A stretch of 64,000 bases of DNA from Malacoraja senta (GCA_038087875.1 CM075989.1:2294001-2358000), one strand, 5' to 3'. Positions 1 through 64,000 are shown, counted from the first letter of the stretch. The notes: a model not told the origin generated them from the letters alone. Numbers and translations are program-made.

Positions 1-217
1 CCAATTTCCGGTAGCCTTTGCTGTCTCCTCCCCTTCTCAGCTCTCCCTCAGCCCTCGGGCTCCTCCTCTTCCTTTTCTCTCCTTTCTTCTCTCCACCCCC
101 CCCCCCATTCCACCCCACATCAGTCTGAAGAAGGGTTTCGGCCCGAAACGTTGCCTATTTCCTTTGCTCCATAGATGCTGCTGCACCCGCTGAGTTTCTC
201 CAGCACTTTTGTCTACC
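1..217 (+). mobile_element. Penelope-like element 3' end (pseudo-LTR)
   Basis: Matches the sequence downstream of the GIY-YIG ORF at 19511-19720; contains CTGAAGAAGGGTTTCGGCCCGAAACGTT at 125-152. Confidence 0.8.
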
Positions 218-446
218 CGTCCATTGGCCCCCACCTTGAGATAGTGCCCCTACTGGTCACCCAGGGACTAGCTGGCCTTATTGGTTGATTGAATTGATTG
301 ATTGAAAGATACAGAATGGAAACAGACGTACGGCCAATCGATAACCTGTTCACTGTTTGAAGAAGGGTCTTGACCCGGACCGTCACCTCCTCTCCAGAGA
401 TTCTGCCTGATCCGCTGTTACTCCAGCATTTTGTGTCTATGTTTCG

Positions 447-834
447 CAGCGCTTCCACACCTCAACATTTTTTTTTTTCCTGAAATAGAATTCCAAATTA
501 CCTGGAATTTGATAGTATTTCCTGGCCCGGTAAGTTTCCCCAACTGCGCACGCGCGTATATCGGGCCCACTGCGTACATGCGGGGGATCGGCGTCCCTAC
601 CGCATCACCGGCACCGTTTGAATTGTAACGTGGCTGACGGGCCTCCCCCAACTGCGCACGTCGTAAATATACAGGTACATACTTTTTCCCGCAAATCATC
701 CCGCGGGCCTGATTGGACCCTTTGGCGTCTCCCTGCGCATGCGCAGTGGGCCCGGATTTCATTTCCCGAAAATTACCCGAAGGCAACCAGAATTTCCCGA
801 ATTTCAGGTAATTTCCTTCAAAGTGGAAACACTG
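447..834. mobile_element. hAT-like MITE (CpG-rich)
   Basis: Imperfect TIRs CAGCGCTTCCAC / GTGGAAACACTG; flanking 8-mers ATGTTTCG / ATCTTTAG match at 6 of 8 positions. Confidence 0.6.
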
Positions 835-959
835 ATCTTTAGTTCTATGTTAACACTTTCTCATCCACTCTTTACACACTGCAGGCAATTTTCAGAGGCC
901 AATTAACCTACAAACCCGCACGACTTTGTGATGTTGACCTGCGGAAGCGAGGGCGTTCC

Positions 960-1345
960 TACCCTACCCTCATCAACACAGCTGTTGTAGAGATAGTCAA
1001 CGGATTCAAGTTCTTGCGCATCCACATCTCCAGCCATCTAACCAGGTCCCTTCACACTGATGCAGTGATCAAGAAAGTGCATCAGCATTCTTACAGCATA
1101 TTTACAACATATTTAGATGGCTGAGGAGATTCGGCATGTCGATGAAGATTCTCTCGAACTTCAACGTTGTGCCAGAAAGAAAGTATACTGATGGGATGTA
1201 TCTTAGCCTGGTATGCCAACTGCTCTGCTCTTGTCCAAGAGTTTGGTGTACCTGCAGAAAGTGGTGAACACAGCCCGCTCCATCGCAGGCTCCTCACTTC
1301 ATCCCATGCCTGCCACCCCGGCCATTCCCTTTCTCTCTTCTACCT
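960..1345 (+). mobile_element. Old Rex1/Babar LINE 3' fragment
   Basis: Degenerate similarity to the Rex1 C-terminal region at 6930-7350 (FKFL..HIS, ESILMGCILAWY). Confidence 0.65.
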
Positions 1346-1369
1346 CCTGGGAGAATATACAGGCTTTAA

Positions 1370-2130
1370 TGGGCCTGCCCCACTTAGGTGACTTTTTACT
1401 CGACTGCAGGAGACTTTACCGTCGCCACATGGTCGCCACATGTTCGCGGGTAGTTGCCGGGGATTTGCCTTCATGGCCGTGAGGATTTCCCACATTCTGG
1501 GAACTGGTCGTGGCCTCATTACGGTCGCCGAGAATTTTTCAACATGTTGAAAAATTAGCGGCGACTAGAATGAAGTCGCCATGGAGATTAGCGAGAATTC
1601 TCGAGCCGTAGGTGGCTCGAGTGGGGTTACCAGGAGGTCGAAGGTTCTCGGAAGCTCTCGTAGGTTGCTGACCGGTGAACTTCATTGGCTCATTGGGGGG
1701 AAAAAAGGTAAGCAGTAGTTTTCAGAACCAAGGAACGACCAGTAATGTTAAATGTCCGCCGAACTTCACAGCCGTGTATTTCTGGCTTCTTAAAAGTTGT
1801 CTCTACTCCTTCTCCCTTCCTTCTCCCGCCTTCTCCCCCCTCTCCTGTCCTCTTTTAAAGGACTTACTGTACACTGTGCTTTAGCCGTCTTAATTACAAC
1901 GCCAACCTTCCTGTTCATCGCGGTGTGTGTCTGTATCACCTTGGCTTTGCACGTTGGGAATTTTTAAACAGCGCTCCCCCGCTGGCCCCAGCCTTTGCGA
2001 TGTGTGTGTGTGTGTGTGTGTGTTTCCAGTCTGACAGTCGCCGTTCCAGTTCCCGTTTTTTCAGGCAACTGCTGGCAACTTGACATTCGCCAGCAGTCCG
2101 CTGAAAAATCGCCTAAGTGGGACAGGCCCT
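1370..2130. mobile_element. PIF/Harbinger-like MITE, copy 1
   Basis: TIRs TGGGCCTGCCCCACTTAGGTGA / TCGCCTAAGTGGGACAGGCCCT with TAA/TTA flanks; inverted homolog at 12975-14165. Confidence 0.8.
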
Positions 2131-2723
2131 TTATACTTTGTATCTCCATAGTTAGCAACAGCTTCTTCCCCACTCCTTCCTGACTTCTGTCAGAGTCATA
2201 GAGTGATACAGCGTGGAAACAGGCTTTCGCCCCAACTTGACCACACTTGTCCCAGCTACACGAGTCCCACCTGCCTGCATTTGGCTCCTATCCCTCCAAA
2301 CCTGTCCTATCCCTCTACCTGTCTAACTCTCCTTCTGAACCAACCACCTTTCACATTCCATTCCTGCAGGTGCTGCCACGTATTGCTACTCTTACCTTGT
2401 TCAGTTATTGGTCTTTAATATTCTTTTACACGAGGATTTTGTGCTGCAATCCTGTGCCATGCTGCTTTTCCACACATAGTTTGATTTACCATAACCTGAA
2501 TGCATACTGTTTACTCAGTGAGCTTCATGTGATGAGGAATTTCATTATAGCCCGGTGTACGTGTCATTAAACCAACCTAATCTAATTGACATTGTGCCAG
2601 TTTCTCTTTGTCAGCTCTGTTCAGGACCTAGATCCCAGGGTGGAAATGTCAAAGACTACAGGGCAGAGCTTTAAAGTGAGAGGGGCAAAGTTTAACGGGG
2701 ATGTGCGGGGCATGTTTTTGCCA

Positions 2724-3875
2724 CATAGATACATAGATACATAGAAAATAGGTGCAGGAGTAGGCCATTCGGCCCTTCGAGCCTGCACCGCCATTCAATA
2801 TGATCATGGCTGATCATCCAACTCAGTATCCCGACCTGCCTTCTCTCCATACCCCCTGATCCCTTTAGCCACAAGGGCCACATCTAACTCCCTCTTAAAT
2901 ATAGCCAATGAACTGGCCTCAACTACCCTCTGTGGCAGAGAGTTCCAGAGATTCACCACTCTCTGTGTGAAAACGTTTTTCTCATCTCGGTCTTAAAGGA
3001 TTTCCCCCTTATCCTTAAGCTGTGACCCCTTGTCCTGGACTTCCTCAACATCGGGAACAATCTTCCTGCATCTAGCCTGTCCAACCCCATAAGAATTTTG
3101 TACGTTTCTATAAGATCCCTCTCAATCTCCTAAATTCTAGCGAGTATAAGCCAAGTCTATCCAGTCTTTCTTCATATGAAAGACCTGACATCCCAGGAAT
3201 CAGTCTGGTGAACCTTCTCTGCACTCCCTCTATGGCTATAATGTCCTTCCTCAGATTTGGAGACCAAAACTGTACGCAATACTCCAGGTGTGGTCTCACC
3301 AAGACCCTGTACAACTGCAGTAGAACCTCCCTGCTCCTATACTCAAATCCTCTTGATAACATACCATTCGCTTTCTTCACTGCCTGCTGCACCTGCATGC
3401 CTACTTTCAATGACTGGTGTACCATGACACCCAGGTCTCGCTGCATCTCCCCATTTCCTAATCGGCCACCATTTAGATAATAGTCTGCCTTCCCGTTTTT
3501 GCCACCAAAGTGGATAACCTCACATTTATCCACATTATACTGCATCTGCCAAACATTTGCCCACTCACCCAGCCTATCCAAGTCACCTTGCAGTCTCGTA
3601 GCATCCTCCTCACAGCTAACACTGCCCCCCAGCTTAGTGTCATCCGCAAACTTGGAGATGGTTGCTTTCAATTCCCTCGTCCAGATCATTAATATAAATT
3701 GTAAATAGCTGGGGTCCCAGCACTGAGCCTTGCGGTACCCCACTAGTCACTGCCTGCCATTGTGAAAAGGACCCGTTTACTCCTACTCTTTGCTTCCTGT
3801 TTGCCAGCCAGTTCTCTATCCACATCAATACTGAACCCCCAATACAATGTGATTTAAGTTGTATCCTAATCTCTT
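2724..3875 (-). mobile_element. CR1 (HER1-like) LINE, 5'-truncated, RT and C-terminal region
   Basis: [20 protein letters not shown] and RPHLEYCVQFWSP; 8-nt tandem tail (CATAGATA)n on +; frameshifts. Confidence 0.95.
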
Positions 3876-4328
3876 AATGCTCCTTAACGCTCCTGGCATC
3901 CACCACAGAGGTTGGTGGATGCCAGGAGCGTGCTGCCAGGGGTGGTGATGAAGGCAGATAAAATAATTCATGAGGCTGTTAGACAGGTATATGGATATTG
4001 CGGGAAGTGGAGGGATATGGATTATATGCCAGCAGATGAGATTAGTTTAACTTGGCATCGTGTTGCGCACAAACATTGTGGGCCGAAGGCCTGTTGTAAT
4101 GTTGTACTGTTCTATGTTCCATGTTCTGTCTACTCCACTGCCCTGAATACTGAGTACCAACCCTCCTTGAATCTTAAGCGTTTAAATTAGGCTAAAATAC
4201 AATATTTTATCTTAAGCATTTAATCTATTTATTTTCGAATGTATCCTTGAGGATGTAGCATACAGTGCCCTCCGTTATGTTTGGGACAAGACGCATCATT
4301 TATTTATTTGCCTCTATACTCCACAATT

Positions 4329-5907
4329 CAAGAGCGGAACTCGCTATCAAAACATGGAGGGGACGGGGGACACAATTTTTTGGCGGCCGCGGCGCATGCG
4401 CCCACTCACACACGCGCGCGCGAGGCTTCGGAGGCTTAATCCAGCGCTAAATGCAGCTCAACGCTGCTGTCTCACCGGGTTAACTACAGCCCTGCCTGGA
4501 CTGATGGGATACCAGCGCTGCTTCTCCGCGCTGGCCATATTTCCCGCAAGTCCAGGCAGGGCTGTAGGTTAACCTGGCGGGACAGGCTGAGTTGAGCTGG
4601 TTTAACGCTGCTTCTCTGCGTTGGCTGTGGATCTTGGATCTTGGAAACTTTATTGTCATTCAGACCTTTCGGTCTGAACGAAATGTCGTTGCCTGCAGTC
4701 ATACATATAATAAAATAACAAAACACACAATAAACACAAATTTAACATCCACCACAGTGAGTTCACCAGACACCTCCTCACTGTGATGGAAGGCAAAAAT
4801 CTTAAGTCTTTGTCTCTTCCCTCCTTGTTCTCCCTCTGCGCTGAGGCGATCCAGGCCTCCGATGTTGTGACCCCACCGGGTGATGGTAAGTAAGGCCCGC
4901 GGCTCAACCGTGCTCCGCGAACGGGCCGGTTCAATCTCCGCGGCCTGGGGTAGTCGAAGCTACCGCCCTCCAGTCCAGCGGACGAAACTGTTGCCGCGGG
5001 AGCTCCGGAAAAACAGGTCACCAACCTGTGACCTGCGAGCTCCCGACGATGTCATCTACTGGGCCTGCGGCCGAACCTCCGAAGTCGGGTCGCCGCCGCC
5101 AGAACGCCGCCACAACCCCGAGTCGGGCCGCCGGAACGCCAGAACACCGCTTCAGCCCTGAGTCGGGCCGCTGCCACCGGAACACCGCCTCAGCCCCGAG
5201 TCGGAACGCCAGAACCCGCCACAGCCCCGAAGTCGGCCAACCTCGCGCTGGTAAGTCCTGGCTGGCTCTACCTCCGGAGCCTCGAGGTCGGTCGCAGTTG
5301 GAGGCCGCCAGCTCCGCCATTCGGCCTCAACGCAGACGGAGACGGAGACGGGGGATATGACTAGAAAAGTCACATTCCCCCGAAGGAAGAGACTAAAACA
5401 CGTTACTCCCACCCCCCCCCCCCCCCCACACATACACAACCTAATAACTCAAATTAACAAGCTAAAACTGGACAAGAAAACAACAACAAAAATAAAAAAC
5501 AGACGGACTGCAGGCGAGCCGCAGCTGCCAAGGCACAGGGTGGGCCGGAGGACACAGCTTGCGTCTGACTCCCGACCTCTCTGGCCACCCGTGGGGGGGG
5601 GGGGGTGGGGGCACTTGGGACAGCGCCGGAGAGCCGGCCGGGATCGATCCTGCCTGCGGATGAGGCGCAGGTCTGTGCCACGTCTCCCTCCTCCAATCGC
5701 TGCGCTCTATCCTCAGTCCCACCCCCCCCCCACTACTCCCTCCTCCAATCATCGCGCCCTTGATCATCAGTCCCACCCCCACTGTCTCACGGAAAGCGGA
5801 GATTTTAAAATACGGATCACAAAAACTTGGGGGGGATGTCCCCCAACTCTCAAGACATGGGGGGGGGGACGTGTCCCCTCTGGTCCCTCCCGGGTTTTCC
5901 GCCCCTG
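4329..5907. mobile_element. hAT-like non-autonomous element nested in the Tc1 TIR
   Basis: 8-bp TSD CCACAATT (4321-4328) / CTACAATT (5908-5915); imperfect TIRs CAAGAGCGGAA / TTCCGCCCCTG. Confidence 0.75.
4628..5535 (-). mobile_element. ORF-less CpG-rich retroposon with Rex1-like tail
   Basis: Minus strand ends in hairpin TTCAGACC-GAAA-GGTCTGAA, AATAAA and (CCAAGAT)n; internal ~40-bp repeats at 5080-5240. Confidence 0.6.
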
Positions 5908-5947
5908 CTACAATTTGAGATTTGTAATAGAAAAAATCACATTGTCA

Positions 5948-7573
5948 CCCACCCCTGTCCAATCGCCATTTCACACCTACTGACAGCCTGACTCCAGTCT
6001 GCAAAGACTGGGCCCTCGTCCACTACTCACCCCCTCCTTGCTGCCCAACATCAGTCTGGCCACTTCTCCGTCACCAACAATAGAAACTAATGAGGTGGAG
6101 AGGCTGTTCAGAAGACAGAAAATCCAGAAATCTATAGGACCGGACAATGTTTCTCCCTCTACACTCAAGCTCTGTGCCGAACAACTGTCTACACAGACAT
6201 TTTCAACCAGTCCCTGCAAACCTGTACTGTCCCTGGCTGCTTCAAAGTCTCCACTATCGTCTCTGTACCCAAGAAGACAAGGATTACTGGTCTTGATGAC
6301 TACAGGCCTGTCGCACTAGCCTCTGTAGTCATGAAGACCCTTGAAAGGCTTGTGCTGGCCAAGATGAAAAATATCACGAACCCCCTGGAATAGCTGGACC
6401 CCCTACCGTTTGCATATCGGGCCAATAGATCAGTGGATGACGCAGTCAACCTGGGCCTGCACTTCATCCTCCAGCACCTAGACCGCCAGGGGACCTATGC
6501 GAAGATTTTGTTTGTGGATTTTAGCTCCAGAGCTACTACACTCCAAACTCTCCGAGTTGACTGTGCCTGAACCTCTCTGTCAGTGGATCATCAACTTCCT
6601 GACAGACAGGAAGCAGCATGTGAGGCTGGGAAAGCACATCTCAGTCCCATAGACCCTCAGCATAGGAGCACCGCAAGGCTGCGAACTCTCCCCTCTCCTC
6701 TATTCTCTCTACACCAACGACTGCACCTCCACAGACTCCTCTGTCAAGCTTCTCAAGTTTGCGGACGACACAACCCTGATTGGACTGATCCAGGATGGGG
6801 AGGAATCTGCCTACAGACAGGAAGTGTCACAGCGAGCATCCTGGTGCCTTTATAACAACCTGGAGCTCAATGATCTTAAGACAGTGGAATTGATAGTAGA
6901 CTTTAGGAGAGCTTCCCCTCCCTTCTCCCCACTCACCATCAACAACACCACAGTCACATCTGTGGAGTCCTTTAAGTTTTTTGGAACCATCATCTCCAGG
7001 GACCTTAAATGGGGGGGGGCCACCATCGACTCCACAGTCAAAAAGGCACAACAGAGGATGTACTTCCTGCGGCAGCTGAGGAAGCACAATCTGCCACAGG
7101 CAATGATGGTCCAATTCTACACGGCCATCATAGAGTCTGTCCTCACCTTCTCCATCATGGTCTGGTTTGGCTCAGCCACCAAGCACAACATCCGGAGGTT
7201 GCAGCGCATCGTCCGATCAGCTGAGATGGTTGGCTGCAACCTTCCACCCATCGATCAACTGTACACTGCAAGGGCCAGGAAGCAAGCGGGTAAGATCATC
7301 TCTGACCCCTCTCACCCTGGCCACAAACTCTTTGAATCACTTCCCTCTGGAAGGCGACTTCAGACTGTCAAAGCTGCCACAGCCAGTAGCTCAACTCAAT
7401 AACCAAAAATCTGTAGTCTCCTTTTACTCTGGTATTATATTTCATTCACATGTTAAAATTATAATGCTTTATTCTTAATTTTTTAATGTTTTATGTTTTA
7501 TTCTTAATGGTTTACTGTATGTCATGTTGTTGCTCGCGATCGGAGCATGGCCAATAAACTTATTCATTCATTC
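5948..7573 (+). mobile_element. Rex1/Babar LINE, 5'-truncated RT
   Basis: DYRPVAL, GAPQGC.LSP, KFADDTTLIG, KAQQRMYFLRQL; AATAAA and (ATTC)n tail; GTCA duplicated at both ends. Confidence 0.92.
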
Positions 7574-9976
7574 GTCAGATTTTAATCAAGGCAATTTTAT
7601 ATATATTTTGGTTTCACCATGTAGAAATTACAGCAGAAATTTCAGGGCACCATAATGTTTGGGACACAGCAATGTCATGTAAATGAAAGTAGTCATGTTT
7701 AGTATATTGTTGCTTATCCTTTGCATGCAATGACTGCTTGAAGTCTGCGATTCATGGACCTCACCAGTTGCTGGGTGTCTTCGCTGGTGATGCTCTGCCA
7801 GGCCTGTATTGCAGCCATTTTAGCTTGTGCTTGTTTTGGGGGCTAGTCCCCTTCAGTTTTCTCTTCAGCATATAAAAGGTATGCTCAATTGGGTTCAGAT
7901 CGGAAGATTTAATTGGGCACTCAAGAATTGACCATTTATTTGCTTTGAAAAACACCTTTGTTGTTTTAGCAGTTTGGGATCATTGTCTTGCTGTAGAATG
8001 AACCGCCGGCCAAAGAGTTTTGAAGCATTTGATTGAACTTGAGCAGATAGGATGTGTCTATACACTTCAGAATTCATTATGCTACTACCATCAGCAGTTG
8101 TATCATCAATGAAGATAAGTGAGCCAGTACATTCAGCAGCCATACATGCCCAGGCCATAACACCCCCACCACCGTGTTTCACAGATGAGGTGGTATGCTT
8201 AGGATCTTGGGCAGTTCCTTCTCTCCTCCATATTTTGCTCTTGCCATCATTCTGATATAAGTTAATCTTCGTCTCATCTGTCCACAAGATCTTTTTCCAG
8301 AACTGTAGTTATTCTTTTAAGTACTTCTTGGCAATCTTTAACCAGAAATCCTATTTTTGCGGCTAACCAGTGGTTTGCATCTTGCAGTGTAGCCTCTGTA
8401 TTTTTGTTCATGAAGTCTTCTGCAGACAGTGGTCATTGACAAATCCACACCTGACTCCTGACGATTGTTTCTGATCTGTCGGACTGGTGTTTGGGGATGT
8501 TTCTTTAATATAGAGAGAATTGTTCTGTCATCAGCTGTGGAGGTCTTCCTTGGCCTGCCAGTCCCTTTGCGATTAGTAAGCTCACCAGTGCTCTCTTTCT
8601 TCTTAATGATGTTCCAAGCAGTTGATTTTGGTAACCCTAAGGCTTGGCTATTGTCTCTAACAGTTTTATTCTTGTTTCTCTAGTCTCATAATGGCTTATT
8701 TGACTTTCATTGGCACAACTTTGGTCCTCATGTTGATAAACAGCAATAAAAGTTTCCAAAGTTGATGGAAAGACTGAAGGAAAGACTAGGTGCTGAGAGC
8801 TCTCTTATACCTGCATTAAGGAGGCAATTAAACACACCTGAGCAATTACAAAAACATGTGAAGCGATCTGTCCCAAACATTATGGTGCCCTGCAATGGGG
8901 GGGGACTATGTATAAACACAGCTGTAATTTCTACATGGCGAAACCAAAATGTATAAGAATACCCCTTAATAAAATCTGACAGTGCACTTTAACCACTTGT
9001 GATTTTTTTCTATTACAAATCTCAACTTGCGGAGTACAGAGGCAAATAAATAAATGATGTGTCCTTGTCCCAAACATTATGGAGGGCACTGTGTATCCTG
9101 AATGTTAGACATAAGGATCTAGCAACATTTAGCCATGGCATAGCTTAGAGAGATTGCCCAAAGAAACCACCCAGTGCACACCACAGGAATTCAATGTGTC
9201 TTTCCTTCCTTATCTCAATCAGCAAGTGATTAAAATCAAAGTTTCTGTTATCCCAACTCATCTCACTGATCATCTACACAATCTATTTTCCAAATGTCCA
9301 TTCACAGTTTCCGGCTATGCTACTAGTTTTAGGAGTGAGAATATGTGTAGTGGGGCTTGGCATATCAAGGGGTGGGGGATAGATACAGTGGACCAACAGT
9401 CATAGGCCTGATGGGGCAGGGAGTGAGGAGATCAGGGCTCCACCAACAATCTTCTGGGATGCCTAGAACCAGGTGGCAACCAAGCGGTGGATGCCTGAAC
9501 GTTAGAAGATGACATTTGCCTTAATAGTCATAGAACCTAGAACAGTACAGCACACGAACAAGCCCTTTGGCCCACAATGTCTGTGTCAACCATGATGCCA
9601 AGACCAACACTCATCTACCTGCGCACAATACCCATATCCATCCATTCCCTGCATATACAAGTGCCCACCCAAAAGTATTTTAGTCGCCACTAACATTTTT
9701 GCTGCAAACGCCACCTCCGGCACTCACCACCCTCTGTGTAAAAATCTTGCCCTGCAGATCTCCTTTAAACTTTGCCCATCTCACCTTAAAGGTGTGTGGT
9801 GGCCTCAGTTCAAGGTAATGGGAAACTATGGCTCAGACACTGCTCCATGCTGTGTTTTGAGGGGGTCCACTGTAGTTTTTGTTAAGTACATCGGATGCGA
9901 GGTTCACCAAATCCTGTTTCTCGTTTCCCTGTGCAACGCTTCACTAAAGCTGACATTGTGGATTTCAGGGTACTGT

Positions 9977-10090
9977 TCACATCTTCTTGCAGTTCTCATG
10001 ATTCATCACAGCAGCATCAATCGCTGCCGGGAGCTTGTCAAAGGGTACGCCATGTGTTAATAGCACTCTTGCCGTTACAGGATGTATTAC
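9977..10090 (-). pseudogene. Candidate last coding exon of an unidentified gene: VIHPVTARVLLTHGVPFDKLPAAIDAAVMNHENCKKM*
   Basis: Acceptor TTTGTTCAATAG followed by 37 open codons and TGA, in non-repeat DNA. Confidence 0.45.
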
Positions 10091-10264
10091 CTATTGAACA
10101 AATGGATTCTGGAGTGACGGAAAGGGGTGGGAGAGAGATCCCAAGAGACAAGGATAGTGAAGACCTGGGTATACTTGATGCGACCCACCTCCGAACTGAC
10201 CCGAAACATCATCTAACCATGTCCCCCGGAGATGCTGCTTGACCTGCTGAGTTACTCCAACATT

Positions 10265-10550
10265 ATGTTTAGAGATACAGCGTGGAAACAGGCCCTTTGG
10301 CCCATCGAGTCTGCTCCGACCAGTGATTCCCGCACACTGACACTAACTGACACACACTCAGGACAATTTATGATTTTACCAAGCCAATTACACAACAAAC
10401 GTAACGTCTTTGGAGTCTGGGAGGAAACTGGAGGGAAAACCCACGCAGGTCACGGGGAGAAGGTACAAACTGTACGCACAACACCCAGAGATCGAACCCG
10501 GGTCTCGAGCGCTGTGAGACAGCAACATTACCGCTGTGCCACCGTGCCGC
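10265..10550 (-). mobile_element. tRNA-derived V-SINE/HE1-like SINE
   Basis: Box B GGTTCGATC, central domain and CR1-like tail GGGCCTGTTTCCACGCTGTATCTCTAAA. Confidence 0.85.
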
Positions 10551-10689
10551 TCAATATCTGCATGGTAAATCAGCATTTGCAGTTCCTTGTGTCTCTACAC
10601 TGGAGGGGTGCTCTGTGCAAGGAGACCAGAGAGAACCTCCTGGGCTACAGCCAGGTGTTCCTGGGATGAAGGTACTGGGGAGAGCTATG

Positions 10690-11180
10690 TGTGTAACCTG
10701 TGAGGACATTGCAGGGGATATCGAGAGGTCAACTGAATGGGCAAAGACGATGCAAATGAGATATAATGTCAAAAAATGGGAGATCATTTCCTTTGTATGA
10801 AAAATGTGTAAGGTAGACTGTTTTTTTGAAACAGAGAGAGACTTGTACATATATTACTGAAAATCAATATGGGAGTTCAGCAGACAATCAGGAAGGCGAG
10901 CGGGAGGTTGGCTTTTTTTTGGCAAGAGGATTTGAGTACTAGAGTAGTGATGTTTGCTCCAATTATGTAATCTCTTGGTTAGCACCTGGAGGATTGTGTA
11001 TGAATGTAATCCCCGCAGGAACGATACACCAGCAGTGAAGATCCATCATATTGATCCCTGCCATGACAGACTTCTTGTATGAAGAGCGATTAGCAGACTG
11101 GCCTGATGCTCTCGTGAGTTTACAAAAATGAGACTTATCTCAATGAATCTTCAGAGGCTTAATGGAGCAGATGAAGATGT
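10690..11180 (+). mobile_element. Old, diverged CR1 fragment
   Basis: Degenerate L..WAK.MQM.YNV.K and downstream CR1 motifs. Confidence 0.7.
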
Positions 11181-12509
11181 AACACAAAAAACTGGAGTAA
11201 CTCAGCGGGTCAGGGAGCATCTCTGGAGTAAAGGAGAAGGTGTCGTTTCAGGTTGAGACCCTACTTCACAAGTCTGAAGAAGGGTCTCGACCCGAAGCAT
11301 CACCTATTCCTTTTCTCCAAAGATGCTGTCTGGCCCGATGTGTTACTCCACCTTTTGTGTCTATCTTCAGTTTGAATCAGCATCCGCATTTCCTTCCTAC
11401 AGATGAAGATGTGATATTTCTGCCAGCTGGGAGTCTTGTCAAGAGGTCTCGGTATGTGAATAAGGAATCGGTCAGTCATGCAAGAGATGGGAGGACATTT
11501 CTTCACCCAGAAGAAAGAGACTATTTGGAATCGTCCACTCCAAGAAGGGTTTGGAAGCTCAGAGGCAAAGTACATTGTTCTCTGGAATGACAGAGGTTGC
11601 AGAGAGACCTGAGAGAAATATATACAATTATGAGTGAAGACCGTCAGAATGGAATTTCTCAGAATGGAAACAATCAAATAACAGAGGGCGTTGTTTTAAG
11701 GTGAAAGGGGGAAAGTTTAAAGAGATGTAAAGAGCAAGTGTTTTACAAGCAGGGGTGGTGAATGTCTGGAACATGCAGCCAGAGGTGGTGGCTGAAACAA
11801 ATACGTTTGTTGCATTTTAAAGACTTTTGGATGAATGGATGGAATGGAGGGAAATATGTCATGTGCAGGTAGATAAGTGATGGTCTTGGCATCTTGTTTG
11901 GCACAGACATTGTGGGCCAAAGGGCCAGTTCTTGTACTATAGTGTTCTATGTACATATAAAACAGAGATTTACAGATTTTGGAAATTGAACGTGACATTG
12001 TAGATAATCAGCCGTGATCATGTTGAAATGCTTAAGAAGGAACTGCAGATTCTTGAACAGTCAAAGGTAGACAAAAATGCTGGAGGAACTCAGCGGGTGA
12101 GGCAGCATCTATGGAGAGAAGGAATAGGTGACGTTTCGGATCGAGGTCTCGTCGCCTATTCCTTCTGTCCATAGATGCTGCCTCACCCGCTGAGTTTCTC
12201 CAGCACTTTTGTCTTCCTGTGATCATGTTGAATGTTGGTGATCGCATGAAGGCTTACTCCTGCTTACTCCTGCTTCACTTTCATCTTCATATGTAAGGCT
12301 ATGAGTACAGTCTGGAAGCTTCCACTTTAAGGAAGCCTCCTGTGCAGGCAAATGCAAAATCTCCCCCCCCCCCCCCCCCCTCTGCCTCGTTCGACAGGCT
12401 GAGGATTAGTCTGTAGGGAGGAACTGCAGATGCTGGTTTTCACCGAAGATAGACACAAAATGCTGGAGTAATTCAACGGGACAGACAGCATCTCTGGAGA
12501 GAAGGAATG

Positions 12510-12540
12510 GGTGACGTTTCGGGTCGAGACCCTTCTTCAG
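12510..12540 (-). ncRNA. Minimal hammerhead ribozyme motif in a Penelope-derived repeat
   Basis: CUGAAGA-A-GGGU-CUCG-ACCC-GAAA-C-GUC: catalytic core boxes, stem II and a GUC triplet. Confidence 0.55.
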
Positions 12541-12814
12541 ACTTTGTTGCTGGTCGAGCCCTGTGACCAACTATATTTCTGGACTCGTGTTATTCTCAAA
12601 CTAAGGATCCAGAGACGCTGCCTGTCCCGCTGAGTTACTCCAGCAATTTGTATTTATCATTGAAGGGAAAATCTTCTCTCCTTGGCTGTGGAGTAATTCA
12701 ACAGTCAGCAGCAAACTGCAGTGATGTTGCTGAGATGCACAGTAGCAGTCCTGGAATAACACGATGCCAGGGAGCTGGAGTGACTGTGACCCTGACCTTC
12801 ACAAGCTAAGCACT

Positions 12815-12915
12815 TCAGTTCAGTTTAGTTCAGTTTAGTTTAGTTTTCTTTTGTTTTGTTTTGTTTTGTTTTGTTTCGTTTTGTTTCTTTCAGTTTAGTT
12901 CAGTTTAATTTAGTT
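12815..12915. repeat. (GTTTA/GTTTT/GTTCA)n pentanucleotide microsatellite
   Basis: Visible tandem repeat. Confidence 0.9.
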
Positions 12916-12974
12916 CAAGTGTAAGTTAGGTTACTGGGAAACACAGGTCTCAGGTGAAGCAAAGAGCAGAGTTA

Positions 12975-14165
12975 TGGGCCTGTCCTACTTAGGCGATATT
13001 TTTAGCGGACTACAGGCAACTGTTAAGTTGCCGGCAGTTGCCTGAAAAACCAGGAACTGGAACGGCAGCTGTCAGAGTGGAACAAACACATCGCAAAGGC
13101 GGGGGCCAGGGCAAGCGGGGGAGCGCTGTCTGAAATTCACATGGTACAAAGCCAAGGTGATACAGGCACACACCGCGATGAACAGGATGGTTGGCACTGC
13201 AATTAAGACGGCCAGCACAGTATACGGTAAAGGGCCTGTCCCACTTGAATGTGATTGCTTGCGTTTGGCGCGACCAACAGGAAGCGGAGGTCGCGCGAAG
13301 TTTGCACGAAGTTCGCGCTAAATTCGCGCTAAGTTCGCGCTAAGTTCGCGCTAAGTTCGCGCGTGACGTCATTTATGTCATGCTTACAAATCAGCTGGGC
13401 AGGAGGCGGGCCGACAGGCCGTTGACGCGCGAAGATTTCGGTCACTGCAAGAATTTCAGAGCCCCGCACAACTCGGGACCAGCCCCGCACAACTCCATAC
13501 CCCTCCGCGCTTCTAAGTGGGACCGGCCCCGCGCGGCCATATGGTGCCCTATACGCCTCAATCGACCACGAGGTCGCGTAATTTGCGAGCCAACGTCGCG
13601 TAAGTGGGACAGGCCCTTAAGTCCTTTAAAAAAGTTGGGGGGGGAGGGGGGAGGGAGAAGGGGGGAGAAGGAGGGAGAAGGGGGGAGAAGGGAGTGGAGA
13701 CAACTTTTAAGAAGCCAGACAACTTTTAATAAGTCAGAGATACACAGCTGTGAAGTTTGGCGGACATTTAACATTTACCGGTCGGTTCTCCTTGGCTACT
13801 GCTTACGGTTTATTTCCCCAATGAGCCAATGAAAATGACAGGTCAGCAAAGGCGATTAACTAAAACTACCCATGACTATCTACGACTACCTATAACTACA
13901 TGGCGACCTCACTACAACTGTACCTACGACTACAGGATTATCGATTATCTCCATGCCGACCAATTTTTGGTCGCAGAAAATATTTCAACATGTTGAAAAA
14001 TTTGCGACGACCATACTGAGGCCGCGACTAGTTCCCAGAATGCGGGAACTCCTCGCGACCATGAAGGAGACTCGCCAGAGACCACCAGCGAACATGTGGT
14101 GACCATGTGGCGAGCGCAGAGTCTCCTGCACTCGCCTAAAAAGTCGCCTAAGTGGGACAGGCCTA
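12975..14165. mobile_element. PIF/Harbinger-like MITE copy 2 (outer element)
   Basis: TTA TSD and TIRs as in 1370-2130; opposite orientation. Confidence 0.8.
13231..13617. mobile_element. Nested Harbinger-like MITE with related TIRs
   Basis: TAA|AGGGCCTGTCCCACTT ... AAGTGGGACAGGCCCT|TAA; internal (AAGTTCGCGCT)n; the site is empty in copy 1. Confidence 0.85.
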
Positions 14166-16459
14166 TTAGATGGAACTGCAGTTGCTGGAATCTTGAGTGT
14201 AACACGATGTGCTGGGGTAACTCAGCAGGACAGGCAGCGTCTTTGTTTAGTTTAGAGATACCACGCGACACAGGCCCTTCGACCCACCAGGTGCGTGCCA
14301 TCCAGGGATTCCCCGTACACTAGCGCTATCCTACACACTAGGGACAATTTACAAACCTTACCAAAGCCAATAAACCTACAAACCAGGTACATCTTTGGAG
14401 TGTGGGAGATCTCAGAGAAAACCCACGCAGGTCATGGGGAAAATGTACAAACTCCGTACAGACAGCACCCGTAGTCAGGATCAAACCTGGGCCTCTACCG
14501 CTGCGCCACCATGTTGCCTGTATTCGTGAAAGGAGGGCAGGAAAGACACAAGGAACTGCAGATACTGGAATTGTTGGTTGTGTAAACAGCAGGATTAGGA
14601 GCTCAGTAAATGCTGGTTGTCCAGGGAGTAAACAAGAACTGGCAGTTTTCAGATCAATGTGGAAATTCACTGCAATCCAACTTTACATGTCTCACTGCCT
14701 TTGATGTACTTTTGCAGATTATATCGTGGGCAAAAGTGTGAAGGAGAATGAAAATCCAGTCGAATCAAAATTCTAATGGGTATAACAGCACACAGAAACG
14801 TGTAACATTTGCAGTGTTTGACTGCTATTTTCTGAGTGGTGTGAATGTCCATAAATTCAAAGAAGCAGAATAAGGCCATTCGGCCCATCAAGTTTACTCC
14901 GCCATTCAATCATGGCTGATCTACCTTTCCCTCTCAACACTATTCTCCAATGTGTTGGTGTTGGCCCTGCTATTTAGGTACAGAGGAGGATGGTGCTGTA
15001 GGTGGGGTCGTGCAGGATGTTGTTTCCAGGTGTCCTGGTGAGGGCTGTGGCCTTTACTGGAGCAACAGAGGGGACACTCAGTGCGTTACTGTAAGCAGTC
15101 TCGCAAAGGGTGCGGTACATGCGACGATCTCTCAAATCAGCTGAATGACCTGCAGTTTTTAGTCACTCATATTTCCCACTGACCTTGATTCAAACTGCAT
15201 TCAACTCAACTGATCGCCTGCCCGCTGGCTTCCCCCGCCTTGTACATGTCATCAGCTTTCTATCAAGACCAAACCTATCCCCCAAACCTGATGGAACAAG
15301 GATCTCTGAACACATTCTCAGCAGCCTAGGTCATCCGTGCTCTTTCTCCATGAGGCATTCAAAAACTTCTCACAGCCTTTAATAAGTTTCAAATCTTTCT
15401 CAAAGTGAAATCTATTGGAGCAAGTCTTTAGAAAGATCTAAGCAAGTCTTTTCTAATTCAGAAGCCGTGGGGAGAGATCTTAATCAGTTATTCTTAATTA
15501 ATGGGCTTCCTAAAGTGTTACACTGGTGTCACACAGCTATTTGGAGTGAGTTTCCACCAATTCTTGGGAAAGTTCCTTGTACCTCTGCAGACCGGAGCAA
15601 AATCATCTGGAGGATTAGGTTCGACCTAAAACGTCACCTATTCCTTCTCTCCATAGATGCTGCCTCACAAGCTGTGTTTCTCCAGCATTTTTGTCTACCT
15701 TGGAGGATTAACTTTGTAGGTGTTGAGCTACTGAGCCAAATGCCTGCTGCCTCTTTGATCTCCATGTGAATCTTAAATGTTAGTCTTCACCAGTACAGAC
15801 AGTGGAAGAATATTGAAACACGGAAAGCAACTTTGAAGAACTTCCACCTTACACTGCACTTCAGTTTGTACGTTCTCCCCGTGACCCGCGTGGGTTTTCT
15901 CCAAGATCTTCGGTTTCCTCCCACATTCCAAAGATGTACAGGTTTGTAGGTTAATTGGCTTGGTAAATGTAAATATTTACCTAGTGGGTGTAGGATAGTG
16001 TTAATATGCGGGGATTGCTGCTCGGCGCGGACCCGGTGGGCCAAAAGGGCCTGATTCCGCGATGTATCTCTAAACTATAAATTAGCACTGCAAAAATCCA
16101 GGCCAAAATCCCCCCAAAACATAATGCTCCCTTCAAGGAGTAGGCGGAACAGTAGAGTTGTTGCCTCACAGCACCAGAGATCCAGGTTCGATCCTGACTA
16201 ACGGGTGCTGTCTGCACGGAGTTTGCACATTCTCCCTGTGACCGCGTGGGTTTTCTCCGAGTCCTCCAGTTTCCTCCCACTCTCCAAAGACGTGCAGGTT
16301 TGTAGATTAATTGGCTTCTGTGAATTGTCCCTAGTGTGTTGGATGGAACCAATGAACGGGTGATCGCAACTACTGACAGCAACTTTTAAGGACTTCCACC
16401 TTGGACTGCCTGAAGTTGTAACATTTTCACAAACTAGTAAGACTAACACATATGGTACT

Positions 16460-16551
16460 GGTAGACAAAAATGCTGGAGAAACTCAGCGGGTGAGGCAGC
16501 ATCCATAGATGCTGCCTCACCCGCTGAGTTTCTCCAGCATTTTTGTCTACC
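16460..16551. repeat. Perfect 44-bp inverted repeat formed from Penelope termini
   Basis: 16460-16503 is the exact reverse complement of 16508-16551; loop CATA. Confidence 0.9.
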
Positions 16552-17180
16552 TTCGATTTTCCAGCATCTGCAGTTCCTTCTTAAACATATGACACTGGTT
16601 TTGCTGTCATTACGACTGCAGAAATCCAGGCCAATATAAAAAAAAAGACATATTCCCTCCCAGGAGATGTGAGCCATTTCTGGATTTGGACCATCAAGAT
16701 GGGGAAATAGGAAGCCACAGCTTTGTACAGTGAGTTCAACCTGTGAGTATTCAATAACTCAGCGGGGCAGGCAGCATCTCTGGAGAGAAGGAATGGGTGA
16801 CGTTTCGGGTTGAGACCCTTCTTCAGACTAGTTAGTGAAAAGGGAAACGAGAGATATCGACGATGATGTAGAGAGATAAAGAACAATGTAAGAAAGATAT
16901 GCAAAAGAGTAACGATGATAATGGAAACAGGCCGTTGTTAGCTGTTTGTTTGGTGAAAATGAGAACTTGGTGCGACTTGGGTGGGGAAGGGACAGAGAGA
17001 GAGGGAATGCCGGGGCTGCTGACGTTAGATAAATCAATATTCATACTACTGGGCTGTAAGCTGCCCAAAGTAGAAGACATGTTGAAAAATTGTGTCCATT
17101 CATGGCAATTGACTGATGCACAGACTGTGGATCAGCCTTTCAGCATGTGTTAGAATGGACTGGAGATCATTCCCAGTCAC

Positions 17181-17239
17181 CTGCCTTTGGTTGACCATGC
17201 AGATGTAAGGATGAACATAAGAACTCATCCCTCCACTTC
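17181..17239 (-). pseudogene. Candidate exon (59 nt): EVEG*VLMFILTSAWSTKG, or shifted frame MSSYVHPYICMVNQRQ
   Basis: Acceptor CCAATTGCTGCAG, donor CAG|GTGACT; the upstream intron is 83 nt once a TSD-flanked repeat is removed. Confidence 0.4.
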
Positions 17240-17539
17240 CTGCAGCAATTGGAAATATTGTAGGAAGAAACTGCAGATGCTGGTTTAAACTGAAGATAGA
17301 CACAAAATGCTGGAGTAACTCAGTGGGACAGGCAGCATGTTTGGAGAGAAGGAATGGGTGACGTCTGAAGAAGGGTCTTGACCCGAAACATCAGCCATTC
17401 CTTCTCTCCAGAGATGCTGCCTGTCCCGCTGAGTTACTCCAGCATTATGTGTCTATCTTCAGCAATTGGAGAAACCTTGGTAAACCTGCGATATTCATTG
17501 TCAATTCACAATGAGGACCAGGATGCAGGCATGAGGTAC

Positions 17540-17609
17540 CGATGTAAGGTTCTCCACTGTGGCATTGATGTCCACCACACGGCAGTGGTCGATCTCGGCA
17601 TTCAGAAGG
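17540..17609 (-). pseudogene. Candidate exon (70 nt): LLNAEIDHCRVVDINATVENLTS
   Basis: Acceptor TTTTACGCAG, donor TCG|GTACCT; open frame, phase 2 to 0. Confidence 0.45.
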
Positions 17610-17699
17610 CTGCGTAAAACTCATAGCTCACCAGTCACACTTACTTTTCTTCATCAATGTTTGTTCCATGGAGACAGTGTTCAGGAGCTCATTGGTTAG

Positions 17700-17850
17700 T
17701 CAAGTCAAGTCAATTTTATTTCTATAGCACATTTAAAACCAACTCTCGTTGACCAAAGAGCTTTACATTAGTGCAGGTACTAACATGCTACATACAGTGG
17801 TACATAGATCAACAATACATACATAAATACATACAAACAGCGCTCCCTCA
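17700..17850 (-). mobile_element. L2 LINE 3' tail fragment
   Basis: Reverse complement resembles the L2 tail at 45450-45595, ending in (TTGAC)n. Confidence 0.75.
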
Positions 17851-17967
17851 GAGTTGGCTCAAAGCTCACAGTAGCTGGGGCATTTGGATACACTTTGGGT
17901 CAGGGTTGTTTTACTCTTCCTTTCCATAGTTTAGTTTCGTTTAGTTTAGAGATTCGGCAGGGAAACA

Positions 17968-18453
17968 ATGCACCAAGGAGTCCCATGTAACCTGTTTCTC
18001 TCGTGGTTCACAGACTCGCCAGCCGCATGCCACTATTGCAGGCTGGAAGAGTCTGTGTACCATGTGTATATGGAGTGTGTGAGGTTGCAGCCACTGGTCC
18101 AATATCTAAAGGGGCTGGTCCTGGCCTTCTGGCTGCACTTCACACCCACCATCCTCATCTTTGGACACCCTGTGCTTAACGGAGAGGGTAGGGCCGAGGA
18201 TGTCCTGGTTGGGTTGCTCCTGGGCCTGGCCAAGCTGGCCATCCGCGAGTCACGGCGCAGGGCAGAAGACAGCTCTGCCCGAGCCGGCTGCCTGCCCCCT
18301 TTCCAGGGTTACATCCGTGCCCGGCTGGTACTAGAGAAGGACTACGTGCTGCCCACAGGCACCCTGGGGATTTTCTGGACCGCTAGGCACCGCGGGGGGT
18401 GGAATGCGGGGGTGGAATGCATCCTTAATAAGGATGGTGATATAGTTGTATAA
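17968..18453 (+). mobile_element. Tx1/L1-clade LINE C-terminal zinc-finger fragment
   Basis: CHYC...ESVYHVYMEC (CCHC) and LLLGLAKLAI; homologous to 32460-32880. Confidence 0.8.
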
Positions 18454-18454
18454 A

Positions 18455-19720
18455 TACCCATGGCTATCAGGACTACACTTCTTCCCACCCTGCTTACTGT
18501 AAGGACTCCATCCCCTACTCCTAATTCCTCCGTCTATGCCACATCTGCACCCAGGATGAGGTTTTCCACACCAGGGCACGGAGATGTCCTCATTCTTCAG
18601 GGAACGGGGGTTCCCCTCTTCTACTATAGATGAGGCTCTCACCAGGGTCTCTTCTATACCCCGTAACTCTGCTCTCACTCCCCATCCCCCCACTCGTAAC
18701 AATGTCCTCACCTTCCACCCTACCAGCCATCACATACAACAAATAATCCTCCAACATTTTCGCCACCTACAACGGGATCCCACCACTGGCCACATTTTCC
18801 CATCTCCTTCCCTGTCTGCTTTCCGTAGAGACCACTCCCTCCGTACCTCCCTGGTCAATTTGTCCCTTCCCACCCGAACCACCCTCTCTCCCACCTCCAT
18901 CGACTCATTTAGGTCAAGACTAAAAACTTATATATACTCCCAAGTCTTTCTTGACATCCTCTGAGCGAGGGCTATATGTATATATGTATGTAGTTTGTTT
19001 GTTTATATTATTTCCTATAACAAATGTAAAGCACTTTGGCCAACGAGAGTTGTTTTTTAAATGTGCTATATAAATAAATGTGACTTGACTTGAATGTGAC
19101 TCTCCGGGCACTTTCCCTTGCAACTGCAGGAAATGCTACACTTGTCGCTTTACCTCCCCCCTTGACTCCATTCAAGGATCTAAGCAGTCTTTCCAGGTGT
19201 GGCATGGGTTGACCTGCACCTCCTCCAACCTCATCTATTGCATCCGCTGCTCTAGGTGTCAGCTGCTCTACATCGGTGAGACCAAGCGCAGGCTTGGCGA
19301 TCGCTTCGCCCAACACCTCCGCTCGGTCCGCAATAACAAACTTGATCTCCCGGTGGCTCAGCACTTCAACTCCCCCTCCCATTCCGAATCTGATCTTTCT
19401 GTCCTGGGCCTTCTCCATGGCCAGTGTGAGGCCCACCGTAAATTGGAGGAGCAGCACCTCATATTTCGCTTGGGCAGTTTGCACCCCAGCGGTATGAACA
19501 TTGACTTCTCTAATTTCAGGTAGTCCCTGCTTTCTCCTCCCCTTCTCAGCTCTCCCTCAGCCCACTGTCTCCGCCTCTTCCTTTCTTCTTCCCACCCGCC
19601 CCCCCTCCCCCCCACCCTCACATCAGTCTGAAGAATTGTTTCGACCCGAAATGTCGCCTATTTCCTTCGCTCCATAGATGCTGCCTCACCCACTGAGTTT
19701 CTCCAGCATTTTTGTCTACC
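18455..19720 (+). mobile_element. Penelope-like element (RT C-terminus, GIY-YIG endonuclease, pseudo-LTR) interrupted by an L2 tail at ~18893-19095
   Basis: MSSFFRERGFP; TCTSSNLIYCIRC..C.LLYIGET.RRL..RF..H; VAQHFN; G.N terminus. Confidence 0.92.
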
Positions 19721-19893
19721 TTAGTTGTTTAGGAGTATGACATTTAAGAATATTTGTTTTAGGTAATTGGGTGATTTTGTATTATTTTGGTGGGTTTGTT
19801 CGGTATTGATTTGTATTGTATATATTATTGCAATCATTGATTATATTTATTTTTTAACCCCCCCATTTCCGTAACCGGCTTCCGTCTCCGCAC

Positions 19894-20150
19894 CAAAGAT
19901 CCCATAGCGGTTACGGAAACATCCTCGTAAAAATAAAAGTTCTTTGATAAAAATCTTCTCCTCATTTTCAGAATTATAATTTATTAACACAAACTGTTCC
20001 CCCGCAACGTTGATTACAGTGCGAGTCGGGTCGGGTCGGGTCGGGTCGGGTTACTGAAATGGATGAAAAAAAGGCCCACGTTCCGCTCCGTTGCGTACTA
20101 CACGTCAGCCCATTGCATTTAGAAGGAGTCGTCTATCTATAGGATCTTTG
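19894..20150. mobile_element. Small TIR element (MITE), superfamily unclear
   Basis: CAAAGATCCCATAG / CTATAGGATCTTTG (13 of 14 inverted); internal (GGGTC)n; no clear TSD. Confidence 0.55.
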
Positions 20151-20431
20151 CTGCAGATAGTTCATTAATGTCCTAACCCAAGCACTGCAATTGGCTGATA
20201 TTGCTATTGTCTTTCGGAGATCAGATAATACACAGCACATGTTTAGCACACACCAAGAGGGCAAACACCAATTTCTTGACAAAAGGGGTTGCAAGATTTC
20301 TGGGTACCTGACCAATTGAGGGATGTGGACTTAGAGCAGGTCAAAGGTCAGCCATGACCTTGTTGAATGGCAGAGTTCGCTGAGGGCTGGTATAACCACC
20401 TGCTGCTCCACTTTATTTTGACCATGTGTAC

Positions 20432-20582
20432 CAATGCCTCAGCTTGTGTCTGGAGAGCTGAGTCTGTATGAGATGTCTGGTTCTGCTAGCCTTTGTCTGC
20501 AGAAGGGAGCGATGATCCAAGATGTGGTGATAGAGGTTGAAGTTCTTTACTAAGTTACAGTGGAGACAGTGCTGCTCAGGAT
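20432..20582 (-). pseudogene. Candidate exon (151 nt): PEQHCLHCNLVKNFNLYHHILDHRSLLQTKASRTRHLIQTQLSRHKLRH
   Basis: Acceptor CTTTCACTGTAG, donor TTG|GTACAC; only one frame is open (phase 1 to 2), compatible with 17540-17609. Confidence 0.4.
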
Positions 20583-20634
20583 CTACAGTGAAAGTGCTTT
20601 GTGTTTGGTCAGTTTTATGGATGACAACAGTGGG

Positions 20635-21295
20635 CGGCACAGTGGTGAAGTGGGTAGAGGTACTGTCTCACAGCGCCAGAGACCCAGGTTCGATCCTGAC
20701 CTCAGGTGCTGTCTGTGTGGAATTTGCACGTTCTCCGAGTGACCGCGTGGGTTTTCCCCGGGTGCTCCGGTTTCCTCCCACACTCCAAAGACGTTACGTT
20801 TGTTGGGTAATTGGCTTGGTAAAATCGTAAATAGTCCTGAGCGTGTGTCGGTTAGTGTTAGTGTGTGGGAATGGGATGCAAGCAGAAGCCTCCACGTGGC
20901 GCATCCCGGGCAATGTTGACGACAGAAACTGTACCACAGTGACTGACTGAAGTAGCCAATTCTGCAACCACCGACCGTCAACCGTCACTGACCGACCGGA
21001 AAGACGTGATATAGAAGATGGCCGGACACGAGGAAGAAGAATGTGCGGGAATCACTGGTCTTCGCAGAATCAGTGGGCCAAAGGACCTGTTTCCACGCTG
21101 TATCTCTAAACAAAAAACACTAAACAAAGTGCTGGAGTAAGCAGGTCAAGCAGCATTTCCGGAGGACATGGATAGGTGGTGTTTAGGGTCAGTTCGGAGG
21201 CGGGTCGCATCCTCACTATCCTTGTCTCCTGGGATCTCTCTCCCACCGCTTTCCATCTCCAGAATCCATTCGTTCAATAGGTAATACCTCCTGTG
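20635..21295. repeat. Diverged inverted duplication of ~10075-10550
   Basis: Non-repeat sequence, a Penelope-derived piece and a SINE occur in the same order in reverse complement; extra insert at ~20875-21040. Confidence 0.8.
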
Positions 21296-22254
21296 ATATG
21301 GGGAGCATGGCATTGAGCACAGGACCCTGAGGGACACCAGTATTGAGGGTCAGGGTGGAGGAGATGCTCTGACCAATTCTAACTGACCAAGGTCTGATAG
21401 TCAACAAGTCCAAAAGCAAAGGTAGACACAAAATGCTGGAATAACTCAGCGGGACAGGCAGCATCTCAGGAGAGAAGGAATGGGCGACATTTCAGGTCGA
21501 GACCCATCTTCAGAGGAGGGGGTGGGGCAAAGATAGAACGTAGGTGGAGACAGTAAGACTAGTGTGAGAACTGGGAAGGGGAAGGGGATGGAGAGAGAAA
21601 GCAAGGCTATCTGAAGTTTGAGAAGTCAATGTCCATACCGCTGGGAAGTAAGATGCCCAAGCGAAATATGAGGTGCTGTTCCTCCAATTTGCGCTGGGTC
21701 TCACTCTGACAAAGGAGGAGGCCCAGGACAGAAAGGTCAGATTAGGAATGGGAGGGGGTGTTGAAATGCTGAGGCACCCGGAGATCAGGTAGGTTAAGAC
21801 GGACTGAGTGGAGGTGTTCAGCGAAATGATCTCCAAGCCTGCGCTTGGTCTCGCCGATGCAGAGAAGTTGACACCTGGAACAGCGGATAAAGTAGATGAG
21901 GTTGGAGGAGGTGCAAGTGAACCTCTGCCTCATCTGGGAAGACTGATTGGGTCCTTGGATGGAGTCGAGGGGGGAAGGTAAAGAGACAGGTGTTGTATCT
22001 CCTGCGATCCTGTGATAATCCTGGCCAAATTGAGAGCTAGGACTTTAAAAATGGGGTAAAGATTCAGGGCTGCTGGGAGATTTGGTCAATTTGGAATTTC
22101 TCTCTGCAGAGCTGGGACAAGCTGCAGAGTGGTGCCAGTGTGTCTAGCGCCTAGATACAAGTCGCAAGAAAAGAATAAGAACACATGCAGACCCTGTCAA
22201 TTAGGTGCAAAATGCATAGAATGGATTGGATGGCTGAAAATCAGATATACACCT

Positions 22255-22770
22255 TGTAAATAATTGTAAATAATGTTGCAGAGTTTCTACTTTGCCGAGT
22301 GTTGATTGGATGAGGTCTTGAGCCCTGTCTGAGTTTATTGCAGATTAGGTAAATGTTTCTAAGTTGGCTTCCTTGAGAAGTCCTGTTTGAATACAATGTA
22401 TTGAGCTGCTGTATTATTGGGTTTGGGAAATGTCTGTTATGTATGGGGTTAATCGACATCTGTAATTGGATTATGAAGAGACCACCACCATGTGGTTCGG
22501 CCCCTCGCGGTCCCGGGACATATAAAAGTCCACTACCATGAGGTCCAGCGTCGATCTTCTGGGAGATTGCTTGGGACGGCGTGACCTTCTAGAGTGTCTC
22601 TGTTTGAGCAAGGCCTAGAGGGCTTGATCAGGCAGATACGAGGATCGAACCCGCGGTGGGATAGGTACAGTAGTTGAACTGTAATTGCACGTTGTTAGTT
22701 GTTCAAGTGCTTGATTCAGTGTTTTTGACTGAAACTAGACTGGGGGGAAGCTTAGAACCAGCAATTTACA
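22255..22770 (+). mobile_element. LTR-like sequence
   Basis: TGTAAAT...ATTTACA inverted ends; TATAAAA near 22521; partial second copy at 27141-27355. Confidence 0.55.
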
Positions 22771-22925
22771 CCTGGGGAGGGGATGGTTTGGGTGGGAAGG
22801 GACGAGTTGACCAGGGAGTTTCGGAGGGGAACGGTCTCTGCGGAAAGCAGAAAGGGTTGGAGATGGAAAGATGTGGCCAGTAGTGGGATCCCGTTGGAGG
22901 TGGCGAAAATGTTGGAGGATTATAG

Positions 22926-24370
22926 AGGATTATCCTTTTTAAGAAAGGCGGGAGAGAGAAAACGGGAATTATAGAGCAGTCAGCCTGACATCGGTGGTGG
23001 GGAAGATGCTGGAGTCAATTATAAAAGATGAGATAGCCGCACATTTGGATAGCAGTAACAGGATCGGTCCGAGTCAGCATGGATTTACGAAGGGGAAATC
23101 ATGCTTGACTAATCTTCTGGAATTTTTTGAAGATGTAACTAGGAAAATGGACAAGAGAGAGCCAATGGATGTAGTGTACCTGGACTTTCAGAAAGCCTTT
23201 GATAAGGTCCCACATAGGAGATTAGTGGGCAAAATTAGGGCACATGGTATTGGGGGTAGAGTGCTGACATGGATAGAGAAGTGGTTGGCAGATAGGAAAC
23301 AAAAAGTAGGGATTAACGGGTCCCTTTCAGAATGGCAGGCAGTGACTAGTGGGGTACCGCAAGGCTCGGTGCTGGGACCGCAGCTATTTACAATATACAT
23401 CAATGATTTGGATGAAGGGATTCAAAGTAACATTAGCAAATTAACAGATGACACAAAGCTGGGTGGCAGTGTGAACTGTGAGGAGGATGCTATGAGAATG
23501 CAGGGTGACTTGGACAGGTTGGGGGAGTGGGCAGATGCATGGCAGATGAAGTTTAATGCGGATAAATGTAAGGTTATCCACTTTGGTAGCAAAAACAGGA
23601 AGGCAGATTACTATCTAAATGGCGTCAAGTAGGGAAAAGGGGAAGTACAACGGGATCTGGGGGTCCTTGTACATCAGTCAATGAAAGTAAACATGCAGGT
23701 ACAGCAGGCAGTGAAGAAAGCGAATGGCATGTTGTCCTTTATAACAAGAGGAATCAAATATAGGAGCAAAGAGGTCCTTCTGCAGTTGTACAGAGTCCTA
23801 GTGAGACCACACCTGGAGTATTGTGTGCAGTTTTGGTTCCCTAAGTTGAGGAAGGACATTCTTGCTATTGAGGGAGTGCAGTGTTGGTTTACAAGGTTAA
23901 TTCCCGGGATGGCGGGACTGTCATATGCGGAGAGAATGGAGCAGCTGGGCTTGTACACTCTGGAGTTTAGAAGGATGAGAGGGAATCTTATTGAAACATA
24001 TAAGATTGTTAAGGGCTTGAACACGCTAGAGGCAGGAAACATGTTCCCGATGTTGGGGGAGTCCAGAACCAGGGGCCACAGTATAAGAATAAGGAGTAAG
24101 CCATTTAGAACGGAGATGAGGAAACACTTTTTCTCACAGAGAGTGGTGAGTCTGTGGAATTCTCTGCCTCAGAGGGCGGTGGAGGCCGGTTCTCTGGATG
24201 CTTTCAAGAGAGAGCTAGATAGGGCTTTTAAAAATAGCGGAGTCAGGGGATATGGGGAGAAGGCAGGAACGGAGTACTGATTGGGGATGATCAGCCATGA
24301 TCACATTGAATGGCGGTGCTGGCTCGAAGGGCCAAATGGCCTACTCCTGCACCTATTGTCTATTGTCTAT
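22926..24370 (+). mobile_element. CR1 LINE RT and 3' UTR
   Basis: [36 protein letters not shown]; (CTATTGT)n tail; in-frame stop at 23630. Confidence 0.95.
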
Positions 24371-25109
24371 TATATGCTGTATGGGGTGGAACGTGAGGAC
24401 AAGGGGGACAGTCCTTGTTACGAATGGGGGGATGGGGAGTAAGAGCGGAGCTGTGGCATATCGAGGAGACCTATCGAGAGCCTCTTCTATAATGGAAGAG
24501 GGGAACCACCATTCCCTGAAGAATGAGGTCATCTCTGATGCCCTGGTAGTGAAAAAGCAAGTTGCAAACGGAGGCACAAAGGCTACGATCTGGAATTTTA
24601 GGGGTTAAATTGTTCAGAGTTATGGTGATGAAGGCTGATTTGTAGTCAATGATCCTGACATGGGTGTTCTTATAGTGAAGGTGATTAGTGCGAGTGAGAT
24701 GGTGGCCACCGCAGACTTGTTTTTCGTGTACGTGAATTGCAGGGGGACCAGATGATCAAAAAGGTCATTGCTGTGTTGCTGAATATGTATACAACGAAGA
24801 AGCAGAGACCACTTTAAGCTTCAGAATGCTGCAGATAAATAATGATGTTGGAAAGCAAACAAGGTTGAAGAAAAGGGCACATGTGGAACATAGATAAGAT
24901 TTTTTTTTTAAAGGAGAAAGCTCAAAAGGAGATAAGGAGAGGAAGGAGGAAGTGCCAGAAGTGAATCTAAACAAAATCAGTGATATCAGAATGGATCAGA
25001 GAAAGAATTGCTGAACATGAGCTAAAACCCTCCACAGGATACGCCATTGATTTAGTAGAGAAGTAAAATTTGTCAGGAAAATTTAACCAGTGCATTACTT
25101 CATCTTCTA

Positions 25110-26420
25110 TCTATACTATTACTAAAACTCTCATCTTGACCACTTCCAGTCTGTGTTGTATATAAATTTGCGCAAAAACGGTACCATATATCACTTGGAT
25201 TGTTTTGCCACCATACTCACCCTTCTCCTCTGCTCCAAGCACACCAAGTTTTGTTTCGATCGGTGGAATATTAAAAAAGTTATGAAGGTTTAAAGAATCG
25301 TGAGATGAGCAGATTGGTCTTCTCGCCTGTCTGTCACCATGAAGGCAACGACCCTTTTGGGGGCGAAGAGAATAAAGCCCCGGAGGCCGGGCGTGAGTCC
25401 AGAAGTCGGGCATGAGTCAGCAAGCCCGGAAGCCCGGAAGTCGTGAGTGAGAGTCGGGTCCAGAAGCCGTGAGTGAGAGTCAGGTCCAGAAGCCGTGAGT
25501 GAGAGTCAGATCCAGAATCCGTGACTGAGTGAACTGTGGCTCCAGAAGCCATGAGTGAGTGAACTGTGAGCCCAGCAGCCATGGCTGAGTGAACTGTGAA
25601 CCCACCAGCTGTGGCTCAGTGAACTGTGAGTCCACCAGCTGTAGCAGAGTGAACTGTGAGGCCACCAGCCATGAGTGAGTCAACTGTGAGCCCACCAGCC
25701 ATGAGTGAGTGAACTGTGAGCCCACCAGCCGTGAGTGAGTGAACTGTGAGCCCACCAGCCATGAGTGAGTGAGTGAACTGAGTCCACCAGCCGTGAGTGA
25801 GTGAACTGTGAGCACCAGCCGTGAGTGAGTGAACTGTGTCCAAGAATCCATTCGGCCCACAATGTCCATACTAGTACTCTGGAAACCAGTCCCTTTGGCC
25901 CACAACACCCATTCTAGCCCTCCAGAAAGCCCCCCCCCCCCACTGGCCACAGCCTGAGGCCGACACTCTCCCCGGCTGCAGAATGCAACAAGAAAGAACA
26001 GACTGAATAAATCTCCTCTTTAACGTTTAAATTGTTGTTATATTTTAAGAGTTATTCACATTTAAAGCTTTAATAAATCCCTTTTCCATTTGCTGTGCCC
26101 GTCAGCTGCGCCTGCGCAGTAATATCTGCGTGTTCTATGTCACAATGGGAACCCAATGGGCGGGAATGGCTGTGCCGCCGGAGAGCCGCTAAGAATGGAT
26201 GGAAGGGGGGGGGTTGAGGGGGGGATGGAGTGAGTGCGTGCGGGGGAAGGGCAAGGGCGGAGTGTGGGGGTTGAGGGGAGGAGGGGGGATCAGGGGCGTC
26301 ACAACGGGAACCCGTCAGCCGTGCCTGCGCAGTTGTGGGCTATGCGTGAGTGGTGGAATATTGCGTTGGGGGACCAGGCCTCCCGTGTGAGAATGGGTCC
26401 CAACGGGTTCCACAGTCTAG
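25110..26420 (+). mobile_element. Non-autonomous Helitron
   Basis: A|TCTATACTATTA 5' end; subterminal hairpin TGGGTCCC-AAC-GGGTTCCA (26394-26412); CTAG|T 3' end; no TSD. Confidence 0.75.
25430..25838. repeat. ~30-bp minisatellite inside the Helitron
   Basis: Unit GTGAGTGAGTGAACTGTGAGCCCACCAGCC, grading into shorter variants. Confidence 0.9.
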
Positions 26421-28031
26421 TTGCTCAATGAGTCCACACTGACCGCTCACACTAGTTATATGTAATCACACTTTCACATCCAGGGACAATTTACAGCGGC
26501 CGTTTCATCTTTGGGACGTGGGAGGAAACCGGAGCACCTAGAGGAAACTCACGCAGTCACAGGAAGAATGTGCAAACTCCACACAGACAGCACCTAAGGC
26601 CAGGACCATGAAGCCGTGAGACAGCGTCTCTACCATCTGTAACACTGTCCCGTCATGTACATTAGTTTACAATTCCCTGCAGGGAAGTGGCTGGAATTTT
26701 ACACTAAAGACAACATTTTAACATCAGCTGGAGGAGGGAAATAATTGGAACCTTCTCGAGATATGTTGAGTCTGAAGAAGGGTCCTGACCCGAAAAGTCA
26801 CCTAGAGTCTGAAGAAGGGTCCCAACCAGAAGGCCACCTCTCTACTTTCTCCAAGGATGCTGTCTGACCCATTGAGTTACTCCAGCATTTTTTTGGAGAT
26901 ATGTTCTGTTGTTCAAAGACTTGCAGGATGCCACTTTAATGTATTTGGGGAATACCAAGGTAAATACAAGTGTGTAGCAAACTGGATTCGTTGAGTAAAA
27001 AAGGATGCAGAATAATTGCCAAGCAGTCCTGCTCCACGTCTGTGACGGAAGATAGACACAAAAATCTGGAGTAACTCGGTGGTTCATGCAGCATCTCTGG
27101 AGAAAAGAATAGTGATGTTTCAGGTAGAGACCCTTCTTCAGAGTTCTACTTTGCCGAGTGTTGATTGGATGAGGTATTGAGCCTTGTCTGGGTTTCTTCC
27201 AGATTAGGGTAAATGTTTCTGAGTTGGCTTCGTGGAGAAAGTCCTGTTTGAATACAATGTATTGAGCTGCTGTATTATTGGGTTAGGGAAACGTCTGTCA
27301 TGTATGGGGTTAATCGATATCTTTAATAGGATTATGAAGAGACCACCCCCATGTGGACTGGAGAGTCAGGGGAAAAGGGAACGAGATATATAGATGTTAC
27401 TTAGGACAAATTAATGGAAGGCATACAAAAAGCAACGATAATCAAGGAAATATAGAGCCCACAATGTGATGGATCTTTGGGGGGGGGGGGGGGGGGGATC
27501 TCATTGAAACCTGGATAATGAAAAGCCTGGATAGAGTAGGTGTGGAGAGGAAGTTTCCAGTAATGGGAGAGTCTAGAACTAGAGGGAACAGCCTCAGAAT
27601 AGGACGTACCTTTGTAAGAGAGATCTTTAACCAGAGGCTGGCGTGTCTGTGGAATTAATTGCCACAGATAGCTGTGGAGGCCGTCATTGTGTATTTTTAA
27701 AGCAAAGATTGATAGGTTCTTGATTAGTAAGGGCATCAAGATTATGGGAGTAGACAGAATGGGCCTGAGAGAGAAAATTAGATCAGCCATGTTTGAATGG
27801 CAGAGTAGACTCAATGGGCCGAATGGCCTAATTCTGCTCCAATGGTCTTGTGGTCGTATTTACTTTGGTGACTTGCATGGTTGGTTAGAGGGTGGATTGT
27901 CCAGGGTTGTGGCCACTGATGAAAGAAGCAGTCAATCCCTTTGCCCAATGTCCGGCCATGCTGTACCATCTGGTCTGGATATGGAGGGCCAGTCTTACAG
28001 CTTCTCCAACTCCTGCACTCCCTGCACTCAC

Positions 28032-28081
28032 TGTGCAGAGACTGGGCAGCAGGTGGTCCAGCCCTTAGACCCCCCGGCAGC
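28032..28081 (-). pseudogene. Candidate exon (50 nt): GCRGV*GLDHLLPSLCT, or open alternative LPGGLRAGPPAAQSLH
   Basis: Acceptor ACACTCAG, donor ACA|GTGAGT. Confidence 0.35.
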
Positions 28082-28512
28082 CTGAGTGTTGTCAGTGGTA
28101 AAACCGCGTTCAATGTCATTCAGTGATATCTAATGGCACAGCGGTAGAGTTCCTGCCATAGACACAGGGTCAATCCTGTATGGGTGTCTGTACAGAGTTT
28201 GTACGTTCTCCCCGTGACCACGTGGGTTTTCTCCAGGTGCTCCGGTTTCCTCCCACACTCCAAGACGTACAAGTTAGTAGGTTAATTAGCTTCTGGAAAT
28301 TGACCCTGGTATCCAGGATATAATTAGTGTATGGGGTGATTGTTAGTCGCCACGGACTCGATGGGCAGAAGGGCCTGTCTCCAATGATTTATCTCTGAAC
28401 CAAACTAAAAAACTAAACTGAACTATATATTTGAAATGGATCATTCTAAAATATGTAAAACACTTGTTACCAATAAGCGCCTCATATTTCATGAGCTAAA
28501 TCCTGGACTCAC

Positions 28513-28587
28513 CGGAGTTGAGATGGCTTAACCATGGCAGGTCCATTCAGAACCTGAAGCATTTGCCAGCAATCAAGTCCAACAGTT
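28513..28587 (-). pseudogene. Candidate exon (75 nt): ELLDLIAGKCFRF*MDLPWLSHLNS, or open alternative TVGLDCWQMLQVLNGPAMVKPSQL
   Basis: Strong acceptor TTTGCTTCTGATCTTCAG and donor CCG|GTGAGT. Confidence 0.5.
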
Positions 28588-29664
28588 CTGAAGATCAGAA
28601 GCAAATACTGAGGATAGTTAGAGGGTGTCTAACTTGGCAAGGTGTGTTTCATGTCCACAGCTGTCAGACAGTTAGACCAAGTTTCATCAGTTGGATGGCA
28701 AGCAAACACAACGGTAGATGAACCCTCATCCAACCATTCACCCCCACCCCGTCCCCCTCCCACCTATATCACTCAAACCGTCTATACATTTCACATATCC
28801 ACTCTCCTTACCCCAAACCCTTTTGAATTACTTTTATCTCCAGCCTTTGTCACTTAATCCAACCATACGCCATAGTCATAGAGTGATACAGTGTAGAAAC
28901 AGGTCCTATGGCCCAACTTGCCCACACCAACCAACATGTCCCAGCTACACTAGTCCCACCGGCCTGCATTTTCATCCCATAATCCTCCAAACCTGTCCTA
29001 TCCACGCACCTGTCCAAATATCTCTTAAACCTAACAATAGCACCTGCCTTAACCTATTTCCTCTGGTAGCTCATTCCATACTCCCACCACCCTTTGTGTA
29101 AAAAACTTATCCCTCAGGTTCCTATTAAATCTTTCCCACCTCACCTTAAACCTATGTCCTCTGGTTCTCGATTGCAAACATATTCACCTATCGCGCCCCC
29201 ACCTCTCCTCCAAGTTTCCTCCCCGCTCTACAAGCTATCTTGAAGGGCTCTGTCCTAAATCATCGCCTGTGCGCTCCCTCCACCAATGCTGCCAGACATG
29301 CTGAGTTCTCCAGCACTTTGTGCTTTACTTAAGATTCCAGCCTCTGCAGTTCCTTGTGTACCTCTGCATCTCCCTGTCGCTTTAATGCCCGTAGCATGCA
29401 CTGACACCAAGGTCACTCATCACCATCCACCAAACTGACTGGTGTTCGCCCGAGATAGACGCATAGTGCTGGAGTAACTCGGCGGGTCAGGCAGCATCTC
29501 TGGAGAAAAGGAATAGGTGACGTTTCGGGTCGTGCCTTTCTTCAGACTGATGTTCAGACTGGAGAAGGGTTCGTGGGTGGCTAGTGCTCGATACCGCTGC
29601 GTTGACTTTCATCCTGTTATGCCACAAAACATCCTTGAACCTTGCACATGAACTAGAAGCAAGT

Positions 29665-29970
29665 GGGCGGCACGGTGGAGCAGCGGTGGAGTTGCTGCCT
29701 CACAGCGATGCAGTGCCGGAGACCCGGGTTCGATCCCGACTACGGGTGCTGTCTGTACGCAGTTTGTACGTTCTCCCTGTTTTCTCCGAGATCTTTGGAT
29801 TCCTCCCACACTACAAATACGTTTGTAGGTTAATTGGCTTGGTAAATGTAAAAATTGACCCTAGTGGGTGTAGGATAGTGTTAATGTGCGGGGATCGCTG
29901 GTCAGCGCGGACCCGGTGGGCCGAAGGGCCTGTTTCCACGCTGTATCTCTAAACTAAACTAAACTAAACT
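29665..29970 (+). mobile_element. V-SINE/HE1-like SINE
   Basis: Pol III boxes TGGAGCAGCGG and GGTTCGATCC; (CTAAA)n tail. Confidence 0.9.
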
Positions 29971-30010
29971 AGGCATGCACAGGATTTGGAATCCATGGTG
30001 TACTTGGTAC

Positions 30011-30105
30011 CATTGAAGCACTGTGCCCCTACAATCCATGTGCCCCTACTGCCCCGATTCAAGAACACAGGAGCCTGCTCCAGGAGTATTTGTACTCTCA
30101 AGAAT
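30011..30105 (-). pseudogene. Candidate exon (95 nt): FLRVQILLEQAPVFLNRGSRGTWIVGAQCFN
   Basis: Acceptor TTTTTTTTAACACAG, donor ATG|GTACCA; only one frame is open (phase 2 to 1). Confidence 0.45.
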
Positions 30106-31335
30106 CTGTGTTAAAAAAAATGTTCCCTGAATTATTACATTGCTCACAGTTTCAGATATTAAGCCATCACTAATGCGCGATATTTACTGAGCCACTTTGC
30201 CAACCTGCACACTTGTACAGAATAAATCCCTTCCTTAGAGTTGAGGATTAAATGCTAATTTTCTTAGTGATTCGAGTTGCTGCCAGGGTCCCAGACAGGT
30301 GTGAATTGTGACCGATTGAGTAAACACAAGGTGCGGGTAATGAAGTAGGGGTCAGCAACAGATCGTGGGGGCCGGTGGGTTTCAAGGCTGCCCATTTATC
30401 AATCTGGCGCAGATCCGCGGACAGATGGACGCGAGTCTCCGCTGGCCCTGGCGAGGATGAATGGTATCCTTTCATCTCCAGCATCTGGGCACCGGTCCAA
30501 GTGAGACAGATGCAGCAAAAGTCTCCTCTCTCTCTCTGTGGAGGGATCACGCTGGCCGCATGATCCTGGCCGCAGTCCAGTACATTCACAGGATGGAACG
30601 TTCTTTCCCCTGACATCTGGGGAGCGAGCCAAGGGACTATGAGATTGGTTTGTCTCAGGTGAGGTCTCAGGGCAAACACACCGCACAAAACCAGCTCGAA
30701 CACAATAATCGCCCGCTACCAATTGAGCAATCAGTTTGACAGGAGTGACTGGGACTGAGTGGCAATTGTGCCAGTGTCGTCTTTGTGTTCGAGTGTAACG
30801 AGCTTTACTTTGGAGCCACCGCATACATCATGGGCTAGAGCCAGGAAGACACAAGGTAGCAAGGCAGAGAGAGACGTGTGTTGAATGTACAGAGCGCACC
30901 TATTCACAACATGTGAAGCCCACGCTACATCCACAGACAGCTCAATGGATTCATTCACAGAGACAGACAGAAATTGTTACGTTTGGATCGAAGATAGACA
31001 CAAAATGCTGGAGTAACTCAGCAGGACAGGCAGCATCTCTGGAGAGAATGGTTGACGTTTCGGGCCGAGGCACTTCTTTAGTTTACTTTAGTTGAGTCTA
31101 GGGAAACAGTGTGGAAGTAGGCCCAGCACCGACCAGCTAATTCTATCCCACACAGTGGCGACAATTTACAGAAGCCAAGGTGCACAACCTGTACGTATTT
31201 GGAGTGTGGGAGGAAACCGAAACACCCGGAGAAAATCCACGCAGTCACAGGGAAAACGTCCAAACTCTGAACAGACAGCACCCATAGTCAGGATTGAACC
31301 CGGGACTCTGGCTCTGTAAGTCTGTAAATCGACCT

Positions 31336-31345
31336 CACACACACA

Positions 31346-31418
<73 letters not shown>
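31336..31418. repeat. (CA)n(CACG)n(CA)n compound microsatellite
   Basis: Visible tandem repeat. Confidence 0.95.
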
Positions 31419-31420
<2 letters not shown>

Positions 31421-31514
31421 CATAATCACTGACAGATGGAAGGGCACAACACTACACACATGCCTGCTCTCAAGAACACACTCACATATTCAGATGTAGG
31501 CAACAACAAAACAA

Positions 31515-31855
31515 GGGTGGCACGGTGGCGCAGCGGGTAGAGTAGCTGCCATACAGCGCTTACAGCGCCAGAGACCCGATACATTCCCGACTACGGGTGC
31601 TGTCTATACGGAGTTTGTACGTTCTCCCCTTGAACGTACAAACTCCCCTCCCCTGCATGGGTTTTCTCCGAGATCTTCGTTTTACTCCCACACTCCAAAG
31701 ACGTACAGGTTTTTAAGTTAATTGGCTTGGTGTAATTGTAAAATTGTCCCGTGTGTGTGTAGGATAGTGTTAGTGTGCGGGGATCGCTGGTCGGTGCAGG
31801 CTCGGTGGGCCGAAAGGGCCTGTTTCTGTGCTGTATCTCTAAACTAAACTAAAAC
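31515..31855 (+). mobile_element. V-SINE/HE1-like SINE
   Basis: Same family as 29665-29970. Confidence 0.85.
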
Positions 31856-31949
31856 ACCCAGACTATATTTTAAATGTAGTTGCAGATATGGATACAGTCC
31901 ATTTGCTGACTACAAACAAGCATACAGTGGGAGAGAGAAAGAGAGAGAG

Positions 31950-32996
31950 TGGGGGGTCTCGCGGCTCCCGGTGGTGGGCATCATTCGACCCGTCCTACGG
32001 GGCTTGCCTAGTTTTTATCTGGACATGCTAAGAGTGAGGAATTTGGTTGTTTTCAGCCAGCGTGTTGCTCCACGAGGGGAGGGGGATGTTGCGGCTGCGG
32101 GAGTGGCCGGTCCTCACCCTGTCATGGCGGGTGTCGAGGAGAGGCGCGCGCCTAGAGTGGTTCTAACTGAGCTTACCCCCGCTCCGTCAGATTTGCTCAT
32201 CGGGCCTAGGCTCCGGGATATTTCTCGGGCACCAGCTCCACACAACCTGAGCCGTCTTTCTGAGATGACCAGCATGCCGTTTCGTGATGCGAAGAGACGC
32301 ACACTGTACAGAATGTTCCTGCATATTCTGCACCTCCTTGCCTTCGTCTCCCGTCCCGACACACCAGGGCGGACGGTGTTACCACCCGAAGGCGGGGGAG
32401 GTCCCCAGTGTGGGTCCCTCTACAAGGGAGTTGTCCCCCTTTACATTGGGGACCTGGGGTGGAGAATGCTGCACAGAGCGGTGGCGTGTAATAAACTTGT
32501 GAGTCGGTTCACGGGCTCGTCCGCCGCATGTATTTTCTGCGGTGAGGAGGAGACGTGTTCCATGCGTATATGCAGTGTGTGAGGTTACTGCCCCTAGGGG
32601 TTGTTCCTCAAGTTCTGGTTGCATTTTAGTCCCACGATTCTAGTGTTTGGACACAAGGCAGGGAGTGAGAAGAGCCGATCGGGGGGTGGGACTTCCCTGT
32701 CGGTTTGCTCCTGGGCCTGGCCAAGATGGCCATTCGCGGGTCCTAGGCTAGAGTCGGCTGCCTGCCCTCTTCCGGGCCTATGTCCGTGCGCGTGTTTCCC
32801 TGGAGAGGGAACACGCGGTGTCCACGGGGACTCTGGAGGCCTTCCGTGGGCGCTGGTCACCGCGTGGGGTTGACATTATTGTAAACAATGAATGCACTGT
32901 TGTACTATAATGATTATTTGTTATATTGTAATTTCTGATTATGTTTTGATGTGTTGTATCATATGATTGTGTCGAATAAAATTGTTGAAAAAAAAA
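31950..32996 (+). mobile_element. Tx1-clade LINE 3' fragment with poly(A) tail
   Basis: LPSFY, DLGWRMLH.AV..N, CIFCGEEET zinc finger; AATAAA and poly(A); GA repeats on both flanks. Confidence 0.85.
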
Positions 32997-33082
32997 GAGA
33001 GAGAGAGAGAAGCAGTCATATTCCTACAAACTGGCAACACTAGCTGCCAACCAGCTACAATGAGCACTTGCTAAATGAGCAG

Positions 33083-33410
33083 AGGCGGTACGGTGGCACC
33101 GTGCAGCGGTAGAGTTGCTGCCTTACAGCGTTTGCAGCTCCAAAGACCTGGGTTCGATCCCGACTACGGGTGCTGGCTGTACAGAGTTTGTACGTTCTCC
33201 CCGTGACCGTGTGGGTTTTTTCCGAGATCTTCGGTTTCCTCCAACACCTCAAAGACGTACAGGTTTCAGATTTAATTGGTTTGGTAAGTGTAAAAAGGGT
33301 CCCTAGCGGGTATAGGATAGTGTTAATGTGCGGTGATCGCTGGTCGGTGTGGACTCGGTGGGCTGAAGGGCCTGTTTCTGCGCTGTATTTCTAAACTAAA
33401 CTAAACTAAA
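33083..33410 (+). mobile_element. V-SINE/HE1-like SINE
   Basis: Box B GGTTCGATCC; (CTAAA)n tail. Confidence 0.85.
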
Positions 33411-33531
33411 CTTGCTTTTTAAGATGAGGTGTGAAGATTTCCACAGCCAATGGTGCATTTTCTTTAAATATTTCTTTAAGGGTAAAAACTGGATCTATTG
33501 CGGACTTCAACCAGTCCCGTCACCAGCTCAC

Positions 33532-33566
33532 CTTTGATGGAGCTCCACGCTGATACCTGCGCCTTC
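33532..33566 (-). pseudogene. Candidate small exon: (EGA)GISVELHQR
   Basis: Strong donor AAG|GTGAGC in phase 2, matching 30011-30105; the acceptor is weak (33556 or 33566); another strong donor AAG|GTAAGG lies at ~33635. Confidence 0.25.
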
Positions 33567-35952
33567 CTATCACCTGGCTCTACTGTGCTTTGTGTCAGGT
33601 GTAAAAGGAATCTAGTTTGTTTCTTACTCCTTACCTTGAGTGAATAGAACAAGGCTGAACAAACTGGATTGTGTGTACATTTACTGATATTCAAACTCTC
33701 CTGGGTCTCTCCAGCAGACACGGACACTCGGGAGACTCATTATCCCTGAAGTTTTAAACTTTTAACGTTAAATCTTCAGCCAGCCTTTACAAAATGTGTA
33801 GCGATGGAGCTTGCAGAGATGTGATTCAGTGAGTGATACTACAAAGCGTTTCGGAGCTCCTGGCTCCGTTCTATCCGCACCTCAACAGTGGCACAGTGGT
33901 AAAGTTATGGTAATAGATGAAAGGATTGCAATGAAAATCCCTGAAAAATGAGTTCAAATCCCACCTCAAGAACTGGAGATTTTAAATTCATCTAAAAACA
34001 CCCTGGAGCAAAAACTGGCTTTACCGATCCAATTGTTCTAAAACCTTTATGCCCTTTAGAGAAGGAGAGCCGAAACGTCATCTGTCCATTCCCCTGACCC
34101 ACTGCGTTCCTCCAGCATGTTGTTCTATTGAGGAGATCTTCCATCCAGTTGCTGTATATGTGACTCCGTCCATTCTCAACTGCCCTGTGATATGGTCTGG
34201 TGCCCCATTCAGTCCAAGAGGACTTATCCCCCATCCTGGGGTACTGACCAAGATGAGATGGAGGTGAGTGATGGCCTCTTCATGGCTGTGGAAGCAGTGT
34301 CAATGGATATGTTTAAGGCGGAGATTGATAGTTTCTTGATTAGCGCGGGTGTCATGGGTTATGGGGAGAAGGCAGGAGACTGGGGTTGAGAGGGAGAGAT
34401 AGATCAGCCACGATTGAATGGCGGAGTAGACTTGGACCCAATGGCCTATTTCTGCTCCCATCACTTAAGAATTTATGAACCCATCATCCTCGAGAATTTT
34501 CTTGGTTCATATCCAGAAACTTGAACACACAGATCTCCAAGCAACACTGAGGTGCCGTCTTCTGGACTCATCGTTAGACCTTTTCTCCGGAATAAATGTA
34601 AAAGATCAGGCAGCACTATCATGAAGAGTCCTGGCCTGCAATAATTCTGCCGGAGATGGAATCTGGTCATAATCTCCCAGATGTTGCTGTGTACAGATTT
34701 GCTACTGCGTTACCTACTCTCCTATTGTGACTGCATTTGGAAAAGCTTAGCTCTCAAGGGCTTTGAGATGTCACGATGTCATGGAACTGTTTGCTTGTCC
34801 TCTTTCCTTGATCCAAGCACCAATATCTATGTGTACAATGTGGCTGCACCAGGCACGAGTGGGAATGGACAGTACTGGCACAGAAGCAACATTCACATTC
34901 CAGAACAATAATAAAAATACTGAATCTTATACTGAATCATATATATGTATACTGTATACACACACACTGAAGAAGGGTCTCAACCCGAAATGTCACCCAT
35001 TCCTTCTCTCCAGAGATGCTGCCTGTCCCGCTGAGTTACTCCAGCATTTTATGTCTATCTTCAATGGAAGGAAGGTTGGTTTGCGTGATGGTCTGGGCTG
35101 TGTCCACAATTATCTGTAATTGCTAATCTTGAATGGAACTGTTACTTTTCCAAAGCCATGCTGTGAGGCATCACGATATTTTAGCACAGAAGATTGCAAA
35201 CCATCGTTCGTGCCTAAATTCCACACCTTGTGATTTGTTCCGTTCAATCCTTCTCTTTCTTTTTCCTCAGGTGCACAACTATGACACAAGAATGATAGAG
35301 TAGTAGATGAAGAAGAAGGTTGTTTAATGATACAGCGAGTCAAAGATCCACTGGAAAGTTGGACAGAGCAAGTGGAATTCACTCCAGACCAGTTGTGAGG
35401 GGCGCAGTTTAGGAGGTCAAACTCTAGAAGGACATAGAGTAAATAGCAGGGACCTTGGAAGTCATGGAAGTGTTGATGTATGGGATGACCAAAGCTTCCT
35501 GAAGAGGATAGAGTAATGAAGAAGACATTCGGCATGATTGACTTCAAAGGCTTAGGCATTGAGTATAAATGTTTGGACATGATGTTGCAGTTGTACAAAA
35601 TATTGGTTAGATGACAATAAGAGTATTACGCACAGTTCTGGGGCCACATGACAGGAAGACAGCGGCAGCATTAACAAGATTGCAGAGATTCACAGGATGG
35701 GTGTAGGAAGGAACTGCAGATGCTGGTTTAAACCGAAGATAGACACAAAGACTGGAGTAACACAGGCACTATCTGTGGAGTGGAAGAGTGGGTGACATAT
35801 CAGGGTCTGAAAGAAGAATCTGATTCTTCTTTCAGACCTGATACGTCACCCACTCCTTCACTCCACAGATGCTGCCTGTCCCACCGAGTTACTCCAGTCT
35901 ATCTTCACCAGGATGTTGCCTGGAATGGTCTGTAGTTATAAAGAGAAATTGG

Positions 35953-37070
35953 GTGTAGACAAAAATGCTGGAGAAACTCAGCGGGTGAGGCAGCAACTAT
36001 GGAGCGAAGGAATAGGTGACGTTTCGGGATGAGACCCTTCTTCAGACTGATGTGGAGGTGGGGGGGGGGGGGCAGGAAGAAGAAAGGAAGAGGTGGAGAC
36101 AGTGGGCTGTGGGAGAGCTGGGAAGGGGAGGGGAAGGAGGGAGAAAGCAAGGACTACCTGAAATTAGAGAAGTCAATGTTCATACCGCTGGGGTGTAAAC
36201 TGCCCAAGCGAAATATGAGGTGCTGCTCGTCCAATTTATGGTGGTCCTCACTCTGACCATGGAGGAGGCCCAGGACAGAAAGTCGGGTTTGGAATGGGAG
36301 GGGGAGTTGAAGTGCTGAGCCACCGGGAGATCAGGTTGGTTATTGTGAACTGAGCGGAGGTGTTGGGCATAGTGATCGCCAAGCCTACGCTTGGTCTCAC
36401 CGATGTAGAGCAGCTGACACCTAGAACAGCAGATGCAATAAATGAGGTTGGAGGAGATGCAGGTGAACCTCTGCCGCACCTGGAAAGACTGTTGGGTCCT
36501 TGAATGGAGTCAAGGGGGGAGGTAAAGGCGACAAGAAGTGTAGCATTTCCTGCGGTTGCAAGGGAAAGTACCAGGGGAGGGTGTGGTTTGAATGGGAAGG
36601 GACGAATTGACCAGGGAGTTACGGAGGGAGCGGTCTCTGCGGAAAGTTGAAAGGGGAGAGATGGGAAGATGTGGCAAGTGGTGGGGTCCTTTTGGAGGTG
36701 GCGAAAATGTCGGAGGATTATCTGTTGTATGTGATGGCTGGTGGGTGGAAGGTGAGGACAAGGGGGACTCTGTCCTTGTTATGAGTGGGGGGATGGGGAG
36801 TGAGAGCAGAGCTACGGGAATAGAGGAGACCCTGGCGGGAGCCTCATCTATAGTCAGAGAGGGGAATCCTCGTTCCCTAAAGAATGAGGACATCTCCGAT
36901 GCTCTTGTTTGGAACACCTCATCCTGGGTGCAGATGCGGCATAGACGGAGGAATTGGGAGTAGGGGATGGAGTCCTTACAGGAAGCAGGTAAGAAGTGTA
37001 GTCTAGATAGCCATGGGAGTCAGTGGGTTTGTAGTAGATGTCGGTCAGTAGTCTGTTACTTGTGATGGAG
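35953..37070 (-). mobile_element. Penelope-like element (RT C-terminus, GIY-YIG, pseudo-LTR)
   Basis: FTCISSNLIYCICC..CQLLYIGETKRRL; hammerhead motif at 36015-36044. Confidence 0.92.
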
Positions 37071-37344
37071 ATGATTGGGTTGGCTGGGCTTATTGTGACT
37101 GGAATATAGGAGACTGGGACTCCGAGATGTTTACGAAATTCCGCGGGATATAGATGGGATAGTCAGAATCATTTTCTAAGAGTAGCAGAATCTAAAAGGG
37201 CACGGGTTTAAGGTGGGAGGGGAAAGATTTGAAGGAGATTTGAAGGTTAAGTTAATCCATTAGGAGGATGATGAATATTGGATGAAACAACACATAAGTC
37301 AGGCTGTTGTTGTAGACCACAGCTCGGCGTTCAATACCATCATC

Positions 37345-37544
37345 NNNNNNNNNNNNNNNNNNNNNNNNNNNNNNNNNNNNNNNNNNNNNNNNNNNNNNNN
37401 NNNNNNNNNNNNNNNNNNNNNNNNNNNNNNNNNNNNNNNNNNNNNNNNNNNNNNNNNNNNNNNNNNNNNNNNNNNNNNNNNNNNNNNNNNNNNNNNNNNN
37501 NNNNNNNNNNNNNNNNNNNNNNNNNNNNNNNNNNNNNNNNNNNN
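37345..37544. other. Assembly gap (200 N)
   Basis: Run of N. Confidence 1.
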
Positions 37545-39664
37545 ATTGAACATTGCCCCGTTTGATCTGTGTTTTCACACTTTACCCTTTCATATCTCTA
37601 TGTCTCCCTCTCCCCTGACTCTCAGTCTGAAGCAGTTTCTTCCCAGCTGTTATCAGGCAACTGAATCATCCTACCACAACCAGAGAGCAGTCCTGAACTA
37701 CAATCTACCTCATTGTTGACCCTCATACTATCCTTGATCGGACTTTGCTGGCTTAACCTTGCACTAAACTTTATTCCCTTATCATGTATCTCTAAACGGC
37801 TCGATTGTAATCATGTATTGTCCTTCTGGTACACAAAAATGCTGGAGAAACTCAGCGGGTGCAGCAGCATCTATGGAGCGAAGGAAATAGGCAAAGTTTC
37901 GGGCCGAAACCCTTCTTCAGACAATGTATGCCTACATTGTCCTTCTGGTGACTGGTTAGCATGCAACAAAGCTTTTCACTGTACCTCGGTACGTTTGACA
38001 ATAAACTACACTAAGGGCCTCGACCCAAAACGTCACACATTCTTTCTCTGCAGAGATGCTGCTTGTAAGTCCAGCATTTTGTGTCAACCTTTGATCACGC
38101 TGAAGGGTTCAGAGCTAAGGAACCACAACAGAAGATAACAAAGTGGATGAAATGTGGGGAACATTCCAACCAATGACTTGTGATAAAAGTTACCAATCAG
38201 GCCATCAATGTTTAAGTCAATTTAATTGCCAGTTGGGTATCTTTCTGACATTTTACACCATGGTGGAGCTTGATGAGAGGCTGGGGATTGATTTATAGAT
38301 GTGAAATGAGATGTTAGAGCATAATTGTCTTTTCCTGTTTCTAAAACTTCCGCAGGTCCTAAATGGTTGAAAAACAATGAAAGAAAAAAACCCCAAAGAA
38401 GTGGATCTGTCTTGGAATGAGTAATGAAGCGGCCTTCTCAATTATTAAAGGCATACTTTAATTCTGTAATAACTTCTCCATGTCTCTGGAGCAATAGCGA
38501 GCTGACTGACATTTAAATCAATCCCTTTCATTCCCTTTTTATTGCTTCTCATTATTTTCTGCGCCATGTGCTTCTGGTTAAGTGGGTGGCTGGACAGCAC
38601 TTGTCCTTCCTGCCCTGCCTCTCCCTTCCTTTGATTTGCTGTGACCCCCAACTGTGTGTCCTCACACTTAGACCAGACACGCAAAGGCCCCGACGTCTGA
38701 TCCAGGTGGGAGGTTGGAACGGGAGGTCAACCAATGTTCCGACCCTTCAGAAGAACAGGATTGATGGGGGGCTGCTGGCTAGACCCTGGACAGGATATTG
38801 TTCTTTGACCTTCTTTGTAAACCTTGCATTGAATTACCTGACTGGTATTAAACAAGATAAAGGGGTAAATGAGATCATCTCACTTCAAAGAAAATCTCCA
38901 CAGACACCCGCAACCTCAAAGGTTTTCTAAATCAATTAATAAAGACTGATGAAAGTCCTCAGTCTTCTCTAAAGAAGAGGCCCCATGCTGCCTAATGGAT
39001 CGCCGCGTGGTGGCTTGAAAGGAAAGCGTTCCATTTAATGAGTGGGAACATGTGTCAATTAATGCCAGACACTTTGCCGAGGGCTCTGGGGGAATGATGT
39101 TGAGAACTTGATCTTGACAGAGGGTGCCCGAGCAAGACCAATGGGAATGGTCAACAAGATTCTCCCTCTTTTGTAATCAACGGGACCATCGACCATGTCA
39201 GTTGCATATTCTGCACTTTGGTTTCATCCCTCTTCTCCCACCTAGACCATTGGTAGGGTTCCCCTTGTCCTCATCTGTTACGCAGACCAGTGGTAGGGTT
39301 CCCCTTGCCCTCATCACCCACCTAGACCATTGGTAGGATTCCCCTCCCCTCATCTCTCTCCAAACACGCCTCCACTTTCAACAGGTCATTTTTTTTAATC
39401 ATTTCAGCGGCTTTCAACATGATGTAACTGCCAGACGTGTCCTCCCATTTCTACCTGTTCAGACCTGTTCTCTGTGCAACACCCTTTGTCCACAACACTC
39501 CTCCCAATGACGCCTCTGTGCAACACAAGAGATGCTCCCTATTATTGAGGAAGAACCCCTCTGGACAAAACAATGTGCACAATTCCACTTTAGATTGCTG
39601 CATGTGGTGGTCCTGACATCGTATCCTTTACATTGCAAAACCTAACGCAGATCGGGCAGCTGCT

Positions 39665-40230
39665 TAAACCATATAACCATATAACCATATAACCATTACA
39701 GCACGGAAACAGGCCATCTCGGCCCTTCAAGTCCGTGCTGAACATTTTTTTTTATTTTTTATTATTATTATTTTTTTAATAAATACTTCCCCCTAGTCCC
39801 ATCTACCTGCACTCAGACCATAACCCTCCATTCCTTTCCCGTCCATATACCCATCCAATCTATTTTTAAAGGATAAAATCGAACCAGCCTCCACCACTTC
39901 CACTGGAAGCTCATTCCACACAGCTACCACTCTCTGAGTAAAGAGGTTCCCCCTAATGTTACCCCTAAACTTCTGTCCCTTAATTCTCAAGTCATGTCCC
40001 CTTGTTTGAATCTTCCCTACTCTCAATGGAAAAAGATTATCCACGTCAACTCTGTCTAACCCGCTCATAATTTTAAAGACCTCTATCAAGTCCCCTCTTA
40101 ACCTTCTGCGCTCCAAAGAATAAAGACCTAACTTGTTCAACCTTTCTCTGTAACTTAGTTGCTGAAACCCAGGCAACATTCTAGTAAATCTCCTCTGTAC
40201 TCTCTCTATTTTGTTGACATCCTTCCTTAA
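39665..40230 (-). mobile_element. CR1 LINE 3' fragment (different subfamily)
   Basis: ERVQRRFTRMLPG, RRRLRGDLIEVFK; (ACCATATA)n tail. Confidence 0.9.
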
Positions 40231-40359
40231 AGACCATCTCCTTTCACTCTGCAGAGTAACCCTGCTTTTCCAGTTGCCTGACACTTTTAATTCTTCATCC
40301 TCCTCTGCGATATTTCTGCCATGGCCCACCCACACTGTTCCAACAAGTTCATGTTCAAA

Positions 40360-40830
40360 GGTTATAGGAGCAGAATTAGGCCATTCAGCTCATCAATTCT
40401 ATTTCACCATTCAATCATGGCTGATCTATCTTCCCCTCTCCACCCCATTCTCCTCCCTTCTCCCCATCACCCCTGACACACTTATAATCAAGAATTTGGC
40501 AATCTCCGCCTCAAAAATATCCATTGACGGTCTCCACAGCAATGGATTCCACAGATTCACCACCCTCTCACTGAAGAAATTTCTCCTCATCTCCTTTCTA
40601 AAGGTAAGTCCTTTTATTCTGAGGCAGTGTCCGATGGTCCTAGACTTTCCCACTAGTGGAAATATCCTCTCCACATCCACTCCATCCAGGCTTTTACTAT
40701 TCAGTAAGTTTCAAAGAGGTGCCCCCTCATCCTTCTAAACTCCAGCAAATACAGGCCCAGTGCCGTCAAACACTGGTCATATGTTAACCCACTCATTCCT
40801 GGGATCATTCTCGTAAACCTCCTCTGGACA
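40360..40830 (-). mobile_element. Older CR1 3' fragment
   Basis: QRRFTRMIPG, FFSERVVNLWN. Confidence 0.8.
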
Positions 40831-41430
40831 AAGTTCAATGTAAGCCTGAAGAACAACATCACATTGTTACAGCACGCAGGACTTAACAATGAGTTCAACA
40901 GTTTCAGATAATCAGCTTATTTAATTTATTTTCCAGTTGATTTAGAATTATAAGTATGACATATTCTCAGAGAGCAATTGGAGGAGCTCAGTGGGTTAGG
41001 CAACATCTGTGGAGGAAATGTACGGGTGACTGGTTTAGATGAAAGGACTAAACATCAATTGTGCATTTCCCTCCACACACGCTGCCTGGCCAGCTGACTT
41101 GGTCCAATTGCTCTGAACTTTTACTCCATATTTCAGCATCTGCAGTCTCTTGTGCCTCGGTATTAATGCTCCACTACAAAGTCTCTTCGAGGTAAGATTT
41201 CCTTTTCTCAACCAAGATCAATGGTCTCGACTCGAAATGCCATCTGTCAATTTTCCTCCATAGATGCTGCCTGACCCTCAGAGTTCCTCCAGCTACCACT
41301 TTGTATTTGCTACAGATTCCAGTAGCTGAGGTCTGTTCTTGCTCTAAGCAGTGATCTCATCACTGTTCTCTCCACAGACACTGCCTGACCTGCTGGTTGT
41401 TTCCTGCATTGTTTCAGATTTATTGTTTCA

Positions 41431-41740
41431 GGGCGGCACGGTGGTGCAGCGGTAGAGTTGCTGCCTCACAGCGCCAGAGACCCGGGTTACATCCTGACTG
41501 CAGGTGTTGTCTGTACGGAGTTTGTACGTTCTCCCCATGACCTGCGTGGGTTTTCTCCAAGATCTTCGGTTTCCTCCCACACTCCAAAGACGTACAGGTC
41601 TGTAGGGTATTTGGCTTGGTATAAATGTAAATTGTCCCTAGTGTGTAGGATAGTGTTAGTGTGCGGGGTATGCTGGTCAGCGTGGACTCGGTGGGCCGAA
41701 GGGCCTGTTTCCGTGCTGTATCTCTAACCAACTAACTAAA
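41431..41740 (+). mobile_element. Full-length V-SINE/HE1-like SINE (more copies near 14250, 15860, 16140, 28135, 31100, 42100, 47680, 51750, 54125, 55070, 56140, 59165, 62665)
   Basis: tRNA-like head with A and B boxes, conserved central domain, CR1-like tail. Confidence 0.9.
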
Positions 41741-42699
41741 CTTACAGTAACCTAACATTTCTGTATCTCACAGTTGCAGCAGTATATATAGTTTTCTCTC
41801 TCGTCTGTCCCCATTCATCTGCCTCCTCTTAACCTCTGCCATGGAGATCACCTGTAAGTAAGTCTCCATCTCAGTCTCCCAACCAGCACTGCCACCTCCT
41901 CTGCCTTTCAGCATCTGCATCTCCACAACACAGCCAATGTGTTACAAAGCTCGGAGTTCCTTGAAATAAATTGGAGTAAAAGAGACTTCAAGGTGTCCTT
42001 CACACTTTGGAGACACAGGGGTAAGGAGGTGGAACCAGAAGGAAAATATCAGACCACTGACCATATTAATATTAATGAAGGAAAGCAATACAACGCATGC
42101 AGCGCCAGAGACCCGGGTTCGATCCCGACTACGGGTGCTGTCTGTACGGAGTTTGTACGATCTCCCTGAGACCTGCCTGGGTTTTTCCGAGATCTTCAGT
42201 TTCCTCCCACACTCCAAAGACGTCCAGGTATGTAGGTAAATCGGCTTAGTAAATGTAAACATTGTCCTTAGTGTGTGTAGGATCGTGTTAATGTGTGGGG
42301 TTCGCTGGTCGATGTGGACCCGATGGGCCGATGGGCCAGTTTCCACGCTGTAGCTCTAAATTAAACTAAACTAAACAAGAACATTTGACAAATATTATTT
42401 TTCTTCCATCGTCTTATCCCAGATGAAGTTTACAAAACAACCAGAGTCATAGAGTGACACATTGTGGAAACAGGCCCTTCGGACCAACTTGCCCACACCG
42501 ACCAGACAGCGGTGCTGAACTACTGTCTATCTACCTCTTTGGTGACCCTCGGACTATCCTTGATCGGACTTTGCTAGCTTTACCTTGCACTAGACATTAT
42601 TCCATTATTATGTATCTATACACTGTAAATGGCTCGATTATAATCATGTATTGTCTTTCTGCTGACTGGATAGTAAGTAGTAAGTAAGTACGTTTTATT

Positions 42700-43780
42700 T
42701 ACATAGAAACATAGAAACATAGAAAATAGGTGCAGGAGTAGGCCATTCGGCCCTTCGAGCCTGCACCGCCATTCAATATGATCATGGCTGATCATCCAAC
42801 TCAGTATCCCGTACCTGCCTTCGCTCCATACCCTCTGATCCCTTTAGCCACAAGGGCCACATCTAACTCCCTCTTAAATATAGCCAATGAACTGGCCTCG
42901 ACTACCCTCTGTGGCAGAGAATTCCAGAGATTCACCACTCTCTGTGTGAAAAAAGTTCTTCTCATCTCGGTTTTAAAGGATTTCCCCCTTATCCTTAAGC
43001 TGTGACCCCTTGTCCTGGACTTCCCCAACATCGGGAGCAATCTTCCTGCATCTAGCCTGTCCAACCCCTTAAGAATTTTGTAAGTTTCTATAAGATCCCC
43101 TCTCAATCTCCTAAATTCTAGAGAGTATAAACCAAGTCTATCCAGTCTTTCTTCATAAGACAGTCCTGACATCCCAGGAATCAGTCTGGTGAACCTTCTC
43201 TGCACTCCCTCTATGGCAATAATGTCCTTCCTCAGATTTGGAGACCAAAACTGTACGCAATACTCCAGGTGTGGTCTCACCAAGACCCTGTACAACTGCA
43301 GTAGAACCTCCCTGCTCCTATACTCAAATCCTTTTGCTATGAAAGCTAACATACCATTCGCTTTCTTCACTGCCTGCTGCACCTGCATGCCTACTTTCAA
43401 TGACTGGTGTACCATGACACCCAGGTTTCGCTGCATCTCCCCTTTTCCTAGTCGGCCACCATTTAGATAATAGTCTGCTTTCCTGTTTTTGCCACCAAAA
43501 TGGATAACCTCACATTTATCCACATTATACTGCATCTGCCAAACATTTGCCCACTCACCAGCCTATCCGTCACCTTGCAGTCTCCTAGCATCCTCCTCAC
43601 AGCTAACACTGCCCCTCAGCTTAGTGTCATCCGCAAACTTGGAGATATTGCCTTCAATTCCCTCATCCAGATCATTAATATATATTGTAAATAGCTGGGG
43701 TCCCAGCACTGAGCCTTGCGGTACCCCACTAGTCACTGCCTGCCATTGTGAAAAGGACCCGTTTACTCCTACTCTTTGCA
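42700..43780 (-). mobile_element. Young CR1 LINE, 5'-truncated
   Basis: 244-aa open C-terminal ORF; very similar to 2724-3875; (CATAGAAA)n tail. Confidence 0.95.
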
Positions 43781-44369
43781 TGTAGCATGTTTTAAATCAA
43801 CTCGCTTTATATAAAATAAATAATATATATTTATATATTACAGCTCGCAACAAAAGCTTTTCACTGTACCTCGATCCACGTGGCAATAAACTAAACTCAA
43901 CTCGACTACAAAGTCCATGGACCCACACATATTGCTAAATGAGATTGTCTACTTTTATGCTTTTATTTATAATTAGGAGATTAATATTGACCTTATGTCA
44001 CTTTATTCATGCATTCTGTCCATAAACAAAGCAACCTGTGATAGTAATCAGACCCGTGGGGCCAGTACCAACAGCAGCGTCGAGTACAATTGCAGTGCAA
44101 TCATTATCTCACGCCCAATGTTTGGAAATGTTCTCCTCCATCACTCCTTTGTTAAACTAGACAAGATTCATTTTAAATACCTATTCCTGGTCCCCCATCT
44201 TCACACACAGTAAGTGTTAAAATCACCCTGAAGACAATGAGGCAGTCATTATATTCAGTGACCATAAAGCCAGCAAATGTCTTGCAAATGTCCATTAACA
44301 CCTTAGACTAATCATCAATAATGAGACCACGTCAAGGAACCTTACGTCCTATCCATCAGCACTGGCATC

Positions 44370-45595
44370 AGCACACCATCCTAATTGACCATCTCCGGTA
44401 TGGGGTTGGTATTGATGGCACTGCCCTAAGCTGGTTCATCTCCTACCTCAAAGGTAGGAGTTTCTCGACTAACATAGGCAACTCTTTCTCCTCCCCAGCT
44501 AATCGCTGCTGTGGGGTTCCACAAGGTTTCATCCTTGGCCCCATTCTCTTCTCCCTGTATATGCTCCCCTTAGGCCAAGTCATTGAAAGGCACGGCATTT
44601 CCTTCCATTGCTACGCAGACGATACACAACTCTATCTCCCACTGAAGCCCAAAAACCAATCAAATCTGTTTAACCTTACCCACTGCCTCGAGGATATAAA
44701 GTGTTGGATGGCCCAGATCTTCCTCCAACTAAATAAGAGTAAGTCTGAGGTCATCCTTCTCGGCCCCTCGGACTCAATCAAAATGATAACAGGCAGCCTT
44801 GGAAGCCTTACCGCACTACTCAAACCTCATGTCAAAAACCTTGGCGTGATATTTGACTCAGCACTGAAATTTGACAAACAAGTCAATGCCGTGGTAAAAG
44901 CTAGCTTCTTTCAGCTTCGGACGATAGCTAAAATAAAACAATTCCTCCAGTTTGATGACCTCGAAAAGATCATCCACACATTCATCTCCTCCCACCTAGA
45001 TTACTGCAACTCCCTTTACACTGGCATCAGCCAATCTTCCCTGTCCCGCCTGCAACTGGTCCAAAACGCCGCAGCGAGACTCCTGACGGGCACCCGAAAA
45101 AGGGACCACATCACCCCGATCCTGGCCTCTCTCCACTGGCTCCCTGTGCGGTTCCGTATAAACTTCAAGATCCTCCTCCATGTCTACAAAGCCCTCAATG
45201 GGCTTGCCCCCACCTACATAAAAAGTCTTCTCACCCACCACTCCACCTCCAGGCCCCTCAGATCGGCCGACTTGGGGTTGCTGAATATCCCACGGTCTAG
45301 GCATAAGCTCAGGGGCGGCCGCGCCTTTGCGGTTGCAGCTCCTAGACTGTGGAACAGCATCCCCTTTCCCATCAGAACTGCCCCCTCCATCGACTCTTTT
45401 AAGTCAAGACTAAAGACTTATCTATACTCCCAAGCCTTTCCTGACGTCCTCTGAGTGAGGGCTACATGTATATATGTATGTAGTTTGTTTTGTTTGTGCT
45501 ATTCTTATAACAAATGTAAAGCACTTTGGCCAACGAGAGTTGTTTTTTAAATGTGCTATATAAATAAATGTGACTTGACTTGACTTGACTTGACT
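44370..45595 (+). mobile_element. L2 LINE, 5'-truncated RT
   Basis: GVPQG.ILGP.LF, HCYADDTQLY, DYCNSL, LQLVQNAAARLL, LHWLPV; (TGACT)n tail. Confidence 0.95.
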
Positions 45596-46309
45596 TTGCA
45601 TCATGAAATAATACTGAAGTGAGACTTGAATGTCATAGGATATTGATTTTTTTCATGCTGAAGAAGGGTCTCAACCCGAAACGTCACCCATTCCTTCTCT
45701 CCATAGATGCTGCCCGTCCCGCTGAGTAATTCCATATTTTTCTGTCCATCTTTGGTTTAAACCAGCATCTGCAGTTCCTTCCTACACATGTTTTCATATT
45801 TATGATGGCAAAGTTGCAAAATAAAGCTTTAATGGATAGAACATGGAACAGTTCAGCACAGTAACAGGCCCTTCCGCCCACAATGTCTGTTTCCAACAAG
45901 ATGTCTGGACCAACCCTTATCTGCCTGCACATAATCCATATCCATCCAATCCCTGCATATCCATGTGCCTATTCGGAAGTCTCTTAATCATCACTATCAT
46001 ATGTATCTCCCCCACAACCCCAGGCAGTGCGTTCCTGGCACCCACCACCCTCTGAATAAGAAACCTGCCCCGTGGGGTCAGTGGCGCAGCGGTAGTGTTG
46101 CTGCCTCACAGCGTCAGAGACCCGGGTTCAATCCTGACTACAGATGCTGTCGGTACGGAATTGGTACATTCTCCCCTGACCAGCGTAGGTTTTCTCCGGG
46201 ATCTTCAGTTTCCTCACACACTCCAAAGACGTAGGTTAATTGGCTTGATATAAATGTTAAATTATCCCCAGTGTGTGTAGGATAGTGTTAGTGCGGGGTG
46301 GGAGATTGC

Positions 46310-47148
46310 TACATTCACGTGGTCTGCCCTGTTTTGACGAATGCAAACAACCCGGCAAATAGGATCAAATAGAACAATAGAGACATCGACTCTGAGGTCG
46401 ACCATCGCCTGTTGTGCCAGCGGAGCCTACGCCAGACTAAGGAAAAGTGTCTTTGAAGACCGAGATCTAAAGGCTCAAACTAAACTGTTGATCTACAGAA
46501 CCGTTGTCCTCCCCACCCTGTTGTATGGAGCCGAGTCATGAACCACCTACAGCAGGCATCTGAGAGCCCTGGAACAATACCATCAAAGATCCATACGAAA
46601 GTTTCTGAGGATCAGCTGGGAGGACAAACGCACCAACATCAGCGTTTTGGAGGAAGCCACCATGACCAGCATCACCACCACAATAATGCAGCACCAACTT
46701 CGATGGACTGACCATGTCATCCGCAAGTCCAACACACGTCTCCCTAAACACATCCTGTTCTCTCAATTGAAGGAAGGTCGGCGAGCCCCCGGTGGGCCAA
46801 AGAAACGCTTCAAGGACAACATCAAGAACAGTCTGAAGAAATTCCACATCACATCGAGCAACTGGGAGCACAATTCACTGGAACGGCGCTCCTGGAGGAA
46901 ATCCGTGCAGGAAGGAGCTGCACGTCACGAAATGGAACTACGCCGTGTCGCAGAGACAAAGCGACAGCACCGTAAGGAGAGAGAGAGAAGGGGGCTCGAC
47001 AACTACCAACTCGCCAGTCTCCACTGCCCACGTTGCACCAAGGTGTGTGGATCACGGATCGGCCTCTACAGACATCTGCAGACCCACAAGTAGACAACCC
47101 TATGGAGAGGACAGTCACACTCGTTTCGAGTGACCGCCAGTGATGATG
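46310..47148 (+). mobile_element. RTE LINE 3' fragment inserted in a SINE
   Basis: VVLPTLLYGAES, QLRW..HV.R....RLPK, KRFKD, terminal C2H2 finger CPRC...H...H; (GAT)n tail. Confidence 0.9.
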
Positions 47149-48688
47149 AGAACAAGTTGTCCTACAACTTTAGGCTGTGCACGCCACACGCAAGAAGAAG
47201 TGTGTGTGTGCAGGATCGCTGGTCGATGTGGACTCGGTGGGCGGAAGGGCCAGTTTCTGCACTGTATCACTTAACTAAACTGAACTAAGCATCTCCTTTA
47301 AACAGTGCTCCTCTCATCTTATAGCTGTGCCCTCGTATTGATATTCCCAACCTGGAGAATAGATTTTAAGTGTCAACCCAAAAAAAATCAAAGAATTTAA
47401 TTAGCTTTATTAACCAAAGCAGGCTAGAATGTGTATTTTATCCAACACTACCTGGTGAAGTATTGAGTTTAAATCATTGATTTTAGTTCAAGTCAAGACT
47501 TGTGGCAGGTGAGGTGCTGAGAGAGATGCAGGTGATGGTTAAACTTCTTATCTCTGCAATGAGATCAGGGACATTTCAGTTCCCACCCCTCATTCACACC
47601 ATCTCGCTGAGTCAAAACCTTCTATGTATCTCCTCACTGGAGTATTTTCCTCCTAAACCCCTTCCTCACTTCCTTTAATTTAGTTAAGTTTAGTTTAGAT
47701 ATACAGTACAGCGTGGCAACAGGCCCTTCGGCCCACTGAGTCCACACTGACCAGTGATCCCCGCACACAAATACTATCCCACACATACGTGGGTCAATTT
47801 TACATCGATACCAAGCCAATTAACCTATAACCTGTACGTCCTTGGAGTGTAGAAGGAAACCGGAGATCTGGGAGAAAACTCACGCAGGTCACGGGGAGAA
47901 CGGACAAACTCTATACAGACAAGCACCCGTAGTCAGGGCCGAACCCGGGTCTCCGGCGCTGTGAGGCAGTAGCTCTACCGTTACGCCACCGTGTCGCTCT
48001 TTGCAATCATTCTAACTTGGCTGCCTTTCACCACTAAAACACCAGCCCAATAATGTTGTTTTTTCTCTTCACTTTATCGTGGTTTCAAAATTATCAATTA
48101 AACCTCACCCGAACTTTACTTGCTCTACCAGAAATAACGCAGGATTCTCACATCCATTTCATTGCTACAATTGTCTGTTCCTGATGTAAGGACGATAGAT
48201 GCAGGAGCAGGAGCAGGTCATGCAGCCCCTGGAGTAGTTTCCGTTGTTCAATTATATCAAGGATGACCTGATCTCGGCCTCAGATTCACATTCCTGCTGG
48301 TTCTCCATTGATTCACTTTCCTGCTGGTTCTCCCTCAGAAATATTCAATGAGTCAGAGCCCACACCTCATCAGTTCACTAGTTCTAGATCACTAGCCTCC
48401 CTTTCATCTGGTATTTTGTTGGTTCACATGCTTGATCAATGGTGTTTTATCATTAATGTTTTATTATTATTAATGTTTAGTGTTATCTGAGTCATTCGTA
48501 ACTGTCACTGTATGTCATGTTGTTACTTGTGGGCGGAGCACCAAGGCAAATTCCTTGTATGTGAATACTTGGCCAATAAACTTATTTATTTAATATATTA
48601 TCCCACTTTCTCATCAATTCCAATATTTTTCAACAACACAGTAGAGTTTTTTTCCTCACCTCCCAATGGGCAATTCCTCCTGAAACTA

Positions 48689-50282
48689 CAGTGCCCTCCA
48701 TAATGTTTGGAACAAAGACCCATCATTTATTTATTTGTACTCCACAATTTGAGATTTGTAATAGAAAAAATCACATGTGGTTTAAGTGCACATTGTCAGA
48801 TTTTAATAAAGGCCATTTTTATACATTTTGGTTTCACCATGTAGAAATTACAGCTGTGTTTATACATGGTCCCCCTATTTCAGGGCACCATAATGTTTGG
48901 GACACATGGATTCACAGGTGTTTGTAATTGCTCAGGTGTGTTTAATTGCCTCCTTAATGCAGGTATAAGAGAGCTCTCAGCACCTAGTCTTTCCTTCAGT
49001 CTTTCCATCAACTTTGGAAACTTTTATTGCTGTTTATCAACATGAGGACCAAAGTTGTGCCAATGAAAGTCAAAGAAGCCATTATGAGACTGAGAAACAA
49101 GAATAACACTGTTAGAGACATTAGCCAAGCCTAAGGCTTACCAAAATTAAGAAGAAAGAGAGCACTGGTGAGCTTACTAATCGCAAAGCGACTGGCAGGC
49201 CAAGGAAGACCTCCACAGCTGATGACAGAAGAATTCTCTCGAAAATATCAGAAACACTCTTCAGGAGTCAGGCGTGGATTTGTCAATAGCCACTGTCCGC
49301 AGAAGACTTCATGAACAGAAATACAGAGGCTACACTGCAAGATGCAAACCACTGATTAGCCGCAAAAATAAGATTGCCGGGTTACAGTTTGCCAAGAAGT
49401 ACTTAAAAGAGCAACCGCAGTTCTGGAAAAGGTCTTGTGGACAGATGAGATGAAGATGGACTTATATCAGAGTGATGGCAAGAGCAAAGTATGGAGGAGA
49501 GAAGGAACTGCCCAAGATCCTAAGCATACCTCCTCATCTGTGAAACACGGTGGTGGGGGTGTTATGGTCTGGGCATGTATGGCTATTGAAGGTACTGGCT
49601 CACTTATCTTCATTGATGATACAACTGCTGATAGTAGTAGCATAATGAATTCTGAAGTGTATAGACACATCCTATCTGCTCAAGTTCAAACAAATGCTTC
49701 AAAACTCATTGGCCGGTGGTACATTCTACAGCAGGACAATGATCCCAAACATATTGCTAAAGCAACAAAGGAGTTTTTCAAAGCTAAAAAAGGGTCAATT
49801 CTTGAGTGGCCAAGTCAATCACCCGAATTGAACCCAATTGAGCATGCCTTTTATATGCTGCAGAGAAAACTGAAGGGGACTAGCCCCCAAAACAAGCACA
49901 AGCTAAAATGGCTGCAATACAGGCCTGGCAGAGCATCACCAGCGAAGACACCCAGCAACTGGTGATGTCCATGAATCGCAGACTTCAAGCAGTCATTGCA
50001 TGCAAAGGATATGCAACAAAATACTAAACATGACTACTTTCATTTACATGACATTACTGTCTCCCAAACATTATGGTGCCGTGAAATGGGGGGACTATGT
50101 TCTCTCTAAACACTAGTGTAATTTCTACATGGTGAAACTAAAGTGTATAAAAATGTTTTTAATTAAAATCTGACAATGTGCACTTTAGCCACATATGATT
50201 TTTTCTATCTCAAATCTCAAAATCTCAAATTGTGGAGTACAGAGGCAAATAAATAAATGATGGGTCATTAGGGAGGGCACTG
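48689..50282 (+). mobile_element. Tc1 transposon copy 2, near full length, defective transposase
   Basis: TA TSD; CAGTGCCCTCC TIRs with internal direct repeat CATAATGTTTGG; ATG at 49042; WTDE, QQDNDPKH, SPELNPIEH. Confidence 0.95.
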
Positions 50283-50419
50283 TATATCCCTTAGTTCTGA
50301 ATTCCCCTACAAAGGGAAGCATGTCAACATCTATCCTTGCACCTCCTCCAACCTCATCTACTGTATCTGTTGTTCTCGGAGTGGACTCCTATATGTCGGT
50401 TGACACCTGTAGTTCCTCA

Positions 50420-51280
50420 ATATCAATCAATCAATATCAATATCAGTTTTATTCGTCACTTGCACATAAAGTGCAAGTGAAATAAATTTGCCAGCAGCGG
50501 TACAATGATAAAGAACACACAAAAACACAATAAAAATGTAACACAAACATTGCCCAGTCCTCCTTCATTTCCCCCCGTGGTCGGGACCTCAACCCTCCGC
50601 AGCCGCCACTGCGGGCGTCCAGATGAATAAAAGTTAAGGTAAGTCCTGAATCGGTGCCTCCCCAACCGGAGACCACGGCTTCAAGTTGGTGGAGGCCGCA
50701 GGCCGGCGGTCAAAGATTTAAAGTTCCCGCCGCGCCGCAGCCAGAAGCACAGCAGACCGCAGGGCCAGCGGTCAGAGCTCCTCTCCAGGGGTCCCCCGCG
50801 AGGGACCCCGCTCCTGATGGTAAGTCCCTGCCACGCCCGCGGTAGAAGTAGGCCGCGTGCCGGCGGTCGGAGATTCTTCTCCTCCGGGGTCCCCAACGAG
50901 GGATCCCAGGCTCCGGACGCTGCACCAGCTGGAGCTCTGCAGACCCCGGCTTCAGGCTGCCGCGGGCCAGCGAATGGAGCGTTCCCCTCCGTTCTCCCGC
51001 TCCACACTGCGCCCGCCGCTGAAGCCCCTGGGCACGTCTCCGGGAAAGGCCGCGCCGATCCTCGATGTTAGGCCACGGGGGAGACGACATGGAAAATGTC
51101 GTCTCTCCGTGGAGGAGGCGACCGAAGCAGTTTCCCCCTTACCCCCCCCCCCCCCACACAAGACACACAAGACACACAAAGAAACATTAAAAACATACAT
51201 TAAAACACACTAAAAAAATAAAAAAACGTTTAAAAGACTAAGGCGCTGCTGGCAGGGCTGCCGGCTTGCAGCGCCCCCAT
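50420..51280 (-). mobile_element. ORF-less CpG-rich retroposon
   Basis: Minus strand ends in hairpin TCACTTGCAC/GTGCAAGTGA (50456-50480), AATAAA and (TGATAT)n. Confidence 0.6.
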
Positions 51281-52164
51281 CGACCATTCCTTCCTACACA
51301 TCTATCCTGGCAAACCCCCTCCCAATCTTATGAATCAATCAGATCACATTACATTCTTCTCAACTCCAAATCTGCTCAATCGTTCGACAAAAGTCAACCC
51401 CTTCATCGGAGGAACCAACCGAGTGATATTTCCAGGTTTGGCCTCACCAAGACATGTATTTTTGTCTCAAGACTGATCTACTCTCTTGCAATTAAGGCCA
51501 ATAGTTCATTTGCCTTCCTTTTAACTTGCTGGCTCTGCATACTTGTTTTGTGCTGCAATCACTAAAATCCATGCTGGTGAATCGATGTTGAATACTTTCT
51601 AGAGTTATCATATACTCTCAAGAAAAGAAAGTAGTACATTCTCATGGTGGACTAATCAGATGCAATTGTCGAGTTAATTTGATTGTGTCTCCAGAACAGT
51701 TTAACCTAATGAACCAAAGATACACTTGCTTCTATTGTTTCTGTATACAGATACACCATGGAAACCCAGTGGCCCATTAGCCCACTGAGTCCACGCCGAA
51801 CACCAATCACTTGTTCACACTAGTTCCACGTTATCTCACTTTCCCATCCACTCCCAGCACACCAGGGGCAATTTACAGAGAGCCGATTAACCTACAAACC
51901 CACAAGTCATTGGGATGTGGGAAAATCCCGGAGGAAGTCCAAGAGGTCACTGGGAGAACGTGCAAACTCCACACAGTCAGCACCCTGGGTAAGGATCGAA
52001 CCTGGGTCGCTGGCACTGTGAGGCAGAGGCTCCAGCCACTGCACCACTGTTCTATTCATATTTTAGTCAAAGCCAAGGCCAGCATTTATGGCCCAATTTT
52101 AATTGCTTGGAGAATGTAGTGGTGAGCCACCTTTTTGAGCCACTGCAGACTGTGTATTGAAACA

Positions 52165-52596
52165 AGCAGCTGAGCTTGTACACTCTGGAGTTTAGAAGGA
52201 TGAGAGATGATCTCATTGAAACATATAAGATTGTTAAAGGTTTGGACACGCTAGAGGCAGGAAACATGTTCCCGATGTTGGGGGAGTCCAGAACCAGGGC
52301 CACAGTTTAAGAATAAGGGGTAAGCCATTTAGAACGGAGACGAGGAAACACTTTTTCTCACAGAGAGTGGTGAGTCTGTGGAATTCTCTGCCTCAGAGGG
52401 CGGTGGAGGCGGGTTCTCTGGATACTTTCAAGAGAGAGCTAGATAGGGCTCTTAAAGATAGCGGAGTCAGGGGATATGGGGAGAAGGCAGGAACGGGGTA
52501 CTGATTGGGGATGATCAGCCATGATCACATTGAATGGCGGTGCTGGCTCGAAGGGCCGAATGGCCTACTCCTGCACCTATTGTCTATTGTCTATTG
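52165..52596 (+). mobile_element. CR1 3' fragment
   Basis: Near-identical to 23940-24370; (CTATTGT)n tail. Confidence 0.9.
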
Positions 52597-53109
52597 AAAC
52601 CTCCAAGTGTGATTTGTCGGTGGTGGTGTTCCTGTGATCTCTGTCAGTGACGAAGGCTGTGGTTGGGACCAGCCATCAATGGGGCTTCAGCGAATTGCCA
52701 CAGATGGTAAATAGTGCACTGTAGATTATTCACACAGTTGGCACACACCACAGTCACCTTGTGTCAGAGACAGAGCCAGAAAATCATGACGGTTATCAAT
52801 AAAATGTATCAATATTATTGATATTTATAATTATTATCCATTTCTAAATGATGAGATGGGATGACAATCATCTCAGCTAATGTGACAAGAGTGGTTTTGA
52901 GCTTCTCAGGTGGTCTGTGACTTGGAACCGTACAGGCAAAAGCAGTAACAAAGGCCAATGACGTCACGTTTCACGACATATACTCCTTCATCTCTGCTGC
53001 TGATGGGAATCAGAGCCCCTTTGAACATTCCCGCCCCCCACGACCAACACTCCTGGCTGCTTTACAAACCATCTGCAAAATGTACTGCAGCAACTCACCA
53101 GTCCTGCAA

Positions 53110-53475
53110 AACTCTTGAGGGATTGGGCAGGCTAGATGCAGGAAAAAGGTTCCCCTTGTTGGGGGAGTCCAAAACCACAGTTTAAGAATAAGGGGTCGGT
53201 CATTTAGGACTGAGACGAGGAAAAACGTTTTCACCCAGTTGTGAATCTGTGGAATTCTCTGCTACAGATGGCAGTGGAGGCCAATTCACTGGATGTTTCC
53301 AAGAGAGAGTTGGATATAGCTCTTGGGGCTAATGGAATCAAGGGGTTATGGGGAGAAAGCAGGAACGGGATACTGATTTTGGATGATCAGCCATGATCAT
53401 ATTGAATGGCGGTGCTGGTTTGAAGGACAAAATGGCCTACTCCTGCACCTATTTTCTATGTTTTTATGTTTCTAA
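53110..53475 (+). mobile_element. CR1 3' fragment
   Basis: Homologous to the other CR1 3' ends. Confidence 0.85.
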
Positions 53476-55768
53476 TCCATGATCATAATTTTTTTGAAGG
53501 GAAAAAGGGAAACATTGCTACCCAATATGTCCTCTGAGTTACCCTGACTTGGAAATCTGTCTTCTGTTGAGTTGAGTTGAGTTTAGTTTATTGCCACATG
53601 TACCGAGGTGAAAAGTTTTGTTGTGTGCAGTGGAAAGGCAATACATGATTACAATCGAGCCATTCGCAGTGTACAGATACATGATAAAGGGAATAACACG
53701 AATGACGAATAGGCCAAGATAAAGTCCAGAAAAGTCTGTTCAAAGATAGTTCAAGAGTTTCCATTGAGGTAGAAATTAACTCAGGACTGCTCTTTAGTTG
53801 TTGGTAGGATGGTTGTTTTAGAGATATAGCATAGAACTGGCCCTTCAGTTCATCGAGTCAATGCCGACCAGTGATCACCTGTTCACACTAGTTCTATGGG
53901 GATCATGACAGAAGCCTCCTCGTGGCGATCCCCGGAAACGACAACGCGATGCACTCAGTGACGCATCGGGCGACCAATTCTGTCAACATGTTGGACGACG
54001 ACGGAAGCCAACGACGAGCTATGCATCATCTGACACACGAGCGAACGAACTAGTTCCAGATTATCCCGCTTTCCCATTCATTTCTTGCACACTAGGGACA
54101 ATTTGTCAAGGCTAATTTAGATCTAGTTTAAAGATACAGTATGGTAAAAGGCTCTTCAGCCCACCAAATCCACGCTGACCATCCATCTTCAGCTCACATT
54201 AGTTCCTCACTACACACTCGAGGCAATTTACACAGGTCCAATTAACATACAAATCTGCACGTCTTTGGGATTTTTCGAGGAGATCGGAGCACCGGGAGGA
54301 AACCCACATGGTCATGGGGAGAACATGCACACTCCACACTGACAGCAGCCGAGGTCAGGATCGATCCCGGCTCTCTGGCGCTGTGAGGCAGCAGCTCTAC
54401 CAGCTGCGCCACCGTACCGCCCCCACGTTGCAGGCATGAAATCCTGAAACTCTCCATCTTGACAACTCCAGTAATAGTTTCAGTACCTAGATATGGTTGA
54501 AGGTAGCAGTTTATTAACGCTGTCTCAAATGCTGGTCTTGCCCGTTGGAAGCCACGTCATGGTCAATACCAGGTCAATGAATGGTATTCACATATCGTGT
54601 ACTATGTGTATCAGTCCACATGGAAGAATACCCAATCAGTTTTCACACCCAAAGGGGAAAGGGGAGCGCATGGAAATTAAGATGAAATTCAGAGACAGAG
54701 CATTGTTGTTCATTGTGGTAGCTCTGGATTGAGGCCGTGGTGTATCGCCATGACGAGTGTTCCTGAAGAGTGAAGAGTGAGGAGTGAAGAGAGCCACAGC
54801 AAGAGATGGAGGAATAGTATTCATTGTCATCAATGTGGCAACGTACAAATAAAGACAGAATGGACTCGGTGGGCTGAAGGGCCTGTTTCTCCAAACTAAG
54901 CTACCCAGCTCTGGATTAGTGGCCGACTAATTAGTTTTTCAATTCACTGACAGTGTGATTGTCAACCAAAACACTGCTTAAACATGACTCAAATGTTGCT
55001 GTCTGAACAATCTCACACACTGGTAGAATTCATCCCTCTGCCCAAACAATTACTTTATCGTACAGCTCACAGGTGGCTTAGCGGGGCAGCGGGTAGAGCT
55101 GCTGTCCCCCAGCACCAGAGACCAGGGTTCCAACCTGACCTCAGGTCCTGCCCGTGTGGGGTTTGCACGTTCTCCCTGAGATGCGTGGGTTTCCTCCGGG
55201 TGCTCCGGTTTCCTCCCACATCACAAAGGCGTGCGGGTTTGTAGGTTAATTGGCCTCTGTAAATTGCCCCTAGTGTGTAGAGTGGAGGAGAAAGCAAGAT
55301 AACATGGATCGATGGTTGGCATGGACTCAGTGGGCTGAAAGTCCAGTTTCTATGCTGTATCTGTTAACTAAAATGATCACAGGAGCTTCTAAAATGTGCA
55401 ATCATGCTTCAGGCAAATGCATGTGGGGCGCAAGGCCAAATGAAGACTCCTCAGAGGGCAAAGAATATATTTGGACATCATTCAGTCATCATTTTAAGAC
55501 GATACATTTCATCCTTGTGTTCACATAATTGCTGAGAGATAAGAAAAAGTATCTTCCAATTTCTGTTCCATCTCTGACAATATTTACAGTTTGGATCAGG
55601 ATGTCCACAGAAATGACACATTATGATTGCATTCTGAGCTTGTATGTGCTGAGACAGAGCCACTCACCCAGCTGGCTGCTAAATAATGGAAAACAATTTA
55701 TACCAAGTTAGACACAGACTGCTGGAGCAATTCAGCGGGAGAGGCAGCATCTCTGGATAGAAGGAATG

Positions 55769-55799
55769 GGTGACGTTTCGGGTCGAGACCCTTCTTCAG
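55769..55799 (-). ncRNA. Minimal hammerhead ribozyme motif in a Penelope-derived repeat
   Basis: Identical to the motif at 12510-12540. Confidence 0.55.
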
Positions 55800-56511
55800 A
55801 CTGAGAGTCAGTGTAAACCAGCATCTGCAGTTCCTTCCTACACAATTTATAACAAGTGTTCCCGATTCCCACAAAACCACACAACAGATCACCAGTGTAA
55901 GAGGAATCGTCTGTGAATGAGGTGGGTAGTACTGAAGCACGGAGAAGAAACATCCAAGAATTGAACTTGTAAAGGAGTGCCAGATGGCCAACAATATAAT
56001 TTTTTATTACCGAAGCTTCAAAGAGATAAATAGCATTGTAGAATTGATATGAACAAATTATTCTTCATGTCAAAAACACACAAGTAATATCTCCCCTCAG
56101 ATGAGGCAGTGAAGGTTCAAAACAGGAACAGATTGATTGAAACATACAGCATGGAAACAGGCCTTTCGGCCTACAGAGTCCACACCGACCATCGATCACC
56201 TGTTCACAATAGTTCCATGTTATCCCACTTTCTCATCCACTCCCTACACACTGCGGGCAATTTACAGAGGCCAATTAACTTACAAACCCGCACGTCTTTG
56301 GGATGTGGGAGGAAACTGGAGCACCTGGAGGAAACCCATGTGGTCACCTGGAAAATGTGCAAATTCTACACATACAACACGCAAGGTTAGGATTGAACAC
56401 AGGTCTCTTATTCCTTGGAGTGCAGGAGGCTGAGGGGTGATCTTATGGAGGTGTACAAGATCATGAGGGGTTTACCCGAAGTAGGGGAATCAAGAACCAG
56501 AGGACATAGAA

Positions 56512-57517
56512 AGGAGGAGCCATCTTGGGGAATGGCTGCTAACCAGCAGCTGTCCGTTAAATTCACTTTTTTTCCTTAGTTTTTAGTTGTTTTTTTGTCT
56601 ATGTCTGTTGGGGAATTTTGACTTTTCATGTGGGGGGGTAAGGGGGAAACTATTTTCTAGGTCCCTACCTGGTCGGTGAGGCAGATTTTTCTCCGGGCTG
56701 CCCCGTCGACCCGTCCTTGCGGCCTACCAACGGGCCTGGAGCGGCGTTTCCTGGCGGGGACTGCCCAGCACCTTCAGCTTCGGTGGCGGCACAGCGCTGG
56801 AGCGCTATCGCGGAGTGGAGCGGGCGATGCCTTGCCTGGGTCGCCGCGCTGGATCGACGCGCTGGAGCTCCGGTGAGCTGTGACCGCCGAGGTCAACACC
56901 TCCGGGCTGCGGGACTGCGGAGCGGCCAGCCGCGGGCGGCGGCGCCGACTCTATCATCGACTTCAACATCGGAAGCCTGGGAGCTCCAAACCGGCGCGGC
57001 CTTGTCGGCTTCGGAAGCCGCGGCCTCCGGTCAGGAATGCGGCCGTTCCAGGTGGCCCAGCCGCTGAGAGGACTCTCCCGACGCCGGGGCAACAGCACCC
57101 GGTGAGAACGGCCAGGAACATCGGGCCTCCGTAGAGGCAATAGCGGAGGCCTCAATAGGCCTGACTTTGGGAGAACTGGGGATGGGGACTGGACATTGTG
57201 CCTTCCCCCACAGTGGTAACCATTGTGGGGGGATGATTTTTGTGTGTAGTGTCTATTTTAGTCTGTGTCCAAGATGGCGGTCGGAAGGGAGAGTGGACGC
57301 TGTCGCGGTTTAGCTGCCGCTGCTCTCTCTTCACATTATGTTTCTGATTTTTTTGTCTTTGGATCGAATTCTGTCTTTAATTTGTGTATTGGTGATGTCT
57401 TTATAATTTATTTTACTCCGATTATATGTTTCTTACTTGTTAAACTCTGTAAGGTGTCCTTGAGACTTTGGTATAAGGCGCCCATAAATAAAATATATTA
57501 TTATTATTATTATTATT
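56512..57517 (+). mobile_element. ORF-less CpG-rich retroposon with L2-like tail, inserted in a CR1 remnant
   Basis: Ends TGTAAGGTGTCCTTGAG...AGGCGCCCATAAATAAAAT then (TAT)n; CR1 sequence resumes with ACATAG on both sides. Confidence 0.65.
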
Positions 57518-58435
57518 TACATAGGTTTAAAGTGAGAGGGGAAAGATTTAATAGGAAATTGAGGTGTAACTTTGTCATGCAGAGGGTGGTGGGTATATGG
57601 GACAACCTGCCAGAGGAAGTGGTTGAGGCAGGAACTATAACAATATTTAAAAGATATTTGGACAGGTATATGGATAAGAAAGGTTTAGAGGATTATGGGC
57701 CAAATGCAGGCAAGTAGGACTAGTGTAGATGAACATTTTGGTTAGCATGGGCAAGTTGGACATGGGCTGTTCGAATGCTGTATGGTTCTCTGACAAACCC
57801 CAATCATGAGTAATTAGTAAGAATACAAATAACACTACAGAAAAGAACAAATTTCAAGCAAAATATATTATGAAAATATATTTAATATTTCACATTTCAC
57901 CTGAATGTTAGCCCTCAGTTTCACCATGCATTGGTTCATTAATGCCCCATCTCCAGCTAATGGGAATGGCTACCAAGGGGAGGACCACACCAACAACTCT
58001 GTCAGATACATCGAGCCCTTCAGTCCTCTGAGGGCAATTATAACACATATCCACATTCATTATAGTTTTATGCTGTTCTCTTTCGTTCCATTTCCGGCTC
58101 TGGACTTTTACATTTATTTCGTCCTCCTCTTCTCCCAGCCCTAAGTTGTTCACTTTCTTTGATGCTGGTGCACTGATGCCTCATCAGTGGTGACATCAAT
58201 GAAGTCAAACAAGGACTGCGACATGGTGATATGAACAAACTGTGTGAAGATACAGCTAACAGAATCAAGGGATATGGGTAAAAAGCAAGAACGGGGTACT
58301 GATTGGGGACGATCAGCCATGATCATATTGAATGGCGGTGCTGGCTCAAAGGGCCGAATGGCCTACTCCGGCACCTATTTTCTATGTTTCTATGTTTCTA
58401 AGATCTGTGATCATAGATATTGGCATATTAACAAC

Positions 58436-59075
58436 TGAACCTTAAATGGGGGGGCCACCATCGACTCCACAGTCAAAAAGGCACAACAGAGGATGTACTT
58501 CCTACGGCAGCTGAGGAAGCACAATCTGCCACAGGCAATGATGGTCCAATTCTATACGGCCATCATAGAGTCTGTTCTTACCTTCTCCATCATGGTCTGG
58601 TTTGGCTCAGCCACCAAGCATGACATCCGGAGGCTGCAGTGAATCGTCCGATCAGCAGAGAAGGTTATTGGCTGCAACCTTCCCTCCAGTGACAAACTGT
58701 ACACTGCAAGGGCCAGGAAGCGAGCGGGTAAGATCATCTCTGACCCCTCTCACCCTGGCCACAAACTCTTTGAACCACTTCCCTCTGGAAGGCGAATCCG
58801 GACTGTCAAAGCTGCCACAGCCAGACATAAAAACAGCTTTTTTTCCACGAGTAATTGCTCTATTTAATAACCAATAATCTGTAGCCTCCTTTTGCTCTGG
58901 TATTTTATTTAATTCACATGTTTAATCAATAATGTTTTATTATTAATGTTTAATGTTTTATGTGTCATTCTTAACTGTCACTGTAGGTCATGTTGTTACT
59001 TGTGGGCGGAGCACCAAGGCAAATTCCTTGTATGTGAATACTTGGCCAATAAACTTATTCATTCATTCATTTATT
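58436..59075 (+). mobile_element. Rex1/Babar 3' fragment
   Basis: Near-identical to 7000-7573; (ATTC)n tail. Confidence 0.9.
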
Positions 59076-59854
59076 CAAAGTTTTATATTATTTGTTTGGT
59101 AAAGGGGATACATTTGGTGTGAATCAGTACCTTTGTGCAGCTCTGCAAGTCTTTGGCTGCTTAGCTTGGTTTAGAGATACAACACGGAAACAGGCCCTTC
59201 GGCCCACTGAATGCATGCTGACCATCGATCTCCCCTTCACACTAGTTATATGTGATCCCACTTTCATATCCACCATCTTCACATTCGGGGCAATTTACTG
59301 AGACCAATGAACCTACAAATCTGCAGGTCATTGGTATGTGGGAGGAAACCGGAGCACCCGGAGGAAACCCACCTTGATATAAAGAGAACGTGCATACTCC
59401 ACATGGACAGCACCTAAGGTCAGGATTGAACCTGGGTCTCTGACGCCGTGAGGTAGTAGATCTACTCGCTGCGCCACTGTGCCATCCCCCCCCCCCCAAC
59501 CCCCCACCATGTCTGTTGTGGAGATTGTGTTCAGCAAGTCATTAACATCCAGCAAAATAGGCTGCAGAGCCCACAGTGTGATACACAAGCAATGTAAGGA
59601 GATCAAACAGCTTATTGAGACACAAGGATCTGCAGTTGCTGAAATCTTCAGTTAAACACATGGTGCTGGAGCATGTCAGCCGGTCAGGCAGCGTCTGTGC
59701 AGAGAATGGGCAGACAGCATTTCTGGTTCAGACTGCAGAGGGGTCCCAGCCTGATACATAGATGTCCTTCTGCCAGCACTGTGTTTTGCTCAAGCAGGAT
59801 ATGTGTGTGGTTTAGACAAATGGCTCTTCAGAGGTTGTCTCTGGAACTTATTAT

Positions 59855-60490
59855 ACAATAGACAATAGACAATAGGTACAGGAATAGGCCATTCGGCCCT
59901 TCGAGTCAGCACCGCCATTCAATGTGATCATGGCTGATCATCCACAATCAGTACCCAGTCCCTGCCTTCTCCCCATATCCCCTGACTCCGCTCTCTTTAT
60001 GAGCCCTATATAGCTCTCTCTTGAAAGTATCCAGAGAACCGGCCTCCACCGCCCTCTGAAGCAGAGAATTTCAAGACTCACAACTCTCTGTGTGAAAAAG
60101 TGTTTCTTCTTCTCCGTTTTAAATGGATTACCCCTTATTCTTAAACTGTGTGTGGCCCCTGGTTCTGGACACCCCCAACATCGGGAACATGTTTCCTGCC
60201 TCTAGCATGTCCAAACCCTTAATAATCTTACATGTTTCAATAAGATGCCCTCTCATCCTTCTAAACTCCAGAGTATACAAGCCCTGCCTCTCAGCATATG
60301 ACAGTCCCGCCATCATGGGAATTAACCTTGTGAACCTACGCTGCACTCCCTCAATAGCAAGAATGTCCTTCCTCAAATTAGGGGACCAAAACTGCACACA
60401 AGACTCCAGGTGTGGTCTCACTAGGGCCCTGTACAACTTCAGAAGGACCTCTTTGCTCCTATACGCAACTCCTCTTGTTATCAAGGCCAA
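59855..60490 (-). mobile_element. CR1 3' fragment
   Basis: RPHLESCVQFWSP; (ACAATAG)n tail on +. Confidence 0.9.
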
Positions 60491-61789
60491 TATACGGTTT
60501 CTATGGACTTTGTTCGAGCATAAGGAACAATTAGTCACACGGCACAATGGGTGACTAACTCCAAGTCATATTTATTGTTTACCAACAATGTTCCATCTAC
60601 CACTGTCATGTGCAGCAGAGCTCTATACATGCAGCAGGAGGAGAGAATTAGTCTTTTCATCGAGTTTAACTTCACTGTTGATTCCTTCCTGTTGTGATTG
60701 ATAGTACAGGTGGGTGCCTTACCCATTGGAGTATTCTCCTTTACACAATGAACAATTAATTGATGAAGCAGAGTACTTATGTAAATGAAATTTCTAATCC
60801 AACTCATCAATTGGACTGGATTTAAATCGGTGCCAGGAGCTTTAGGTCTTTAGGCAGTCTATTAATATTTGACTTTATTGTGCTGGAGGTTGCCTCAGCT
60901 CAATGTCACTATCACAAGTGAACATTGTGTACTAATCTGGACAACACGGGTTACAAATTGTACCAAGCAGCGTCATAAACTTAATCTAAAACGTGGTCTC
61001 TGCAATGACTTGCCATACTTCGGAAATGTAATCATAGCCCTCCGTGCCAATGGCAGTTTTATGCCAGGAGATACTGGGCACATTTGAGTGGTGCCAGTCA
61101 GTAGTTTGATTCCCAGTGCAGGTGGCATTGGTGCTGACTGATCCCTGCTGCGAAGATAGGCACAAAATGCTGGAGTAACTCAGCGGGACAGGCAGCATCT
61201 CTGGATAGAGGGAATGGGTGACATTTCGGGTCCAGACCCTTCTGAGTCTGAAGAAGGGTCTCCACCCAAAGCGTCACACATGCCTTCTCTCCAGAGATGC
61301 TGCCTGTCCCACTGAGTTACTCCATGTGTGATTTTATGTCTAACTTTGTGTTTTATTGTCATATGTCACAGCCAGAACAATGACATTCTTACTTGCAGCA
61401 GCACAACAGAATATGTAAACATAGTTATTCTGTAAACAATGTCATAAACAACCACAAAATGTCAGTATATATAGGCAATCAAGAACTAGAGAACATAGGT
61501 TTAAGGTGAGAGCGCAAAGATTTCACAGGAACCTGAAGGACAACGTTTCCACACGGACAGTGGTAGGTATATGGAATGAGCTGCCAGAGGAGGTAGTTGG
61601 GACACATTTAAAAGACATTTGGACAGGTACCTGAGAGGAAAGAGTTAGAGGGATTATGCATCAGATGGGACGAGCTTAGATAAGCGTTTTGTCGGCATGA
61701 GGGCCTGCTTTTGTGCTGTATGGCTCCAGACTCCATTGCTTGTACACCTTTTTGTGATGTTCTTACCTCCCTCCAACAGCTGCTGATTC

Positions 61790-62572
61790 CTTGTGGGGCT
61801 GCAGTGTGTGGGCCTGTAGTGTGTGGGGCTGTAGTGTGTGGGGCTGCTATATGTGGGCCTGTAGTGTGTGGTCCTGTAGTGTGTGGGGCTGTAGTGTGTG
61901 GGGCTGCTATATGTGGGCCTGTAGTGTGTGGGGCTGCTATATGTGGGCCTGTAGTGTGTGGGCCTGTAGTGTGTGGGGCTGTAGTGTGTGGGCCTGTAGT
62001 GTGTGGGCCTGTAGTGTGTGGGGCTGCTATATGTGGGCCTGTAGTGTGTGGGGCTGTAGTGTGTGGGCCTGTAGTGTGTGGGCCTGTAGTGTGTGGGGCT
62101 GTAGTGTGTGGGGCTGTAGTGTGTGGGGCTGTAGTGTGTGGGCCTGTAGTATGTGGGGCTGTAGTGTGTGGGGCTGTAGTGTGTGGGGCTGCTATATGTG
62201 GGCCTGTAGTGTGTGGGCCTGTAGTGTGTGGGGCTGCTATATGTGGGCCTGTAGTGTGTGGGCCTGTAGTGTGTGGGCCTGTAGTGTGTGGGGCTGCTAT
62301 ATGTGGGCCTGTAGTGTGTGGGCCTGTAGTGTGTGGGGCTGTAGTGTGTGGGGCTGTAGTGTGTGGGCCTGTAGTATGTGGGGCTGTAGTGTGTGGGGCT
62401 GTAGTGTGTGGGGCTGCTATATGTGGGCCTGTAGTGTGTGGGCCTGTAGTGTGTGGGGCTGCTATATGTGGGCCTGTAGTGTGTGGGGCTGTAGTGTGTG
62501 GGCCTGTAATATGTGGGCCTGTAGTGTGTGGGCCTGTAGTGTGTGGGCCTATAGTATGTGGGGCTGCAGTAT
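61790..62572. repeat. 15-bp minisatellite (~52 units)
   Basis: Units GTAGTGTGTGGG(C/G)CT with the variant GCTATATGTGGGCCT. Confidence 0.97.
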
Positions 62573-64000
62573 GATACCAGCAAAAATCACCTCTCACATT
62601 CACAGTATCGACCCTTTTGCTTAGTGGATGGTCCTGCTAGGATATCTTCTAGGATAGAATGACACATTGGTGCAGCTGGTAGAGCTGCTGTCTCACAGTG
62701 CCAGAGACCTGGGTTCAATCCTGAACTCGGATGCTGTTGGTGTGGAGTTTGCACGTTCTCCCTGTGACTGCGTGGGTTTTCTCTGGGTGATCCGGTTTCC
62801 TCCTACATCCCAAAGATGTTTTGTTTAGATTAGTTTACTTCAGTTTAGAGTCACAGTGCGGACACAGGCAGTGAAAGAGGGTCGCACAGAATACCCGGCG
62901 GAGAGGAGGAGAACTTCTTTCAGGTAGGCACACCTTGAGGAGATTTCACAGTGAAACAGTAATATGTAGACACAGAACTGCAGCCGAAAGGTATAGGAAG
63001 GAACTGCAAATGCTGGTTTAAATCGAAGATAGACGCAACGTGCTGGAGTAACTCAGTGGGACAGGCAGCATCTCTGGATAGGAAGAATGGGTGAAGTTTC
63101 TTCAGACTGAAGAATGATCTTGACCCAAAACGTCAACCATTCCTTCTCTCCAGAGATGCTGCCTGTCCCGCTGAGTTACTCCAGAACTTTGTGTATATCT
63201 CACCGAACGGCAGATACTGGTTCACAAAAGAAATCTGGGATTGTAAATTATAACACGAGCAATATTGGCTACGTTACTGTATGTGCATTTCTATGTCGTG
63301 CCCGCAGGGCCTAATATAAAACTGAGGCCTGTCATCACCTCCAGCTCCACTTCAAGACTTATCTACATCCATCTAACATCAAAGCAAGTTATATTATGCC
63401 TCGACAATTACAGCTGTGAACATTTATATGTATACAGTATCAGCTACAAGAATTAATCACCGGAATAGTCCTCTCTTTGAAAGTTCAGCTGAATAAGTAC
63501 TCTTATTAATTCAACCCGAAGTCTTTGAATCAATAATGGTTTTATTTCCACACTGTGCATGAACAAGTAGCCCTTGATGAAATAAATGTTTCTCGATCCT
63601 TTGATATATAAAACAACAAAGTTGAAATCACATTATTTTTCCCACAATGAGCATATTTAAACAGAAACGTGATGACACGAGGGACTGCAGACGCTATCTA
63701 GTGGTAACCTGGTTACCACCGTAGCCGGTACCTGCCTCTGCCCCTCAGGTTACTCTTCCACCTGTTTCATAGCCGAGTGTTTGGCTTCATAGGCAGCACC
63801 TATCTCCGACTGACTGTGTCGGAAGGAGCTGAAGGTGCTGGTTTAAACCGAAGATGGACACAATGAGCTGGAGTAACTCAACGGGACAGGCAGCATCTCT
63901 GGCGAGGAGGAATGGGTGACGTTTCGGGTCAAAGGGTCTCTCGCTGAAAGGTCGCCCATTCCTTCTCTCCAGAGATGCTGCCTCTCCCGCTGAGTTACTC

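Follow-up and report, generated by a model that had tools for sequence, protein, structure and literature searches.

Why does a hammerhead-like motif recur throughout this 64,000-nt stretch of Malacoraja senta DNA (the whole of which we call the window)? The original prediction was that a non-autonomous, ribozyme-bearing family had amplified here and that its copies could cleave host pre-mRNA. We think it very probable, instead, that the repeated module is the pseudo-LTR (pLTR) end of a Neptune-type Penelope-like element (PLE): the hammerhead was selected in the parent elements, and the short copies are dead on arrival, arise by internal priming, and decay neutrally.

The motif pattern, with up to three mismatches allowed, matched the window 18 times (5 times exactly) and had no matches in 100 dinucleotide shuffles. 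All 13 of the sites cited previously were recovered to within a few bases. A profile of the module, built from 16 copies in the window, gave 47 matches (26 on the + strand and 21 on the - strand; the weakest, at 46138 with E = 0.009, is doubtful) and none in five reversed or shuffled controls, so the earlier figure of "more than a dozen copies" was an undercount. These matches cover 4339 bases (6.8% of the window) and correspond to about 35 insertions of a module of 98–134 nt. The core is intact in 5 of the 47 matches, and 4 keep the core, stem II, and stem I. Five matches are in long copies. Three of these had been described as full Penelope ends, but all five are 5'-truncated or cut by the window edge, the longest is about 1.1–1.3 kb, and the window contains no full-length PLE (Table 1).

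Some of the individual sites also read differently now. The copy at 16797-16827 is not a short one, as it is preceded upstream by PLE 3' UTR (about 230 nt) and by the final codons of the GIY-YIG frame. The motif at 36015-36044 is present, but stem II has a U-U mismatch. The copy at 45658, which was described as intact, does have an intact core, but the 5' strand of stem I is lost. Of the reported forms of the stem II loop, CTCA and CTTG are products of CpG deamination of CTCG; TTCG goes with one subfamily group. Rfam reported no hammerhead among its 17 matches in the window (E up to 1), which is expected if its hammerhead models need stem III. The head-to-head copies matched microRNA models of Rfam, below threshold.

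Table 1. Copies of the PLE end and of the hammerhead module in the window.
Feature	Coordinates	Strand	Remarks
Long PLE end cut by window edge	1..217	+	3' UTR; intact hammerhead 125-152; finishes at first 3' site, no tail
5'-truncated PLE	18457..19722	+	Linker and GIY-YIG frame, UTR, degenerate hammerhead at 19628; broken by LINE-like piece at about 18888-19101
GIY-YIG frame with C-x4-C-x2-C linker (Neptune/Nematis type)	19089..19523	+	PF01541, E = 4e-5
5'-truncated PLE with GIY-YIG end	21419..22006	-	Module type commonest among short copies
5'-truncated PLE with GIY-YIG end	35955..37019	-	Hammerhead 36018-36045, stem II U-U mismatch; 35930-36330 is the reference for the contig comparison
Long copy with a different, longer UTR	16753..17075	-	Last GIY-YIG codons; intact hammerhead 16799-16826
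Short copy with tail	12412..12543	-	Starts at module base 1; intact hammerhead 12513-12540
Short copy with tail	45658..45788	+	Starts at module base 4; core 45658-45685 intact, stem I absent; 8/9 duplication abuts the copy
Head-to-head insertion	55703..55844		Arm (-) has intact hammerhead 55772-55799 but no tail, arm (+) is tail alone; 15/16 target duplication
Head-to-head pair	11180..11400		One arm tailed; 14/15 target duplication
Head-to-head pair	12033..12214		One arm tailed; 15/16 target duplication; neither arm has the first box
Head-to-head pair	16460..16587		One arm tailed; no hammerhead bases at all
Head-to-head pair	17259..17461		One arm tailed; 13/14 target duplication
Head-to-head pair, degenerate	35701..35906		One arm tailed
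Head-to-head pair	61152..61345		No tail; single G between arms before module base 1
Head-to-head pair	62991..63200		One arm tailed
Head-to-head pair cut by window end	63815..64000
Sole direct tandem	26769..26893	+	37-nt core duplication with mutations in each core; 11/12 target duplication followed by a single G ahead of module base 1
Short copy	37826..37922	-	96% identical to module of long copy at 122; target duplication matches at 14/14, plus 13 filler bases
Degenerate short solo copies	355..444; 15605..15701	+
Degenerate short solo copies	27049..27142; 29450..29548; 30990..31081	-
Short solo copy	34967..35062	+	CpG transition in stem III palindrome
Short solo copy	38013..38093	+	No first box
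Other partial matches	10198, 12607, 14245, 21190, 29242, 34062, 41030-41412, 59733

The motif had been identified as the minimal hammerhead of PLE pLTRs, with a palindromic stem III, and this holds up. We compared the five exact copies and a descriptor scan to the published consensus (PMC4209133) and found CUGANGA followed by one unpaired base (a bulged A), G10.1-C11.1, GAAA, a palindromic 15.2/16.2, U, and H, along with a 4-bp stem II, a 2-bp stem I, and no stem III of its own. The hammerheads described by Cervera and De la Pena (2014; PMC4209133) have the same CUGAAGA with bulged A, G10.1-C11.1, and GAAA-C-G-U-H, they likewise have no stem III of their own, and they are also located in pLTRs. 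Thousands of them are tied to truncated PLEs, as here; most are single and some are on opposite strands. Both stems in the window are short by comparison with most of the published range. We saw no cartilaginous fish in the share of the supplementary data that was covered, nor by word search.

We also used 26 metagenome loci with a related endonuclease (for the best of them, 39–48% across most of the domain). The same motif is found at 11 sites in these loci (12 rows), as compared to 0–1 per shuffle in 20 shuffles, and 7 of the 11 sites lie 114–215 nt past the end of the protein match. Across the two families, which are two lineages only, the core is identical in 11/11 columns versus 8/25 for the loop and flanks (Fisher p = 0.00015), and 4 of 7 stem pairs are changed on both sides, a score that none of 500 shuffles reached. 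Helix I should have at least 2 bp; it has two pairs, and in the distant family each of these differs on both sides. In the window the third pair is mismatched. Stem I had been called weak, and it does have just two pairs, yet both covary, and 2-bp helices I occur in the published alignment (PMC4209133). Because four stem pairs change on both sides relative to this distant family, the alignments argue that stem I, even at 2 bp, is real in the parent elements. Among 15 copies from the window, there were no two-sided changes, and folding z-scores for six stretches of the window gave no signal (-0.81 to 0.39). The exact motif had no matches in viral contigs or in metagenome contigs; a search of genome contigs gave one weak bacterial match, which we set aside. 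By analogy, cleavage by the parental hammerhead would require a dimer or the protein of the element: cleavage of minimal PLE hammerheads as dimers was reported by Lunse et al., as cited in PMC6765202.

The element that the module belongs to bears an endonuclease. The GIY-YIG domain matches PF01541 (24.2 bits, versus a cutoff of 22.6), and the endonuclease frame is most similar to skate proteins (78% and 74%). The frame at 19089 has the linker C-x4-C-x2-C; PMC8557442 describes a CX2-5CxxC linker before the endonuclease as a feature of this type. The hammerhead lies 105 and 109 nt after the stop codon of the GIY-YIG frame, that is, in the pLTR. The copies in the window have no RT core, and it is the linker and the endonuclease that mark the parent as apparently a Neptune-type PLE. 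We found no host gene domains among 108 of the 162 non-repeated frames of at least 55 amino acids and 12 chosen frames, which gave mobile-element domains or sub-threshold matches only; short exons or a purely intronic window would escape this search.

How are the short copies related to the long ones? In a tree of 37 of the 47 matches, long and short copies interleave, with 5 changes for the 5 long rows; with 98 columns the tree is weak (3 of 34 branches starred). A tree with the long and short copies apart was rejected (p-AU = 0.000115), so the short copies are not the separate non-autonomous family that was proposed. Several small non-autonomous masters, one per subfamily, would be compatible with the module tree.

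The 3' ends of the matches fall into two groups, at model positions 92–113 (23/47) and 123–135 (17/47). None are at positions 114–122, and the other 7 are shorter. A tail of about 36 nt is optional. There are nine clear head-to-head pairs, and eight of these have the tail on one arm (in one of the eight, the window end truncates the other arm). Target duplications with at least 11 matches accompany 6 of 28 events versus 1 of 255 mismatched controls; a strong target duplication was not found for the other 22 events. The window therefore holds the hallmarks of PLE insertion, namely the tail, the inverted truncated copy, and the target site duplication. The sections of PMC3846280 and PMC8557442 on endonuclease-positive PLEs describe units with the same one-arm tail, head-to-head arms, strong 5' truncation, and duplications of 10–16 bp. 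Here, in contrast, most copies are the module alone, and their 5' edge is sharp and lies immediately ahead of the hammerhead; we did not find such an edge in those sections.

A possible mechanism is suggested by the Poseidon element PAc of Anolis, which has two internal priming sites, extends both strands, and has a hammerhead that needs the protein (Frangieh et al. 2024; PMC11167929). In PAc, as here, priming sites about 100–135 nt past the start of the hammerhead set the ends of the copies, although PAc is from a different clade of PLEs. Also, the ORF of PAc starts within the hammerhead, while in the window a candidate ORF start, the ATG at module base 53, leads into an open frame in some copies, but the frame is stopped in 4 of 10 copies with a tail and in one doubtful match, and in the commonest subfamily a stop in the tail closes it. 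By analogy to PAc, reverse transcription would start inside the RNA, at about base 98 or about base 134 of the module, with the latter yielding the optional tail, and would usually stop early. If both ends of the target were extended, then a head-to-head insertion with a tail on one arm would result. The short copies would be dead-on-arrival products of several parent PLE subfamilies and would not propagate themselves.

Beyond the window, depth proxies for the X1 contigs, which are not copy numbers, were 1.7–1.8 x 10^7 for the module versus 0.9–1.1 x 10^7 at the endonuclease end, which is a smaller excess of short copies than in the window. For X15 (whose RNA label is a guess), the proxy was about 4-fold higher for the module than for the endonuclease end, which again is not a copy number. 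In the raw-read runs X22 and X23, just 15 and 10 partial reads matched, and no such element is there.

The 5' ends of the short copies are sharp. Among the 16 short matches that include the first box, 14 start at module bases 1–4 (0–3 bases before the box), and the other two have 3–8 more bases. None of the 47 matches start at module bases 30–40, in the region of the cut site, and the five long copies extend upstream for 120 to over 1000 nt. (In the metagenome family, 3 of 4 short copies start at most 10 nt before the box, but these were picked for an intact box, so we did not count them.) This pattern could be explained, with close to even chances in our judgment, if the sharp edge were the capped start of the element's RNA, which is the least certain addition to our explanation. 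On this view, the RNA would begin with the A that lies three bases ahead of the first box, within TCAGT, which resembles an initiator. Synthesis primed at that RNA's first module would then run off at the capped 5' end after 98–134 nt, giving strong-stop-like insertions that would often gain one G from the cap.

Among the rows listed for the contigs of two runs, the best-supported loose ends on this side fall at base 1 (623 contigs in X1 and 81 in X15) and base 2 (567 and 72), and their flanks are unlike one another. The first letter of the consensus is a G (on the element's strand) in 3 of the 4 loose-end rows, versus 1 of 116 other consensus letters, although these are consensus letters without counts, from the rows listed (there are 918 further rows). 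Within the window, one G precedes base 1 in 3 of the 5 UTR-less copies whose first base is exactly this one (2 of 4 when the tandem is counted once), but this is not significant. An extra G marks the capped ends of full-length L1 (PMC11702581), and an Inr-like TCACT is noted for a rotifer pLTR (PMC3846280). On the other hand, one of the five long copies has CT-A-GT instead of TC-A-GT, and another lacks the A. The start in D. virilis is about 120 nt before the corresponding point, with an intron in between (PMC2377424, PMC4209133). Finally, the profile model itself begins at base 1, and unfamiliar types of upstream UTR could escape it.

A plausible but somewhat doubtful alternative is that the edge reflects a polymerase stop before a pyrimidine- or C-rich tract, an intermediate that the element's endonuclease has cut, or a 3' splice site. 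A pyrimidine tract and an AG do precede the box in 4 of the 5 long copies, some long copies have a donor-like GT at the end of the frame, and the intron of D. virilis ends at the 5' end of helix I. Resolution by the endonuclease has already been proposed for the tail. However, spliced templates should carry the upstream exon, which the short copies do not have, and the edge keeps the A and the G that splicing would remove. Also, none of the 15 joints listed (of 102) skips 36047-36157. All of these alternatives leave the added G unexplained. We found no report of the sharp edge, or of PLE hammerheads in elasmobranchs, in a literature search that covered few subscription papers and few Repbase or Dfam entries.

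It seems improbable that the short copies come from short masters of their own, as a family whose ribozymes cleave host pre-mRNA. Their common start and common ends do resemble a defined unit, short matches outnumber long ones by 42 to 5, the four matches with the core and both stems could be read this way, and composite copies at 10077-10336 and 21042-21294 show pieces of the module re-amplified in a new context. But besides the rejected long/short split and the lack of two-sided changes in the window copies, the core decays like its flanks, which is half of what the original prediction had named as refuting it. Across 32 of the 47 matches, private non-CpG changes were 11/248 in the core versus 119/1849 downstream (p = 0.26), and 8/115 in the inner core (p = 0.84). 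Private changes at CpG were 21/114 in the core and 24/116 elsewhere (p = 0.74); 35 of these 45 changes are C>T or G>A. The first box alone is slightly better kept than the flanks (3/133, p = 0.06), but it lies at the alignment edge, where mutated copies were trimmed out. The inserted copies thus decay neutrally, and their maintenance as ribozymes is not supported. Also, the protein of the anole element needs 172 nt of ORF, which extends beyond the priming sites where short copies end.

Cleavage of host RNA by the inserted copies is unlikely because few copies are intact, no intact copy adjoins an intact partner on the same strand, the hammerhead fold is disfavored, the copies show no strand bias, and we detected no host exon. 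The fold is predicted to be disfavored because bases beyond the cut site pair with the first box: the predicted pair probability of stem II is at most 0.15 in 18 of 20 context folds, and that of stem I is about 0. Where head-to-head arms overlap, strong hairpins are predicted (-91 to -140 kcal/mol). For the anole element, no RNA read had either of its ends at the cut site.

We consider it very improbable that each copy is a monomer of a non-LTR retrozyme mobilized as circular RNA: retrozymes are likewise short, non-coding, and linked to pLTRs, from which they are proposed to originate, they have a type I hammerhead, and they were detected in one cartilaginous fish (PMC7229834; bioRxiv 10.64898/2026.07.22.740005), but they form tandem arrays (two or more successive units bearing complete hammerheads), mostly have canonical hammerheads, and are expressed as circles, whereas the window has no tandem array of the module, its lone direct tandem arose from duplication of 37 nt and has both cores broken, and its copies are dispersed or inverted, minimal, and not circularly permuted, with none that begins at the cut site.

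The ribozyme itself is ordinary, as minimal hammerheads on truncated PLEs are known by the thousands in fish, coelacanth, and frog. What the window adds is a skate-type example, a 2-bp stem I with covariation, and a dense record of insertion ends. The dense fold-backs may yield double-stranded RNA and false microRNA calls. Although the odds are a little against it, most of the Penelope insertions here may be strong-stop-like: priming would occur 98 or 134 nt inside a capped RNA that starts at the 5' end of helix I, and the uncut ribozyme and the cap would be copied, often from both ends of the target, to give fold-backs with one tail. If so, these very numerous stubs would be fossils from which the start site and the two priming sites could be read to the base, the template would be uncleaved sense RNA, and this would bear on the purpose of the PLE hammerhead and on the origin of inverted pLTRs. 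If the 5' edge is a capped start, then a single count over the whole genome could be used to test the mode of PLE priming and whether cutting by the ribozyme precedes reverse transcription.

A pattern scan of the window confirmed the positions that the original prediction gave for a recurring hammerhead motif. We found 18 matches with at most 3 mismatches, five of which are exact, and no matches in 100 shuffles. A profile of the whole module (the 98-134 nt repeat that bears the minimal type I hammerhead), built from 16 window copies, had 47 matches that occupy 6.8% of the window, with no strand bias (26 on the + strand and 21 on the - strand); it had no matches in five controls. This corresponds to about 35 insertions, after merging nine clear and one probable head-to-head pair (two inverted module arms) as well as the single tandem, and omitting one doubtful match. 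We number the module from the A that lies three bases 5' of the first box (CTGAAGA). The motif equals the consensus that PMC4209133 gives in its supplement, where 2-bp helices I are among those listed. An Rfam search of the window gave no hammerhead match.

Coordinates of the module parts, window features, and metagenome motif sites
Feature	Position	Remark
Exact hammerhead pattern	125, 12540, 16826, 45658, 55799	
Module matches with upstream PLE sequence (long copies)	122, 16829, 19625, 21514, 36048	
First box	4-10	module bases
Bulged A	11	module base
Stem II	12-15 with 20-23	module bases
GAAA	24-27	module bases
Palindrome	28-29	module bases
U; H	30; 31	module bases
First 3' end	~98	module base
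Tail	to ~134	module base
Metagenome motif past the protein match	L003, L006, L007, L010, L014, L016, L017	about 115-215 nt past
Further metagenome motif sites	L004:633, L011:534, L012:723, L020:1181	
GIY-YIG frame	19089-19523	
LINE 3' end	18888-19101	215 nt, within PLE copy 18457-19722; 91% identity to 45378-45590, at the end of RT frame 44312-45454
Third UTR type	37545-37635	ends in only the first module bases, beside an assembly gap
Composite copies	10077-10336 (+), 21042-21294 (-)	79% identical
Pairs whose tail-less arm reaches bases 1-3	17363, 35806, 55802, 63105	tailed arms shorter, starting at 27, 21, 98, 24
Exception to this pattern	11271	
Pair with private changes in both arms	35701-35906	sisters in tree (97/94)
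Filler	37922-37949	13 bases between target duplication and start of short copy
Fold-backs compared with Rfam microRNA models	12085-12199, 17319-17434, 35774-35868, 63050-63174, 63871-63998	below threshold
HDV-like matches	20862-20966	CPEB3 25.5 bits (E 0.018), HDV-F-prausnitzii 26.9 bits; below gathering scores, inside short interspersed repeat; likely chance
Minisatellite	61792-62570	15 bp, 52 copies, several frames open; unrelated to PLE
DDE (Tc1-like) transposase fragments	7895-8308, 49372-49965	only the second passes Pfam DDE_3

The module comes from a Penelope-like element (PLE). Five matches, the long copies, have PLE sequence upstream; the others are short copies. One reading frame encodes a GIY-YIG domain with a C-x4-C-x2-C linker, which is described as a mark of Neptune and Nematis PLEs (PMC8557442). 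Its nearest proteins, from 41 matches among 185 candidates, belong to two skates (78% and 74%), followed by rays and sharks. There is no full-length PLE copy in the window.

Among 26 metagenome loci with a related endonuclease, the same motif occurs at 11 sites, seven of them 114-215 nt past the end of the protein match. We aligned these sites, without gaps, to six window copies. Between the window and the metagenome family, 11 of 11 core bases are identical versus 8 of 25 loop and flank columns (p = 0.00015), and both sides of two stem II pairs and of both stem I pairs have changed. All four doubly changed pairs still pair, in a comparison of just two lineages, and the structure has been under selection between these families. 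Among the window copies alone, no stem pair shows two-sided changes. The metagenome family has a 3-bp stem I in the same minimal hammerhead, and separate short copies too; its third stem I pair is an A-C mismatch in the window copies. The distant family, in this two-lineage comparison, settles that the parent elements encode a real hammerhead.

The short copies had also been proposed to be a separate, non-autonomous family of working ribozymes that might cleave host pre-mRNA. The tree, the decay of the copies, and their predicted folding did not bear this out. In a mostly unresolved tree of 37 of the 47 matches, long copies fall among short ones in each group (long copy 122 pairs with short copy 37922, at 96% identity), and holding the five long copies together is rejected (p-AU = 0.000115). 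For decay, we counted changes from the group majority for 32 matches in three subfamily groups, omitting nine columns of the 9-copy group that differ between sub-lineages. The copies decay neutrally: non-CpG changes are 11/248 in the core versus 119/1849 downstream (p = 0.26), and the inner core has 8/115 (p = 0.84; 32 matches). CpG changes, most of which (35/45) are C>T or G>A, are 21/114 in the core versus 24/116 elsewhere (p = 0.74). For the first box by itself the result is borderline (3/133, p = 0.06), and this box sits where mutated copies get trimmed.

Core, stem II, and stem I are all intact in just 4 of the 47 matches (122, 12543, 16829, and 55802). The predicted probability of stem II is at most 0.15 in 18 of 20 contexts, and that of stem I is about zero, because the first box pairs with bases past the cut site (after base 31). 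Overlapping head-to-head arms are predicted to fold as long hairpins, and the sole direct tandem has both cores broken. Such motifs are described in PMC4209133 as lacking cleavage as monomers and weak as dimers. For an element from anole, PMC11167929 describes cleavage only with protein and no RNA reads with an end at the cut site, and one of nine frog dimers is reported to cleave (bioRxiv 10.64898/2026.07.22.740005). No host exon was detected among the window reading frames that we examined.

Module bases 11-15 and 32-36 can form a competing helix in all subfamilies, which would use the 5' strand of stem II. The commonest subfamily differences past the cut site (A/G at 32 and C/T at 35) both preserve it. 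This helix could be an "off" fold, a weak suggestion because both differences are transitions. Separately, two composite copies consist of about 120 nt of unassigned sequence, module bases 19-90 (without the first box), and the first part of a common short repeat. The two group as sisters in the tree (95/94), so this piece of the module was re-amplified in a new context.

The insertions are arranged like those known from PLEs. Their 3' ends form two groups, with 23/47 at model positions 92-113 (a spread due to the aligner overrunning into flanks), 17/47 at 123-135, and none between; another 7/47 are shorter. The tail (bases ~98-134) is on one arm in 8 of 9 head-to-head pairs, and the two arms share subfamily letters where readable. 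Target duplications with at least 11 matches flank 6 of 28 events versus 1 of 255 mismatched controls; several further events have shorter abutting matches, and the remainder of the 28 have no outstanding target duplication. A tail, a neighbouring inverted truncated copy, and a target duplication are described for PLE insertions (PMC3846280, PMC8557442). In the anole element, the two 3' ends were shown to be two sites of internal priming, and extension takes place on both target strands (PMC11167929). By analogy with that element, the GIY-YIG endonuclease would nick the target, uncut RNA would be primed internally at about 98 and 134, both target ends would be extended, and short copies would lose the downstream protein-binding stretch.

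Some pairs have further features. The pattern of tail-less arms reaching bases 1-3 may reflect which of the two priming events came first. Private changes common to both arms of one pair suggest one divergent template, or conversion between the arms. At another insertion, filler bases and the end of the target duplication together make up a small hairpin. Fold-back loci could be mistaken for microRNA genes.

The 5' edge is sharp. The first box is present in 21 matches (5 long and 16 short), and 14 of these 16 short copies begin at bases 1-4. The other two extend 3-8 bases further, and none of the 16 resembles the long-copy UTRs upstream of that. The remaining 26 matches have their first base within 5-98 but never within 30-40, so none of the copies starts at the cut site. 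Contigs from two public sequencing runs (X1 and X15), aligned to long copy 36048, give a matching edge outside the window. Among the loose ends listed for the 5' side, bases 1 and 2 have the most support (623 and 567 contigs in X1, 81 and 72 in X15), with unlike flanks; another listed, at base -2, resembles the UTR of another subfamily. Copy 55802 has 8 additional bases, which agree with the third UTR type.

The consensus first loose letter is G (on the element strand) in 3 of the 4 rows for bases 1 and 2, versus 1 of 116 other letters. Of five window copies, three have one G just before base 1 (two of four when only independent copies count); taken by itself, this count does not reach significance. 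The TCAGT context at the edge, compared with the initiator consensus, would fit an initiator. An Inr-like TCACT was noted in a rotifer pseudo-LTR (PMC3846280), and in full-length L1 insertions copying of the cap is recognised by an added G (PMC11702581). Alternatively, the edge might come from a halt of the polymerase, cleavage by the endonuclease, or a splice site like that of D. virilis, in which the start is reported further up than the edge position (PMC2377424). We give a capped RNA start at base 1, with a cap-derived G, nearly an even chance. That the short copies are capped run-offs is a slightly less likely reading. Our literature search, which covered few subscription papers or repeat databases, found nothing on the sharp edge or on elasmobranch copies.

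In the parent element, the published proposal is that the ribozyme frees units from tandem transcripts, as a dimer or with protein. Truncated PLE ends, single or on opposite strands, are already known to carry minimal hammerheads; PMC4209133 reports about 4,000 for coelacanth and 9,000 for frog. The hammerhead copies in the window are this known kind of element, seen here in a skate.
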